The notes: generated by a model from the sequence alone, not told the origin. Positions 1 to 64,000 are shown, counted from the stretch's first letter. The stretch: 64,000 nucleotides of DNA from an uncultured Verrucomicrobiae bacterium (GCA_963762565.1 CAVXLD010000010.1:1-64000); one strand, 5' to 3'. Numbers and translations: made by a program.

Positions 1-41
1 AAAGACACCTTTTTTCTTTCTTTGCGCCTTCAGGTCTTTAA

Positions 42-329
42 GTGAGATTTGGACTCAAGTTTACAAGGTTAAGGCGGTCATCCATAAGACTGAAGAGGGC
101 GGTTTTGGGGCGAAGTCCCGGCACTTCCAGGATGTTTCACCCAAGGCGAGACAGTGGAGGAGCTGCGGCCAATCTGAAGGACGCTATCAGACTCTGGCTA
201 GAGGCCGGGGAGCCGAAAAAAAACGAGATCGAAGATGAACATTGCTCATTTGAAAGGGACATTGTAGAAAGAGTTCACTCCAAGCATCAGTCACAGAATA
301 GCCTCTCAAACAATTCTTCGGCCTTTTGA
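42..329 (+). pseudogene. HicB-family antitoxin (frameshifted)
   Basis: Reading across frames gives KAVIHKTEEGGF.GEVPALPGCFTQGETVEELR.NLKDAIRLWLEAG, the HicB N-terminal signature. No hicA is visible in the window. Confidence 0.75.
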
Positions 330-530
330 GCGCCTTCCTTTGTTAACACGACGGATTTGTTCTTATTCCTCGGGTCAAAGACGAACCCTTTCTCGTCTAG
401 CCGATTCAGCGCTTCCCAGTCGTGGCTCTTCCCTGCTCGTGTTACGGGCGATTCGTTTGCCCTCGCTGAAACTGCTTAGGAATAAGAGAGCAAGGACAGC
501 ATCGTCAATCTTGCCGAGGTTAGGTTTCAC
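287..530 (-). pseudogene. DUF6429-like small protein (one frameshift)
   Basis: Manual translation: VKPNLGKIDDAVLALLFLSSF...TRAGKSHDWEALNRLDEKGFVFDPRNKNKSVVLTKEGAQKAEELFERLFCD*. The span is 244 nt, which is not a multiple of 3. Confidence 0.65.
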
Positions 531-699
531 GGACGCAATTTAACCGCGAATGAACACGAAAAACGCGAACAAAGGATCGATCCGCGGGAGCGAACCGATC
601 AACCCGAATGGCAGATCGGGCTTTTCGCTTGCCTGGACACGGCCCGGGCTACTGGTTCAACCGCCTTAATCTAACAACTACAACTATCGACCTGTCCCC

Positions 700-823
700 T
701 AGATGTCGCCCTAATGGCTCTCTCGGCGCGCGTCACCGAGAACCCGCATTTGCCTTCCGTGAAGCTGGTTAGGAATTACAAAGCGAGAACTGCGTGGTCG
801 GATTTGTCGAGGTCGGGGTTCAT
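700..823 (-). pseudogene. second, degenerate DUF6429-like 5' fragment
   Basis: MNPDLDKSDHAVLAL*FLTSFTEGKCGFSVTRA parallels the N-terminus of the 287-530 gene and contains an in-frame stop. Confidence 0.5.
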
Positions 824-859
824 GGCGGAATGCAGTCAGAAACGCGCGAGCAAGAATAC

Positions 860-2344
860 TCAGTCTGCCGGAACAAACAGGCCGAGACCGAAGTGGCAGG
901 AATGGCCGAGAGCGCGTGGACCGGTAATGGGCGAGGAAAAGGTGAGCCGAAGATGATGGCCGCGCTGGCGGTGTTGGTTTTGTCGCCGCGCTCGGAGCGA
1001 GGTTGATGGATTTTGGCCCATTGGCTGCGCAGGATTCGATGACGGCACCCTCAGTGGGAAATCCGTGGTTCCGCAGCTCACGCAGCACTTGCGCTTGACT
1101 GACTTACCCGGCTTTTCATCCCGGCCGATCGAAATGTGCTGCGGTGGGACGAAGGGCGTATAGTTTTCCAAGTGGTGAATTGCTGCCCGGAACAACCCGG
1201 ATGGCGGCTTAACCGCGCTGTCCAGCGGGACGAGATGAACACGCCAAGGGTCTTTACTGCTTTCGTTATAGCCGAGACTCATCGGCTCCTCCGCCACTGC
1301 GAGCAGTGCCTCCTGTTCCTCATGCGAAAATGGCGTGCGCCGCCAGGCGAGCAGGCGCGCGGCTTTTCGCGTCGCGGGATCGAACCAGAGCGCGAAGAAG
1401 GCGTGCTGATGCCCTTCAATCGGTTCTCCGTTCGCGCTCTTGCCGGTGAAAAGAGCGACTTCGTCTTTGCGTTCGCTGGAGGTTTTCTCCCATGCCTCGC
1501 CGGCGAGCATGCGATCGCGCCCCCCGGAAGCGATTCGTAAGGATCGCCGCGGAATCGATAACCGGCGACACGCGTGAGCCGATTGCGAATTGTACAAAGC
1601 ATGTCTCAGGTAACCGGCGCGTGGGCCTCTTGGGGATTTCGCGCAGCGACGGGCGGGGCGGCCGCTCGGCAAAACGCCACACGGCGCCCGGCGGCACGGT
1701 GGCCTCAGCAATCGCTGGATCATCGGTGCTGCGCTCGATCTCAGCGAGCGTCGCGTCAAAGGTGGGAAAAAGAACGGGTACACTGTGTGCGCAGCGCTGG
1801 AGTGATGAGAAACAGTTCGGCTCCGGAGGTTGCGTCCGGCCGTTGGCACGGTGCACGAGCGTGGTCGATTCAGCGCGGCCGAAGTAGGCCATGCGCGAGA
1901 CAAGCATCGAGCAGATGCTCGGCAGACTCGCTCCAATGCTCGCCGTCGATAAACCACCAAACCGCATCTTCGGTGCTCCAGTTACCCAGCAGTCGTCGAG
2001 ATTCTTGGTCGTGGCGTGCGCCATGTAACCCGGCTCTTTGGCCGACTTCGGCACACGACTGAACTCCGCCGGTTGAAATTGCCGTATGCCGGGGCCGCGC
2101 CACGATTGCGCCGGTGATGCCAGCGAATCGAGCTGGTGCAAAACGCGCGCACCAGTTCGACCCGATCAGTTACACTGAAAGAAGGCTCCTCCCGTGCAAA
2201 TTGATGGCTGCGGGCGATCAGCGCGCGGATCTCGCCACGGACTCGGCGGCCATTCACCATACGGGTCATCGAATGGAAACGCCTTCCACGGGTTGGCGTG
2301 AAAGCGGCCGAGCGGGAAGCCTGCTCGAGGATGATGGTAGCCAT
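860..2344 (-). CDS. csb2: type I-G CRISPR Cas5/Cas6 fusion Csb2 (frameshifted)
   Basis: The N-terminus FPLGRFHANPW...GEWPPSPWR..RALIA and the C-terminal Cas6 glycine loop GPRALGHSCHFGLGLFVP lie in different ORF pieces. Last gene of the operon. Confidence 0.85.
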
Positions 2345-2350
2345 CGCGCT

Positions 2351-3489
2351 TCACTCGTCGGCTGTCTCGCTGGATTCCTCGTCCGGCTCTTCCGCCCCGG
2401 CTTCGCTCTTTTCGCTAGTAGCGGTCTTCTCCTTTGCCTTCTTGAAGATTTCGTCTGCAGGCCAATAGACCTCGGTCACTCGCTCCCCCGACTTCCGTTC
2501 GTCGCCGGCAAATGCCGCTGTGATCGCTGCGGCAATGTCGATGTTAAAGTCGTCGATCTTGGGATCGACAGCGGCGCCGGCGTCTGTCCCTTACATCGTC
2601 TGCACCTCCAAATCGCAACGCGAACGATAGCGGAACGGTTTGCGCAAGAGCCGTCCAATCTTCCAAAGAGCGAGTGCGAGTAGGAGCTCTTTTTGGGCAT
2701 CGGAGAGGCCGGTCTCCCCTCCCCCGAACGACCGCAGAAGACCCAAGTCAATGATGAACGTCGCGCGGATTTCACGGGCGGTTTCTTCATCCACGGCGAA
2801 GATCGGCTGGCCAGAGGTCGTCATCAGTAGCTTGTCAAATTTCACGCCCGCGCTTGCCACACGCGCCACGCCGAAGGCCTCCAGATGCGCAGTAAGAACG
2901 CGCGGGATTTTGATGCCCATCGCTGGAAACAGGATGCCATGAACAAGCGAGTTCGGGTCGTATTTGAAAATCGTCCTGAACACGCGCCACCAATCTTCCG
3001 GCAGCGGGTGTGAGCGCTTGCCGAGATCCTCAAGACCAAACTCGCTCTGACTGGGTACGGAGATTCTTGTCGCCGGGATTTCCGCTCTCGATGAGGCGCG
3101 ACTTCGGATCAGTGAACAGGCTCGAAGCGATCCGATGACCTTCGGAAAACGTCGTGACGACGAGTTTCCGCGAACCAGGCGTCTGACCGTTGTCGGTGAC
3201 GCATTCGACATACGGCAAACCCACGAGTTCCGGCGCGAGACCCGCGCCGAACAGGCCTCCCATGCACACCGTCTCAAGGTGATTCGCCATGCTCGCCGCG
3301 CTATCGACGATGCAGACTTTCTCCGGGCGGCCATCGCTCGCGAGCTTCGGCGAATCGTAAATTACGTGACCGATCTCCGGGAAACCGGCGGGCGAAACGG
3401 TCCACGCCAGCAACCGGCTGGAGGGTGGCTTGGAGGGTAAGACGATGTTCGCCGCTGGCGAGGAGCGCGGCGGGATCAGGGGGTCTCAT
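2351..3489 (-). CDS. csb1: type I-G CRISPR Cas7 (Csb1) (frameshifted)
   Basis: Motifs PAGFPEIG, CIVDSAASMANHLE, SEGHRIAS, IFKYDPNSLVHG, KIPRVLTA, GVKFD and RYRSRCDLEV. ATGA overlap with the upstream gene. Confidence 0.85.
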
Positions 3490-5588
3490 GTTCGTGTTTG
3501 AGGTTGGGCTGGTGATTGCCACCGGCGGAATGACCTGGCGATTTGGTCGGAGCGGACAGGAATCGAAAGCGCCGCGAGAAGCCATTGCGCGCGCTCGACT
3601 GTGAACTCTTGCCAGATTGGAAAATCCGCAATCGGCACGGCAAGTCGCGCATAGGCGCCGCGGGCGAGGCTCCACGCACCGGCGACGTCGCCTCGGCTGA
3701 GCATCGCCGAGATCGGACGCAGTGGGCCGGCTTTCAACGGCTCTGCAATCTCCGGCTTGCGGATCGCGTCGAGCGCCACCGGATCGAACAGCGGGCGGAA
3801 GAAGGCGTAGAAGCTGTGGAGCGCGTGCACGGGTTCGTTTGTCCGCGCTTTAGGTTGCGAGAGATCGCGGGCTGACCAATCGAAGAGGCAGCACCGGTCG
3901 AGCCAGCGAGCGAGCGCCGCTTCGTCGATCTCGCCGTTGAGCCAGTCAGCAGATCCGCATACGTTGCGTGCACGGTTGCCTCGAACGGCGGCAGCGCGCC
4001 TTCAGGCGTCTCGACCAGACGACGTTGAAGGACTGCGCAAAGATTCTGCGGCAGCATGACCAACGACCATACGCGCCGGAAAGGCACATTCTCCGGCACC
4101 GACCAGAATCGCCCCGCACCAGCGACGCCGAGGCGATAGGCGAGAAAAATCGATGGCGCTCTTTTACGCATCTCCGCAGTGGGATTCTTCGGCCGAGCTT
4201 CCGCAGTGAGGCGATCGCCATTGCAAGGCGTGACTCGCGAACCCGCTCGTGTCGCGCACGAGCACGCTGAGCCACGCTGGCGGCAGCAGTTCGAAGCGGA
4301 CATTTTCTTTGCGAGATTGCTTGTTGCGGTCCACGCGACGCAACGCGCCAAAAAGCGCGTCGATGAGCGCCAGCCCGCGCTCGCCGCGCAATTCGTCGCG
4401 ATTACCCGCTTCCGCGAGCTCAACCAACGCGCGATCCACTGGACCCTGCAATCCGCGATACACCCAGCGCTTGCCTTTCTTGACGTCGCGCGGCAGCCGA
4501 TCGCGCAACGCAAGCACTATTCGCACGGCGCGCGAGGGGACAGCGTTCTCTTCCGATACAACCTCGATCGTCGTGCCAAGCTGCGACTCGAACGTGTTTT
4601 CGCTCGTCGTTTTCAGCAGCAGGAAGCGCCGGAACTCAGCGATCCCGAAATCGACGCCACGCTTCATGATTGCAGCCGCGAACGCGGCGGGCGTCAGCGC
4701 GCCGCGGCCATCGATCTCGGCTTCTGCTCGCTGAAAACCGCCAGTGATCTCAGCGAGTCTAAGCGGACGCAAGCAGACTGGTGCCCAAAATTCGCCGAGG
4801 ACACGGCCGACCTCTTTTCGTTTTCCGGTGCCGCTGCCTGCGTGATAAAAGGAAACGCGCCGGTCGCGCGGCGATGCGCGCCGAGCTGTCGGGATGGCGC
4901 GCCTGCGAGGACCGGGAACGCTTCGCACGCCAGCAGCATCGCCCACGGTGTGACCTGACCTTCGCGAAACGGACGTTCCATCCCGCTGTTGAAGATTTTG
5001 TTCGCCGCGCTGAACCAGCTCGCCGCGTTGAAATCGCCGAGGCAAAAGCAGGGTCCGCCGGAAAGAAAAGCTACGAGATCACCGCGTATTTTTCCACCTC
5101 GCCACTGTCTCGGCGGAGTCGCTACTGTCGCAGCGGCCCTTTCCCAGCCTGCGGCGAAAAGGCGCTTGCCCGAGTTGCCGCCGGTGCCAAAGAGCGGATT
5201 GAAGCTCAACCGTGCGCCGGCGGCGAGATGCGACTGAAATAGCACCGCTTCGTTTTCCACGCGCGCGCGCGCCAGAGAGCGGAGTTGTCGGCGCTCTTTG
5301 CTTTCGTGTCTTTTTTCTGAAACTCGTCCCACGGTTTTCCATAAGGCGTCCATTCCCGTGCATCGCCAATACTTGCGAGATACTCGACCACTTCATCGAA
5401 GCTGCGCGGCCCATCTACCAACAAGAACCCTCCATTGCGCCAGCACCCTCGCACTACCGTCCATTTGCGCGCTGCGAGGCGGAGCAGGCCGAGCGCGGCG
5501 AGATAGTGGCCAAGCGCATCGAGGTGCAGGCCTGGCAACGGCACGACGGATACCGATCTTGCAAATCGAGTCGTGAGAGGCGCTTGAT

Positions 5589-5592
<4 letters not shown>
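3486..5592 (-). CDS. csx17: type I-G large subunit Cas8g (Csx17) (frameshifted)
   Basis: LPGLHLDALGHYLAALGLLRL..VRGCW, FNPLFGTGGNSGKRLF, VTPWAMLLACEA, GEFWAP and RGVDFGIAEFRRF match Csx17 motifs. Confidence 0.85.
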
Positions 5593-8472
<2,880 letters not shown>

Positions 8473-9049
8473 ACGCAGGAATCACCTCGTGCGACTTGGA
8501 GCAATCGATCTCCAGCCTGGAGACGAGAAATTTAAATGGTTTGATCGAAACCCGGTTCTGGGCGACGGCGGGGAACATACGGCAAACTGCGTGCGAAAGA
8601 ACATCAGAAACGGATTCACAGATAAAGAAAAAAAGTCGACATTAGGTCGTCACGGGCTCTGATTGGGCGTGCCGCCGGTGCCTTCCTGCCAGCCCGATCA
8701 AGGGAAAAGCCAGACTTTGTTCCGGGGGTTTACGCTTCTCTTTATTATAGTAATTCTTTTGCTTCTTCCGGTTTCGGTTTCTCTTCATTTTTCCAAGACT
8801 ATCCCAACGGGGGCTAGGACATCGACGGGGGGAGGGTGTGAAGAATGTGAGAGGTGACAAGTGATTGGTGATCTGAGCGGATCACGTTGCCGCTGGCGAA
8901 CCCGATCCGGGCCTGCTGAGCTTGTCCTTGGAGATGAGTACCCCTGCTTGCATCGGCGATTTTTCTTAGAGTAATTTAATGGCGTGAGCGCGATGGAACG
9001 GTCCGAAGAAGCAATTAGCCAACTCCGGTCCCAAGGGCAACGATTCCGG

Positions 9050-9484
9050 CTACACCGAACTCGGAGCAATATCTAGCCGCTCTCGGCTGGCAAGATTTCT
9101 CTGCCTTTTGTCGAACGATACGAATTGTTTGCACCCGATTGCGAGAGCTGTTGCCACATGAAGAATGTCCAATGTTCTCCCGAGCGTCAAAGCAGCATGC
9201 CCGGATAATGATTCTGCCCGTTAAACATTTCCGCAAACTCAGCCAAGATTTCACGCCGTCCTCCGTCGATGTAGTCCTGGAACAGGCGTAGTGAAGTCCG
9301 CATCCCGGATACAGTGATTCCCCTCGTCCGCATTTAGGCGCAAAGCACTACGAATCTCGATACCGTGTAGATGAGTGAAAGGAATAGGAGGCTTTACCTG
9401 CCGGATCAAGACGAGAGCCTGGGCAGTACCAGGCTCAACCGCATAAGCTTTCACCAGAACGCCGGTATCGAAATACCTCTTCAA
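9050..9484 (-). CDS. vapC: VapC/PIN-domain toxin (frameshifted)
   Basis: MKRYFDTGVLVKAY...LHGIEIRSAL, and in a later frame RTLDILHVATALAIGCKQFVSFDKRQRNLA, giving the PIN acidic motifs. Confidence 0.85.
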
Positions 9485-9727
9485 TATTCACCTCTGGCCT
9501 CGTCAATGATTTCGGAGACTGCTTTACCCTTCACAACCCTGGGGCCAGATCGATCGTAACCGAGCTTCGAAATCCGGCCATTCCAGTGGTCCACGTTTTG
9601 GGGCGGCCGGTTTAAGGGTGGCAAATAGTCGACCCCGTTTAGTGATTTCAACGGCTTCGCCGGCTTCAATCCACTTAGAGATTCGCGCGAATTTATTCCG
9701 CAGATCGGCAACCGATGCTTGCTTCAT
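9481..9727 (-). CDS. Phd/YefM-family antitoxin (one frameshift near the 3' end)
   Basis: MKQASVADLRNKFARISKWIEAGEAVEITKRGRLFATLKP; overlaps the PIN gene start. Confidence 0.85.
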
Positions 9728-10359
9728 GATAGATTTCATATCATGAAGCGTTAAACAGCACAACGAACCTGGCTAACAGGGCGTGGCCTCCTACGGCTCC
9801 ATTCCCCATTCTTCGTTCGAGCCAGGGAGTTCCATCCGTTTGTTCTCACGACGGACGACGGGAACGCTCGGCCGGTCCATCAAGTAGAACGGATCAGTGT
9901 CGGCGAAAAGAGCATCGTTCTGATAGGGGTCGACGATCTCATCGAAATTATTCCTGGCAACCACATCAGCTCGATCGCGATCACTTCGGCGGCAGATGTG
10001 GACCCAGCCTGAGCCATCCCAACCAGAGCCTCTAGGCCAGAGCGTAACATCCATCAGTTTCTGGCAACGCCATCAATCGAAAGAGGAGTTCACCTGAATA
10101 GACTGATACCTGGGAAACCGAAATGCTTGATCCAGCGCGCTCACATAATGGCTCTGCCAAAAAAATAAAGTGGCAAAATAGAGCGCGGCGCCAATCCAAA
10201 GAGGAACCGAATGCATAAGACAACGTTTATTGGGGGGATACGACTTGATGAAATATAAACGGAATCAACCGGTCTTGGCAAAGGAGAAATGGCCGCAAAA
10301 AGGCACAAAAAGCGCAAAAAAGATACCGAACCGACAGGAGGGCTAGAAAGACAAACCAA

Positions 10360-11210
10360 TTTCACAGCAAGGCCACAAAGGCCGCAAAGATAAGGACTTG
10401 CTAGCCGTCGGAAGAATCAGTCTTAATTCCGGTGAGGATTCCTCTTTCTGAGCTCTGCTTCTTGCTGCTGGTACCGTCTGTATTTTTTGCGCTTTTTTGC
10501 GCCTTTTCGCGGCTATTAGTTTCTTCTCTTTTATGGTCCGGATCTTTGCGTGGGATTTGTATTCTAGCCTGGTAGGCTTATCGTCTCGACTATGCTCGAC
10601 TGGAACCAATGCCCAGTGGTGGAGCGCGGACCCGGCAAGTCTAGGTGTATGTGGCGGTTCAAGGGCACCCATGTACCTGCTACGTTGCTTTTCGAGAACC
10701 TCGAGGATGGCGCGACGGTGAATGATTTCTTAGAGTGGTACCCTGGGGTAACTCGAGAACAAGTCCTCGCTGTTCTGGAGTTTGCTGAGCGTAGCCTGAT
10801 CGATGAGTCGTCCCTGCAGTCTTTCTTACAGGGAAGCAACCGAAGCTGACCAAAGGTTGAGACCGCAAGGTTCCCCGGAAATTCCGTCACAGAAGATCAC
10901 AGCGCGGCAGAGCCGCAACCAAACAAAATCCTCGCGCAAATATGCAAGAGACAGCAAGACCGAAGATTTCCACAACAAGGCCACGAAGGCCGCAAAGACA
11001 GAGCCCTTTTGATAAAAAATAGCAGAGTTCAGAATCAAACCTTTGTGGCCTTTGCGGCCTTGCTGTGAACTGTTCTGTTCTTTCGGTTTGGTGACGGTTG
11101 GTCTCGGGTGCGCAATGATGGTTCCGGGCTAAATCCTCGGGAAAATGAGCGAAGCTTTCTTGCTGTAGTACAAAGCGGCGAAGCCGAGACCAAACAAAAT
11201 CCTCGCGCAA
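10360..11210. repeat. cluster of intergenic repeats (CAAGGCCACRAAGGCCGCAAAG in direct and inverted copies; AAACAAAATCCTCGCGCAAA x2)
   Basis: Copies near 10368, 10976 and 11041 (inverted); the second motif is at 10921 and 11191; a related copy is near 58490. Confidence 0.7.
10592..10849 (+). CDS. DUF433-domain protein (VapB45-like antitoxin family)
   Basis: WRFKGTHVPATLLFENLEDGATVNDFLEWYPGVTREQVLAVLEFA. Confidence 0.85.
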   Translation: MLDWNQCPVVERGPGKSRCMWRFKGTHVPATLLFENLEDGATVNDFLEWYPGVTREQVLAVLEFAERSLIDESSLQSFLQGSNRS

Positions 11211-11458
11211 AGGAACGCAACGGGAAGGGCTGAAGTCGAGTGCCGCTCCACGCCAATTCAACTCCGGGTTGAGACCTCCGCGACCTTTGCGCCCTCTGTG
11301 CGATGCTAAGGCAGTTTTTCGCTCGTCTCCTGACATACTGTTGTCAGGAGTCAATCATACAGTCGTCGTCGTTGGTGCCACGAGCGGATGAGCGGAAGCT
11401 CGTGCCTACGAACTAGACTAGCAACCGTTACCGGCCCGTACTACGTTCCGATCCTTCT

Positions 11459-14400
11459 ATGGGGAAAAATGCGTCTACTACCGCGATCGTGATCCGAGGC
11501 GCACGGCAAAATAATCTGCAGGGGATCGATCTGGACCTGGAGCTTAACCGGCTCCACGTGGTGACGGGGCCGAGCGGTAGCGGTAAATCGAGTCTCGCTT
11601 TCGACACGATTTACGCGGAGGGGCAAAGACGGTACGTCGAGACGTTCAGCCCTTATACGCGTCAGTTCCTTGAACGGATGGATAAACCCTTGGTGGACGA
11701 GATCCGGGGTATTCCTCCTGCCATTGCTATCGAGCAGGCGAACCGTGTCCGGACGACTCGTTCGACGGTAGGCACAATCACCGAGATCAATGATTATCTG
11801 AAATTATTGATGCCTCGAATCGCGCACGCGTTCTGCCCTGAATGCGGCCGCGAGATTGTTCCCGAGACCGCGGAGAGCATCAGCCGGAAAGTAGCGAATG
11901 AGCTTGCCGGTAAAAGCGTCCTGGTTTGTTTCAGCGTAGCTGCTCCTCCGGGAACCCAACCGGCTGATTTTTTTTCGTTCCTGAACCAGCAGGGATTTCT
12001 CCGGGTTTGGTTGGACCGGAAAGTATTGCGAACCGACGCCCCGCCCGCGGTCGAGCGCGTCCCGGCCATGGTGCCGGTGATTCAAGATCGTTTGACAGTA
12101 GATGCTAAACCGTCGGCGCGTTTAACCGAGGCGATCGAACAAGCGCTAAAATACGGAAAAGGCCGGGTCAGCGTGGTCGAAGTGGAGAGCGGCCGCCGGG
12201 AAAGCGACACGGAGAATGGGCGAAAGGGCGATACGGCGAAGGCTGTGTCGCGTTCCACAAAGGTCGGCCTCGCAAGCCAGGCCGCTCCAGAACACAAGTT
12301 TTCGACCGGATGGCATTGCCCGTACTGCGACCTCGATATTCGCGCTCCCTCGCCTGGCCTCTTCTCATTTAACAACCCGTTAGGCGCCTGTCCTGACTGC
12401 CGCGGATTTGGGCGCACCATTGGGATCGATTTGAATCGAGCAATGCCGGATCGGCGTCTGAGTTTAGCCGACGGCGTGATCAAGCCATTTCAGACCGGCA
12501 GTATGAAGGAGTGCCAGCGCGACTTACTCAAATGCGCGGCCCAAAGGGAAGTCGATATTCATGCCCCGTTCGAGGAGTTGCCGAAAGCGGATCAAGACTG
12601 GGTCATCGAGGGTGAAACCCGCCCGGATCAAACCGCGGAAGAAATTTGGGAGAGCGGCGGCTGGTACGGGGTTCGCGGGTTCTTCGACTGGATGGAATCG
12701 CGGGCTTATAAGATGCATGTCCGGGTGTTCCTAAGCCGGTACCGCAGTTATACGCTTTGCCGTACTTGCCAGGGTACGCGCTTCAAGCCCGAGACACTGA
12801 ACTTTAAGGTCGTCGTCGGGAATGACCGATACACCCTGTCCGAATTGCAACAATTGCCGCTCGATACTTTGAGCGACGTGATGGTCCAACTAAAGGCCGC
12901 CTCGTCCGAGCACACATCAGAGATTCTATTGGAGCAGGTCGTTTCCAGGGTGAGCTACCTCCTTGAAGTTGGGCTCAGCTACTTGACTCTCGATCGATCG
13001 ACCCGTTCGCTTTCCGGCGGTGAACTCCAGCGCGTAAACCTGACGACCTGTTTGGGTGCATCACTGGTTAATACTTTGTTTGTCTTAGACGAGCCAAGTA
13101 TCGGACTGCACCCTCGCGATATTCATCGCCTGGTGGGGGTGTTGACCGGGTTGCGAGACAAAGGGAATACTCTGGTGGTCGTTGAGCATGAGGAAGCAGT
13201 GATTCAGGCTGCCGATTCTATTATCGAGATCGGCCCAGGACGCGGCTCGAAAGGCGGACGCTTGGTTTTTCAGGGGCCTCTCCATGAGATCGATCGAGCA
13301 TTGCCCGATTCGCTGACTGCCGCCTATCTGACCGGCAAAAAGCGGATCCCCCAGCCAGAGAGACGACGGCAACCTAAACGGTTCATCGAGGTGGTCGGTG
13401 CTCGCGAGAACAACCTCAAGAATCTTACCGTACGGCTCCCTCTCGGCGTCTTCTGTTGTGTGACCGGAGTTTCCGGATCGGGAAAGAGTACGCTGGTGCA
13501 GCAGGTGCTCTGCGAGAACATGCTAGCCTTGAAAGGTAAACCCGGAGAGGAAGCTCCCGGGCTCTGTTCGCGGATCGTAGGTGCACATCAAGTCGACGAC
13601 GTTGTGCTGGTCGACCAATCGCCGTTAGCCCGTTCACCGCGGTCTACTCCGGCGGTTTACGTTGGGATATTCGACAAGATCAGGGATCTCTTTGCCGCCT
13701 TGCCGGCAGCCAAATCTGCCGGACTAACGAGTGGTTCGTTCTCGTTCAATTCGGGCAATGGCCGCTGCGAAAGATGCAACGGCTTAGGATATGAAAAGGT
13801 CGAGATGCAATTCCTGAGCGACCAATACGTGCGTTGCGCGGAATGCGAAGGAAAACGTTACCAACCGCACATCCTCGATGTGAAGCTGGACGGAAAATCG
13901 ATCTACGAGGTGCTGGAGTTAACCATCACCGAAGCGATCGCCTTTTTGGCTAGACAGTTGGAGAACAACAGCGAGGAAACCTCCAAGGTTCCGACCGAAT
14001 CGGCCTCGCAAGCGAGGCAGCGCTCCACGGATTTGTTGCGGCCCCTTCTCTTGTTGGAGAAAGTAGGGTTGGGTTATTTACGCCTGGGGCAACCGGTCAA
14101 TGTATTGTCGGGTGGCGAATCACAGCGCCTCAAGTTAGTCGGCCATCTCACAGAGAATCATCGATCAAAGTTGCGTTATCTTTTGATCTTCGATGAGCCA
14201 ACCACCGGACTTCACTTTGATGATATTCCCCCGTTGTTGCAGCTATTTCATGAGTTGGCGGACGGAGGGAATAGCATCCTGGTAGTCGAACATAACCTTG
14301 ATGTTATTCAGGCTGCTGATTATATCATCGATCTTGGTCCCGAGGCCGGACTAAAAGGCGGACAAATAGTGGCCGAAGGGACTCCGGAACAGGTAGCCAA

Positions 14401-17233
14401 GGCAGCGGGTTCGGAAACCGGACGTTTCCTGCGAGAAAGACTAGCTCGCAAGGATGGAGGTGAGCGGGGTTGGCGGACGCCAGTCGTTCGGGAACTTGAG
14501 TTCCGACCGTGGGCCTCGCAAGCGAGGCGCCCTCCAGGGGCGACGGCGGAAGCGAGGCGCGTTTCAGATGGGATTTCGGTAGTCGGAGCTCGCCATCATA
14601 ATCTCAAGAACCTGTCATTGACGTTGCCTCGAGAAAAGATGGTGGTGGTGACCGGTCTCAGCGGATCCGGCAAATCCAGCCTCGCGTTTGACATCTTATT
14701 CGCCGAAGGCCAGCGCCGATTCCTGGACAGTATGTCGACCTATGCTCGCCAATTCGTCGAACAACTGGAGCGACCAGACGTTGACCATGTGGAAGGACTG
14801 CCCCCGAGCGTGGCTATCGAGCAACGTCTGACTCAAGGAGGCGGCAAATCGACGGTTGCGACCGTAACCGAGGTTTATCATTTTCTAAGGTTACTATTCG
14901 CAAAGCTAGGAACCCAGTACTGTCCGCGTTGCCAAGTCCCGGTGGCCAAGCAAAGTGTTTCCGCTATCATTCGCCAGGTTCGGACCTTGGTGCAGAAGGG
15001 CGGCCAACGTCTATTGGCTCCAGTGGTTAAGGCGCGTAAGGGTTATCACAAGGAAGTGGCGGCTTGGGCAGCGCGCGAGGGATATCAGGAGCTGATCGTC
15101 GATGGCAAGCTCTCATCCGTCGCCAATTTCCCGTCTCTCGAGCGATTCAGGGAACACTCTATCGACGTCGTCATCGCCAATTTGCGGACGGCTAAACCGG
15201 GTGACTTACCCGAGCTGGTGCGGACTGCGCTTCAGGTCGGCAACGGTTCAGCATTCGTGACCGATGGAAAATCTCGAACGGTGCTGAGCAGTGAAATGAC
15301 TTGTCCCAACTGCGGTGACGCCTTCGAGGAACTGGATCCGCGTCTTTTCTCTTTCAATTCCCCGCACGGATGGTGCCAGCATTGTAATGGATTCGGCTAC
15401 ATTTTGCCGTTTTCTACCGATGAAGAAGAGGCCGAGTCGAGGCTGGCCGCTGAGCTATTGGCGGAGCGTCGCAGTGAGTGGGTGGACGAGTCGGAAACCA
15501 CGATTTGCGAACATTGTCACGGGTCCAGATTGAATCCGGTGGCTCGAGCGGTGCGACTGGAAAATTTCTCTATAGAAGAGCTGGTGGCAAAGCCGGTCAC
15601 TCATGCCCTGGAAGCAATCCAGACCTTGAAATTCAATGGTGAGTATAAAGAGGTCGCCCAGACTATTCTTCCGGAAATCAAGCAGCGCTTGTTCTTCATG
15701 CGGCAGGTCGGGCTCGATTACCTTGCGCTTAACCGCGCAGCTAAGACGCTCAGCGGCGGTGAATCTCAAAGGATTCGGCTGGCTGCCCAATTGGGTTCTA
15801 ACTTGCGCGGCGTTCTCTACGTATTAGATGAACCCACGATTGGTCTTCATCCACGAGATAATGTCCGGCTTCTGGACACGCTGGTGGCATTAAAGGAAAA
15901 AGGCAACACGCTGGTCGTGGTAGAGCATGATGAAGCCACGATGCAAAGAGCCGATGTCATCGTGGACCTCGGACCTGGCGCCGGCCGTAAAGGGGGCGAA
16001 TTGGTGGCCCAAGGCAGTCTTGAACAAATTTCTGAACATCCCACCTCCGTTACCGGCCGGTATCTACGCCAGCCGATGTTACATCCTTCGCGACCGCGCC
16101 GGCTGCTGGCAGATGCGAATTGGATTTCATTGAGTGGAGCCCGAGCAAATAATTTGAAGGACATCGATGTTCGATTCCCGATCGGACGTTTAACCGTGAT
16201 CACGGGGGTTAGCGGCTCAGGCAAAAGTTCCCTGTTGCGTTCCGTCCTTTTGCCGGCGGTACAACAGTCTTTAAAGGAGACACGTAAGAACTCTGGTCCA
16301 TGGGACCAAGTCTCAGGAGCCGATCAGTTGGGAGGCGTGTTCGAGGTTGATCAGTCGCCGATTGGCAAGACCTCACGTTCAATTCCAGCCACTTACGTGA
16401 AAGTATTTGATGAAATTCGAAAGATGTTTTCCAAGCTTCCGGAAGCTCGGATTCGCGGATACGACGCCAGCCGCTTTTCCTTCAATATGCAGGGAGGCAG
16501 ATGTGAAGTCTGTTCCGGGCAAGGCGCGATCAAGCTGGAGATGAATTTCTTGCCTTCCAGTTGGGTGCCGTGCGACGCCTGTTCCGGCAAGCGTTTTAAC
16601 GAGCAGACCCTAGCCGTTCGGTACAATGAAAAGAGCATCGGCGATGTCTTGGAAATGACGATCGAAGAAGCGGCCGAGTTCTTCCGCGCGCATCCAAAGA
16701 TTCATCTGCCGCTTTCCCTCCTGGTAGAGACAGGGCTTGGCTATTTGCAGCTAGGACAACCGAGCCCAACCCTCAGTGGAGGCGAAGCGCAGCGCATAAA
16801 ACTCGTGAGCGAGCTAAAGACGGGGTTAGCTAAGGAACTAACCGATCGGGTGCGCAAAAATCGTAACCCAAAATCGAACCTCTATCTCTTGGAAGAACCG
16901 ACAATCGGCCTGCACATGGCCGATGTTCAACTTTTGGTGGAAGTGCTTCACCGGCTGGTTGACGACGGCAATACGGTGGTAGTCATTGAACATAATCTGG
17001 ATGTTATCTGCGAAGCGGATTACTTGATCGATGTCGGTCCCGAAGCCGGAGAATTCGGAGGCGAAATTGTGGCCATCGGTTCGCCCGAAGAAGTAGCGAA
17101 GAGCAAAGTTAGCCGGACGGCGCCGTTTTTGAGGAAGATGCTGAAGCTAGGGCGCTCCAAAACGGTAGGGCGAGGCTCCCGAAAGACCGCTCATCTCGAA
17201 CAAGGGAATTTGGAGCTGCCTAACCCAGGATGA
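11459..17233 (+). CDS. uvrA: excinuclease ABC subunit A, double-length form with four ABC domains
   Basis: 1924 aa with four Walker A motifs (GPSGSGKS, GVSGSGKS, GLSGSGKS, GVSGSGKS), four LSGGE signatures and UvrA zinc fingers. Intact ORF. Confidence 0.96.
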   Translation: MGKNASTTAIVIRGARQNNLQGIDLDLELNRLHVVTGPSGSGKSSLAFDTIYAEGQRRYVETFSPYTRQFLERMDKPLVDEIRGIPPAIAIEQANRVRTTRSTVGTITEINDYLKLLMPRIAHAFCPECGREIVPETAESISRKVANELAGKSVLVCFSVAAPPGTQPADFFSFLNQQGFLRVWLDRKVLRTDAPPAVERVPAMVPVIQDRLTVDAKPSARLTEAIEQALKYGKGRVSVVEVESGRRESDTENGRKGDTAKAVSRSTKVGLASQAAPEHKFSTGWHCPYCDLDIRAPSPGLFSFNNPLGACPDCRGFGRTIGIDLNRAMPDRRLSLADGVIKPFQTGSMKECQRDLLKCAAQREVDIHAPFEELPKADQDWVIEGETRPDQTAEEIWESGGWYGVRGFFDWMESRAYKMHVRVFLSRYRSYTLCRTCQGTRFKPETLNFKVVVGNDRYTLSELQQLPLDTLSDVMVQLKAASSEHTSEILLEQVVSRVSYLLEVGLSYLTLDRSTRSLSGGELQRVNLTTCLGASLVNTLFVLDEPSIGLHPRDIHRLVGVLTGLRDKGNTLVVVEHEEAVIQAADSIIEIGPGRGSKGGRLVFQGPLHEIDRALPDSLTAAYLTGKKRIPQPERRRQPKRFIEVVGARENNLKNLTVRLPLGVFCCVTGVSGSGKSTLVQQVLCENMLALKGKPGEEAPGLCSRIVGAHQVDDVVLVDQSPLARSPRSTPAVYVGIFDKIRDLFAALPAAKSAGLTSGSFSFNSGNGRCERCNGLGYEKVEMQFLSDQYVRCAECEGKRYQPHILDVKLDGKSIYEVLELTITEAIAFLARQLENNSEETSKVPTESASQARQRSTDLLRPLLLLEKVGLGYLRLGQPVNVLSGGESQRLKLVGHLTENHRSKLRYLLIFDEPTTGLHFDDIPPLLQLFHELADGGNSILVVEHNLDVIQAADYIIDLGPEAGLKGGQIVAEGTPEQVAKAAGSETGRFLRERLARKDGGERGWRTPVVRELEFRPWASQARRPPGATAEARRVSDGISVVGARHHNLKNLSLTLPREKMVVVTGLSGSGKSSLAFDILFAEGQRRFLDSMSTYARQFVEQLERPDVDHVEGLPPSVAIEQRLTQGGGKSTVATVTEVYHFLRLLFAKLGTQYCPRCQVPVAKQSVSAIIRQVRTLVQKGGQRLLAPVVKARKGYHKEVAAWAAREGYQELIVDGKLSSVANFPSLERFREHSIDVVIANLRTAKPGDLPELVRTALQVGNGSAFVTDGKSRTVLSSEMTCPNCGDAFEELDPRLFSFNSPHGWCQHCNGFGYILPFSTDEEEAESRLAAELLAERRSEWVDESETTICEHCHGSRLNPVARAVRLENFSIEELVAKPVTHALEAIQTLKFNGEYKEVAQTILPEIKQRLFFMRQVGLDYLALNRAAKTLSGGESQRIRLAAQLGSNLRGVLYVLDEPTIGLHPRDNVRLLDTLVALKEKGNTLVVVEHDEATMQRADVIVDLGPGAGRKGGELVAQGSLEQISEHPTSVTGRYLRQPMLHPSRPRRLLADANWISLSGARANNLKDIDVRFPIGRLTVITGVSGSGKSSLLRSVLLPAVQQSLKETRKNSGPWDQVSGADQLGGVFEVDQSPIGKTSRSIPATYVKVFDEIRKMFSKLPEARIRGYDASRFSFNMQGGRCEVCSGQGAIKLEMNFLPSSWVPCDACSGKRFNEQTLAVRYNEKSIGDVLEMTIEEAAEFFRAHPKIHLPLSLLVETGLGYLQLGQPSPTLSGGEAQRIKLVSELKTGLAKELTDRVRKNRNPKSNLYLLEEPTIGLHMADVQLLVEVLHRLVDDGNTVVVIEHNLDVICEADYLIDVGPEAGEFGGEIVAIGSPEEVAKSKVSRTAPFLRKMLKLGRSKTVGRGSRKTAHLEQGNLELPNPG

Positions 17234-17253
17234 GCCGCGAAGCGCTCTTCTTT

Positions 17254-17347
17254 GGTGGGGCGAGGCTCCGGAAATACCCAAATTAGTCGCAGAGTCTTCG
17301 ACTTGTTCTAGCCCTCGACGCCAATGCACCGCGACGCTGCCGAGCCG
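17254..17347 (+). repeat. split-REP unit A (GGTGGGGCGAGGCTCCGGA-63 nt-GCTGCCGAGCCG)
   Basis: Read directly from the sequence; left flank of the RAYT gene. Confidence 0.9.
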
Positions 17348-17374
17348 AAAAGCATCCAGCACCCCTGGCTTGCT

Positions 17375-17833
17375 TTACCACCATTCGTCGTTCTGGTAAA
17401 TCTCGCCACGAAATGGCCAATCCTTGGGCTTTGCCACTAGACCCGCCCGCACAGGATTCATAAACATGTAGCGGCGCTTTTCTTCCGCTCCTTCCCAGGA
17501 TCGGATACGGTGATGAAGCCCCCCAGATTGCCAGCTAAGCTCGCGATTACGTATCGTCTTCATGAACATCGATTTCCAGTATTGGATCCAGCGGTCGAAA
17601 GTTGCAGAGCCATGACCGGGCCTGGCGAAAAGGTGTAAGTGATCGGGCATCAAGATGTAAGGGCCGACCTCCCAATGCGTGGCAGAGCGCCAGATTTGGA
17701 CCAATGTGTCATGGACGTGCGGATCGGCTAACCAAGGTTGGCGCTGCAATGTGCAAACGGTAAGAAAAATCAGGGTCGGCGCGCGATCGTCTTCGATGAT
17801 GCCTTTGGCGGGGTGTTTTCTTTGGGGCAGCAT
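17375..17833 (-). CDS. REP-associated tyrosine transposase (RAYT/TnpA-REP, HUH Y1 family)
   Basis: IFLTVCT, YILMPDHLHLF (HUH), WQSGGLHHRIR and YMFMNPVRAGLV..KDWPF. Flanked by inverted REP units. ATG at 17833. Confidence 0.9.
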   Translation of the reverse strand: MLPQRKHPAKGIIEDDRAPTLIFLTVCTLQRQPWLADPHVHDTLVQIWRSATHWEVGPYILMPDHLHLFARPGHGSATFDRWIQYWKSMFMKTIRNRELSWQSGGLHHRIRSWEGAEEKRRYMFMNPVRAGLVAKPKDWPFRGEIYQNDEWW

Positions 17834-17915
17834 TGTTATATAGTAACATAGATTTTTTATGTTGTATATAAACGACAACCCAGGCGCGACACGCAGAACC
17901 AATACGTCGAGGGCC

Positions 17916-18009
17916 CGGCTCGGCAGCGTTTCGGACTTGTAGATTCGGAAGTCTCCACAACCGAAGGCCTTGGGATGCATTTCCGGTAATTCCGGAGCCT
18001 CGCCCCACC
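17916..18009 (-). repeat. split-REP unit B (63-nt core)
   Basis: Inverted partner of unit A on the other side of the RAYT gene. Confidence 0.9.
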
Positions 18010-18107
18010 AAAGTGGGGGATGCGCCTCGCCCTACCACAAAATTTTCTTGAGCGGGGGTCGAAGCTAGCGGATGGGTGGCGTTCCGTCTTTTTGGACTGA
18101 AGTAACG

Positions 18108-18797
18108 ATGAATCTGAGCCGCAAACTGCAAAAGATCGCCACGGGCGAAGCCTGGGCGAGCGGCATCGATCGCTACTACCGGTGGAAGCATCCGCTGACA
18201 GTGGACTCACTGCTGGAAAACATCGATCGAGGAAAGCTGAATCAAATCTGCGAGAAGTATCATGTGCCCGGCGAAATCAAGGCTTGGCCGAAGTATACAA
18301 ACTATGAGCATTGGCTGGGTAGAGCGGTCGATCATGTTCGAGAGCTTCGACTCGATCGAGAACCGAAACTTCAGATTCTGGATATCGGTAGCGGGGCTGG
18401 ATATTTCCTTTTCGTATTGAAACGACTCGGGCACCGCGTCTTCGGCCTCGACCTGGCCGAACCTGAGTTCTATGGTGAACTTTTCGCCCTGCTCGGACTC
18501 GAGCGCGTTGTTTGGCGGATCGAACCGTTCGAACCATTACCGGACGTCGGCCGTCGCTTTGATCTAGTTACCGCTTTCGCCATCTGTTTCAATGGCCATG
18601 GGAGCGGGAGAATCTGGGATCGGAAAGAATGGGACTTCTTTCTAAACGATCTGCAATCGCGATACCTCAATCCAGGCGCAAGAGTTTTCTTGGCTCTCAA
18701 TCCGGAAGAACACGGGCATTACACTCCGGAGCTTCGCGATTTCTTTCTGCAGCGGGGCGCCAAGATTGATCGGCACCAGATTTGGCTGCAGACTTAG
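18108..18797 (+). CDS. class I SAM-dependent methyltransferase
   Basis: ILDIGSGAGYF motif I and FDLVTAF. Confidence 0.8.
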   Translation: MNLSRKLQKIATGEAWASGIDRYYRWKHPLTVDSLLENIDRGKLNQICEKYHVPGEIKAWPKYTNYEHWLGRAVDHVRELRLDREPKLQILDIGSGAGYFLFVLKRLGHRVFGLDLAEPEFYGELFALLGLERVVWRIEPFEPLPDVGRRFDLVTAFAICFNGHGSGRIWDRKEWDFFLNDLQSRYLNPGARVFLALNPEEHGHYTPELRDFFLQRGAKIDRHQIWLQT

Positions 18798-18980
18798 CGG
18801 TTAGCGGTTCACCGTTCGCGGGTCGCGAGTCTGTATCGTCCTCGTTCTCGTCGTCGTCCTCGTCCTCGAAAGGGGTTGCGATTTGGCGTCGTCCGTTAAG
18901 AGCTAGGGCGTACGAGAGGGCCCTGCTAGCGGATGGGAGCTGTAGGACTTATGGGACTAATAGGACGACGCGGAAATCTC

Positions 18981-19871
18981 CTAAGGTCGTATCGCCGCGA
19001 GTTTTTCCAACACGGTCTTAACGCCCAGGCCGGACATGGTTCGATCCGGGCTCTTTATGACGACCACGTGATCGCCGTTAGGCGCCCAGATCGTGGGATC
19101 GGTTGGACCGAACAGAGCAACGGTGCGAACACCGGTGGCAGCGGCTACGTGCGTAACGCCGCTATCATGTCCGATAAAGAGCGCTGCTTGGCTCAGTTCG
19201 GAAACCAAGTCCCAGAGGGGCCTGTTCGCGCACCGGCGAAGCTTGGTCCTTGGAATCAGAGGTACTATTTCCTCAGCAACGTCCGCATCTGCCTCACCCG
19301 AGATCAGTAAGACTTCATCGAATGCCGACATCAATTCGCCTAAAAGCGCGGCCCAATGACTTGAGGGCCAGGTTTTCTTGGGTGAGCCGCTACCTGGGTG
19401 GATCGCTAACCGGTTGCGAGGCCGGGTCGACAGAGACGCGTTCAATCGAGGAATAGGATCAATCGAGCTAATCCTCAGATCGCGGAGGGGCTGGGAAAGC
19501 TGTTCAACTGCTGGCCGACGTTCGAGGTCGAGTTTGAATGGCCCCTGTAAAAACTTGGCATTCGCCGATGACGCCAGCTTCTGCTCGATTATTCTATCGG
19601 GATCCGATAGATAGCTAAGGACCAAGTCTGCTCTGAGACTTACAAGAACTTGATCCGACAGAACGGCCTCTGGCTTGAAAAGCCCGACCAAGCTTGCTGA
19701 ATTCAAGTCCAGAATCAGATCCGCACAACGGCACGCCAGAACTGCTTGTGGATAGGGCGCAACGAACGTGATCAAACAACGGGGATAAAAATCCCGCAGA
19801 GCCTGCAAGATCGGCAGGGTTAATATGATATCGCCCAGCGCGCCGCCGCGAAGAACGACGATCTGCAACAC
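18981..19871 (-). CDS. glycosyltransferase family 9 (LPS heptosyltransferase-like)
   Basis: RGGALGDIILTLP, IHPGSGSPKKTW and FIGHDSGVTHVAAATG..TVALFGPT. Confidence 0.9.
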   Translation of the reverse strand: MLQIVVLRGGALGDIILTLPILQALRDFYPRCLITFVAPYPQAVLACRCADLILDLNSASLVGLFKPEAVLSDQVLVSLRADLVLSYLSDPDRIIEQKLASSANAKFLQGPFKLDLERRPAVEQLSQPLRDLRISSIDPIPRLNASLSTRPRNRLAIHPGSGSPKKTWPSSHWAALLGELMSAFDEVLLISGEADADVAEEIVPLIPRTKLRRCANRPLWDLVSELSQAALFIGHDSGVTHVAAATGVRTVALFGPTDPTIWAPNGDHVVVIKSPDRTMSGLGVKTVLEKLAAIRP

Positions 19872-19898
19872 AGTAAAAAACGAACCAACAATAGGGGC

Positions 19899-20102
19899 TT
19901 AGTAATTCCCGTAACGGTTGTTGCCGACTCCTGGAATCGCTCCAAGTTGCCCATTACTTTCCCAACCTTGCGGTTGGTTCCAAGGGATCGTGCTTTGCGG
20001 CTGCCCGAACTGCGGCGTCTGGGTTTCTTTCGCCGCTTCTTGGTCAACCTGGCAACCGGCCAACATCAATACCAATCCAAACAATAGGAACAGCGTTCTC
20101 AT
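19899..20102 (-). CDS. small lipoprotein
   Basis: Hydrophobic signal peptide ending in a LAGC lipobox. Confidence 0.65.
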   Translation of the reverse strand: MRTLFLLFGLVLMLAGCQVDQEAAKETQTPQFGQPQSTIPWNQPQGWESNGQLGAIPGVGNNRYGNY

Positions 20103-20103
20103 C

Positions 20104-20820
20104 TTACCTTACCGTAATGCTTACTGGGTCACCTACTGATACCCGCGCGAAATTCTCCGGACCATCAGCCACAAATTGTGCGACGCAACTATTCTTATCA
20201 ACCGAAACCACCCGCAATTGGCCCACCGTCTGACCGTTCTTTTCGACGGTCAAATGCATATTTGTGGTGACGCCCAGGTCGCTACCAAGGCTCACCATCA
20301 ACGCTTGCGCGTCGCGATTCATCGAGAGTATCGTTCCTTCCAAGGTCACCTGAGCTTTCGATTTATTCTTTTCTTTGGAAGTGGCGTTCAACCGCATCTG
20401 GTTCAAAGTGTTTTCAACATTGATTAACCGTACGGCCAGAGATTGCCTATCATCTTCGGCCTGTTTTTTTTGGTCAAGACCACGGCGAGCATCGGTTAAT
20501 TGGTTGGCCAGTTCCTGATTGTCTTTGTCCCGAGCTGCGATTTGATCCGTGAGCTGGGCGAGGTTGGTCTTGGTGGAGGTGAGCTCGGAATTCATTGCGT
20601 CCCGTTGCTGCTCGTTCGTATGCCGCTCGTTTTCGATCTGCTGCCCCATCTGCTGCAAGGTCTTTTGCAGGTCGTCCTGTTTGGCCTGCAACTGCTTTGT
20701 TTTATTGACGGAGGAGGCAAGATCTTGGGTCAGTCGGGCCAACTTATCCCGGTTATAAAAACCCAATCCCGCCGCGCCAATGGCGCAAAGCATCGCAACG
20801 ATCAGAAGAAAACGAGCCAT
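20104..20820 (-). CDS. membrane-anchored coiled-coil hypothetical protein
   Basis: N-terminal TM/signal segment, long Q/E/K/L heptad region, and a beta-rich C-terminus (VSLGSDLGV...VSVGDPV). Confidence 0.7.
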   Translation of the reverse strand: MARFLLIVAMLCAIGAAGLGFYNRDKLARLTQDLASSVNKTKQLQAKQDDLQKTLQQMGQQIENERHTNEQQRDAMNSELTSTKTNLAQLTDQIAARDKDNQELANQLTDARRGLDQKKQAEDDRQSLAVRLINVENTLNQMRLNATSKEKNKSKAQVTLEGTILSMNRDAQALMVSLGSDLGVTTNMHLTVEKNGQTVGQLRVVSVDKNSCVAQFVADGPENFARVSVGDPVSITVR

Positions 20821-21458
20821 GAGTCAAAAAGCTAGAAATACGTTTAGCACGAATGAAACCAAGGATCTAGGAGCTAGAAGCTAGGAGCTAGAAGGGCTTG
20901 ATAGCCGGACAGGCGCCGGGATCAACGTCTCGGCACGCCGGTGGGCGTGGTCTACTTTTGGATCAATCGGGCCTACGCCCTTTCGAAATCGGACCCATCG
21001 TTCGGGGCCCGCCTCCGCCAAGCGACTCGACTGAGCTCGCCGAACGTCCTACGGCGCGGCAGGCTTCGCCCCACCATCAGGAGAAAATTCGTTGCTCTGC
21101 GCTTCTATCCAGCGGAGTAGTAGTGAATCCGTCAGGGGCTATGGATCGGTGACTTACAAACCCCGCCAGGGCAGGAATGCAGCAACGGTAGTATGCTCTC
21201 CGCTGCCGTAGTTCTCTGACGGAGGTTCTACCGTTCGCGGTTCTGTGGTGGCGGGCTTTCCGGTAAAGGCCGCGGCGGAGGGCACAGATGGGACCTATGA
21301 GAGTTATAGGACTAGTATGAACCACGCCCCTACTCGCGTTGGTTCGCGGATACGCCGACACGCCCAAACGCCGTCACGCCGATACGCCTCCTCCTAGATT
21401 CTAGCTCCTCGCTCCTTCTACTATTTGTCGGGACCGCAGCGGCGGTTATCTTGAGCGC

Positions 21459-22160
21459 ATGGAAAGCGTGCTAATTACTGGCGCAAACCGAGGTATTGGT
21501 TACGCCTTGACCAAAGCATTAGTCGCCACAAATTTTCGGGTTTTTGCAGGGTGCCGTAACACGGACGACGCGGTCAGTCTCAAGAAGCTGGCCGCCTCAC
21601 ATCAAGACCTGGTCCAGGTTTTACCTTTCGATGTCAGCTCTGATGAAAGCGCGGCCGCCGCGGCTCACGCGCTCTCAGGTCGCGTCGATGTTATTGTCAA
21701 TAACGCCGGCGTAATGCCCGAACGAGGCGATGAAAAAATAACCAGCGTCGATTTCGAGCATTTTCGAAACGCTTTCGAAATAAACGTGTTGGGCTGCGCC
21801 CGCGTTATCCGTTTTTTTCTTCCCCATCTTCGCAGGAGCAACCGGCCAAGGATCCTGAACCTCTCATCTGGGCTTGGCTCAATTGCAGAACGCGACAATT
21901 CCAGCTACTACGCTTACGCCGTTTCAAAAGCTGCGCTCAATATGCTGACGCGGTCGCTGGCATTCGAGCTAGCTCCTGAGGGAATCACGATCGTTGCCAT
22001 ATCGCCTGGTTGGGTAAGAACCGATATGGGTGGAGACGATGCCGATATTTCGCCGGAAGAATCCGCAGAGGCACTCGCTGAAGCAATCCAACAGATCGGC
22101 CCGAACCTGAACGGTCAGTTTCTCGACCGATTTGGGAAGGCCGGAAAGTATGTTTGGTAG
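21459..22160 (+). CDS. SDR oxidoreductase (CsgA/C-factor-like)
   Basis: ITGANRGIG, VNNAG, YAVSK (YxxxK) and SPGWVRTDMGG. Confidence 0.9.
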   Translation: MESVLITGANRGIGYALTKALVATNFRVFAGCRNTDDAVSLKKLAASHQDLVQVLPFDVSSDESAAAAAHALSGRVDVIVNNAGVMPERGDEKITSVDFEHFRNAFEINVLGCARVIRFFLPHLRRSNRPRILNLSSGLGSIAERDNSSYYAYAVSKAALNMLTRSLAFELAPEGITIVAISPGWVRTDMGGDDADISPEESAEALAEAIQQIGPNLNGQFLDRFGKAGKYVW

Positions 22161-22170
22161 CTCGCAACTT

Positions 22171-22432
22171 GGTGGGGCGAGGCTCCGGAACGGGCTAGAA
22201 CGCCGCACAGGGTTCACCGCATGGGCCGCGATTGTCACGCATTGGGCCGACACGCTGCCGAGCCGCGCCCCTGATTCGGCAACATCCAGAAATCATCCAA
22301 TCGACCCACAGACCGTTCCAGTTGCTACGCACTGGGCCCGGCTCGGCAGCGATTCGGCCCTGCACACAGTATCGTGGAACCCTGCGCCGAACTTTGGAGA
22401 GATCAGGGTCCGTTCCGGAGCCTCGCCCTACC
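22171..22432. repeat. inverted pair of split-REP units C (22171-22265 +) and D (22339-22432 -)
   Basis: Same termini as units A/B; cores of 64 and 63 nt. Confidence 0.9.
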
Positions 22433-22477
22433 AACTGGAAGGTTGAAATCGATCCTCGAATTCGCTAGCAAGGAGCT

Positions 22478-24763
22478 TTGGAAATCGAGCTTGCTATTGT
22501 CTCGGGGTTACCGCCCTTCAACAGGTCTTTCTCTCAGGAGAGCGTCTTGATTGGACGTTCGACGGAGGCAGACCTGGTTTTGAGCCATCCCGAAGTATCG
22601 CGACGCCACTGCCGGATTATGGCGCAACAGGGCGGATTTGTAATCGAGGACCTGGGCAGCCAGCGCGGCACGGTCGTGAATGGAAGCGCGATCAGCGGCC
22701 AGGTACAGCTGACGCCGGGAGACCAGATCGCGCTAGGCCCTATCGTTATCGGCTTTGGGAAAGCTCCGGCCGGGCAGCTGCCTTCGGGCGGTGAAGCCTC
22801 GGTAGGAGAAGCATTAGGGGCTCCGGGAACGGTCGTGTACGCAAAGCAGGCGGTAGACAGGATCCCGCTCACCGCGCGATTGGTGTTCGGCCGAAGCCAA
22901 GAAGTAGATGTTCAGCTAAACGACCCCATGGTGTCGCGGCGGCACGCAGTGGTAGAAGAGAATTCCGACGGTTTTCGAGTCCTAGATTTGTACAGTCGAG
23001 CGGGCTCGTTCGTGAACGGCCGTCGTTTCGATGAACATCAACTCATCATCGGCGATCAGCTTCAGCTTGGACCGTTCTGTTTTGTTTTCACGGGGAACGA
23101 GCTCCACCGGATCCTTCGAGTCTCGGTGGGGAAAGTTATAGCAAACGGGTTGAACCGTACCGCCGGCGGCAACTTGATCCTTGAAGACGTCTCTTTCGTC
23201 GCCGAACCCGGGCAATTTATCGGCATACTCGGTCCTAGCGGCGCCGGAAAATCGACCCTCCTCGGGGCCTTGAGCGGGTTAAGACCGGCTGATAGCGGAA
23301 AAATATTAATCAACGACATCGACTTTTACGCACATTTGAACCAGCTCCGGTCGATGTTCGGTTATGTGCCGCAGGACGACATCGTTCATGGCGACCTAAC
23401 ACCGGCCGAGGCATTGACGTTCGCCGCTCGCCTTCGTCTTCCAGCGGGGACACCTAGGTCCGCCATCGGTGCGCTTGTCCAACAAACCATGGGGAGCCTT
23501 GGTCTTGCCGAGCGGAAGGATCTGCGGATTTCGCTGCTCTCGGGCGGCCAACGGAAACGGGTCAGTGTCGGAGTAGAGCTGCTCCGGCGCCCGCCACTAA
23601 TCTTTTTAGACGAACCTACGTCCGGTCTGGATCCATTTTCTGAGTTTAAACTCATGGAACTGTTGCGCCGATTGGCGGACACCGGTTGCACAGTGATCTG
23701 CACAACGCACGTCATGGAAAACGTCTTTCTGATGGATCAGATCGCCGTGCTGCTGGCCGGCAAGTTGCTTTTCCAGGGACCCCCTGATGCAGCTCGAGCC
23801 CGGTTTGGCGTGAGCCGGCTGAGCGCTTTGTACGACCTGCTTCAGACCATCGATCCCAAGACGGTAACCTCCTTTTCTCAGCCAGAGGCTCCTCCAGCAC
23901 CTCCAAGTACCGAACAACGGCCCCCGGAAATCAAGCAGCGACGCCCATTCGCGCTCCCGATTTTACTGGAACGCCAGTTGGCGATTTTCAGAGCTGACCT
24001 AAAGAATCTGGTAATTGCCCTCGGCCAACCTTTAGTGATCGGTCTCCTGGTGTGTTGGGTAACCGACCACATTCCCCTGATTCAGTTCTTCGCTTACATT
24101 GCTACCTTCTGGTTCGGATGCAGCAATTCCGCCCAAGAAATCGTTAAAGAGACCCCGATTTATCGGCGAGAACGCCTCGTCGGCCTAAGCCGAACCAGCT
24201 ATCTGGCAAGCAAGCTCATCTGGATGGGGAGCATCACCAGCTTACAAAGCCTGATCCTTTACGCCTGCACACTGGTTACCCAACGGGTTCCGCTTTCCGC
24301 TGCACCGGCTGAAATTGTGGGGCTGCTACTGCTTTCGTTTGCAGCCACCGGCATCGGGTTAGCCATCTCCTGTTTTGCCCGCTCGGCTCTCCAAGCCGTG
24401 ATGCTAGTGCCGCTGATATTGATCCCCCAAATTTTACTGTCCGGCTACACGGTGGAAGCGTCCCAGATGGATACGCCGGTGCTCTGGGTGGCTCAAATCA
24501 TGCCCAGTTTTGCAGCGGAACGCATTTCGGACGAGAGCATACTTTTGAATCAACAGATCGCCAGAGATGTGAGTGAAAAGTTCGATCGGCCGTACGACAA
24601 TCTTAATCAGTATTATCGGGCGGCGACCGGGCAACGCTTCAAGACCGGTCAAATTTATTCGGACACGCGGCCGCTTTGGGTTGGCTATTTAAATCTGTTT
24701 CTTTGGAGCCTAACCGGGTTCGTTCTGTCGTATGTGGGATTGGTGTTCAAGGAGAAAGAGTAA
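22478..24763 (+). CDS. FHA-FHA-ABC transporter ATPase/permease (Rv1747-like)
   Basis: Two FHA domains (IGRS...VSRRH...GS.NG), GPSGAGKST, LSGGQRKR, DEPTSGLD and a C-terminal ABC2 membrane domain. Confidence 0.92.
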   Translation: MEIELAIVSGLPPFNRSFSQESVLIGRSTEADLVLSHPEVSRRHCRIMAQQGGFVIEDLGSQRGTVVNGSAISGQVQLTPGDQIALGPIVIGFGKAPAGQLPSGGEASVGEALGAPGTVVYAKQAVDRIPLTARLVFGRSQEVDVQLNDPMVSRRHAVVEENSDGFRVLDLYSRAGSFVNGRRFDEHQLIIGDQLQLGPFCFVFTGNELHRILRVSVGKVIANGLNRTAGGNLILEDVSFVAEPGQFIGILGPSGAGKSTLLGALSGLRPADSGKILINDIDFYAHLNQLRSMFGYVPQDDIVHGDLTPAEALTFAARLRLPAGTPRSAIGALVQQTMGSLGLAERKDLRISLLSGGQRKRVSVGVELLRRPPLIFLDEPTSGLDPFSEFKLMELLRRLADTGCTVICTTHVMENVFLMDQIAVLLAGKLLFQGPPDAARARFGVSRLSALYDLLQTIDPKTVTSFSQPEAPPAPPSTEQRPPEIKQRRPFALPILLERQLAIFRADLKNLVIALGQPLVIGLLVCWVTDHIPLIQFFAYIATFWFGCSNSAQEIVKETPIYRRERLVGLSRTSYLASKLIWMGSITSLQSLILYACTLVTQRVPLSAAPAEIVGLLLLSFAATGIGLAISCFARSALQAVMLVPLILIPQILLSGYTVEASQMDTPVLWVAQIMPSFAAERISDESILLNQQIARDVSEKFDRPYDNLNQYYRAATGQRFKTGQIYSDTRPLWVGYLNLFLWSLTGFVLSYVGLVFKEKE

Positions 24764-24835
24764 ATCGCCGCCCATCACCTCGGACTTCGTTCTCGTCCTC
24801 GTAGTCGTCCGCCCAATGAACACGAGCCCATCGCC

Positions 24836-25073
24836 GGGAGGGATCGCAGCCTGTCCGACATAGCCTTCCATCGTGGGTCTTTTCTTCGCTGCGCTGGCGA
24901 CGTCGGATCCTCGCGATCAGTTGTCCTCGAAGTCCACGACAGACCCAATCCAGCGTTAGCCTGAGTCCCAAATTGTAGACCCGTTCGCGGCGCGCGAGGA
25001 TCCGACTTCGCCGAGCGAAAGAACAAATAACCTCAAGATCACAGGCTTCGTCGGACAGGCTGCGCGCCCTCCC
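24836..25073. repeat. inverted pair of a second REP family (GGGAGGGnnCGC..CCTGTCCG..GGATCCTCGCG)
   Basis: Copies at 24836-24918 (+) and 24989-25073 (-), between convergent genes; a third copy is at 33578-33634. Confidence 0.75.
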
Positions 25074-25093
25074 CGATCTGCGTGCGGACTCCG

Positions 25094-26005
25094 TTAGCCG
25101 TCTTTCAATCCGAACACGCGGACTTGCTGGCTCTTGCCTTTCAGTTGAAAGACACCGAAGTCGGCAAATTGCCGGCCCGGCGGCAACACAGTCACAAAGT
25201 CTTCTGATAACACAAGAGGCTGGTTCAACTGTTTCATGACGCCTTCCAGCCGAAAAGCGGTATTAACAGAGTCACCGATAATCGTCGCGTCGCGAACTGC
25301 TACCTGCCCGATATTGCTGCTGGTAACCCTTCCAAAATGTAAAGCGATACCGACGCGAAACGGCTGATCCGTATCGGCCCAGGTACGGCTAGCGGCTAAT
25401 TCCAAGATGGTGTACGCGACGTCAAGACAAGTGGCGGATTCCGTTCCGATTTGATCCCGGGCAGGCCAATAAGCCAACACAGCGTCGCCAATGTATTTAT
25501 CGATAATCCCGCCCGTGGATTGTACGGTATTTCCGATATCGCGAAACCAGTTGCCTAAGATTTGGGCGATCTTGCGATCGCCGAGCTTTTCTGCCATCGG
25601 GCTGAACCCGCGGATATCGCAAACCAAAAGCGAGACGGAAAGAATTGCGTGACTCGTATCGTGGCTTAAAGCGGCCAAGGTTGCATCGGTGTGATCACCG
25701 CTCTGATCGCCCGGCATGGTTTCAAACACGAGCTCATAATCCGCGATTCGAACCCGAGAGCCGGGCTCAAGTACGACGGGCATGACGACGCGTTGATCAT
25801 TGACGAACGTCCCATTTCGGCTGCCCAGATCCATAATCTGGTACTGGAAAGCGTTGTGGCAACGAACGATCGCGTGTTGGCGGGATACGTGATTGCCGGG
25901 AAGAGGAACCGTGTTATCAACGGTCCGCCCGATGGTAGCAGTATTCTCTATTGTCCTCTCAAACGGTTCACCCGTAGGAGGATACACGCGAAATTTAGCC
26001 GGCAT
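25094..26005 (-). CDS. FHA-domain adenylate/guanylate cyclase
   Basis: FHA domain (IGRT...VSRQH...GSRNGT) plus class III cyclase motifs (CDIRGFS, DKYIGDAVLA, IGDSVNTAFRLE, LKGK). Confidence 0.92.
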   Translation of the reverse strand: MPAKFRVYPPTGEPFERTIENTATIGRTVDNTVPLPGNHVSRQHAIVRCHNAFQYQIMDLGSRNGTFVNDQRVVMPVVLEPGSRVRIADYELVFETMPGDQSGDHTDATLAALSHDTSHAILSVSLLVCDIRGFSPMAEKLGDRKIAQILGNWFRDIGNTVQSTGGIIDKYIGDAVLAYWPARDQIGTESATCLDVAYTILELAASRTWADTDQPFRVGIALHFGRVTSSNIGQVAVRDATIIGDSVNTAFRLEGVMKQLNQPLVLSEDFVTVLPPGRQFADFGVFQLKGKSQQVRVFGLKDG

Positions 26006-26138
26006 TTAACTTTCCAGAAGCTCGGGCTAACGATGCCACGAGGCAAGCGCCTTGGCTAGCATTTGGTCCCAACCGGGAAAGAAAATCAGGCGACCGCGGG
26101 ACGCACTGGTAGGGTGAGGCTCCCGAATGACCTAATTT

Positions 26139-26345
26139 GGTAGGGCGAGGCTCCGGAGTAGCCGGAAGAGACTATCAGGGGGAGTGATGATTCGTCGGTA
26201 TATTGGGTGCGAAGTCCGAGAGCTGCCGAGCCGTCGGCTGCGCAACCCACGGCTCGGCAGTTCTTAGGCACTGCGACTGATATGGCGACCAAACAATTAT
26301 TTACCCTGCGATTTGTCTCAGGCTATTCCGGAGCCTCGCCCTACC
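26139..26345. repeat. inverted pair of split-REP units E (26139-26233 +) and F (26250-26345 -)
   Basis: Cores of 64 and 65 nt; an extra truncated end lies at 26108. Confidence 0.9.
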
Positions 26346-26370
26346 AACGCCAGGAGGCACGCTCCGCCGT

Positions 26371-26577
26371 TTAGCCTTTATCCAAGAAAAATGGCAAGCT
26401 TCCGCTGAAATGCTGGTGAACGATCGTCGCTAGGTAGGACATGATGATCAGGAAGATCGTGATCAGGCCAGCCGCCATGCCGAGCCCGGCTAACCCTACT
26501 CGTAGTTCTCGCTGAAAAGAGTGGTCTTCGGTGGGGGCAGGTTTTTGTTGTTCCATGGTTTCTTTCAGAGGGATCAC
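26371..26577 (-). CDS. small single-TM hypothetical protein
   Basis: One hydrophobic segment, VGLAGLGMAAGLITIFLIIMSYL. Confidence 0.5.
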   Translation of the reverse strand: MIPLKETMEQQKPAPTEDHSFQRELRVGLAGLGMAAGLITIFLIIMSYLATIVHQHFSGSLPFFLDKG

Positions 26578-26616
26578 CTAATACTTTCGCGCTAAAGGCG
26601 GGTTGTAAAGAGCAAT

Positions 26617-26795
26617 CCGTGGGACGCGCCTTGCTTGCAAGGCCGATAGCCGCCGGCACCGTGGAGCGCGCCTTGCTTGCAAGGCCGATAGCGGCCGGCA
26701 CCGTGAAGCTCCTTTATTCGGCACGGGTTCGCAAGGCAGGCAATTTACCCACGGTTCCGACCGAGTCGGCCTTGCAAGCAAGGCGCGCTCCACAA
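26617..26795. repeat. third REP family (CCGTGGAGCGCGCCTTGCTTGCAAGGCCGA), tandem and inverted copies
   Basis: Two tandem copies at ~26617-26700 and an inverted copy at 26765-26793. Further copies occur at ~59075-59255 and inside uvrA. Confidence 0.8.
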
Positions 26796-26856
26796 GTCCC
26801 TAAACTTTTTGGCCCTCCGCAGTTGACTCAGGCCTAAGCATCACCTAACCTGGCAA

Positions 26857-26970
26857 CTTCCATCAAGAGTGGCGGAGGGACTGGCCCAATGATGCCACGG
26901 CAACCGGTTCTGTGTGAACGGAACGACCAGGTGCCAATTCCAGGTCCGAGTTTTCGGGCGAAGATGGAGA
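26857..26970 (+). ncRNA. SAM-I riboswitch (S-box)
   Basis: TTCCATCAAGAGTGGCGGAGGGACTGGCCCAATGATGCCACGGCAACC...GGTGCCAATTCC...AAGATGGAG matches the SAM-I consensus, with P1 formed by CCATC/GATGG. Confidence 0.93.
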
Positions 26971-27012
26971 GAGCGATTTGGTGACGTGATTCGCACTCTT
27001 GGTGGGAAAGAA

Positions 27013-28281
27013 ATGACTATTCCTGCCATGGACAATAATCCCTTATTCTCGCACCTCCAATGCCGTGAATGTGGACGTCGCTATCCGAAGGACGCGATCC
27101 ACGTGTGCGAGTTCGATTTCGGACCATTAGAAGCGGCTTACGATTATCCCGCCATCGCCAAACAGGTCACCCGGGCAAAAATCGAAGCTCGTCCGCGGTC
27201 GATGTGGCGTTACCGCGAGTTGCTGCCGATCGAAGGTGAGCCTCTGGTAGGCAAGCATACGGGATTCACCCCTTTGGTGCGAGCAAATCGCCTCGCAGAA
27301 CGGCTCGGGGTAAAAGAGCTCTACATCAAAAACGACGCAGTAAATTTCCCTAGTCTCTCATTTAAAGACCGCGTGGTCGCGGTCGCCCTTACCCGAGCGA
27401 AAGAGCTAGGGATCGACACTGTGGCTTGCGCTTCAACTGGTAATTTAGCAAACGCTGTCGCCGCTCATGCCGCCTCCGCCGGGCTACGCAGTTTCGTCCT
27501 CATACCGGCCGACCTGGAGCAAAGCAAGATTCTTAATTCGTTGGTGTATGGAACCAATGTTATTGCGATCGACGGGGCGTATGATCAGGTCAATCGCCTT
27601 TGTTCAGAGGTTGCCGGCAAGTACGGCTGGGGATTCGTTAATGTGAATCTCCGCCCATACTATGCGGAAGGCTCAAAGACCCTAGGGTTCGAGATCGTTG
27701 AACAACTGGGCTGGAAAATTCCTCGGCACACAGTAGTCCCTATGGCCAGTGGTTCTTTACTGACCAAAATTGGCAAGGCTTACGAGGAACTCGGCAAAGT
27801 CGGGTTGGTCGCCGAAACCGCATATTCCATCTATGGAGCTCAGGCGGCCGGATGTTCACCCATCAGTACCGCGATTAAGAATAATACCGAGACAGTGCGG
27901 CCGGTCAGCAAACCGCAGACGATTGCGAAGTCGCTCTCGATTGGGACACCGGCGGACGGTTATTACGCGATCAGGGCCATGAAAAATAGCGGCGGGACCG
28001 CTGAAGATTGCAGTGATGAAGAGATTATCAATGCCATCCGGCTGTTAGCGGAGACAGAAGGTATCTTTGCGGAGACCGCGGGCGGCGTAACTCTAGCTTG
28101 TGCTCAGAAATTAATTGCCAACGGCGCGATTCCTCGAGATGAGTCGATCGCCCTCTGTATCACCGGCTACGGCCTGAAGACGCAAGAAGCGATTGCTGGG
28201 CATGTTGGTAGCCCTTCTGTGATCCGACCCAATCTGCGAGCATTCGAAGAGCTGGTCGAACAAGCTGTCCAACCAATTTAA
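27013..28281 (+). CDS. thrC: threonine synthase-family PLP enzyme
   Basis: CxxC N-terminus, SMWRYRELLP, GFTPLV, SFKDR (PLP lysine), ASTGN, YYAEGSKT and ITGYGLKT. Confidence 0.88.
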   Translation: MTIPAMDNNPLFSHLQCRECGRRYPKDAIHVCEFDFGPLEAAYDYPAIAKQVTRAKIEARPRSMWRYRELLPIEGEPLVGKHTGFTPLVRANRLAERLGVKELYIKNDAVNFPSLSFKDRVVAVALTRAKELGIDTVACASTGNLANAVAAHAASAGLRSFVLIPADLEQSKILNSLVYGTNVIAIDGAYDQVNRLCSEVAGKYGWGFVNVNLRPYYAEGSKTLGFEIVEQLGWKIPRHTVVPMASGSLLTKIGKAYEELGKVGLVAETAYSIYGAQAAGCSPISTAIKNNTETVRPVSKPQTIAKSLSIGTPADGYYAIRAMKNSGGTAEDCSDEEIINAIRLLAETEGIFAETAGGVTLACAQKLIANGAIPRDESIALCITGYGLKTQEAIAGHVGSPSVIRPNLRAFEELVEQAVQPI

Positions 28282-28294
28282 CGAGATAACCCTT

Positions 28295-28570
28295 ATGTCT
28301 GTGCCTGTCCGCATTCCAACCCCGTTGCGTAAGCTAACCCAAGATCAGGAAATTGTTGAAGTCGATGGCCTCACGATCCGAGATGTGATCGAAAACCTCG
28401 AGAAGGCTTATCCTGGCCTAAAGGAACGCATCTGCGACGAGGAAAATAATATCCGTCGTTTTGTTAACGTGTTTGTTAACGATGAAGACATCCGATTCCT
28501 CCAAGATGCTGCCACCCCGGTCAAGCCGGGAGACGAAGTCAGCATTGTTCCAGCGATTGCCGGGGGGTAG
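28295..28570 (+). CDS. MoaD/ThiS/CysO-type ubiquitin-like sulfur carrier
   Basis: VRIPTPLR...RRFVNVFVNDEDIRFL...IVPAIAGG with a C-terminal GG. Confidence 0.92.
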   Translation: MSVPVRIPTPLRKLTQDQEIVEVDGLTIRDVIENLEKAYPGLKERICDEENNIRRFVNVFVNDEDIRFLQDAATPVKPGDEVSIVPAIAGG

Positions 28571-28571
28571 A

Positions 28572-28620
28572 GGCGTTTGGCGTTTGGCGTTTGGCGTTTG
28601 GCGTTTCGGCGTTTGGCGGT
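28572..28620. repeat. simple tandem repeat (GGCGTTT)n
   Basis: Seen directly. Similar short intergenic tandem tracts occur at 18836-18868, 20866-20895, 21350-21390 and 59270-59303. Confidence 0.8.
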
Positions 28621-28706
28621 TGCCGGCTGACGGTTCGAAGCTGTTTTTAAGGTTGTTGGTTAGGTGATGGTTGGTGGTTTGCGGTTTGAGGTCTGGCGGT
28701 TAAGGG

Positions 28707-29726
28707 TTGGTTGTTTTGATTGATCTGAGACCGCTCGACCCCGCCGTGCCATGGCATCTTCGTCGACTGCTGTTTGGTCTGGCGTTGTTTGGGGCGGTTG
28801 GCGTTGTAGTACCCGCCAGTCTCGCCCAGCAACTACCGGATGAGGCGCGCTCGAGCATTCACGCGGCGGGCGGTATCGTTTCAACGGTTCGCGCCGGCAA
28901 CCTGGTTTTCGCAGCGGTTTCGATTAATCAGTCGCCGCCTACTTGGTGGTTAGTCGATACCGGGGCAACCACGTGTGAGTTCGATCTGGGAACCGCTAAC
29001 CGGCTCAATCTGAAGCGATCGAAGAGATATCGGCTCACCTCGAATCCAAAAAACCGAGGAGAGCGGTTCGTTTTTGTGGAAGCACCTGATCTAGTGGTGG
29101 GAACGGTCGAGTGTGGACCGCTGGTAATGCTGGCGCATCCGCTGGTTCAAGCGCTGAGCAAGTCTGAGGGCCCTCCGCACTGGTCCGGGCCGTTCGAAAA
29201 GACCGGGCTGCTCGGAATGAACCTGCTTGCCGCTAAGCATGCAATCATCGTCTGGCGAAAACAGCGGATCTATCTTGACCCTAGCGATCCAGAGATAAAA
29301 TCGAAAGCCGAATACGAGGCAGAAGGTTATAGATCGGTCCCATTTAGCGTAACCGCTAGCCGGCAAGTCCAGATTGAAGGCACGTTAGGAAGCGTTCACT
29401 ATCAATTTTGCCTCGATACCGGCAGCCCTAGAACCATGATCGACCAGTCGGTGGTAGATGAGGACCGGCTTCCCTACCGCCTGACTAATTCCACTGTCAA
29501 GAGCCCTCTGAAGGAGTTTGCCGACAGCAAAGTCGTTCGGGTTATCGGCACGCGGTTTCAACTGGGCAATTATGATTTGAGTGATCGCAAAATCCTGGCT
29601 GCTTCACTTCATCTGACAAAATCTGCGCGCGGCGATATCTGGGCTGGATTAATCGGGGCAGATGTTCTCTGGGATTATGACGCCGTGATCGACTTTGTGT
29701 CGAATACTCTGTATTTGCATAAATAA
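28707..29726 (+). CDS. secreted two-domain retropepsin-like aspartyl protease
   Basis: WWLVDTGA and FCLDTGS catalytic motifs; GLLGMNLL and GLIGADVL motifs. Confidence 0.8.
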   Translation: MVVLIDLRPLDPAVPWHLRRLLFGLALFGAVGVVVPASLAQQLPDEARSSIHAAGGIVSTVRAGNLVFAAVSINQSPPTWWLVDTGATTCEFDLGTANRLNLKRSKRYRLTSNPKNRGERFVFVEAPDLVVGTVECGPLVMLAHPLVQALSKSEGPPHWSGPFEKTGLLGMNLLAAKHAIIVWRKQRIYLDPSDPEIKSKAEYEAEGYRSVPFSVTASRQVQIEGTLGSVHYQFCLDTGSPRTMIDQSVVDEDRLPYRLTNSTVKSPLKEFADSKVVRVIGTRFQLGNYDLSDRKILAASLHLTKSARGDIWAGLIGADVLWDYDAVIDFVSNTLYLHK

Positions 29727-29820
29727 CTGAGTACCCGTTGATCTACTCTCCAGGACGAGCGTGGAGTCGATTGAGAATTCGGCTTGATTAGATTCGCACC
29801 CATCTGGCAAAAACGCGGCC

Positions 29821-30816
29821 ATGCGGAGGTTTGGCCTGGTATGCCTTTCGTTAGCGGTCGGCATGGCGCTCTCTGAGACAACGCTGTTGAGTTTGCTAAG
29901 CCTCCTTTGCTTGGCCGCTTCTACCCGAGCTCAGGTTGCATTCGGGTATACGAAGATCATTTTCGCGACCCAGAATCACCTGGTAACACCTGTCTCGGTT
30001 AATCACACAGGGGTAACGTGGTGGATGGTCGACACCGGCGCGCCCAGGTCAATGATCGATCCGGAACTGGCAAATAGACTCGGACTACAAGCAACTACGA
30101 CCTTCAAAGCTGGCTCGCACGACGCTGATCGCGGGACCAGATTTCCTATTGTCGTACTCGATGACTTGCTGGCGGGCACATTTCATTGCGGGCGGACAGC
30201 CTGTGTTGAAAGATCAATCAAGGAGGTCAAAAGTTTCGCCACAACGGCTTGGACGGGGAAGTTCGATAAAACAGGACTAATCGGCCTCGATCTCCTTCAT
30301 AAGTACGGTGCTCTCATCAATATTCGAGCTGGGAAGATCTTTTTTTCCCCGACTGGAAACTTGGGAATGTCCCGAGAAGGTTATGAGAAAATGGGGTTCA
30401 CTTATGTTCCACTTACCGTGACTTCGTATGGGCGACTGGAGTTGGTTGGCACTCTCGCAGGTCGCGACTACAGCTTCTTTATTGATACCGGAGCTCCGAT
30501 GACGGTCCTTGAAAACTGGGTTCGGACAGCGGCTAATATTCCATACGTAAACGCCGGCGAGATCACCCTGCCTTTCACGGACATCAAAAATGCTCGGCTC
30601 ACTTATGGAAAGGCTACCGATTTCAAGCTGGGTAGCTATGATGCGAAGGGAGCATTGGTGTGCTTCGCGCCTACAAATCTAGAGGCGACGGGCTTTGGTG
30701 GTTTTTCTCATCAACTTGCCGGCACGATTGGGATCGATTTCCTGTACTATCGATCGGCTATTATCGATATCGGAGGTGGTGCACTTTACCTCAAACCCAG
30801 CACAAACCCGCATTGA
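29821..30816 (+). CDS. secreted two-domain retropepsin-like aspartyl protease
   Basis: WWMVDTGA, FFIDTGA, GLIGLDLL and GTIGIDFL. Confidence 0.82.
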   Translation: MRRFGLVCLSLAVGMALSETTLLSLLSLLCLAASTRAQVAFGYTKIIFATQNHLVTPVSVNHTGVTWWMVDTGAPRSMIDPELANRLGLQATTTFKAGSHDADRGTRFPIVVLDDLLAGTFHCGRTACVERSIKEVKSFATTAWTGKFDKTGLIGLDLLHKYGALINIRAGKIFFSPTGNLGMSREGYEKMGFTYVPLTVTSYGRLELVGTLAGRDYSFFIDTGAPMTVLENWVRTAANIPYVNAGEITLPFTDIKNARLTYGKATDFKLGSYDAKGALVCFAPTNLEATGFGGFSHQLAGTIGIDFLYYRSAIIDIGGGALYLKPSTNPH

Positions 30817-30846
30817 GGTTTAAATTGCTCCTCCGCTTCAGAACCG

Positions 30847-30941
30847 CGGCTCGGCAGCATATTGGCGTTGCACAACCGCCGGCGAAGAACGTGTTTGAGC
30901 TTTGCTTACCCAATTCGGACATTCCGGAGCCTCGCCCTACC
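30847..30941 (-). repeat. split-REP unit G (solo, 64-nt core)
   Basis: Same termini as the other units; lies between convergent genes. Confidence 0.88.
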
Positions 30942-30957
30942 ATTTGCCGGAGCGAAC

Positions 30958-33468
30958 TCACAGATCTGTAGGATCCGATTGAAGATCGACGTGTTCCGGA
31001 GTCGGTAATTCGATTGGAGGAGGTGTACCTTGGCGATCTAGCGGACCAACCGGTTCGGCGCGGCGAACCTGCATTTCGCCTGGACTAACCGGCAAAGCTT
31101 TGGGAGCGGGCGTCCAAGACGGTTTCGGCTGAGCTGCAGCGGTCGATTCCTTCTTTGGCTTTACCGACTGGTAGGGATCGTCACCAAGAACCGTCTCTCC
31201 CTGCATGGCCACGGTTGGAAATTTGGTCTGCTCAATTGCGTTGGTCGCTCGAGGAATATCTTCCTGATTTCTAACCGCTTTAACAAAGGAGCGCCGGTCG
31301 TCACCATGCAGCCAGCAGTGTTCCTTGGGCATCTGTTTCGACGTGGTGAACTCCATAAACGTCCCCTTGCGCGGCGGCAAATCCGGATCGTTCGATACCG
31401 TAGAAAGTAACGAACATTTCGGCGATGCAGGTAAGCCGGTGTTCAGGCAGACCTCGACTTTTTTCAGATCAAACGGCTGGCCAAGTTCGTGCGGAGGAAA
31501 CCGGTCTAACGATGTATTCATCATCGCCACCCATATAGGCAACGCAACGTCTTTAGAAAATGCGCCCCGATAGATCGTGTGCGGGCGATCAAACCCGGTC
31601 CAAACGCCGCAGGTAATTTCGCTGTCGTAACCAACAAACCAGTCGTCAGTGAAGTTGTAGGCGGTGCCAGTCTTTCCGGCAGCCGCGAAATTCCGGAGCC
31701 CATATTCAGAATGGGCTTCAGCTCCGGTGCCCGAGTTCAAGGCATCGGTAAGGAACGAATGAACCTCGTAGGCGATTTGCGGATCGATAATCTTGCGTTG
31801 CTCAGGTTTGGCGGTAAACACGGTTTTGCCGTCCTGGGTGTCGATCCGCGTAATCAACATCAGACTAGCCGGTCGTGAACCTGCATTCGGAAAAATGCTG
31901 TACGCGGTGACCATGTCGCCCAGGGACACCTCGCTGCTGCCAAGAAATGTCGCGGGGAAAGGCCTCAACTCGTCCTCGATCCCAGCCGCTTTAGCGAGCT
32001 TGATGACAGAGTCTAACCCCGCTTGGATCCCGACTCGAACGCTGGCGGCATTCTTTGATAAGGCGAATGCTTTTCGAAGCGGGATCGGTCCTTCGTAGCG
32101 GTTGTCCGCTTTTTCTACTCCCCATTCGCCCAGGATGCCGCTGGTCCCTCCGATCATCACCTGATGATTATCCATCGGCGAGTCGTCGACTAGTGACCCC
32201 GGAAAAACACCCTTAGCAAAGGCGGCTGCGTAAACGAACGGAATGAAAGCGGTCCCGGCAGGCCGTTTCGACTGGAACGCTCGATCGTATTCGCTTTGCG
32301 AATAGTCACGGCCGCCGACGAGAGCCAGGATTCCGCCGGTTCGATTATCAACCGCTAGAACCGCTCCTTGAAGATAGTCGGGATTTGGGGGCACGCCCTC
32401 TTTATGCGTTGCCTTCCATTCTCGCAGCTCCTCGCTGAACTGGTCGTAGGCCTGATGCCGATAACCATTGGTTCGCTCAACCTGCAGCAGTTTCTGCTGC
32501 AACGCTTCTTCACCGGCATGCTGCAGCACCGGATCGATGGTGGTGTAGATCTTGTAGCCTTCGCTTGCGAGCGACTCGTAATCGAGCTCGGACTGCACCT
32601 GTTGGCGAATTGAGTCGATCACATACGACTCGTACACGACGTTCGTCTTTGGCCGGACCTCTAACGGCTGCGCGATCTCTTGATCCGCTTGTTCCTGAGT
32701 GATCTTGTGATTTTCCACCATCCGTCCGAGGACGAAGTTGCGCTCGTCGGTCGCAGCCGTCAGGCTTTTCCAAGGCGAAAGATTGTTAGGACTCTTGAGT
32801 AGACCCGCCAGCATAGCGGCTTCGCCGATAGAAAGGTCCATCGCCGATTTCCCGAAATAGCCCCGCGCTGCCGCTTCAGCCCCATAAAGCCCACCACCGA
32901 AGTAAACCCGGTTCAGGTACAACTCCATGATCTTGTCTTTGGGCAATGCTTTGTCGATCCGCATCGCCAAAAAGACCTCCAGAATCTTGCGATCGTATGT
33001 TCGGTCGCGGAGATCGAACGTATTCCGCGCCAGCTGTTGAGTCAGCGTCGAGGCTCCTTGACGGATTCTGCCTGCAGCCGTGTTCTTGAACGCAGCCCGA
33101 ATGATTCCCCAAAAGTCGACCCCGCTATGTTCGTAAAATCGATTGTCTTCCGCCGAAATCACTGCCCCTACCAGATACGGCGAGATCTGGCTGAGACTCA
33201 CTTCTTCGCGGTTGCGGACAAAGATCTTACCATAAACCTGTCCATACCGATCGTAGATCACGCTCGCAGATTCGAGGTCCTCTAGCTTGGCGAGATTGAA
33301 TTCCTCCGCCTTCTTTTCGTAGCGGACGATCACCCAGAAGTACACAAAGCCGGCTGCCCCGAGCAGACACACCAGCAGTCCAACGAGGCTAAGAAACCAA
33401 ATCCGCCGGTAAAAAGGCTTACGGACTGCCGGTTCGGAAGTGTCAGGCATCAGCATTTGTAGCCTCAT
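30958..33468 (-). CDS. class A penicillin-binding protein (PBP1A family)
   Basis: Transglycosylase motifs EDNRFYEHSG, GASTLTQQ, RKILE and YLNRVYFG; transpeptidase domain with SKN and KTG. The usual SxxK position reads TAFI. Confidence 0.9.
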   Translation of the reverse strand: MRLQMLMPDTSEPAVRKPFYRRIWFLSLVGLLVCLLGAAGFVYFWVIVRYEKKAEEFNLAKLEDLESASVIYDRYGQVYGKIFVRNREEVSLSQISPYLVGAVISAEDNRFYEHSGVDFWGIIRAAFKNTAAGRIRQGASTLTQQLARNTFDLRDRTYDRKILEVFLAMRIDKALPKDKIMELYLNRVYFGGGLYGAEAAARGYFGKSAMDLSIGEAAMLAGLLKSPNNLSPWKSLTAATDERNFVLGRMVENHKITQEQADQEIAQPLEVRPKTNVVYESYVIDSIRQQVQSELDYESLASEGYKIYTTIDPVLQHAGEEALQQKLLQVERTNGYRHQAYDQFSEELREWKATHKEGVPPNPDYLQGAVLAVDNRTGGILALVGGRDYSQSEYDRAFQSKRPAGTAFIPFVYAAAFAKGVFPGSLVDDSPMDNHQVMIGGTSGILGEWGVEKADNRYEGPIPLRKAFALSKNAASVRVGIQAGLDSVIKLAKAAGIEDELRPFPATFLGSSEVSLGDMVTAYSIFPNAGSRPASLMLITRIDTQDGKTVFTAKPEQRKIIDPQIAYEVHSFLTDALNSGTGAEAHSEYGLRNFAAAGKTGTAYNFTDDWFVGYDSEITCGVWTGFDRPHTIYRGAFSKDVALPIWVAMMNTSLDRFPPHELGQPFDLKKVEVCLNTGLPASPKCSLLSTVSNDPDLPPRKGTFMEFTTSKQMPKEHCWLHGDDRRSFVKAVRNQEDIPRATNAIEQTKFPTVAMQGETVLGDDPYQSVKPKKESTAAAQPKPSWTPAPKALPVSPGEMQVRRAEPVGPLDRQGTPPPIELPTPEHVDLQSDPTDL

Positions 33469-33729
33469 GGAGCCTCACAGCTTTCACCAGCATTGCGGTC
33501 ATTCAAACAAAAAAAAGCTCCGGTCGTCGAGCGCGGCTTCCAGCGACCGCCGACATAACAAGTTGGTCCCCTGACCTGGGAGGGCGCGCTGCCTGTCCGC
33601 CATAGCTTTAGCGACGGAGGATCCTCGCGCGCCGCATCCAGGTCTACATCGTCGAGTTATGGAAACGCTCGATCTGACGCGATCCCTCCCCAACGCTGGA
33701 TCCCCACGGCTTGCAGCCCACAAAACCAA

Positions 33730-34938
33730 TTGGTGAGGGCGCCGGCATTGCGTTACTTGAAAAGAGTGTCTACCGGCAACACGGAGCTGCAGCAGATCAT
33801 CCGCGATGAAATCCGGCGGCTAGGTTCGATTTCTTGTGAACGCTTTATCGAGCTGGCGCTTTACCATTCTCGATTGGGCTACTATTCGCAGGAACGGCTA
33901 AGAATCGGCCGCCAGGGCGATTTCATCACGAACGTCAGCGTCGGAAAGCTTTTTGGAGAAATTCTCGCAGATCAGATTGTTGAGCTTTGGGACATCCTGG
34001 AGCGCCCGCCCGAATTCACAATCGTGGAATCAGGCGCCGAGACGGCAGACTTAGCGTCAGATTTGCTCAACCGGCTTTATCAAGATCGGCCTGCTGTGCC
34101 CTGGAACTATGTGATCGCGGAACGGAGTGAAGCAAAGCAGAGGCAACAACGAGAGAGACTGACCGGAAGATCGGACAAGCGAGAGCTCATCCCTACGGGC
34201 GCCGTTCGTTGGGTAAACAGCTTGAATGATCTGGCTCCGATCACCGGTATTGTGCTGGCCAACGAACTTTTGGATGCGATTCCGGTTCGGGTCGTCGATT
34301 TCTCAGAGGATCGATGGCAAGAAGTCCGCGTTGTTGTCGAGAACGACGCATTCAAATTCATTTCGGAGCCAATCATAGATCCGCTATTGGCTGCAATGAT
34401 TGACAAGATTCCCGGTCCCGTGCCTCAGCCTTACAGAACGGAAATCAATCTTGGGGCGCTGGATTGGTTTCGTAGCGCGGTAGGAAATCTCCGGCGCGGA
34501 TTCGTCCTTTTAATCGACTACGGCTATTCGCGAGCCGACTATTATTCTCCATTGAGAACCGAAGGAACTCTCACTGCATACCGGGGTCAGCGGCGGCAAA
34601 AGACCATCTTCGAAGAAATTGGCGAAACTGATATCACCGCCCACGTTGATTTTACTGCGATCGCAGAAGCAGGCTTAAACGGAGGCTGCCAGCTGCTCGG
34701 CTTCACGGATCAGCATCATTTCTTGGTGGGCGCCGGGGAAAGCAGGATGCGATCTTTTGAAGGGGGCCAGAGCCAAGAGGGAAGACAGCAATTTTTGCGA
34801 GCGTACAAAACGCTCATGCATCCGGAGATGATGGGGCTTGCGTTCAAATACTTGCTCATGGGCAAGGATGTACCTGCGACGGTGATGCCGAGCGGGTTCA
34901 GGTATGCGAGCGATCCTAAGAGAGTGTTGGGATTGTGA
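33730..34938 (+). CDS. MidA/NDUFAF7-family SAM-dependent methyltransferase
   Basis: ALYH..LGYY, GDFIT, ANELLDAIP, IDYG, DITAHVDF and LMHPEMMG. Confidence 0.9.
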   Translation: MVRAPALRYLKRVSTGNTELQQIIRDEIRRLGSISCERFIELALYHSRLGYYSQERLRIGRQGDFITNVSVGKLFGEILADQIVELWDILERPPEFTIVESGAETADLASDLLNRLYQDRPAVPWNYVIAERSEAKQRQQRERLTGRSDKRELIPTGAVRWVNSLNDLAPITGIVLANELLDAIPVRVVDFSEDRWQEVRVVVENDAFKFISEPIIDPLLAAMIDKIPGPVPQPYRTEINLGALDWFRSAVGNLRRGFVLLIDYGYSRADYYSPLRTEGTLTAYRGQRRQKTIFEEIGETDITAHVDFTAIAEAGLNGGCQLLGFTDQHHFLVGAGESRMRSFEGGQSQEGRQQFLRAYKTLMHPEMMGLAFKYLLMGKDVPATVMPSGFRYASDPKRVLGL

Positions 34939-35014
34939 GTGGACGGAGTGGACTTAGTGGACGGGGCGGTTTTGGCTTGCTACCGAGTACAGTGAACTGG
35001 TTATAAGCACTCGT

Positions 35015-35992
35015 ATGTCAGCTTACCGGTTTCCGGTTCTTTTGTGCTTGTGGTTGCTAGTTGGCGGCACGGAGTCAGGATTTGCCCAACAGAATTTTGG
35101 CGTGGTCCAAGGAAGGATCGCAGAGGGTATAAAGGAAGTCTCGGTTACCGGGAATCTGGTGCCTAAAAAGGCTGGGACCTCGCTAGCGCTGACCGTGCCC
35201 GTATCCCTCAACAGTTCAAAAACTACGTGGTGGGTCGTTGACACTGGAGCCCCGGTTTGTGTAATCGATCCTTCGTTCTCCACGAAGTTGGGACTTCAAG
35301 CCGACAACAAAGTAGGACGTTTTCCAGTGACGATGGTAAACAATTTCCTACTGGGAACGTTTCAGTGCAATGGCATCGCATGCGTTGTCAGATCGATCGG
35401 AGAACTGCACACTCTCGAATTAAGAAATGAAGGTGGATCATTCGATAAAGCAGGGGTAATCGGCGTCAATCTTCTTGCTAAATACGGAGCAATTATTAAT
35501 TGCCGGACCGAACAGATTTTCTTGTCTCCGTCCGGAAACCTCGGGATGTCACGCCAAAAGTACGAGCAGATGGGGTTCACTTATGTACCCATGAATGTCA
35601 CATCTAGAAACAGGCTCGAAGTAACCGGAACCCTTGGAGGTAAAGAATTTAGCTTTTTCTTGGATACAGGCGCGTTTTCTACAACGTTGGACGACTCGAT
35701 CCGCAACGAGGTAAAGCTTCCCTTCTTCACAACACACACCAAAATCGAAGGTCCATTCCACGACTTTGGTAGGGATGCGCGGTACACTTACGGCACGGCA
35801 ACCGACTTCAAGCTAGGGACTTACGACGCAAGCGGCGCGCGTCTCGGCTCTACAACTCTAAACATATCCGATTCTGGCTCCTCACATCGATTCGCCGGCT
35901 TAATTGGGATGGATTTTCTGTTTTTTCGCTCCGCCATTATCGACGTCGGCGGGCGTGCACTTTATTTGAAACCGGATTCAAGGCCTCACTAA
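35015..35992 (+). CDS. secreted two-domain retropepsin-like aspartyl protease
   Basis: WWVVDTGA and FFLDTGA; close paralog of 29821-30816 (shared GNLGMSR..YE.MGFTYVP). Confidence 0.82.
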   Translation: MSAYRFPVLLCLWLLVGGTESGFAQQNFGVVQGRIAEGIKEVSVTGNLVPKKAGTSLALTVPVSLNSSKTTWWVVDTGAPVCVIDPSFSTKLGLQADNKVGRFPVTMVNNFLLGTFQCNGIACVVRSIGELHTLELRNEGGSFDKAGVIGVNLLAKYGAIINCRTEQIFLSPSGNLGMSRQKYEQMGFTYVPMNVTSRNRLEVTGTLGGKEFSFFLDTGAFSTTLDDSIRNEVKLPFFTTHTKIEGPFHDFGRDARYTYGTATDFKLGTYDASGARLGSTTLNISDSGSSHRFAGLIGMDFLFFRSAIIDVGGRALYLKPDSRPH

Positions 35993-36033
35993 TTTGAACC
36001 GTTTCGCATTCTGGCCAAGATTAACTCCACCTT

Positions 36034-36762
36034 ATGGGACGCCAATGGCTACAAGCTAAACGCGAAGTTGCTCACCTGAAGAAGGGGCAAGCGGTCGGCA
36101 AATTGGTCAAAGAGATCATGGTGGCCGCGAAACTTGGCGGTGCGGAGCCGGAAAACAATGCGCGATTGGCCGCTGCGGTCGACAAAGCTCGCAAAATGAG
36201 CGTCACCCGCGACGTGATCGAACGAGCCACTAAAAAAGGGGCCGGGATCGGCGACGAAAAACTGACTTTGACGAACGTTGTGTTCGAGGGCTATGCGCCG
36301 CATAAGGTCCCGGTGATCGTCGAGGTCTTCACCGATAACCAAAACCGAACCGCGCCGGAGATCCGGATGTTATTCAAATCCGGCCAACTTGGGACCCCAG
36401 GTAGCAATAAATTCCTTTTCGATCATGTCGGCTTGGTGGAAGCTTATCGGCCCGAACAAGGTGTGGACATCGAAGCGGCCGCGATTGAAGCCGGAGCGAA
36501 CGAGGTCGAACCCTTGTCGCCGGCAGACAACGACAGTATTCCGGACGGAAGCACCGGCGCGCGTTTCGTAACCGAGCGGTCCGGTACCCACTCGGTATCA
36601 CAATGGTTAAGCCAAAACGGTTGGACCGTTGTTACTAGCGAAACCGGGTACCTTGCCAAGAAACGAGTGGAACTGCCGGATGCACAGCGAGTCGAGGTAG
36701 GCGAGTTCTTGCAAGCACTCGACGATCACGATGATGTGCACCGGGTGTGGGCGGCGATTTAG
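36034..36762 (+). CDS. yebC: YebC/PmpR-family protein
   Basis: MGRQW...KLVKEIMVAAKLGG..PENNARL, FEGYAP, TDNQNRT and LDDHDDVHRV. Confidence 0.9.
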   Translation: MGRQWLQAKREVAHLKKGQAVGKLVKEIMVAAKLGGAEPENNARLAAAVDKARKMSVTRDVIERATKKGAGIGDEKLTLTNVVFEGYAPHKVPVIVEVFTDNQNRTAPEIRMLFKSGQLGTPGSNKFLFDHVGLVEAYRPEQGVDIEAAAIEAGANEVEPLSPADNDSIPDGSTGARFVTERSGTHSVSQWLSQNGWTVVTSETGYLAKKRVELPDAQRVEVGEFLQALDDHDDVHRVWAAI

Positions 36763-36903
36763 TGCCTAAGATTAAAGCGAGGGCTAAGTCTTCCGGGTCT
36801 CTCTAGGCCTAGAAATTGCTTGTTAACGGCTCTTGTCAGTACGGTTCGAGCCCAGCTGCATGGTTGCAAATGGATTGGCCGACGATGCAAATCACAAAAA
36901 GTT

Positions 36904-37884
36904 ATGGAAGGCGAAATTATGGGGTCCAAATCCGCGCTTGAGGCTGTCCGACAAGCCGAGCAGAAATATCGTAGCATCTTCGAGCACTGTGTTATTGGGA
37001 TTTTTCAGACAACGCCGGAGGGGCAATATCTCAGCGCTAACCCGGCGCTCGCGCGCATGTATGGTTACAACTCGCCCGAAGAGTTGATCGGGGCACTCAC
37101 GGACATCAGCCGTCAACTCTATGTCAAACCCGGCCGCCGCGCTGAATTTCGCAAACTGGTACGCGAACATGGGAAGGTGATCGATTTTGAGTCACAAATC
37201 TACCGGCGCGATAAGAGCGTCATCTGGATTTTGGAAAGCGCGCGCCTGGTACGCGATGAAGTCAGCGGCGAAGTACTTTATTACGAAGGCATGGTGCAGG
37301 ATATCACTCAGCGCAAGTTGGCCGAGGAAGAGCGCGACCAAGCCAACGCTCGCTTGGCTCTCCAATACGCGGTGACGCGCACCCTAGCGGAAGTGCGGCA
37401 TCTTGGTGAGGCTTCCAGCAAGGTCGTTCAGTCGATCTGCGAAACCATGAGCTGGGATGTTGGCGGGCTTTGGTATGTGGATGCCGAGGCAAACGTGCTG
37501 CGGTGCGCAGACGTTTGGTACGCGCCCGGGATAAACGTCCAAGCTTTTATTGATGCCACGCAACGGGCTGCTTTTGCGTCCGACATGGGACTTCCCGGGC
37601 GCGTGTGGTCCAGCCGCAAGGCATTCTGGATTCCGGATGTAGTCGTAGATGACAATTTCCCGCGCGCTGCAGAAGCGGCGAAGGGAGGGCTCCATGGCGC
37701 ATTTGCGTTTCCAATTATTCTCGACGGCGAAGTGACGGGTGTGATGGAGTTCTTCAGCCGTGGGATCCATGCTCCGGATGATGATTTACTCTCCATGCTT
37801 ACGGCATTGGGCACACAGATAGCCAAATTTATCGAGCGCGAGCGCATGGCAGAACAGCTCGCGCAATACACGGAGAACTGCTAA
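36904..37884 (+). CDS. PAS-GAF sensor protein with no output domain
   Basis: PAS domain (YRSIFE..GIFQTTPEG..ANPALARMYGY...YEGMVQDITQRK) plus GAF domain (GLPGRVW...NFPR...AFAFPI), followed by a stop. Confidence 0.8.
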   Translation: MEGEIMGSKSALEAVRQAEQKYRSIFEHCVIGIFQTTPEGQYLSANPALARMYGYNSPEELIGALTDISRQLYVKPGRRAEFRKLVREHGKVIDFESQIYRRDKSVIWILESARLVRDEVSGEVLYYEGMVQDITQRKLAEEERDQANARLALQYAVTRTLAEVRHLGEASSKVVQSICETMSWDVGGLWYVDAEANVLRCADVWYAPGINVQAFIDATQRAAFASDMGLPGRVWSSRKAFWIPDVVVDDNFPRAAEAAKGGLHGAFAFPIILDGEVTGVMEFFSRGIHAPDDDLLSMLTALGTQIAKFIERERMAEQLAQYTENC

Positions 37885-38050
37885 AACCAGCTGATTGGTA
37901 GCGGAGGATTTCGAGGGCGGGGTGTTGAACGGAGGGCCGGGTGCAGCAAGAAATTATCAAGGAGAGTTGCGTTTCCGTAGGTGATTTCACTGAATCCAAT
38001 TTTGTTATGCCAACAATTCGCCAATCTATTTAGACTCTCTTCAACGATCA

Positions 38051-38815
38051 TCAGGCTGGTTTCTGTTGAACACACCTTCTCGCCACCAAGACAATGAGTT
38101 CCTCCGATTCATCTGTCTCATTTCGCGGCCGTTTGGGAAACGCTTTATATTCGATCTCAAAATGGTTTTTTTCTAGAAACGCGTAAAGCTGAAGATTGTC
38201 TCTAAGACCTTTGTCGGAAAATAGTGAACGGTTGCCCCGATGGGGCAAATTGAGGACAATAATCCTGCCATCCGGTTTGAGATATTTCGCAAAACCACTC
38301 AGAACCTTCCGGAAATCCACGTAGTTCAAAATATCCGAATAAACGATCGCATCCGCACGCTCCGTTCTTTCGTCTGTTTTCGGATTTATCTCAAGGAATG
38401 CGCAGACCCTGAGGATGGCTTTTCGGAAACTCAGCGCCGAAAATTCCCACACCTTCTCTGCGTCAAGCCGGACTCTCAGTTCCTCCAACGATCCACCATT
38501 ATCAGCGGCTATATCGACGCAAATTCGCTTCCTTTCCGGTTTTGTCTTTAGCATTTGCGTTACAGGCGACGCGCCACTGCCAACGTCAATGATCAGGTTG
38601 CCGATCTTTTCTTCTGCCTCGAGCTTGCCAAGAACAGGCTTCAGAAGTCGCTGCTTTAGCTCTGGGGCATATGACTCACCCCAATATTCTTGCCAGGGGT
38701 GCGTATCCCTTCGATCAAGCCTATCGCCGGATATTGGCCTATAGAACAGCCAATTGAGCATCAAAACCAGTATCAGCAGTTGTCGCCAATGCCAACTACG
38801 ATCCAGAGCGAACAC
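38051..38815 (-). CDS. putative class I SAM-dependent methyltransferase
   Basis: IIDVGSGA motif and ILNY...LKPDGRII. Confidence 0.6.
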   Translation of the reverse strand: MFALDRSWHWRQLLILVLMLNWLFYRPISGDRLDRRDTHPWQEYWGESYAPELKQRLLKPVLGKLEAEEKIGNLIIDVGSGASPVTQMLKTKPERKRICVDIAADNGGSLEELRVRLDAEKVWEFSALSFRKAILRVCAFLEINPKTDERTERADAIVYSDILNYVDFRKVLSGFAKYLKPDGRIIVLNLPHRGNRSLFSDKGLRDNLQLYAFLEKNHFEIEYKAFPKRPRNETDESEELIVLVARRCVQQKPA

Positions 38816-39014
38816 CGCGTATTCGGATGGCGATATCCCGATCGGCTCGGCTCTCGAGGTTTTCCACTACGGCTTCTTTGGTTTGCCGCGATCCAGACAG
38901 CCAAGCCGCCGAACCGGCTCAAAGCAACGGTCGTGTGCGCTGGAGAATATTGAGAGAAAGCGTTGATACTCTAGCGAGGCTTATAGCGTAAGTGCCTAAT
39001 AACAAAGCACTCGT

Positions 39015-39063
39015 CGGAGAGGGGACTCTAACCCCTAAGGATTGCTCCACCAGATCCTAAGTC
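39015..39063 (-). repeat. att site: duplicated 3' part of tRNA-Leu
   Basis: 49-bp direct repeat of 58327-58375 with one mismatch (CTCTAACC vs CTCGAACC). Confidence 0.95.
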
Positions 39064-39184
39064 GTGAAAATTGCCTAGGGTAAGTCGTTCTCTCCTAGGA
39101 AGATAGCGATAAGGAGTGAGAAGGAGTAACAAGGAAAAGGAAGTTATTCGGTGACTATTTGTGACTTAGGGCGTATACTGAAGT

Positions 39185-40363
39185 ATGCCGCGAACCTCGA
39201 AACTCAAACCGACCGAACTCCCATCGAGAAAAGCTCAAGGACTCGCCTCCTGGGTCGTCAATGTTCCGGCTCATTTGTCTGAAACAGGCAAGCGCCAACA
39301 GTTGTTTTTCGATACCAAGAAAGAAGCCGACGTCGAATGCTCCAGGCTCAAAGCCAAGAAGGACAATTTCGGGCTTTCGCTAATGAACCTCAGCCAAGAA
39401 AAATTGCGGCAGGCTACGGCGGCTTTCAAATTGCTTGATCCGATACAGGTCGATTTGTTGGATGCCGTCAATGAATTTATTGCCGGACACAGGCAACGCA
39501 CGGCGAGCATATCGTTTAAGGATCTCTTCGAACAATTCTTGGCCGCTAAATCCGACCGTAACCCTGCCTACTTGCGTGAACTCCGAATCACGCTGAAACG
39601 GTTCCCTGATCTTCATCCTAAAATGGTGTGTGATATCACCACCAAAGAACTCGACACCATCATATCTCCGCTCTCCTCGGGTGCTCACAATCCGATCCTG
39701 AGATATTGGCGTGCGGTCTTTAATTTTGGCATCAAACGCGGATACCTTCAGAAAAATCCAATTGCTGGACTGGATTTCGATCGACGTCCACGCCTAGAGG
39801 TTGTCACGGTCCCGGTTGGCCGAGTCGAGGGAATGTTCCAGCATGCGCTTAAGCATGATCTGGAACTGTTGCCGTACTTGGTGTTCGGGTTCTTCTGTGG
39901 CATCCGGCCTGATGGTGAACTCCCGAAACTGGAGTGGTCAGACATTGTTGAAGGTCAAGTAATCATCCGGCCCGAAGTATCGAAAACCAATCGACGCCGG
40001 TTTGTGGATCTGAGCAACAACGCCAAGGCTTGGTTGAACGCCTACGCTGGCGCTGGTGGTGTCATGACGGGTAAGGTGACCAAGTACAACTATAGCGAGC
40101 TTCGGACGCACCGTACGGCGAATTGGATTGCGGCCGGTATCGCCGATTGGCCACAACAAGGAATGCGTCACACCTACTGCTCAAACTGGCTAGCCCAGAA
40201 CAAGGACGTCAATAAACTGGTCCTCCAGAGTGGTCATGATTCGGTCGACACGATGTGGCGCAATTATCACAAGGGTGTGACCGAAGCTGAAGCCACGAAG
40301 TTTTGGGCGATTAATCCGCCGAAAAGGGGTGACAGGAAGATTCTCGCATTTGCCGCCAAATAG
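39185..40363 (+). CDS. tyrosine recombinase/integrase
   Basis: FCGIRP (R), SKTNRRR (K), MRHTYCS (HxxR-like), QSGH (H) and RNYH (Y); adjacent to att. Confidence 0.92.
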   Translation: MPRTSKLKPTELPSRKAQGLASWVVNVPAHLSETGKRQQLFFDTKKEADVECSRLKAKKDNFGLSLMNLSQEKLRQATAAFKLLDPIQVDLLDAVNEFIAGHRQRTASISFKDLFEQFLAAKSDRNPAYLRELRITLKRFPDLHPKMVCDITTKELDTIISPLSSGAHNPILRYWRAVFNFGIKRGYLQKNPIAGLDFDRRPRLEVVTVPVGRVEGMFQHALKHDLELLPYLVFGFFCGIRPDGELPKLEWSDIVEGQVIIRPEVSKTNRRRFVDLSNNAKAWLNAYAGAGGVMTGKVTKYNYSELRTHRTANWIAAGIADWPQQGMRHTYCSNWLAQNKDVNKLVLQSGHDSVDTMWRNYHKGVTEAEATKFWAINPPKRGDRKILAFAAK

Positions 40364-40370
40364 CGCCAAA

Positions 40371-40871
40371 ATGTGCGAATTGTTCGTAGCTGCTCACCAC
40401 GAGAATTTGCCGATAGTGATCAGCGTTATTGCTCTTGTTATCAGTGTCGGGTCACTGGTTTGGAACATCTATCGAGAGATTCTGTTGAAGCCGAGAATGC
40501 GCGTAAGATTCTGGTTCTCGCAGATCATAATGCCTGCCAGAGTTACCGCCCCTTTTCTGAAGTTATCCGTCATTAACTTGGGACCGGGGAGTAATACAGT
40601 GGTTGCCGCCAGGGTGAGGGTGCGACCATTCTTTCTGAGCTGGTTCAGAGAAGAAAATCCGGCTACGGCGATTCACAATTTTAACGATCCATTCTGCGCC
40701 ACACTGCCTGCAAAAATGGCCCCGGGCGAAACGATCATGATCACGTTTCCGATAGAGGGTACCAGGATTCTAGATCCGAAAGTATTGCGGATCGGAATCG
40801 AGGATTCATTTAATCGATTCCACTGGGCACCCCGGAAAAATCTAAAAAGGGCGCGACGCCGGGTTTCTTGA
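40371..40871 (+). CDS. membrane-anchored hypothetical protein
   Basis: N-terminal TM segment IVISVIALVISVGSLVW followed by a beta-rich domain (SVINLGP). Confidence 0.6.
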   Translation: MCELFVAAHHENLPIVISVIALVISVGSLVWNIYREILLKPRMRVRFWFSQIIMPARVTAPFLKLSVINLGPGSNTVVAARVRVRPFFLSWFREENPATAIHNFNDPFCATLPAKMAPGETIMITFPIEGTRILDPKVLRIGIEDSFNRFHWAPRKNLKRARRRVS

Positions 40872-41111
40872 GCAGGCTGCAAGCGGCCTTCGCTATGCGA
40901 TGGCCGCGAAGATGATTGGTTCTATTTTCCCGATTTTCCAAAGATTTCAAGATGTTGTATATTGGTCTGACCGAATACCCAAAATATGGGACTTGACTCT
41001 GTCGCTTCACCCGTCTAATAACGCTCGGGTATTGACGGGTCAGTGTACGCCAATTTGCGTATTCCGTTGCCAGGACATAAACGTTATTGTCAGAATCAAC
41101 CTCCTCTTTTC

Positions 41112-41879
41112 ATGCCAGCGATAGGAATATTTCGCCGATCGCCTATTCCTAACAAGATTTCTCCCTGCCCTATTGTCGATGCGACTTTCGAAGTGCGTTT
41201 CGATGCATCGGTGCCTGCGGGAGCAGTTTACGGTCTGGTATACAATGCCTTAAAAGGAAAGTTCCCAAACCAAATACAGCTTCAGACAGTCAATCTTCCC
41301 GAGCAAATGCGCCTGTTGAATCCAGCGCTCCTGTACCAGCCGCAGTTTCGACTTGAAGGCGAGGGGCTCGCGGCAATGATTGGACCGAACGTGTTCGCGG
41401 TCGGCATGGTTGGCGAATATCCTGGTTGGCAGGATCTTTCGGTAGCATTCACGGAGACGTTGAAACTTCTCAAGACTTCCGGTGTGGTTAAGACAGCGCA
41501 TCGCTTTGGATTGCATTACGTTAATTTTTTTCGCCACAATATTCTTAATGATCTAACGTTAGCTATTCAGGTCGAGAAAGAGCTTTTATCCGGAGAGTCA
41601 ACGTTTTTCAAAACGGTGCTACCATGCGACGGCTATAAGCTTCAGCTACAGGTGATGACTGACATTAAGATTGCCCTGAGAGCTCCAGTCGCGAACCTTA
41701 AACAAGGTGACCCGGGCAGTATGATTGATATTGACTGCTATCAGGAGTACCCTTCAACTGATACAGACTTTTTAGCGGCAGCCACCAGTTTCATGGAGTC
41801 AGCGCATACTGGTGAGAAGCAAGTTTTCTTCAGCCTTTTGACTGATGATTATTTGAAAAAATTGGATCCAAAGTACTAA
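41112..41879 (+). CDS. TIGR04255-like family protein
   Basis: PIVDATFEVRF, YPGWQD, RFGLHYVNFF, MIDIDC and AH..EKQVFFSLLT match the pattern I recognise for this family. Confidence 0.78.
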   Translation: MPAIGIFRRSPIPNKISPCPIVDATFEVRFDASVPAGAVYGLVYNALKGKFPNQIQLQTVNLPEQMRLLNPALLYQPQFRLEGEGLAAMIGPNVFAVGMVGEYPGWQDLSVAFTETLKLLKTSGVVKTAHRFGLHYVNFFRHNILNDLTLAIQVEKELLSGESTFFKTVLPCDGYKLQLQVMTDIKIALRAPVANLKQGDPGSMIDIDCYQEYPSTDTDFLAAATSFMESAHTGEKQVFFSLLTDDYLKKLDPKY

Positions 41880-41881
41880 AA

Positions 41882-42472
41882 ATGGCCTACTACCCACAAC
41901 AGTTCTTCAATCAGGTCTGCATCGCGGCGGCGGTTCTCGGTTCGAATACTGTGAATCTGGATAGTGCAGACGCAATGTCACGTTCAGTTATTACCGATTG
42001 GTCTCAGATTGAAGTTCATTTAGACAACCAAGAGTTAGCGGATCTTGATTACGTAGTTTCTAAAATGCATGTTTTAGTCGGTGAGCTCTGCAACACATCT
42101 ATCTACGATTATTCTGAGGAGAAGGCTGTCGAAGATCTCGTCAAGAGAGTTTTAGGCGATCGGGCCGCAAATCGTTTTTCAGAACTAAGAAATATAAAAC
42201 AAGGTTGGAGATTCGGCGGAGGCGAAGCTCTATCTCCGGCCTCGGGATCCAATTTCTCCGCGTTACTCCAACGAATACGGTTTACTCCTCCTAATTCTCG
42301 TCTTTTCCTTTTGGAGGATGGCTCACTTGCGGTTCGCTGGAAAAAGTCTGACAACTTAAAAATTACGGTTGTCGCACGGGCCTCGGGGTTCGACCTCGTA
42401 GAGGAATCGCCCGAGAACGAAGTTGAAATCAAGGGCTCAGGCCTAGACGAGCTGATAGGGCGATTGAGTTAG
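41882..42472 (+). CDS. hypothetical protein (second gene of the TIGR04255 cassette)
   Basis: Starts 2 nt after the previous stop; RFSELRNIKQGWRFGGGEALS...LFLLEDGSLAVRW. Confidence 0.65.
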   Translation: MAYYPQQFFNQVCIAAAVLGSNTVNLDSADAMSRSVITDWSQIEVHLDNQELADLDYVVSKMHVLVGELCNTSIYDYSEEKAVEDLVKRVLGDRAANRFSELRNIKQGWRFGGGEALSPASGSNFSALLQRIRFTPPNSRLFLLEDGSLAVRWKKSDNLKITVVARASGFDLVEESPENEVEIKGSGLDELIGRLS

Positions 42473-42492
42473 ATCGTTACCGATCACACTGA

Positions 42493-42933
42493 ATGAGTCG
42501 GAAGATTTGCGCAGATGAGGAAGAATTACTTTACGGAATCACCTCTGCGGATTTCGACGAGGACGAGCTTATAGGCGAGTTTTTTGCAGGCAAAAAGGTT
42601 TCGGTTAATCGATTATGCATATGGGACCTTGCAACTTCGATTACCTGGTTTAGAGCCGTATTAGAAAAGCCTGACCGAGGCGTGCGGTTACGAGGATACG
42701 CCATCTTCCAGCATTTAAAGTTGAAGGAGTCGACCAAAGAATACCTCAAGATAAACAGAGATCTTCGGCGCGCCAATTTTACAATTTGGGTCGAGGAAGA
42801 CCCCATTCTTCCCGAGAACCCAGATCATCTTCCCGAGAACCCGGCTCACGCCGAGGTTATGCCAAAGGTGCCAGAGGGTCTCTCTCGACATCTTTTGAGG
42901 AATAGCTTCTTTGATCTTGCCCTCACTCTTTGA
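42493..42933 (+). CDS. hypothetical protein, possibly an ADP-ribosyltransferase-fold toxin
   Basis: Pattern DEEELLY...F...VSVNR...GYA...EDP...NPAHAEV; the fold assignment is an inference. Confidence 0.5.
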   Translation: MSRKICADEEELLYGITSADFDEDELIGEFFAGKKVSVNRLCIWDLATSITWFRAVLEKPDRGVRLRGYAIFQHLKLKESTKEYLKINRDLRRANFTIWVEEDPILPENPDHLPENPAHAEVMPKVPEGLSRHLLRNSFFDLALTL

Positions 42934-43139
42934 TCGACATCAACCAAGGCAATATCACGCAAGGATTTGTCGGCATTGTGGGTCATGATGCTGGCTAGCC
43001 GCCGCGCTCCTTCTTCAATCCTTCTGAGCAATTCAAAAAGATAGCGGTTCATAACCCTATCTTGAACACGTGTTCAACCTTGGCAAGCCTAATTTGATTG
43101 GCGCTTCAGAAAGTCTCTGATCTTAGCCACGGTCTCAGC

Positions 43140-43595
43140 CTAGTGTGGTAAGCGGCCAACAATTTTATCGATACCCGATTGCGCGCATATCTCGTCTTTA
43201 TCGCCCCCGGGTGCCCCTCCCACTCCAAGCGCCGCCACGATTTGCCCGTTGACCTTGAATGCGACCGCACCGGGCAGCGCCATCACATTCGGCAGTCTTG
43301 CCAACTCGGGCGCAAAGGGACTGGTCTTGACCAGCTCGAAGAAGGCGCTCGATGTGTCGAATTGAAAAATCGGCCCCAAAGTGACAACGGTATATGCCTT
43401 TTGAAAGCTTGATGTCCCCGTGTGGATGGTTGCACCGTCGCCTCGAAGCACGACCTGAGGGACGCCTGACAAGTTCACGACCGTCGCGGTAACCTGGTAA
43501 TGATGGATAACGCCGACTCTAACTGCTTCGCTTGCGGCCTCGACCGCCAGCTCCAGGGGTAGATTATAACTGTAAGTTCCTTCTGTCGTTGGCAT
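43140..43595 (-). CDS. GlcG/HbpS-family heme-binding protein
   Basis: VTATVVNLSG..VVLRGDGA...QKAYT...LPGAV...GVGGAPGGDKDEICA. Confidence 0.85.
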   Translation of the reverse strand: MPTTEGTYSYNLPLELAVEAASEAVRVGVIHHYQVTATVVNLSGVPQVVLRGDGATIHTGTSSFQKAYTVVTLGPIFQFDTSSAFFELVKTSPFAPELARLPNVMALPGAVAFKVNGQIVAALGVGGAPGGDKDEICAQSGIDKIVGRLPH

Positions 43596-43808
43596 GCTGG
43601 ATTTCCTTCTGAGTCACATGGACTACAATCTAATCGTCCATTCAACCGGAGAGGGCAAGACCCGTCTGATCGCGTTCGGGCGACGTGTGGTCCGGCAGGT
43701 TCGATTCCCGCCCCCCTTAAATCGGCTCCAGTAGCAGTGTTTCCCGGACAGCCTGAATCCCTGCCAATTTCGTCCTCCTTGGGAAGGCGGTATGCCTTAG
43801 AGATTCGA

Positions 43809-44129
43809 TCACGGCCCGTGAATGGTGCGGTCGCGGAGTTCAAGTTTCTCTTCTTGGTGGGTGCGTTGAAGAGAGCGCACAATTTCGAGAATCTCCTTCC
43901 GGCCAACCGTGCGCCCCATCATCCAAGCGCGAAGCGCATCGGTCGTAGTCTCTAGTTCTGCGGCCAACGCCGTTTTGGTCATTCCATAGCGCAACCGGAC
44001 CGCTTCGACCTTCTTAATTAGGCGACGGAATTTTCCCCGTTCCGCATTTCTGCGCCCCGGTGCCCGCCACATCAGTGAGTGCCGGTTGGCCATCAATACC
44101 ACTTTGCCCGAAGGTGGATTCACAAGCAA
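43809..44129 (-). CDS. small XRE-like HTH protein (uncertain start)
   Basis: RLRYGMTKTALAAELETTTDALRAWM. Confidence 0.5.
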   Translation of the reverse strand: MLVNPPSGKVVLMANRHSLMWRAPGRRNAERGKFRRLIKKVEAVRLRYGMTKTALAAELETTTDALRAWMMGRTVGRKEILEIVRSLQRTHQEEKLELRDRTIHGP

Positions 44130-44267
44130 TGGCCGCGAAGCTGAGCTTGTAGTTGGCCCGTGTCAGTTGCAGAATAGTTTTCGCAAAATTTGAGCAGCAT
44201 GACGAGGCAACCGCAATCAGCAAGCTGGCAACAGTGGTAGAACCGTGCTGGGGCGCACCTTTCTCTC

Positions 44268-45218
44268 ATGGAACAGTGGATCACAGCGCTCGAAAAGTGG
44301 GCAGCCGCCCATGAACCACTTATCACATTAACCGGAGTGACTTTTGCCATCGTTGTCGCTCTAATACCGGGCGTTCGAAAGGCGATTCACGCTGCTGAGA
44401 AGTGGCTTTGGCAGCGCATGCCATGGAACCAAAGCAATGCCCCGCCGCCCTGACCTGCGATTTGTCGCGATTCCGCACAGAAGCGGCCTTTGTCAAAATG
44501 CAAGGCCCTGTCGCTGGTGTGAATGCGCAGATCCTACACGGTGTGGCACGTAACGAATGCGTCTACAGCCGGGTTGCCTGTCAAGCTTTTGAGGGCACGC
44601 CTTACCGAACCTCATTTACCTGATCTAGGAGTGCCGGAGATGATTTACGTAGAGAGAGGCTCCGGAGTTCTTGGACACGACCAAGATGCATTAAGGCCCG
44701 GAGAGACCAGATGCGTGGACATCAGGATATCCGGCGTCTTTACCGGCCCCACCCCGAGCAAACCGATAATCGTGCAAATAACTGTTACCGATCAGCTGGG
44801 CAACGAATATCGGCTACCCAAGTCACCGCTTCGCGTCGTGGTCCCTGAGCCGCAAAAAGCCGTCCAGCCGATCCCGGATAAGCCTCCTTCCACTACAAAG
44901 GTCTTTGCAGTCAGGGTGACTCTCCCTTCTGATGTTTGGGAAGTGATCGTCGAATTCTCTGGTGACTTGGCGAAAAACAATTCTGAGGACAGGCTCGGAG
45001 AGCAAGCTAGCTATGCTGCAATTGATGCACTCAACCGAAGATGGGAGAAGCTGAATCCAAATGGCCCCGAACTTACGAACTTCACCTATCCGAATCTCGC
45101 TCGTGACGTTAGCACCAAAGATCTCACTGGTCGCGATGTAAGCAGCCTCACGTCGGGAGCTGTCCACTATCAACTGACGGTAGATCTTCGAGTTTGGATC
45201 ATCAACGGGCCTACTTAG
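44268..45218 (+). CDS. membrane-anchored hypothetical protein (probably one frameshifted gene)
   Basis: The TM-bearing ORF 44268-44453 is continued by ORF 44523-45218 on the same strand. Confidence 0.45.
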
Positions 45219-45469
45219 TGCGCGGACCACAGCAGATGGGGCCATTGTAGTACACTTCCCGCTTTTTGGAATTCCTTGCTTTTACGGATTCCACTTTGCT
45301 AGTCTTCGCTTGCAGTGAAGCTCCTCGCGATACTTGTCATCGCTTTTCTTTTGCCTGCGCCCCTGATTCGGGCTCACGACTTCCCAACCTCTACCGGCTA
45401 CCTACTAGCTCAGTCTGAAGAACGCCAAGTCTGGGTTAAGAAAGGGATCTAACTGGAATCGCTGTTTCT

Positions 45470-45748
45470 ATGGGCTGCTTAATACTTCTTTTGGTTGTAG
45501 TTGGATTGTTTACGTTACCCTTTGGGCTTATCTTCTGGGCTCTAGCGGCCATGATCTGCATCATGCGAGGAAACAGTCAGCAACAAAGCCGAGCGGCGAG
45601 CGTAGCGATGCAGGAAATGGAACTGTTACGCGAACAGCAATTTCAACTCACGGCTACGCCCGAGCAGAGACTTGCACGCGATAAACTCCGGGAAGAACAA
45701 CGAGCCGAGAAGGCGAAAGCTCAGCCAACCAGCTTAAAATGTGGTTAG
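45470..45748 (+). CDS. small membrane hypothetical protein
   Basis: Hydrophobic N-terminus and charged tail. Confidence 0.5.
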   Translation: MGCLILLLVVVGLFTLPFGLIFWALAAMICIMRGNSQQQSRAASVAMQEMELLREQQFQLTATPEQRLARDKLREEQRAEKAKAQPTSLKCG

Positions 45749-46356
45749 TTCTGGGAGCCATCGGCATTGTTGTCCTTTTCTTCTATGGAGTAGGACATAA
45801 AGATTCCGCTCCGACGCCTCCCCCGGCAACCGCAAGCCTTACTCCGACCGAAAGCCCAACGGCCACGCCGGAGACGGTGGCGGAAGCGTCGCCAACTCCC
45901 TTAGCACAGAGCACACCAACACCCGAGACCGTGGTTATGCGTGCTGAGCCCGTTGCTACCCCGACAGCTGAGCCATATGCTTTTATTGCCAAGATTCAGA
46001 CTGCGTTTGATAACCACGATTGGAGAACGATAACGGATACTACGGCAGATGGAAAGGTCAACTACTTCGGTCACCGTCATGCCTCTAACGCCTATATAAT
46101 CCGAGACATGCAAAATGACGCCGTGATTTACTCATCGGCAAAAAGCACGTATTACCCCGAGACCTTCACTCACGACCTGTCCGACCCTTCCATGATCTAT
46201 GATTCCATTAACGTGTACTCCGAGGCGCAAGAACAGCATGGCCGGTTACACAAAGCGCTCGTCCGTCTTACGGTGGGCTACAGAATCGAAAACGGAGTCC
46301 CTGTTGTCTACGCCATAGTCGAGAAGGTGCTGTCAAAAGCCAAACCGGCCACATAG
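45739..46356 (+). CDS. exported protein with a Pro/Thr-rich linker and an NTF2/SnoaL-like C-terminus
   Basis: Signal/TM segment, TP-rich linker, and AFDNHDWRTI...VNYFG. Confidence 0.55.
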   Translation: MWLVLGAIGIVVLFFYGVGHKDSAPTPPPATASLTPTESPTATPETVAEASPTPLAQSTPTPETVVMRAEPVATPTAEPYAFIAKIQTAFDNHDWRTITDTTADGKVNYFGHRHASNAYIIRDMQNDAVIYSSAKSTYYPETFTHDLSDPSMIYDSINVYSEAQEQHGRLHKALVRLTVGYRIENGVPVVYAIVEKVLSKAKPAT

Positions 46357-46692
46357 GAATCAAACGGCCTAACGCTCCCTCTGGTTATACCAGACCTTCG
46401 CGCCGCAACTGGCTACTAGGTTGGGCGTTGAGTATTGAGACAGATCGGCTTCTTCTTCGACCGTTTGCCAGTCACCAGACTTAAAACCAGGAATCTTGGT
46501 ACGCAGAAGCTCGCTAGGGAGTATGCACCAGCGCCTGTGAGCCCGCCAAATTTTCCGAACAACAACTATGACAAAACCAAAGTTATTGCACGGCGAATTT
46601 TCCCAGCATTTTTCCCAGATAGATTTGCAATTAAGAGAACGCACGTCTCTTAAAGTTTCCCCGGTGCAGAAGTGATTGGCGCGTTCTCTTTT

Positions 46693-47025
46693 TTAGCGGG
46701 TGTTTATCAAGATCCGAACCTCTTCGGTCACGTATTGCTGAGCCTTGGTAAGCACTTTGCGCTCCTTCTCGTTGCTGGCCAATCCAGGCAACTCCGAGGC
46801 TATTTCTAACACCTGCAATAGTTCATCGTCTCGCCCGTCCGATGCCTCAGATTCGCCATAATCATAATTCGTAGGCTTCGGTCCAGTCTTGTTGACTTGG
46901 AACAGCTTGTTATCCGATCGCCATTGCTTAGCGCCTGGTAGATCCACAGGCATCCCCCGAGCTACATCCTTTGAGATTTGGGGTCGTGACAGGTTTAGAG
47001 CCTGAGCCAATTGCTTATGGGTCAT
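46693..47025 (-). CDS. Nu1/small-terminase-like winged-HTH protein
   Basis: MTHKQLAQALNLSRPQISKDVARGMPVD..GAKQWR resembles the gpNu1 N-terminal wHTH (xGMP...W). Confidence 0.55.
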   Translation of the reverse strand: MTHKQLAQALNLSRPQISKDVARGMPVDLPGAKQWRSDNKLFQVNKTGPKPTNYDYGESEASDGRDDELLQVLEIASELPGLASNEKERKVLTKAQQYVTEEVRILINTR

Positions 47026-47449
47026 GTGGACAACTATGCGAATGCACCAAAGCGTGATGTCGGCGGTCGAATCAAAACCAGCCAGTAATGGTCGGATTAA
47101 AACCAGCCACTTTTTCTGTTTAAATCGATAGAGGACGTTTTTGCAAGCGGTGATTATAGAGCGGCCGGGCGGGTTTGTGATAAAACGCAGATTTCAACGC
47201 CTTTTCAAAACGTATCATTTATTGGAAGCCCGATTTGTTTTAGATTTTGGGAGCGAGGAACGAGCGAACAAGAATCAAACGCAAAAGACAGTGACCTCTT
47301 AGCGCGGAGCGGAAGCGAGCTCAAGGTCAAAACGGAATAAATGGGGGCAGCCCGTAGGGGGGACCTGTTTATGCCGGATTTGAGCTTGAACTCGATGGAG
47401 CAGAGCGCAACGGGGTTGCGGTTGTTAGCGAGAGAGAGCTGTAGGGCGC

Positions 47450-48202
47450 TTAATGACTGGATTTGGAGGGTTTAGCGAGCGGCTGGAGTCTGTAGCTTCG
47501 GCCGTTGATAGGGATGATCTCGGCGTGATGGAGCAAGCGGTCGAGGATGGCGCTGGCGGCAGGCACATCGCTGAGCAACTTGCCCCATTCTTCGATGGGT
47601 CGGTTGGAGGTCATCATGGTGGAACGGTTTTCGTAGCGGCGCATGATGATCTCCAAGAGGATTTCGCCGCTTTTTGGCGGAAGGATTTTGAGCCCCATGT
47701 CATCAATGATCAGCAGATCGGGCTTAAGGTATTTATTGAGCAGACGAGCCTCACCGGCTAAGGGTCTCCTGAGTCAGTAATTCGCGCACTAGATCGAAGA
47801 TCGAGCGGTAAAGGACCACAAAGCCGGCTTTGAGTGCTTCCAGGCCGATGGCTTGAACAAATGACTTTTGCCGACCCCTGGCGGGCCGACAAAGAGCACG
47901 TCTCGGTGCTGACGTACGAAGTGACAGGTGGCCAGTTCATAGATTTGGGCGCGATTGATGCTGGGATTAAAGCTGAAGTCGAAGTTATCGAGCGAGCGCG
48001 GTTCCCGGAAGTCGGCTGATTTGCGCCGACGGGCTAAAAGGCGTTGGTGGCGGACATTGATTTCGTCTTGGAAGAGTAGTTCGAGGAACTGTGCATAGGG
48101 CAGGCGGTTGGCTTCGGCTTCCTGCAACCGCAATTCCAGGCTCTCAAGCAGTCCGGAAAGACGCAGATTCTGAACATGTTGTTTGAGAGTGTTGGTCATC
48201 AT
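47450..48202 (-). CDS. istB: IS21 helper ATPase IstB (frameshifted)
   Basis: LDNFDFSFNP, GPPGVGKSHL, TSNRPIEEW and AILDRLLHHA..I.INGRSYR. Confidence 0.92.
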
Positions 48203-49768
48203 TTTGGTGTTGGTGGTAGTAGTGGTTAATGAAGTCGGAGTAGGTTTTTAGATCGCGGATCAGAGGATGGCTCTCGGCAAAGCCGAAGGCGGTCTGTTCG
48301 GGTTGTTCGCCGATCAGCCGGCGAACGTCTTTGAGCCGGTAAGTGCCGCTCTTGAGTGCCTTGGCGCAGGCGGTATTCAAGGCCGCTGCGGAGTGCTTCT
48401 TAATCAGGTCGCACAGACCCATAATCGAGCGCAGCGACTCTGGACCGCGTGCGTCGAGGCACTCTGAGCCCATTGGCCGCATTGCTCGCCCAGAACCGCC
48501 GCTCGGTTGACCCAATAACGGCACGAGGACAGCACCGGAGCGCTGAAGCCGCCGGCTCCCAAGCAGTGGCTGAACTTGCCGGCTGCGATGCGGGTATGCA
48601 TCCCAACCTGTTCCATGCGCTCGTTGAAGATCCGCACGCAGCGGCTATCCCAGCGGACCCAGACTTGGCGGCCGATCAGTTCCGGTGGCGCTTCGTAAAA
48701 GGCTTTTTCGACTTCCACGTAACTGTCCCGATGGACGCTGCGCCGTGCTTCCTGGAAGCAGGGAAAAAGCGATTCCGGCAGTGGTTGCAGGTGCGGGCGT
48801 TCTTCTTCAAAACAGGCGGCGACTTGTTTGCGCGTCGTGCCATGGATGCGCTTGTCGGCGACGCTGCCTTCCCAATGTTTTAAAAAGAGGTTTTCTTCGG
48901 CTAGAGTTCGAAGCGCCGGCCCTTGAGCGCATTGGTGCGAACGTAAGCGACTCCCCGCTCTACTTTACCTTTGTGTTCGGGCGTCCCGGGGCGACACGGC
49001 ACCACATGCATGCTGTAGTGCCGGCAGAAGTCGGCCAGCTTTGGATTGATCTCCGGATCAAACCAGTCGGCCTTCAGCACCGCCGCCTTCATGTTGTCGA
49101 GGTTCAACAAGAGCGGGGTCCCGCCAAAGCTGCGGAAGCCGTTTTCCAGACAGCGAAGGAACGTCTCGGTGTCCTGCCGGCTGACCGCCTCGCTGTAGCC
49201 TTTGCGCGAATAACTCAAGACCATGCGCAAGACCCAACTGCGCCGCCTTTTGCCTTGGCCCGCATCGATCGGTGCTCCCAAGACCAAAATCCAGCTGCAG
49301 TTCTTCCCCCGGCTGACATTCCAGGCGCCAGACCCGCTCGGGCTGCCTCGATCGCAGCTTGCGCACAAAGCGTTTTACCGATTGATAGGAATCGGTGAAG
49401 CCGTTTTCCTCAACCAAATCCTGGTAAATGCGTTGCGCGCTTAAACCCACTTCGACCTTGGCCATGATGACTTCGGCCAGGGGTTCGCACTGACTCTTTC
49501 GCCCACCGCCTTTGCCGGCGGTCGAAATGGCTGGTTTTGCTTCGCTACTTCCTTCAAAGCCGGCGGTCGAAATGGCTGGTTTTGCTTCCCTAGCTCCTTC
49601 CGAGCCGGGGGTCGAAATGGCTGGTTTTGCGTTTTCAGCTAAGCGCAAATACCGCCCGACGGTCTCGCGATTGATCCCAAGCTCGCGTGCGATCCGCCGC
49701 TGGGACCAGCCTCTTTCGGCTAAACTGTGAATCGTCGTTTGCACGCTCACTTTGAGGACGTTCGACAT
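48144..49768 (-). CDS. istA: IS21 transposase IstA (frameshifted)
   Basis: N-terminal HTH (WSQRRIARELGINRETV), PGEELQLDFG, LSYSRK, DNMKAAV and EHKGKVERGV. Confidence 0.9.
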
Positions 49769-50465
49769 GCCCCATTGGTCCCGCAGATCCGGGCCGTCCA
49801 GGAGCTGTTTTCAGTCCCAAAAAGTGGCTGGTTTTGAACCCCTTAATTTCGACCTTTAGTGGCTGGTTTTGAGTGACCGCTGACAGTGAACCTTGGTTTT
49901 CAGGAGGAGAACACGCTATTTGGTACGGTTTGGTACCAGATTCATTGAATCGTCAAGAACTTTGCCCACGTAGAAGAGGCTCCGGCTTTCGCCCCCGCAT
50001 GGGGTGGTGACCGTGTCCAGAAGACTCCCTGACGGGAGGTTGGTGTATGGTTTTTTTAATTTGAACCGTCGCCGAGCCGCTCCAGTACTTGATCCACACA
50101 CGTTTTGCATACCTTATAAACTACACTTTCGCATTGTTAGGCGCTGCGTTAGTTACACTAACAACCTCGGGGATTCTGGTTCTTACTGATCCAGTTTTTG
50201 CCAGATCTGACTACTCCTGATTTGGGTGTGTAGTGTGGGAGCAATCACCAACAAAAGAACGACCATGGTATTTGCCCTCTAGTTCCGTATCTAGTTCAAG
50301 CCTTGAGCCGCTTTCGCTTTCCAGAACGCCTCGACAAATGCCTTGTCATTTTCTTGAGCCAATCTTTCAATGCCCGTAACGTAGTCACGCCATTCTTCTT
50401 CATCCGCTGCGTAGAGCATGTCACTAAGTGGTTTGGCAAATACTGTCGATTCTTCACACACAAAC

Positions 50466-51086
50466 TCAACCAGGACCCCGTCTAGTTCCGCGTTTCTTGG
50501 AAAAAAACTTGTCCACTAGATCCTTGATCTCATCTTCCGAGCCTTTATAATCGTCGTCGTCGTCCTCGGAATCCATATCGATATCTACATCTCGGTCACT
50601 GTCGTTATCGTTATCGTCGCTATCATCCGAGCCGTTGTCGTCGTCTTTATCCGCGTCGTAACCGGGCGAGTCTTCGTCGTCCACATCAATTCGGAATCGC
50701 TTTGTCCCACATGACACAAGCCGACCTTCCTTTAAATCTTGTTCTGCCGTTGGTTGCTTTTTCTTAACCTTTTTCTCTGGATCTTTCCCCACTAAATCCT
50801 TGCTAGGATTCGCGCTCTTGCCCTGCCTGCCCGGTTGGGTCACATGAGCGGTTCCAGGGTTGACCTCGTTGATAAGCTCTTCGTCTGCACCCTCTTCTTC
50901 TTGATCTTCGATTTCTCCTCTTAGATCGTCAATATCTATCTCGCCCGTGTGTTCGTCACTATCATCTGATAAATCATTTTCTGGATCTTCCACATTCTTG
51001 TCAGGATTACTATCTGGGTCCCAGTCCCGAGCATTCGGCAAATCATTTATGTGAATGACAGGGTAGTGGAGCACATAGGAATTCAT
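50466..51086 (-). CDS. highly acidic low-complexity hypothetical protein
   Basis: 206 aa, very rich in D/E. Confidence 0.6.
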   Translation of the reverse strand: MNSYVLHYPVIHINDLPNARDWDPDSNPDKNVEDPENDLSDDSDEHTGEIDIDDLRGEIEDQEEEGADEELINEVNPGTAHVTQPGRQGKSANPSKDLVGKDPEKKVKKKQPTAEQDLKEGRLVSCGTKRFRIDVDDEDSPGYDADKDDDNGSDDSDDNDNDSDRDVDIDMDSEDDDDDYKGSEDEIKDLVDKFFSKKRGTRRGPG

Positions 51087-51378
51087 TCAATAGACTAACG
51101 GCTTATTTAACGTCATCACATACTGTGATGCCACTCCCCGCTTTGCTTGTTGCTGGGCAGCAAGTTCATCTTGGCATCGAATACAATAAGGCATTTTCAA
51201 ATTTGGATTGTCAGGCGAAGGATTGAAATAAAAAAAGCTGTAATTCCCGAGAACATCTTCCACAAATCTTTGTGTGCGGTTCCCGCAAATTAGGACCAGC
51301 GCTAGACTTTCTCGGATCGGTGAGGTGGCGAATGTTTGCGGCGCGTTTATCTTGCAAAAAATCAGTTCTCGTCTTCAT
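51087..51378 (-). CDS. small CxxC...CxxC zinc-finger protein (frameshift at a homopolymer)
   Basis: Manual reading gives KICGRCSREL..., then after the A-run near 51230 NPSPDNPNLKMPYCIRCQDE. Confidence 0.45.
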
Positions 51379-51385
51379 GTTTTAT

Positions 51386-51592
51386 TTAGTCCATTTCATC
51401 TCGGAGTTCTATCAACCGTTTTTGGGTGTCGAGTAGAATCAATCGTAATTCGTCGCACCTTTGTCGAAACTGTTTCGCTGTGTTGGCTATCTCGACTCCG
51501 ATCTGCTCGGAATAATTTCGCCAAGCTTCTTTGGTTAATTCTATTTCGTCAGGTGATCTAAGTTCAGTTTGCCAGTATGCTTTCAAGGACAT
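51386..51592 (-). CDS. hypothetical protein
   Basis: Overlaps the stop of the upstream ORF and is part of the same minus-strand run. Confidence 0.5.
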   Translation of the reverse strand: MSLKAYWQTELRSPDEIELTKEAWRNYSEQIGVEIANTAKQFRQRCDELRLILLDTQKRLIELRDEMD

Positions 51593-52089
51593 TATTTGAT
51601 AATTATAACGTTCGGGTGCATTTTCTGGAATGCGTACAGTATTCCACGGTTAGTAGGTGATAACTTATCAAAGTCCTCTCGGCTTATTCCTACCGCTTTC
51701 CGAGCAGCCTGTAGTTCCATGACGTTCCGCGATTTGTCTAAACTATAAGGCTGGGCTGTATTGTTGTCGGAAACGTGGTGAGGAGGTTCCGTTTGCCCGT
51801 CACGGTTAACTTTCGCCCGTTGTGGTGTGTCATCGTCTCCGTCTTTGGTCACACTCTCGGGCGTATCCACTCCTGAGTCAGTATCTGGATCGGTTCCGCT
51901 TTGTCCTGGAACCCAACTCCGTGCATTTTCGTCAGGTTCCCAATCATTTGGCAGATCTACTGCCGCGGTTAATGATTGTCCTGCCATGGCAGGAAATTGG
52001 TCCAGGTAACCACTGGATAAATGGGTTATTCTCGAATTCTTTCGAGCGTTAAAGTTCTCTACGAAAATTTTTCTCTCTTTACTGGTCAT
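51592..52089 (-). CDS. hypothetical protein
   Basis: 165-aa ORF with coupled overlaps on both sides. Confidence 0.55.
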   Translation of the reverse strand: MTSKERKIFVENFNARKNSRITHLSSGYLDQFPAMAGQSLTAAVDLPNDWEPDENARSWVPGQSGTDPDTDSGVDTPESVTKDGDDDTPQRAKVNRDGQTEPPHHVSDNNTAQPYSLDKSRNVMELQAARKAVGISREDFDKLSPTNRGILYAFQKMHPNVIIIK

Positions 52090-52450
52090 AGTCTTGTCTC
52101 CTTGTATTTCCTGGTTAATTCCTTGGTTTTCCTAACTGCCTCAGTATTACAAGACTGTTCGCCTTTATACCTACGTCCCATTGACTGGAAATTCACGATG
52201 CGATTCCCTGAGAGGTTTTGCGGATTTTCAAACATCAAAGGATTGTTAACCAGATAAACCAGCTTGCTAGTAACCTCTGCGCTGAGGTTTCTGCGTTCAC
52301 TCAAAAAATCACAAAGGGTCCGCTCTTCATTCCTAGGCTGAACGCTAGGCTGCGCTGAGTGACTTTATGATATTCCAGCCATTGTAGAACGTCACTTCTT
52401 AGTCTCTCAATGGCATCAAAATTGGATAGATTCTCGGGCATACAAAACAT
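52086..52450 (-). CDS. XRE-family HTH protein (frameshifted)
   Basis: Read across one frameshift: RLRSDVLQWLEYHKVTQRSLAFSLGMKSG..CDFLSERRNLS. Confidence 0.5.
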
Positions 52451-52997
52451 AACTACACTTCTGCGTGAAGGGAAAAGTGTAGTTGTTCCTTGACGGTCAT
52501 AAGAGCCGTCACTTGTTCCTTGTTAAGTGCGATCATAATCCAGTGGTCTTGGTGATGGGTCTAGATTAGTCAACGCCAAAGCCAGGACCACATGGAACAC
52601 GTTGGTAAACATCTGGGTTTCGTTAGTTATACGGACCTAGATAATGGTTCGGTGGTCTTTTCCAGCCTACAATCCCATGCGGGCTTGCTTCTTTGCCACT
52701 CATTGAATTGCGACGAAGCCTAGATGTTTGCTAACTTTCCCGTTATGAGGATGATGAGAAATGTGTGGTTACCGCTGCACTACCTGGTCGCGATAGCTCG
52801 GCTTGCCGTCGCGATCAGGTTTCTTTGCCCTGTTAGGTGCCCTAAAACATATAGGTTCTGATCTGCTCGACCTTGCCCGCTATGGCTGTTTTTTAAACGC
52901 GTTTTAGTGCCCAAAACTCAAATAGTCCCAGACTTACCCTTATCCGATACCAGTCCGAGCCTTAGACTTCAAAAATAATGTAGATAGCCTATCCAAA

Positions 52998-53840
52998 ATG
53001 TTCAGCGCATGCCCTTCCCAAAACTTAGCCAGCCACATAAAGACCCTCGGTTTTCCGTTCCGTCGACTCCCTACTTCACCGCGACGGAAAATTCCCCCTA
53101 GTGTCTGGTGGGTCCATAAAGCCTATGCCAGCCGACAAGCAGTCTCTCAGCTCGACATTGCCCGAGCCTTGCACGTTTCCACTGCCGCAGTATCCCGATG
53201 GGCGAAAAAAGGCGCACCTATTTCGGAAGGTCCCGAAGCCTGCCGTAAATGGCAAAAAGCTAACATTTTCAGAGGCAAACCCGCCCATAAAGCAGTTACT
53301 CAATCACATTCTCAGGTTCAAATCATTTCCGCATTACCCGAGGTGGTTAGCTTTATGCAGTCAATTGCCCACATGGGCAAAAGATATGTGGATGGTCACA
53401 CGGGCAAACCCGTTTCGGTTGGTGGTCGACTAGCTACGCTAGTAGGTCGGACCCTGAACAACAATACAACCAGCATGGTCTTGAAAAAGTTTACCATTCC
53501 CGTCTACAGATCCAGCCGACCTGGCAGGTCACATACATATGCCAGCAAGTTTTCTATAGAGGTTCGGGAAAGTCGCGGCAGACACACTACAAAATTTTGT
53601 GTGCTCGACCAGTGGGGAGTGTGCCTAAGTGTTTGGGACTGGCATTTTGAAGCCGTGGCTGATATGCGCAGGCTACAAGCCCAAGTGGATTTCGAAGCAG
53701 AAACGCAAGCAAGGCTTTTTCGCCACGGCAGACCTAAAGCCCAGAAAAAGGACCTCGAGCAGCTGGACGATGAGAACCTCGAGGACCAACCCGAGGACGA
53801 GGACGAGATTGAAGCCGAGGCGGAATTAGTCGCAGCTTGA
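52998..53840 (+). CDS. hypothetical protein with a Nu1-like HTH and an acidic tail (true start probably further downstream)
   Basis: VSQLDIARALHVSTAAVSRWAKKGAP...ACRKWQ. Confidence 0.55.
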   Translation: MFSACPSQNLASHIKTLGFPFRRLPTSPRRKIPPSVWWVHKAYASRQAVSQLDIARALHVSTAAVSRWAKKGAPISEGPEACRKWQKANIFRGKPAHKAVTQSHSQVQIISALPEVVSFMQSIAHMGKRYVDGHTGKPVSVGGRLATLVGRTLNNNTTSMVLKKFTIPVYRSSRPGRSHTYASKFSIEVRESRGRHTTKFCVLDQWGVCLSVWDWHFEAVADMRRLQAQVDFEAETQARLFRHGRPKAQKKDLEQLDDENLEDQPEDEDEIEAEAELVAA

Positions 53841-53996
53841 ACGCCCTAGGACGCCCTAGGAATCGTTTTGATGCTCAAAAACGGGCTCCGTGAGACCATC
53901 CTGTACCAATGCTGCGACGCAGCATGGGGCAAACTGGGAACGGCTAAGGCTATGTTTGCCTACTAGGTCACCCGTCATCCGTCATTGCGAGAATCT

Positions 53997-55259
53997 CTAA
54001 AACGGCGCTAAGGGAAACTCTGTGTCTAGTTTTTCCCATCGAGCTTTCTGCTTAGAATTTAATCGCTCTACTGCGTCCCTAGCATTTGCAGCTTCTCCTG
54101 GTAATGTAGTGGGACGTTTGGCTATATCAGCCAGAACCTTCATCTTTGGAAGTTCTGTTATCTCCTTCTTTATTAGGTCGTGGACCGCTTGGTTCCGCTC
54201 CCGTGTCTTCCGAATCCTGGCACCTTCATAATTCCGACCTTGCACCTTGCCGCCTAACCTCATCACTGGTTTAAGCCGCGGATCTCGAGAACAATGTTTT
54301 CGGTTGTCATACAAATAATGAGCGTATTCGGCTAGGTCCATTTTCTGTGTGCGTTTTGTGTGTGCTCTTGCCTGGAACCAACGCACAATTTCCCGCGTCT
54401 TTTCACTCCGCAGTATCCACTTGATTACGGGGTCATTATTTGGATCTATTTCAGCCTGTTCGTGGTCGTGATAACATGGTGGCATTTCACTAAGCAATTC
54501 CCACCATTTCTCTTGCGCTTCGGTCTTAGGCTTTAGTTGTTGTGATTTTGCGAAAACCTTGGCTGCGTCAACGTCTGAACGTGTTGGGTTACATACCGAT
54601 GGGTCCGAACCACTCCACAAACCGTTGCCGTGATATTTGAAAAATCCTTTAGCTTGGCGACCGATGTTTAAGATTCGGTATGCCTCCACTTCGTCACAGT
54701 CTTCTATCCGCATTATCTCAAGTATCAGCTCGGACCTCGACCGTATCCTGATTTTAGAAAGCCTGAAACGATAGGTGTCCTTGTATATCTGCCCACCAGA
54801 ATACCGAACACCGTCCTTGCCATGTGGTGGCAGTTTTCCGATAGTGACATTAGGTGCCGTTGTCTTATAACCGCGCCATTTTTCTGGATCTTCACCAGCT
54901 TTCTTATTCCCCCGAATGACAAAAATGCTATTCTCGATTGTCTCAAGTTCCGCCTGACTAGCTTTTCGTCCCTTGGCATACTGGAGCCCAGCCATTGACC
55001 TCAACGACTTTGTGCTCATCGCATCCCAGAACTCGGTCACATACTTAGCTTGCTCGGGAGCGAAACCATTCGCTTGGTCCCATTCTGTAAATAACGGGTA
55101 CCGATTATCTTTGTGAGCTAATGCAATAGACCGCAACCAATCGGATATAGTTTGCAGACCGTATCCGCTTTTGAATCTATCGAAACCAACCCTTCGGTTA
55201 TTCTCCTGATTCTCTTGGGCAGTCTTTATCCACTCCTCTGCTCTTTTGCTATGTTTCAT
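53997..55259 (-). CDS. hypothetical protein (C-terminal DUF2786-like helix pair)
   Basis: 420 aa; KMKVLADIAKRPTTLPGEAANARDAVERL. Confidence 0.6.
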   Translation of the reverse strand: MKHSKRAEEWIKTAQENQENNRRVGFDRFKSGYGLQTISDWLRSIALAHKDNRYPLFTEWDQANGFAPEQAKYVTEFWDAMSTKSLRSMAGLQYAKGRKASQAELETIENSIFVIRGNKKAGEDPEKWRGYKTTAPNVTIGKLPPHGKDGVRYSGGQIYKDTYRFRLSKIRIRSRSELILEIMRIEDCDEVEAYRILNIGRQAKGFFKYHGNGLWSGSDPSVCNPTRSDVDAAKVFAKSQQLKPKTEAQEKWWELLSEMPPCYHDHEQAEIDPNNDPVIKWILRSEKTREIVRWFQARAHTKRTQKMDLAEYAHYLYDNRKHCSRDPRLKPVMRLGGKVQGRNYEGARIRKTRERNQAVHDLIKKEITELPKMKVLADIAKRPTTLPGEAANARDAVERLNSKQKARWEKLDTEFPLAPF

Positions 55260-55783
55260 GGGTTAGGTGCGGCTCCCTTCTTATTTCCAGCGAGTTGCCA
55301 CGGGCGACGCGAGTCTTCGAGCGGCGGGTGCCCGTGTTGCACGAGCGGCTGGAATAGTCCTGAAATTTGGGCACACTCCTGACAAACCCAACTTTTTCTC
55401 TTTCTTCTTCTTTGGCTCTTCTTAGTAGCAGCTGGGAACCCTCGTTTTGCTCGCTGACTCGCAAAATCCCAGCTGTATCTAAGAAGAGATATGCCACATA
55501 CTGGTATGAGGACCATCGCAGGGGGGTGGTCATACCAAAACGTAGCCTTAGCCTGGGGAGTGGTTTTTCGAAATCGTAAAAATAAGAGAGGGAGGGGTCC
55601 CTCATACCAAAACGTAGCCCTAGAATCCCTACTAGGTGTGTGGGGTAGTGGCAGAAAATGCGAGAAAATCCCGTTGCGACGTCGGCAGGAATAGTTGATA
55701 ATGTCGAAGTCGTTAGTTGTTATCATCAGTTCACAGCCGCTCTCGTAAGGAGCGGTTGAACTGTTTAAAGGGGGTCCGGTCAT
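55256..55783 (-). CDS. hypothetical protein containing an internal 18-bp direct repeat
   Basis: ATGA overlaps with both neighbours; the peptide ATFWY occurs twice. Confidence 0.4.
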   Translation of the reverse strand: MTGPPLNSSTAPYESGCELMITTNDFDIINYSCRRRNGIFSHFLPLPHTPSRDSRATFWYEGPLPLLFLRFRKTTPQAKATFWYDHPPAMVLIPVCGISLLRYSWDFASQRAKRGFPAATKKSQRRRKRKSWVCQECAQISGLFQPLVQHGHPPLEDSRRPWQLAGNKKGAAPNP

Positions 55784-55989
55784 TTTTCCACCACCTTCTT
55801 CTTCGGTCGCCCGGCCGGTTTGAATCCACCTGATGCCAGGAATTTGTCGACGTCCTCTGGCTCGATCAAGAACATGTAGCCGTAGCGTTCGGCAGGGAGC
55901 CTGCCGTCGTGTACGTATCGATTGATGGTTAGTGTGCCTTTATTAAGTTTAGCAGCCACTTGGGGAATGGTTAGTAGTCTAGGTCTCAT
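55780..55989 (-). CDS. excisionase-family HTH DNA-binding protein
   Basis: LLTIPQVAAKLN...TINRYVHDGRLPAERYG...IEPEDVDKF...GRPKK. Confidence 0.85.
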   Translation of the reverse strand: MRPRLLTIPQVAAKLNKGTLTINRYVHDGRLPAERYGYMFLIEPEDVDKFLASGGFKPAGRPKKKVVEK

Positions 55990-56063
55990 AGATATAACTT
56001 TCTAATATCTAGGACTACGCCGATCCCAGATAGTACGAAAATGATCGAACTATTTTTTCACGC

Positions 56064-57608
56064 TCACACTGCCTCGTCCTCGTCCTCATCATCCGATTCC
56101 TGCGTGAACGTACGGTGATCGATTAGTTTCTGGGTCGCACGTACAAAGCCGTCATCGGTAGTGAATAACGGTTCGTCAGCCGGTTCGTCCGTAATCTCAG
56201 GCTCAGGTAATTCGAGTGTTGGGACCTGGGTCAGCACATCGGCTATCAATGCATCGCTCCGGCTATTCACCTCACGTAAGAGTGCCGCCGCGTCGTTGTA
56301 CTGCGCATTTGCCCGTCGTGTGTATTCCACTGCCTCCAAATATCGCGGGTGCGCTTGTAGCTTCTGGTTGGCGTTGGCATACCAAGCGTCCTGTGCTTCC
56401 TTCACCCGACCGGCTAGGGTAAAATCGAAGAACGGTTTGACGGCATCACGTGCGATCTGCTCCATGATCTCGGGGTGCAGTGCGCACAGACTATCGATCT
56501 CGGTCTGCTCGTGGTGCATCGCAGCCATCCACTTTTCTCTGCGCTTCTCTGTTTCTTTCAGCGGCGTATCGGGCAAACCGTATTCGATGACTTGTTTTAG
56601 GCTTAAGGCAACTGGATAAAGCTCGATATCAAAGCTGTGCCCGTTCTTCTCCAGTAGTGCCTGCAGCTTACGCGCACAGGTTACCGGCATCGTATATCCG
56701 CTCGGGTCGAGGTCTGAGAAATAGAGCAGGATCAATGGTCTGCCGTCATCGGCTGCTTTGTCCTCCAGTTCCCAAATCATGGCATTCGACAACTCGCCGG
56801 TAGGTAACCACAGCTCACCTCTGACATCTTTAGCAATCGGTGACAGAACATCTTTAAGCGACGACTTCTCACCGACCATTACGATGTGGTAGGGCTGGCG
56901 CTGTTCGACAGCCGGACAGTTCACTGATGGCTTCAGGTACTCAATGGGTCCTATATTATGACCACAGAACAAGCTCGGGTCTGGTTGACCTGACTCCTCA
57001 AAGGTGAATATTTCAGGTCGTGCATTGCGGTGATCGACAATGCGATTGAAGGGTATGTAGTCCAGCCAGCGGGCAGCATCGGCTAGGTCGCCAAGGATCA
57101 CGTAAAATCGATTGTTGTTCTTGTACTGCTTTCCACATTTGCACTCCATGCCGTCAGGCAGATAAACGCCCTTATCGCTAAGGATGTAGTGGAGACCTCT
57201 GATGTGGATCGTGCGACCGGCTGGTACGTAACGATCTACCATCTCGGCGAACCACTTGGCTTTTTCGTGTCCCAGCTTAGTGCTGTATCGGTACGGGTCA
57301 TTCTGATAAGACATCACGGTCAGGTCGCGCCAGTCTGCTATGCCGTTAGCGTCAGCTTCTCGGGTGATCTGATCGTACAACTTACCGCTGCCGCTGAGGT
57401 CTTCTCCCCGTTCCGCTTCCAGCTCCAATGCAAGCGCCATCACTTCACGGCGACGGCATGTGGTCGCGTTGCCCTTACCCTTACCACCATGGTGGACAGG
57501 AGTAAGCCGACCGGCATTGATGTAGTTGAAAACTGTGGTGGGGCTTTTCCCGAGTATCTGTGCGATCTCGTTCACCCCAATAACATCGTTGTCTCTCAAG
57601 ACTGTCAT
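56064..57608 (-). CDS. excisionase-type HTH fused to a TopoVI-A/Spo11-like winged-helix + TOPRIM domain
   Basis: N-terminal IGVNEIAQILGKSPTTVFNYINAGRL; IRGLHYILS; TOPRIM motifs VGEKSS and YFSDLDPSG; VALSLKQV..YGLP; TEIDSL. Confidence 0.7.
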   Translation of the reverse strand: MTVLRDNDVIGVNEIAQILGKSPTTVFNYINAGRLTPVHHGGKGKGNATTCRRREVMALALELEAERGEDLSGSGKLYDQITREADANGIADWRDLTVMSYQNDPYRYSTKLGHEKAKWFAEMVDRYVPAGRTIHIRGLHYILSDKGVYLPDGMECKCGKQYKNNNRFYVILGDLADAARWLDYIPFNRIVDHRNARPEIFTFEESGQPDPSLFCGHNIGPIEYLKPSVNCPAVEQRQPYHIVMVGEKSSLKDVLSPIAKDVRGELWLPTGELSNAMIWELEDKAADDGRPLILLYFSDLDPSGYTMPVTCARKLQALLEKNGHSFDIELYPVALSLKQVIEYGLPDTPLKETEKRREKWMAAMHHEQTEIDSLCALHPEIMEQIARDAVKPFFDFTLAGRVKEAQDAWYANANQKLQAHPRYLEAVEYTRRANAQYNDAAALLREVNSRSDALIADVLTQVPTLELPEPEITDEPADEPLFTTDDGFVRATQKLIDHRTFTQESDDEDEDEAV

Positions 57609-57913
57609 CGGGATCGTGACCCCTTTCTGTTCCGAGCTAGTAAGAGCCGGACCTGTAAATCACAGTGCGGAAATTGATCTCGCCGACCACTGTGATTTAG
57701 CTCACCGAGCACGTCAGCTCTCAACACAGCCGGATCGATCCCAGCCCGTTCCGCGGCCTGGAGGATTCCGCGGATATAGAATTGGATGCGGTGAAGATAC
57801 TCTTCTCGATTTAGGGCATCTGGTGCCGGTTGGACGTCTGGCAATGGCACTGACGGCACCAGTGCCGGAGTAGGTCGCATCGGAGCGAAAAAGGATTTTA
57901 CGGGTGTGCTCAC
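57605..57913 (-). CDS. hypothetical protein
   Basis: Overlaps with both neighbours suggest translational coupling. Confidence 0.5.
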   Translation of the reverse strand: MSTPVKSFFAPMRPTPALVPSVPLPDVQPAPDALNREEYLHRIQFYIRGILQAAERAGIDPAVLRADVLGELNHSGRRDQFPHCDLQVRLLLARNRKGSRSR

Positions 57914-58125
57914 TTCTCCACCCCTCTCGATAGTAGCGCCAAAGCTTCCTCGGCCCGTTGGAGTGGAATCAAGATCGTTTTCTGGATCTTGATATAAGGC
58001 AGGAGACCGCGATTAATCCAGTCCCTGACCGTGTATTTTGAAATGCCTTTTAGCTTGGCAAACTGCTCAACCCGAAGACACCGCGCTTCTATTATTGCCG
58101 GGCTCTCCGGCTCTTTTGGTTTCAT
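57910..58125 (-). CDS. excisionase/AlpA-like HTH protein
   Basis: LRVEQFAKLKGISKYTVRDWINRGLLPYIKIQKTILIP; lies next to att. Confidence 0.85.
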   Translation of the reverse strand: MKPKEPESPAIIEARCLRVEQFAKLKGISKYTVRDWINRGLLPYIKIQKTILIPLQRAEEALALLSRGVEK

Positions 58126-58323
58126 GAAGTGGTGTCATAAGGATTGGGTTTTCTGTCCCTACGGTCACCTTACCACATATCCAGTGACATTCCATCGTAA
58201 AATCTGGATATCTTGATAGATTTACGAACCTCGAGGGAAAGCGTGACTATAGCGTGACTGGACCGAATGAGGAGAAGTTCAAAGAAAAGAATTCTAGTCG
58301 TAATCAGTTGAATATAAACGACT

Positions 58324-58405
58324 TGCCGGAGAGGGGACTCGAACCCCTAAGGATTGCTCCACCAGATCCTAAGTCTGGCGCGTCTGCCAATTTCGCCACC
58401 CCGGC
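58324..58405 (-). tRNA. tRNA-Leu (TAG)
   Basis: GCCGGGGTGGCGAAATTGGCAGACGCGCCAGAC-TTAGGA-TCTGG...GGGGTTCGAGTCCCCTCTCCGGCA; long variable arm; CCA not encoded. Confidence 0.96.
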
Positions 58406-58529
58406 CTAAAGGAAAGGAACTGCGATTAAGCCATAGTTCCATTCAAAAATCAATTGGACGCAACCCCAGGCAGTTTCACAGGAAGATCACAAAGGCCGCA
58501 AAGGCTGATTCTTTAACCGGCGTCGCAAA

Positions 58530-58962
58530 CGGCTTCATTTTGCATGACCCACAACACTGGTTGGGCGCCGTTCAACAACGCCTCCGTCAGCCGTTCCCGG
58601 AACCGTTGATCCGAGCGATTATCGATAAGAACCGGCCAGTGCTCGGTGGCGGCATGCAATCCTGTTACCTGGCGCAAATGAAGGCCGCGATCACTCTCGG
58701 GGATCTGATCAGTCTTAACCATCGGGTAGCAGTCTGGATCGCCAGTTATACCGATATTCTTTTTGCGGTGAACCGCAGGTTTCATCCAGGCGAGAAACGG
58801 CTTTTGATGTATCTGAAAGATTTGCCTGACAAGCCTGAGAACGCTCTGGAAGATGTTCCTCGACTTTGCGCGTTGGCAGGTAGCCTTTCCTCCCCGATCG
58901 TCGAGCAGGTTTCCGACATGTTGAGCAGGTTGGATCGGTGGATGGAAAAGAACGGATTTTAG
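58530..58962 (+). pseudogene. C-terminal fragment of a nucleotidyltransferase/DUF4037-like protein
   Basis: ILHDPQHWL...PFPEPL...LNHRVA..ASYTDILFAVNRRFHPGEKRLL. The 5' part of the listed ORF is only antisense tRNA plus repeat. Confidence 0.5.
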
Positions 58963-59074
58963 CGAACCCTGGGATTGCTAGCTGCCTCCCGCAGGCTCAA
59001 TCCGAGCTAAGCTCTGGCACCGTTTCCGACTTCGCCCCATCTCCCCCCTTTAGCTCCGTCGGACAAGTCGAGGC

Positions 59075-59255
59075 TGTCGGCCTCGCACCTGTCGCGCCGT
59101 AGGCTTTGCGGAGGCGGAAGCGAGGCAGCGCTTCACGGGTGGCGACCCCTTTCGGCCTCGCTACCTGTCGCGCCGTAGGCTTGGCGGAGGCGGAAGCGAG
59201 GCAGCGCTCCACGGTGCCGACCGCTTCGGCCTTGCAAGCAAGGCGCGCTCCACGG
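59075..59255 (+). repeat. REP cluster (third family, two copies with a nested hairpin element)
   Basis: CGGCCTCGC[A/TA-CCTGTCGCGCCGTAGGCTTKGCGGAGGCGG]AAGCGAGGCAGCGCTYCACGG x2, followed by a plain copy. Confidence 0.8.
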
Positions 59256-59359
59256 GGCGCGACCCTGCCTCTCACCTCTCACCAATCACTTCTCACCTCT
59301 CACTTTTCGGTCCCATCGGCTTGTGGTCGACCCCTAGCCGAATTAACTTTCTCCCTTAC

Positions 59360-62300
59360 ATGGCTGACTCGTTTGTTCATCTCCATCTGCACACTGAATA
59401 CTCTCTCCTAGACGGCGCGATACGGATCCCGGAGCTCATGAAAAAGTCGATCGAGTACGGGATGCCGGCGGTCGCCATTAGCGACCACGGCAACATGCAT
59501 GGGGTGATCGAGTTTTATCAGGCTGCGCAGAAGGCCGGAATTAAGCCGATTGTCGGTTGCGAAGTTTATATGGCGCCAGGCAAGAGGGAAGATCGAAGCG
59601 CCAACTCCGCCAGAGATGCTTCGTTCCATTTCAATTTGTTAGCAAAGGATTTCACCGGCTATAGCAACTTGCTGAAGCTCGTCTCGGAGGCGTACCTGAC
59701 CGGGTTCCATTACAAGCCGAGAATTGATAAGGAGTTACTGGCTGCCCACAGCAAAGGGTTGATCGGTCTGAGTTCTTGTCTCAAAGGAGAAATTAGTGTC
59801 GCCATTCAAAACGGCGATCTGAAGAAGGCCGAAGAAACGGCGGGCATCTTCCGGGATATTTTCGGTCCAGGTAATTTCTTCCTGGAGATGCAAGACCACG
59901 GGTTGGAGCAACAACACTTGGTCAACAGTCAACTGAAGAAGATGGCGGCCAAGCTGGACCTACCGTTGGTGGCAACCAACGACGCCCATTTTCTCGAACG
60001 ATCCCATCACGAGGCCCACGATGTGATGATCTGTATCGGCACCGGCGCGATGGTCCACGACGAGCGCCGGATGCGGTATCCGACGGAAGTTTATTTCAAG
60101 TCGCCAACAGAAATGGCGGCCTTATTCGGAGATTGTCCAGAGGCGCTGACCAATACCCTCAGGATCGCAGAAATGTGCGATTTAAAGCTGGAGTTCGGTG
60201 TTTCAAAATATCCGGCTTATGAACCGCCAATCGGTAAAACCAGAGAAAGTTATCTCCGGGAGCTTTGTTACGACGGGTTAGGCCGGCGATTCGGAGAGCG
60301 CGCCGAGACGGACAAAGAGCTGCGCAATCGCTTGGATTACGAGCTTTCGGTGATCGAAAAGACCGGGTTTACCAGCTATTTCTTGATCGTCTGGGATTTT
60401 ATTCATTTTGCGAAGTCGCACGGGATTCCCGTCGGCCCCGGGCGTGGTTCGGCGGCTGGTTCGTTGATCGCCTACGCGCTCGCTATTACCGACCTTGACC
60501 CCCTCCGGTTTGGTTTGATTTTCGAGCGGTTTTTGAATCCGGAGCGGGTCAGTCCCCCGGATATTGACGTTGATTTTTGCCAGAACCGGCGAGGTGAAGT
60601 TATCGAGTACGTGCGCCAGAAATACGGAGACCGCGCGGTCTCGCAAATCATCACGTTTGGAACGTTGGGCGCAAAAAGCGTGGTTCGCGATGTTGGCCGG
60701 GTTCTCGGGCTGAGTTATTCAGATGCTGATCGGATCGCTAAAATGATCCCGAACGAGCTGGGTATCACCCTCTCGTCCGCTTACGAGAAAAATCCAGAAC
60801 TCAAACAAGCAGTCGACACCGAAGAATCGACCCAGCAGTTATGGGGCTTGGCGACTCTACTGGAAGGGTTAACCCGAAATACCGGGATTCATGCCGCCGG
60901 CGTTGTCATCGGTGACAAGCCGCTCGATGAATACATTCCGCTGTGCCGTGGAAACGACGACGAGGTGGTGACCCAATACGCCATGGGTCCCCTCACCGAC
61001 CTGGGAATGCTTAAAATGGATTTCCTCGGGTTGAAAACGCTCACCGTCCTCGACGATGCCGCGGCCTTGATCCGTCAAAGTGACGCGCAGTTCTCACTGG
61101 AAAATATTTCGTTAGAAGATCGATCTACGTTTGATCTGTTGAACCGGGGAGAAACGATTGGGGTCTTCCAGTTGGAATCTGGCGGGATGACCAACCTGTG
61201 TAAGCAGTTCGATGTCAATGCCATCGGCGATATCATTGCGTTGATCGCGCTTTATCGGCCCGGGCCGATGGAGCTCATCCCGGACTATATCAAGCGGAAA
61301 AAAGGATTAACCAAGATCAAGTACGAACATCCGCTTCTAAAAGAGGTCTGTGCGGACACATACGGGGTCATGATTTATCAGGAACAGGTGCAACGAGCGG
61401 CCAATGTGCTCGCTGGATACACACTGGGCCAGGCAGATCTCCTCCGGCGCGCAATGGGCAAAAAGGACAAGGAGAAGATGGCAAAGGAGCGAGGCAATTT
61501 CATCGCCGGATGCAAACGGGTAAATGACATCGATGAGAAGAAGGCGAACTCGATCTTCGATCTATTGGAAAAGTTCGCCGGGTACGGCTTTAACAAGAGC
61601 CATAGCGCCGCCTACGGATTGATCAGTTACCAAACCGCTTATCTGAAGGCGAATTATCCAGTTGAGTTCATGGCTGGGTTACTAAGCAATGAAGTGAACA
61701 ACACCGACAAGATTTCGGTGTTCGTTGCCGAATGCCAACGCATGGGAATGGCGATCTTGCCGCCAGATATCAATCGGAGCAGCCTTAAGTTTGTCCCGGA
61801 AACGACTGAACGCGGACACGGGATCCGTTATGGGTTAGCCGCTATTAAGAATATCGGCGAAGCCTCGATGGTTGCAGCGATCAAGGAACGAGAGAAAGCC
61901 GGTCCGTTTAAATCGTTGGATGATTATTGTGGCCGCCTGGATTCACGCTCGGTTAATCGGAAAAGCTTGGAAAGCTTGATCAGGGCCGGAGCATTTGATT
62001 TCACGGGTCAGGATCGGGCGCAACTATTTCCTCAGATTGATCAGGCGCTGGCTGCTGGCGCCGCCCTCCAAAGAGACCGTATGACCGGCCAAGTTTCGCT
62101 TTTTGGCGACCTTGAGCTCGCCCCGGCGGCCAAACGAAACGGGCGCACGACCGAATTCGCACCCTGGAGCCTGAGCGAGAAGCTCGCCTTTGAAAAGGAG
62201 TTGCTTGGGTTTTATGTCACGGGCCATCCCTTGGATGCTTACCGCGACCTGCTAGAAGGCGGCAAATACACCGCGATTACCGACCTGGGGAATCGAGAAG

Positions 62301-62779
62301 ACCGGGAACAGGTCAAGGTCGCCGGTTCAATCTCCAGTTTGGAAAAGAAATTTACTCGTAAAGATGGCAAACCGTTCGCCGTGATGTCGCTCGAGGATTT
62401 TACCGGCACCATCGAAGTGTTGGTCTGGGCGGACATATACGCCAGGTTCGGGAAAGAGCTCGAAGCAGGTAAGATCGTTGCGGTTTCCGCCAAGTTGGAA
62501 CGGCGCGACGAAACCGTCCGTTTGATCGCTTCGGAGATCGGCTCAGTCGCAAAAGGCAAAAAAGCTGGAGCGCTTACTATTGATATTTCCCTCGAGCGAA
62601 CCAATGAAGATAAGTTGTTAGCTTTACGGGAGTTAGTTATGAAGCATCCTGGACCGCAACCTCTATTTTTGCGCTTTCGAGGCCCCGAGGGCCAAGAATT
62701 GAGGGTGAAAACGAACACGGGCTATTCGGTCCGGGATGACGAGTCATTTAGGGAAGAGCTGGCGCAGCTATTGGGGTGA
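59360..62779 (+). CDS. dnaE: DNA polymerase III alpha subunit
   Basis: FVHLHLHTEYSLLDG (PHP), GPGRGSAAGS, PPDIDVDF, KMDFLGL and FAGYGFNKSH. Confidence 0.98.
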   Translation: MADSFVHLHLHTEYSLLDGAIRIPELMKKSIEYGMPAVAISDHGNMHGVIEFYQAAQKAGIKPIVGCEVYMAPGKREDRSANSARDASFHFNLLAKDFTGYSNLLKLVSEAYLTGFHYKPRIDKELLAAHSKGLIGLSSCLKGEISVAIQNGDLKKAEETAGIFRDIFGPGNFFLEMQDHGLEQQHLVNSQLKKMAAKLDLPLVATNDAHFLERSHHEAHDVMICIGTGAMVHDERRMRYPTEVYFKSPTEMAALFGDCPEALTNTLRIAEMCDLKLEFGVSKYPAYEPPIGKTRESYLRELCYDGLGRRFGERAETDKELRNRLDYELSVIEKTGFTSYFLIVWDFIHFAKSHGIPVGPGRGSAAGSLIAYALAITDLDPLRFGLIFERFLNPERVSPPDIDVDFCQNRRGEVIEYVRQKYGDRAVSQIITFGTLGAKSVVRDVGRVLGLSYSDADRIAKMIPNELGITLSSAYEKNPELKQAVDTEESTQQLWGLATLLEGLTRNTGIHAAGVVIGDKPLDEYIPLCRGNDDEVVTQYAMGPLTDLGMLKMDFLGLKTLTVLDDAAALIRQSDAQFSLENISLEDRSTFDLLNRGETIGVFQLESGGMTNLCKQFDVNAIGDIIALIALYRPGPMELIPDYIKRKKGLTKIKYEHPLLKEVCADTYGVMIYQEQVQRAANVLAGYTLGQADLLRRAMGKKDKEKMAKERGNFIAGCKRVNDIDEKKANSIFDLLEKFAGYGFNKSHSAAYGLISYQTAYLKANYPVEFMAGLLSNEVNNTDKISVFVAECQRMGMAILPPDINRSSLKFVPETTERGHGIRYGLAAIKNIGEASMVAAIKEREKAGPFKSLDDYCGRLDSRSVNRKSLESLIRAGAFDFTGQDRAQLFPQIDQALAAGAALQRDRMTGQVSLFGDLELAPAAKRNGRTTEFAPWSLSEKLAFEKELLGFYVTGHPLDAYRDLLEGGKYTAITDLGNREDREQVKVAGSISSLEKKFTRKDGKPFAVMSLEDFTGTIEVLVWADIYARFGKELEAGKIVAVSAKLERRDETVRLIASEIGSVAKGKKAGALTIDISLERTNEDKLLALRELVMKHPGPQPLFLRFRGPEGQELRVKTNTGYSVRDDESFREELAQLLG

Positions 62780-62850
62780 GGCGCGCTCCACGGTTCGCTC
62801 TTGCAAATGACGGTTTTCCCACTACTGTCAACATTCCCGTCGCCTGGACT

Positions 62851-63810
62851 ATGACGCCTTTTAACCGCGAAGTGAAGATTTTCTCTGGCTCGGCTCATCC
62901 GGAGCTCGCCCAGAAAATCGCGAAATCTATGGGTGCACCCCTCGGGGATGCCACGGTCAGCTCGTTTCCGGACGGGGAGAGCCGGGTAAAAATCAACGAG
63001 AATATTCGGGGTAGAGACGTCTTTATTGTTCAGCCGACTTGCCCCCCGACTAATCAAAATCTGATGGAGCTGCTCATCCTGATTGATGCGGCTCGCCGGG
63101 CCAGCGCTTACCGTATTACGGCGGTTATGCCGTACTTCGGTTACGCTCGTCAGGACCGGAAAGATCAACCCCGGGTTCCTATTACGGCGAAACTGGTAGC
63201 TAACCTGCTAGTGGCTGCCGGCGCTCACCGGGTGTTGACGCTCGATCTGCACGCCCAACAGATCCAAGGCTTTTTCGATATTCCGGTTGACCATTTATAC
63301 GCGGCGCCGGTCCTGATCCGGTACATCCTGCAAAAGAAGCTAGCTAACCTGGTGATTGTGTCTCCGGACGTTGGCGGTCTAAAGCTAGCTTCGGCCTACG
63401 CAGAGGCGTTGGGAGCCACGCTCGCCATTGTCGGCAAAAGACGCAAGAGCCCGACAGAGACTGAGGCGCTTCACGTGATTGGGGATGTAGAAGGCAAGAA
63501 TGTTTTAATGGTAGACGACTTGACCGAGACGGCAGGGACCTTGACCAGTGCGGCAGCCGCTCTCAAGAAACATGGGGCTCAAGATATTTATGCCGGGGTT
63601 TCGCATGCGGTCTTTACCGACATCGCCCATGAACGCCTCCGGAAATCCACAATTTTGGAACTGATCACGACCGATAGCACCCCAGTTCGGCTGCACCCGG
63701 ACAGCAAGATCACAGTGTTATCGATCGCAGAGCTACTGGGACAAGGTATCCAGCGAATTTATTCTAATGAGTCGGTGAGTTCACTCTTCGACGTCCAGAC
63801 GGAACAGTGA
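62851..63810 (+). CDS. prs: ribose-phosphate pyrophosphokinase
   Basis: FPDGE, PYFGYARQDRK, DLHAQQIQGFF, SPDVGG and VDDLTETAGT. Confidence 0.97.
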   Translation: MTPFNREVKIFSGSAHPELAQKIAKSMGAPLGDATVSSFPDGESRVKINENIRGRDVFIVQPTCPPTNQNLMELLILIDAARRASAYRITAVMPYFGYARQDRKDQPRVPITAKLVANLLVAAGAHRVLTLDLHAQQIQGFFDIPVDHLYAAPVLIRYILQKKLANLVIVSPDVGGLKLASAYAEALGATLAIVGKRRKSPTETEALHVIGDVEGKNVLMVDDLTETAGTLTSAAAALKKHGAQDIYAGVSHAVFTDIAHERLRKSTILELITTDSTPVRLHPDSKITVLSIAELLGQGIQRIYSNESVSSLFDVQTEQ

Positions 63811-63820
63811 GGTTACATCT

Positions 63821-64000
63821 ATGGCGCAACAAGCTAAATTGACGGTGCAAACGCGGGCAGTAATAGGCCGCAATGCGATAAAGAAGGTTCGAAAGCAAGG
63901 CCTGATTCCCGGCGTTATTTACGGAGTGGGACAAGAGCCGATCAATCTCGAGGTTAACAGTCGTCAGCTGTCCACGGTGCTGGCACGTTCTTCAAGCGAG
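63821..64000 (+). CDS. rplY: 50S ribosomal protein L25/Ctc (5' part, runs off the window)
   Basis: MAQQAKLTVQTRAVIGRNAIKKVRKQGLIPGVIYG; follows prs, a conserved gene order. Confidence 0.9.
   Translation, partial: MAQQAKLTVQTRAVIGRNAIKKVRKQGLIPGVIYGVGQEPINLEVNSRQLSTVLARSSSE

Follow-up and report, generated by a model that had tools for sequence, protein, structure and literature searches.

Long-loop REP hairpins and REPIN-like pairs associated with a RAYT gene in a soil verrucomicrobium

A RAYT gene and its flanking repeats

We analyzed a 64-kb stretch of DNA (hereafter the window) from a soil Verrucomicrobiota genome of 6.1 Mb. The window contains a gene for a RAYT (REP-associated tyrosine transposase, TnpA-REP) together with a set of repeats, named here A to G, whose conserved ends (a 5′ head and a 3′ tail) enclose a variable core. 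The features are as follows.

17164 to 17237, plus strand: shortened unit with a 1-mismatch head, a shorter interior and a tail-like GAGCCG (motif search, alignment)
17254 to 17347, plus strand: unit A, a long-loop REP located downstream of the RAYT gene with its head pointing outward (motif search, alignment)
17375 to 17836, minus strand: RAYT of 153 aa with an HUH motif (HLH) and a catalytic-Tyr motif
17916 to 18009, minus strand: unit B, a long-loop REP located upstream of the RAYT gene with its head pointing outward (motif search, alignment, relatives)
18013 to 18036, minus strand: head remnant that abuts unit B and comprises only GTAG and the first stem half (motif search)
22171 to 22432: REPIN-like convergent pair of C (22171–22265, plus) and D (22339–22432, minus), spacer 73 nt
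26108 to 26138, plus strand: degenerate head remnant immediately upstream of unit E
26139 to 26345: REPIN-like convergent pair of E (26139–26233, plus) and F (26250–26345, minus), spacer 16 nt
30847 to 30941, minus strand: unit G, solo long-loop REP adjoining the start of a PBP gene

The open reading frame (ORF) at 17375–17836 passes the NCBIfam model REP_Tyr_transpos (NF047646) with 84.5 bits, above its cut-off of 80 (E 6.5e-24), and aligns with E. coli TnpA-REP (PDB 4ER8) across the HUH and Tyr motifs (E 6.3e-7), which upholds the assignment of the units to a RAYT; a Pfam search of the same ORF returned no match. Its position between units A and B corresponds to the layout known as a 'REPtron'. 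Orthologues with 83–86% identity and the same flanking units are present in two related MAGs (L009 and L010), in both of which the position of unit A is occupied by a copy with an intact head and tail and a diverged core. This is the only RAYT of its clade in the genome and has not itself been multiplied.

With up to two mismatches allowed, the 14-mer GGCGAGGCTCCGGA occurs 11 times in the window, against 1.02 expected, a count reached by none of 100 shuffles. It is exact at units A to G, and a copy with one mismatch lies at 17169. An alignment of eight sequences (A to G and the shortened copy) reproduces the layout given in the initial annotation, with unit lengths of 94–96 nt, and the positions given there for the RAYT gene, the seven units and the truncated copy are all confirmed. 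The arrangement described there is likewise correct: the RAYT ORF lies between A and B, whose heads point outward, the convergent pairs C/D and E/F enclose no gene, and G is solo. The shortened unit overlaps the final codons of a UvrA-like ORF (11459–17233). Both head remnants, at 26108–26138 (plus) and 18013–18036 (minus), are additions to that earlier inventory, which had missed them.

Stem, loop and copy number of the repeats

The elements have GGT[A/G]GGGCGAGGCTCC ends. The foot GGT[A/G]G precedes the stem, with A or G at position 4 and an entropy of at most 0.3 bit at the remaining head positions. The stem occupies the eight positions directly 3′ of GT[A/G]G, its 5′ half being GGCGAGGC and its 3′ half GCCGAGCC; these pair through three G:C pairs, a tandem G.A/A.G mismatch and three further G:C pairs, giving six Watson-Crick pairs.

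This stem replaces the GGCTC/GAGCC stem originally proposed, and it is defined by relatives. In other genera of the same order the two halves occur in a compact form, GGCGAGGC-TCCY-GCCGAGCC, with a 4-nt loop. This form was counted 14 times in genome G062 and 4 times in G080, in smaller numbers in G012, G070, G033 and G004, and once in G000; GGTAG stands before it in some of these copies, and variants such as GGCAG, GATAG or GGGAG in the others. The RAYT gene of G080 is flanked by GGCGA-ACC-TCCC-GGT-GAGCC, present in three copies in that genome, in which the upper stem is ACC/GGT instead of GGC/GCC, a compensatory change. A second REP family in the genome studied here has the same foot (GTAG-GGCGA...GAGCC) and flanks its own RAYT gene, and one of its stem columns covaries in 75 of 75 units (44 T:A, 23 A:T, 8 C:G). 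The family in the window (family 1) is too invariant for such an analysis, with both stem halves perfect in 407 of 468 units and no compensatory pair among these 468 units of this genome, and the stem model is accordingly drawn from relatives and from the sister family. RNAfold favors an alternative outer pairing, of GGT..GGCG with CGCC..GCC.

Genome-wide, there are 481 exact head 12-mers and about 450 units of 90–99 nt. In 443 cases an exact GCCGAGCC lies within 300 nt of an exact GGCGAGGC, and the gap between the two is 68–77 nt in 409 of these (mode 74 nt). The narrow range of core lengths and the exceptionally long loop between the stem halves, first noticed in the few copies of the window, are borne out. 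The unit is a GTAG-type REP hairpin whose loop has been enlarged from about 4 to about 74 bases. The head 12-mer is present in all six genomes of the genus (59–481 copies) and reaches at most 8 copies in the 25 other genomes searched; the long-loop pattern has 41–403 exact copies per genome within the genus and 0–3 elsewhere in the family.

Core subfamilies, paired elements and turnover

Across all pairs of the 450 units, core identity has a median of 0.365; between each core and its nearest neighbor the median is 0.625, the 95th percentile 0.85 and the maximum 0.94. The cores group into at least 25 subfamilies with graded similarity (clusters at a distance of 0.55 hold 65, 36, 33, 29, 16, 16, 15 and so on), and a core that differs in every copy, as had been suggested, is not the general rule; the seven copies of the window are drawn from different subfamilies. 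The small anchor motifs reported in the cores are enriched, though not invariant: C at core position 6 is found in 80% of units, CARRG in 46% of cores and CRRRG in 73% (5% and 13% in shuffled cores), and CC before the 3′ arm in 68% (23% in shuffled cores). The initial annotation had held that alignable cores in a continuous phylogeny, with a broad spread of lengths, would speak against its reading; we find the continuous phylogeny and a narrow spread.

Units are mostly extragenic and dispersed among gene gaps. Of the units, 359 of 450 are paired, as 179 convergent pairs against one divergent and one tandem. Only 17 of the 179 pairs lie inside a crude ORF call, the rest being in gaps or having a neighboring ORF call on one side only, and 51 pairs occupy convergent gene gaps against 21 in divergent ones (background 878 versus 873). 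In a convergent pair the tails face each other and the heads point out, with a subfamily-specific spacer between them, for a total of 210–300 bp. Spacers measure 8–144 nt, with peaks at 16–18, 44–49, 73–76 and 85–105 nt, and both the spacers and the subfamily partners are fixed (61 with 61 in 25 cases, 36 with 6 in 17, 41 with 63 in 11, and 47 with 42 in 9). REPINs were reportedly described by Bertels and Rainey in 2011 as REP doublets forming hairpins. In the four closest element pairs here, homology runs continuously across arm, spacer and arm; it ends at the GGT...ACC borders in three of them and extends into the flanks in the fourth, whose members lie about 1.3 kb apart on C4. The whole 210–300 bp pair is the unit of copying, as in REPINs. 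The two arms of a pair are no more alike in their cores than are arms of different pairs (identity 0.62 versus 0.63 in 25 pairs, with an aligner baseline of about 0.53–0.55), so that a long REPIN hairpin of the Pseudomonas type is kept only in the heads and tails. The base at −1 in the flanks of pairs is T in 89%.

Elements turn over between species. The flank could be mapped for 47 heads in G002, and for 29 of these the corresponding site in G000 lacks a head. At 13 sites with full units in both genomes, core identity is 0.46–0.68 (median 0.55), mostly at random level. The sites of C/D, E/F and G differ between species as well: the gene gap of C/D holds other elements or none in G002–G005, the E/F pair was not found at the corresponding site in these genomes, and the site of G carries a unit from another subfamily in G002.

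Proposed mobilization and comparison with known systems

Taken together, we consider it probable that these long-loop REPs and REPIN-like pairs are mobilized by the RAYT, representing an unusual variant of known repeats and not spacer capture. Each GTAG-type REP hairpin would be a single-strand DNA substrate of a RAYT, and we infer that the enzyme encoded at 17375–17836, itself lying between two such REPs, copies pairs in trans. E. coli TnpA-REP requires GTAG, the lower stem and mismatches, and its loop bases are not selected (PMC8266576). By analogy, the RAYT may recognize GTAG together with the lower stem and those stem positions that are unpaired or mismatched, and ignore the loop, which would then be free to drift at a near-neutral rate and split into subfamilies. 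Copies with a broken head or tail would be removed, and the near-constant loop length most plausibly reflects one inherited ancestral expansion, a low indel rate and at most mild constraint.

The stems are more intact than copying and decay would predict. Core-only profiles of four subfamilies recovered 128 near-full units; the 12-nt head is perfect in 116 of them and the 8-nt tail in 123, while cores differ from their own subfamily consensus at 0.33 per site and from nearest neighbors at about 0.38. Over a span of roughly 0.25 neutral substitutions per site, hundreds of resident copies have kept both stem halves nearly perfect. Such stems beside diverged cores are at odds with a simple 'selfish copy and decay' model. 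Because replication is so slow, element-level selection alone should not hold 24 stem positions intact, and there is some case for upkeep of the stem in each copy, through host-level selection or conversion, beyond the selfish model.

A bolder extension would make the loop an active part of the system, in which the RAYTs found in this genus, or else some factor of the host, measure the distance from head to tail and actively keep stems uniform. Loops are enlarged in family 1 (68–77 nt versus 4 nt in relatives) and in family 2 (29–33 nt versus 8 nt in a RAYT-flanking relative in G012), and two independent families with enlarged, tightly set loops and intact stems would mean distance measuring and stem upkeep. 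We regard this extension as unlikely. If it were true, the means could be cleavage and repair, short-tract conversion or a service of each copy to the cell, and a protein would contact the loop at its semi-conserved motifs (C at position 6, CRRRG, GCC).

It is very improbable that the units are instead structured small RNAs of about 95 nt, or cis-regulatory RNA elements, whose conserved ends form a closing helix. Such a helix, the semi-conserved internal motifs (CRRRG, C at core position 6) and the G:T pairs permitted in some predicted folds would suit an RNA family. Against this, the units have no Rfam match at E up to 1, RNAalifold found no consensus structure across the 450 units, and mutual information is mainly subfamily signal and not Watson-Crick columns. 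Core folding energies are at the level of dinucleotide shuffles (mean z 0.01 with RNA and 0.10 with DNA parameters, in 150 of the 450 units), and the length-constrained scaffold once envisaged is not supported in the sense of a stable fold. Finally, the strand-symmetric convergent pairing and the flanking of a transposase gene are DNA-level properties.

We give little credence to a repeat-spacer-like system, in which an HUH nuclease would capture or diversify the 63–65 nt core as a guide or cassette; the evidence largely refutes it. Near-invariant ends around highly diverse cores of near-constant length gave rise to this idea, and stems intact far beyond neutral decay leave room for some active process. 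Yet the cores form a graded tree, pairs are inherited together with their spacers, and the units form no array. At E 1e-4, a search of the genome gave no match beyond the family itself for 439 of 450 cores, and the one pair searched further, E/F, matched none of 50,697 phage and 72,556 plasmid records. Substitutions follow a symmetric spectrum (A>G 0.133, T>C 0.123, G>A 0.119, C>T 0.099); per-base rates are 0.232 for A, 0.186 for C, 0.218 for G and 0.239 for T, and there is no adenine, C>T or strand-specific bias. In the best 4 of the 13 same-site comparisons of G000 and G002, core identity is 0.60–0.68 against 0.54 at four-fold sites of neighboring genes, values that come from different aligners (baseline about 0.53–0.55); the comparison suggests nothing in the way of hypermutation. 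Two specific designs were considered and rejected: DGR-type mutagenesis, since adenine-specific substitutions are absent from the core spectrum, and a CRISPR-like or guide-cassette design, since the inserts are related by descent and nearly all lack an outside match.

An ordinary MITE moved by a DDE transposase, beside a RAYT gene by coincidence, is scarcely credible: perfect terminal inverted repeats of 16–20 nt and a MITE-typical size of 210–300 bp would fit, but there is no target-site duplication (the flanks share a direct 2-nt match in 4 of 179 pairs versus about 11 expected, and direct identity is at or below chance for k = 2–8), the RAYT gene is flanked by the same outward-facing units in three species, and the GTAG foot and mismatched stem are REP-typical and common to the compact REPs of relatives.

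Mobilization by the RAYT, our preferred reading, implies that a 74-nt loop is compatible with the recognition module of these enzymes (GTAG, lower stem, mismatch) and with multiplication to hundreds of copies. REPs and REPINs are defined and searched as short hairpins, and with loop and pair outside the usual size limits, standard finders would miss or mis-size such families. The genome also offers a natural experiment on RAYT reading, with about 450 copies that combine free-running loops with frozen stems, and the persistence of the short-loop ancestor in sister genera makes a direct in vitro comparison possible. Neutral loops beside near-perfect stems also bear on whether the cell maintains REPIN populations or whether these persist through replication alone.

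Among known systems, the ends of IS200/IS605 elements (IS608, ISDra2) are similar in that they too form imperfect subterminal ssDNA hairpins on which an HUH/Tyr enzyme from the same superfamily acts, with a 5′ tetranucleotide placed in a guide-like manner and insertion without target duplication (PMC8266576). Unlike these elements, the RAYT gene is single-copy for its clade, the repeats are gene-less, and in the units we identified no left and right end that differ in their cleavage sites.

REPINs are described in one study (bioRxiv 10.1101/2021.07.10.451892) as about 100 bp long, with conserved REPs less than 130 bp apart by definition and a 'highly variable' spacer. The pairs reported here are longer (210–300 bp), with heads beyond that defining distance; many are heterodimers of two different subfamilies, the interior has no dominant master sequence, and arm complementarity is restricted to heads and tails instead of spanning the whole element as one long hairpin. 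They share with REPINs the variable interior between conserved REPs, the joint copying of two inverted REPs and their spacer as one non-autonomous unit, a single cognate RAYT of this clade in the genome, and vertical inheritance of the system within a clade.

The closest likeness in anatomy is to GTAG REPs, whose loops measure 2–20 nt and whose total size is 20–40 bp (Di Nocera et al. 2013, PMC3733652), compared with 68–77 nt and about 95 nt here, in a loop that lacks stable structure and evolves near the neutral rate. The same survey reports GTGG foot variants in Opitutus terrae, another verrucomicrobium, and mismatched GA residues within the stem of P. aeruginosa GTAG-24, a feature shared by our stem. 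As in GTAG REPs and the E. coli REPtron, a 5′ GT[A/G]G foot directly precedes an imperfect hairpin, hundreds of copies are extragenic with a preference for head-out dimers, inverted copies flank the RAYT gene, and there is no target duplication.

Repeat units in the window and across the genome

Within the window we count 11 occurrences of GGCGAGGCTCCGGA (≤2 mismatches) where 1.02 are expected, and 0 of 100 shuffles give as many. Its exact copies lie at the seven complete units (A-G) that an initial annotation had recognized from the window sequence alone, and a 1-mismatch copy lies at 17169. Alignment of these eight sequences shows a 16-nt head, GGT[A/G]GGGCGAGGCTCC, plus GGA, then a poorly alignable interior (the core) of 63-65 nt and a tail ending in GCCGAGCCG. 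The motif count and the alignment bear out the layout and positions proposed for the seven units and the truncated copy, and two overlooked head remnants can be added, at 26108-26138 (+) and 18013-18036 (−). Units C/D and E/F form gene-less convergent pairs, and G is a single unit. Units A and B enclose the gene for a tyrosine transposase associated with REPs (RAYT, or TnpA-REP):

17254-17347, + strand: unit A, encloses the RAYT ORF together with B, head outward
17375-17836, − strand: RAYT ORF, 153 aa
17916-18009, − strand: unit B, encloses the RAYT ORF together with A, head outward

This ORF matches the NCBIfam model REP_Tyr_transpos at 84.5 bits (cut-off 80, E 6.5e-24), and its protein aligns with E. 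coli TnpA-REP (PDB 4ER8, E 6.3e-7) across the HUH and Tyr/NPV motifs; Pfam gave no match for either a 201-aa or the 153-aa form. Orthologues with 83-86% identity are found in Verrucomicrobiota MAGs, and the units flanking RAYT hold their position in relatives, with heads and tails intact and cores diverged. On the other side of unit A, the final codons of a 1924-aa UvrA-like ORF with several ABC/UvrA domains (11459-17233, +) enter a shortened REP unit at 17164-17237. Both Opitutus terrae uvrA genes are described as carrying REP insertions (Di Nocera et al. 2013, PMC3733652).

Across the assembly (6.12 Mb, 15 contigs, 54% G+C), in which the window is C10:1-64000, the head 12-mer GGGCGAGGCTCC is present in 481 exact copies, or 567 with ≤1 mismatch. 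Requiring a head and a tail with ≤1 mismatch each and a length of 90-99 nt, we obtained 450 units, including 110 of 96 nt, 109 of 95 nt, 84 of 97 nt, 63 of 94 nt and 46 of 98 nt. When the length filter is removed, an exact GCCGAGCC lies within 300 nt of an exact GGCGAGGC at 443 of 861 sites, and the distance between them is 68-77 nt in 409 of the 443 (mode 74). The near-fixed length first proposed from the window is therefore a true property of the family genome-wide; at most of the longer distances, a head remnant stands ahead of a complete unit.

The short core motifs thought to be invariant are instead tendencies: a C at core position 6 is found in 80% of cores, CARRG in 46% and CRRRG in 73% (5% and 13% of shuffled cores), and CC ahead of the 3′ arm in 68% (23% of shuffled cores). 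In a MAFFT alignment, median core identity is 0.365 over all pairs; between nearest neighbours it is 0.625 at the median, 0.85 at the 95th percentile and 0.94 at most. Average-linkage clustering at 0.55 distance yields groups of 65, 36, 33, 29, 16, 16, 15, 15, 15, 13, 11 and so on, each with a consensus of its own; 29 clusters have at least four members. The window cores appear unalignable because the seven copies belong to different subfamilies, and a core that differs in every copy is not the general rule. Two observations had been named as evidence against the repeat-spacer idea put forward in the initial annotation: alignable cores in a continuous phylogeny, which we find, and a broad length spread, which we do not.

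The stem and its compact relatives

RNAfold favours pairing of GGT..GGCG with CGCC..GCC over other arrangements. Both stem halves are perfect in 407 of the 468 units that we assign to this long-loop family (family 1) in this genome, and no compensatory head-tail changes occur among the 468, so the family is too invariant to settle the pairing by itself. We therefore turn to relatives, searching the order (81 genomes) for GGCGAGGC followed after 2-30 nt by GCCGAGCC. A compact 20-mer, GGCGAGGC-TCCY-GCCGAGCC, occurs 14 times in G062, four times in G080, twice each in G012 and G070, and once each in G033, G004 and the genome studied here (G000; contig C5:277230). At the loci examined, GGTAG or something close to it stands before the 20-mer. 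This compact form is a textbook GTAG REP: its GGCGAGGC/GCCGAGCC stem has a tandem G.A/A.G flanked by six G:C pairs in all, and its loop is 4 nt long. In G080, a RAYT with 46% identity is flanked by GGCGA-ACC-TCCC-GGT-GAGCC (three copies in that genome), in which the upper stem ACC/GGT in place of GGC/GCC constitutes a compensatory change. The GGCTC/GAGCC stem proposed initially thus gives way to GGCGAGGC/GCCGAGCC, the pairing indicated by the compact loop and the ACC/GGT change.

The genome holds a second REP family (family 2) of ~116 heads, which has the foot GTAG-GGCGA...GAGCC in common with family 1 and a transposase of its own:

C7:542286 region (locus L004:1319-2100): family-2 RAYT, flanked by family-2 REPs

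Its 19-nt head pairs with a 17-nt tail, and one stem column is complementary in 75 of 75 units (T:A 44, A:T 23, C:G 8). The family-2 loop is variable, at 29-33 nt in 94 units, compared with 8 nt in a related REP that flanks a RAYT in G012; a trend towards loop enlargement is common to both families. Together, the compact REP, the compensatory change and the family-2 covariation show that the window unit is this compact REP, its loop having grown from 4 to ~74 nt. Its head consists of GTAG, the 5′ stem half and TCC, and its tail of Y and the 3′ stem half. A sister-genus RAYT in G062 (locus L038:1363-1422, 2009-2228) is flanked by tandem compact REPs of the form GTAG + GGATGCGC-TCCT-GCGCGTCC, with the TCCT loop of the family-1 compact form and a different stem.

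The head 12-mer is present in all six genomes of the genus (59, 144, 187, 225, 340 and 481 copies) and at ≤8 copies in each of the other 25 genomes searched. Scanning 43 genomes of the taxonomic family for the long-loop pattern (exact head + 55-80 nt + exact tail), we counted 403, 290, 155, 117, 97 and 41 matches within the genus, 3, 3, 1 and 1 in four genomes outside it, and none in the remaining 33; G062, G014 and G096 carry 1-3 long-loop units each. With few units outside the genus and many inside, the long-loop form predates the genus but has multiplied only within it.

Copying, turnover and core content

Neighbouring units <400 nt apart are almost always convergent (179, against one divergent and one tandem), and 359 of the 450 units belong to such neighbour pairs, with spacer lengths that peak at 16-18, 44-49, 73-76 and 85-105 nt. 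Subfamily partners are fixed: subfamily 61 pairs with itself (n=25), 36 with 6 (n=17), 41 with 63 (n=11) and 47 with 42 (n=9). In the four closest element pairs (core identity 0.85-0.89), homology takes in both arms and the spacer between them. It ends at the outer GGT...ACC, with unrelated flanks, in three of these, and extends into the flanks in the fourth (two elements on contig C4, ~1.3 kb apart). We found no sign of target-site duplication, as 2-nt direct flank identity occurs at 4 of 179 pairs versus ~11 expected, with none at 6 or 8 nt. Ahead of the head, a T occupies position -1 in 89% and position -2 in 69%. Convergent gene gaps contain 51 pairs and divergent gaps 21 (background 878 vs 873), and 17 pairs are inside a crude ORF call. 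By their convergence, fixed partners, whole-pair homology, lack of duplication and gap placement, the pairs act like REPINs, and the copied unit is the convergent pair. Complementarity between the cores of the two arms is not maintained: for 61/61 arms, identity is 0.62 within and 0.63 between pairs, with an aligner baseline of ~0.53-0.55. Among the sequencing runs listed as containing matching sequence, 20 are DNA from soil or fungus metagenomes and none is RNA. Contigs from four runs, which break at or near the repeats, gave no readable clean empty site or excision product; the joints between heads among those listed have sides of 21-29 nt, marking them as repeat artefacts.

Site occupancy was compared with G002, whose identity to G000 at four-fold degenerate sites is 0.54 (925/1713), which corresponds to about 0.7 substitutions per neutral site. 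G002 heads were mapped to G000 by blastn with a wider look-back. Of 54 heads in 407,784 nt of G002, 47 have a mappable upstream flank in G000, where the counterpart lacks a head at 29 sites and has one at 18, as judged from one flank each. A full unit is present in both genomes at 13 sites, with core identities of 0.46-0.68, mostly no higher than for random cores (median 0.55, 5-95% range 0.48-0.62); only ~4 of these 13 are clearly related. At the C/D gap (22160-22477; L012-L015), G003 carries a different GTAG palindrome hairpin with a related head, GGTAGGGATGAGCTCC, G002 a degenerate pair, G004 a head stump and G005 unrelated DNA; this gene gap is a hot spot where REP-type elements insert. 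In G002-G005 we did not find the E/F pair at the corresponding site, and in G002 the site of unit G is occupied by a unit from a different subfamily. With occupancy differing between species and only the RAYT-flanking units staying put, the elements have moved since the species split. Near unit G, the second of two adjacent aspartyl-protease-domain ORFs (29821-30816, +) has no counterpart in the G002 and G003 syntenic blocks.

Unit selection does not account for stems being frozen while loops are free, since profiles built from cores only (four subfamilies) recover 128 near-full units; the 12-nt head is perfect in 116 of these and the 8-nt tail in 123. Nearest-neighbour cores differ at ~0.38 per site, an estimated ~0.25 substitutions per site in each lineage, at which rate 24 neutral stem positions would be expected to carry ~6 changes. 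From the quasispecies argument made for REPINs (bioRxiv 10.1101/2021.07.10.451892; PMC8049555), selection on transposition ability seems too weak by itself when copying is this infrequent. Possible causes of the intact stems are cell-level selection per copy, stem homogenization or rapid loss of broken copies; many head stumps adjoin full units, which fits fast removal or replacement.

The initial annotation had also proposed that the cores are a length-constrained scaffold, or reflect capture or diversification of sequence. The narrow length calls for less explanation than the intact stems. One ancestral expansion with 0.048 indels per substitution would leave each core with about one indel within its subfamily, and across saturated subfamilies we would expect about twice the observed length spread (SD ~1.4 nt), which makes a mild constraint on loop length possible. 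A scaffold in the form of a stable fold or structured RNA can be rejected: interior folding energies equal those of dinucleotide shuffles (in 150 of the 450 units, mean z is 0.01 for RNA and 0.10 for DNA parameters), RNAalifold on the MAFFT alignment of 450 units returns an empty consensus structure, and mutual information between end-anchored columns shows subfamily signal only. An Rfam scan of 16000-32000 (E up to 1) gave no match to the units, its matches elsewhere being a SAM riboswitch, an SRP RNA and a sub-threshold miRNA model. Capture and directed diversification are not supported: 439 of 450 cores have no BLAST match (E 1e-4) outside the family in G000, the other 11 being mostly one core that bears another repeat; the E/F pair, the one query used, matches none of 50,697 phage and 72,556 plasmid records; and differences from subfamily consensus (0.329 per site; 12 clusters of at least nine members) show a symmetric spectrum (A>G 0.133, T>C 0.123, G>A 0.119, C>T 0.099), a ts/tv of 1.19 and 0.048 indels per substitution, with no special mutation seen.

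Other features of this part of the window are as follows:

18835-18870 and ~28605: pile-ups of soil-metagenome contigs, summed depth 200-450, with many loose ends
21130-21224, + strand: bacterial small SRP RNA (RF00169, 56.9 bits)
21343-21424: 'ACGCC'-type short-word array, then a CT-rich segment; relatives contain many matches of 26-80 nt
26621-26800: another palindromic repeat family, a ~45-nt direct repeat and inverted copy around the self-complementary core CCTTGCTTGCAAGG
26857-26970, + strand: SAM riboswitch (Rfam RF00162, 85.5 bits), ahead of a PLP-dependent enzyme ORF (26914-28281)

The listed start of the PLP-dependent enzyme ORF overlaps the SAM aptamer, so its true start is probably farther downstream. 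The repeat at 26621-26800 has dozens of matches in G002-G005, and its Rfam 'MIR7486' match is spurious and sub-threshold. The pile-ups suggest a very widespread short repeat or conserved segment; ARAGORN found no tRNA at either.

Comparison with described REPs and REPINs

The family is real and abundant and of REP/REPIN type, presumably served by its RAYT, with a loop that is unusually long and free-running. In the GTAG REPs described by Di Nocera et al. (2013, PMC3733652), stems span 5-13 bp and loops 2-20 bp; the same account includes GTGG variants in Opitutus terrae, an unpaired GA in P. aeruginosa REP stems, and REP dimers, homo- and heterodimeric, that are mainly head-to-head with spacers of 20-100 bp. 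We found no description of REPs with ~70-nt loops in a limited literature search on RAYTs and REPINs, a thin basis for calling them absent from print. REPINs, defined by REPs <130 bp apart, are given a length of ~100 bp, with a highly variable spacer between conserved REPs (Bertels and Rainey, bioRxiv 10.1101/2021.07.10.451892). According to Corneloup et al. (2021, PMC8266576), E. coli TnpA-REP needs the GTAG, lower-stem contacts and unpaired mismatches; loop bases are unselected, and the role of the upper stem-loop is structural and non-specific. Given these requirements, it is mechanistically plausible that a RAYT could act on a REP whose loop has been greatly enlarged.
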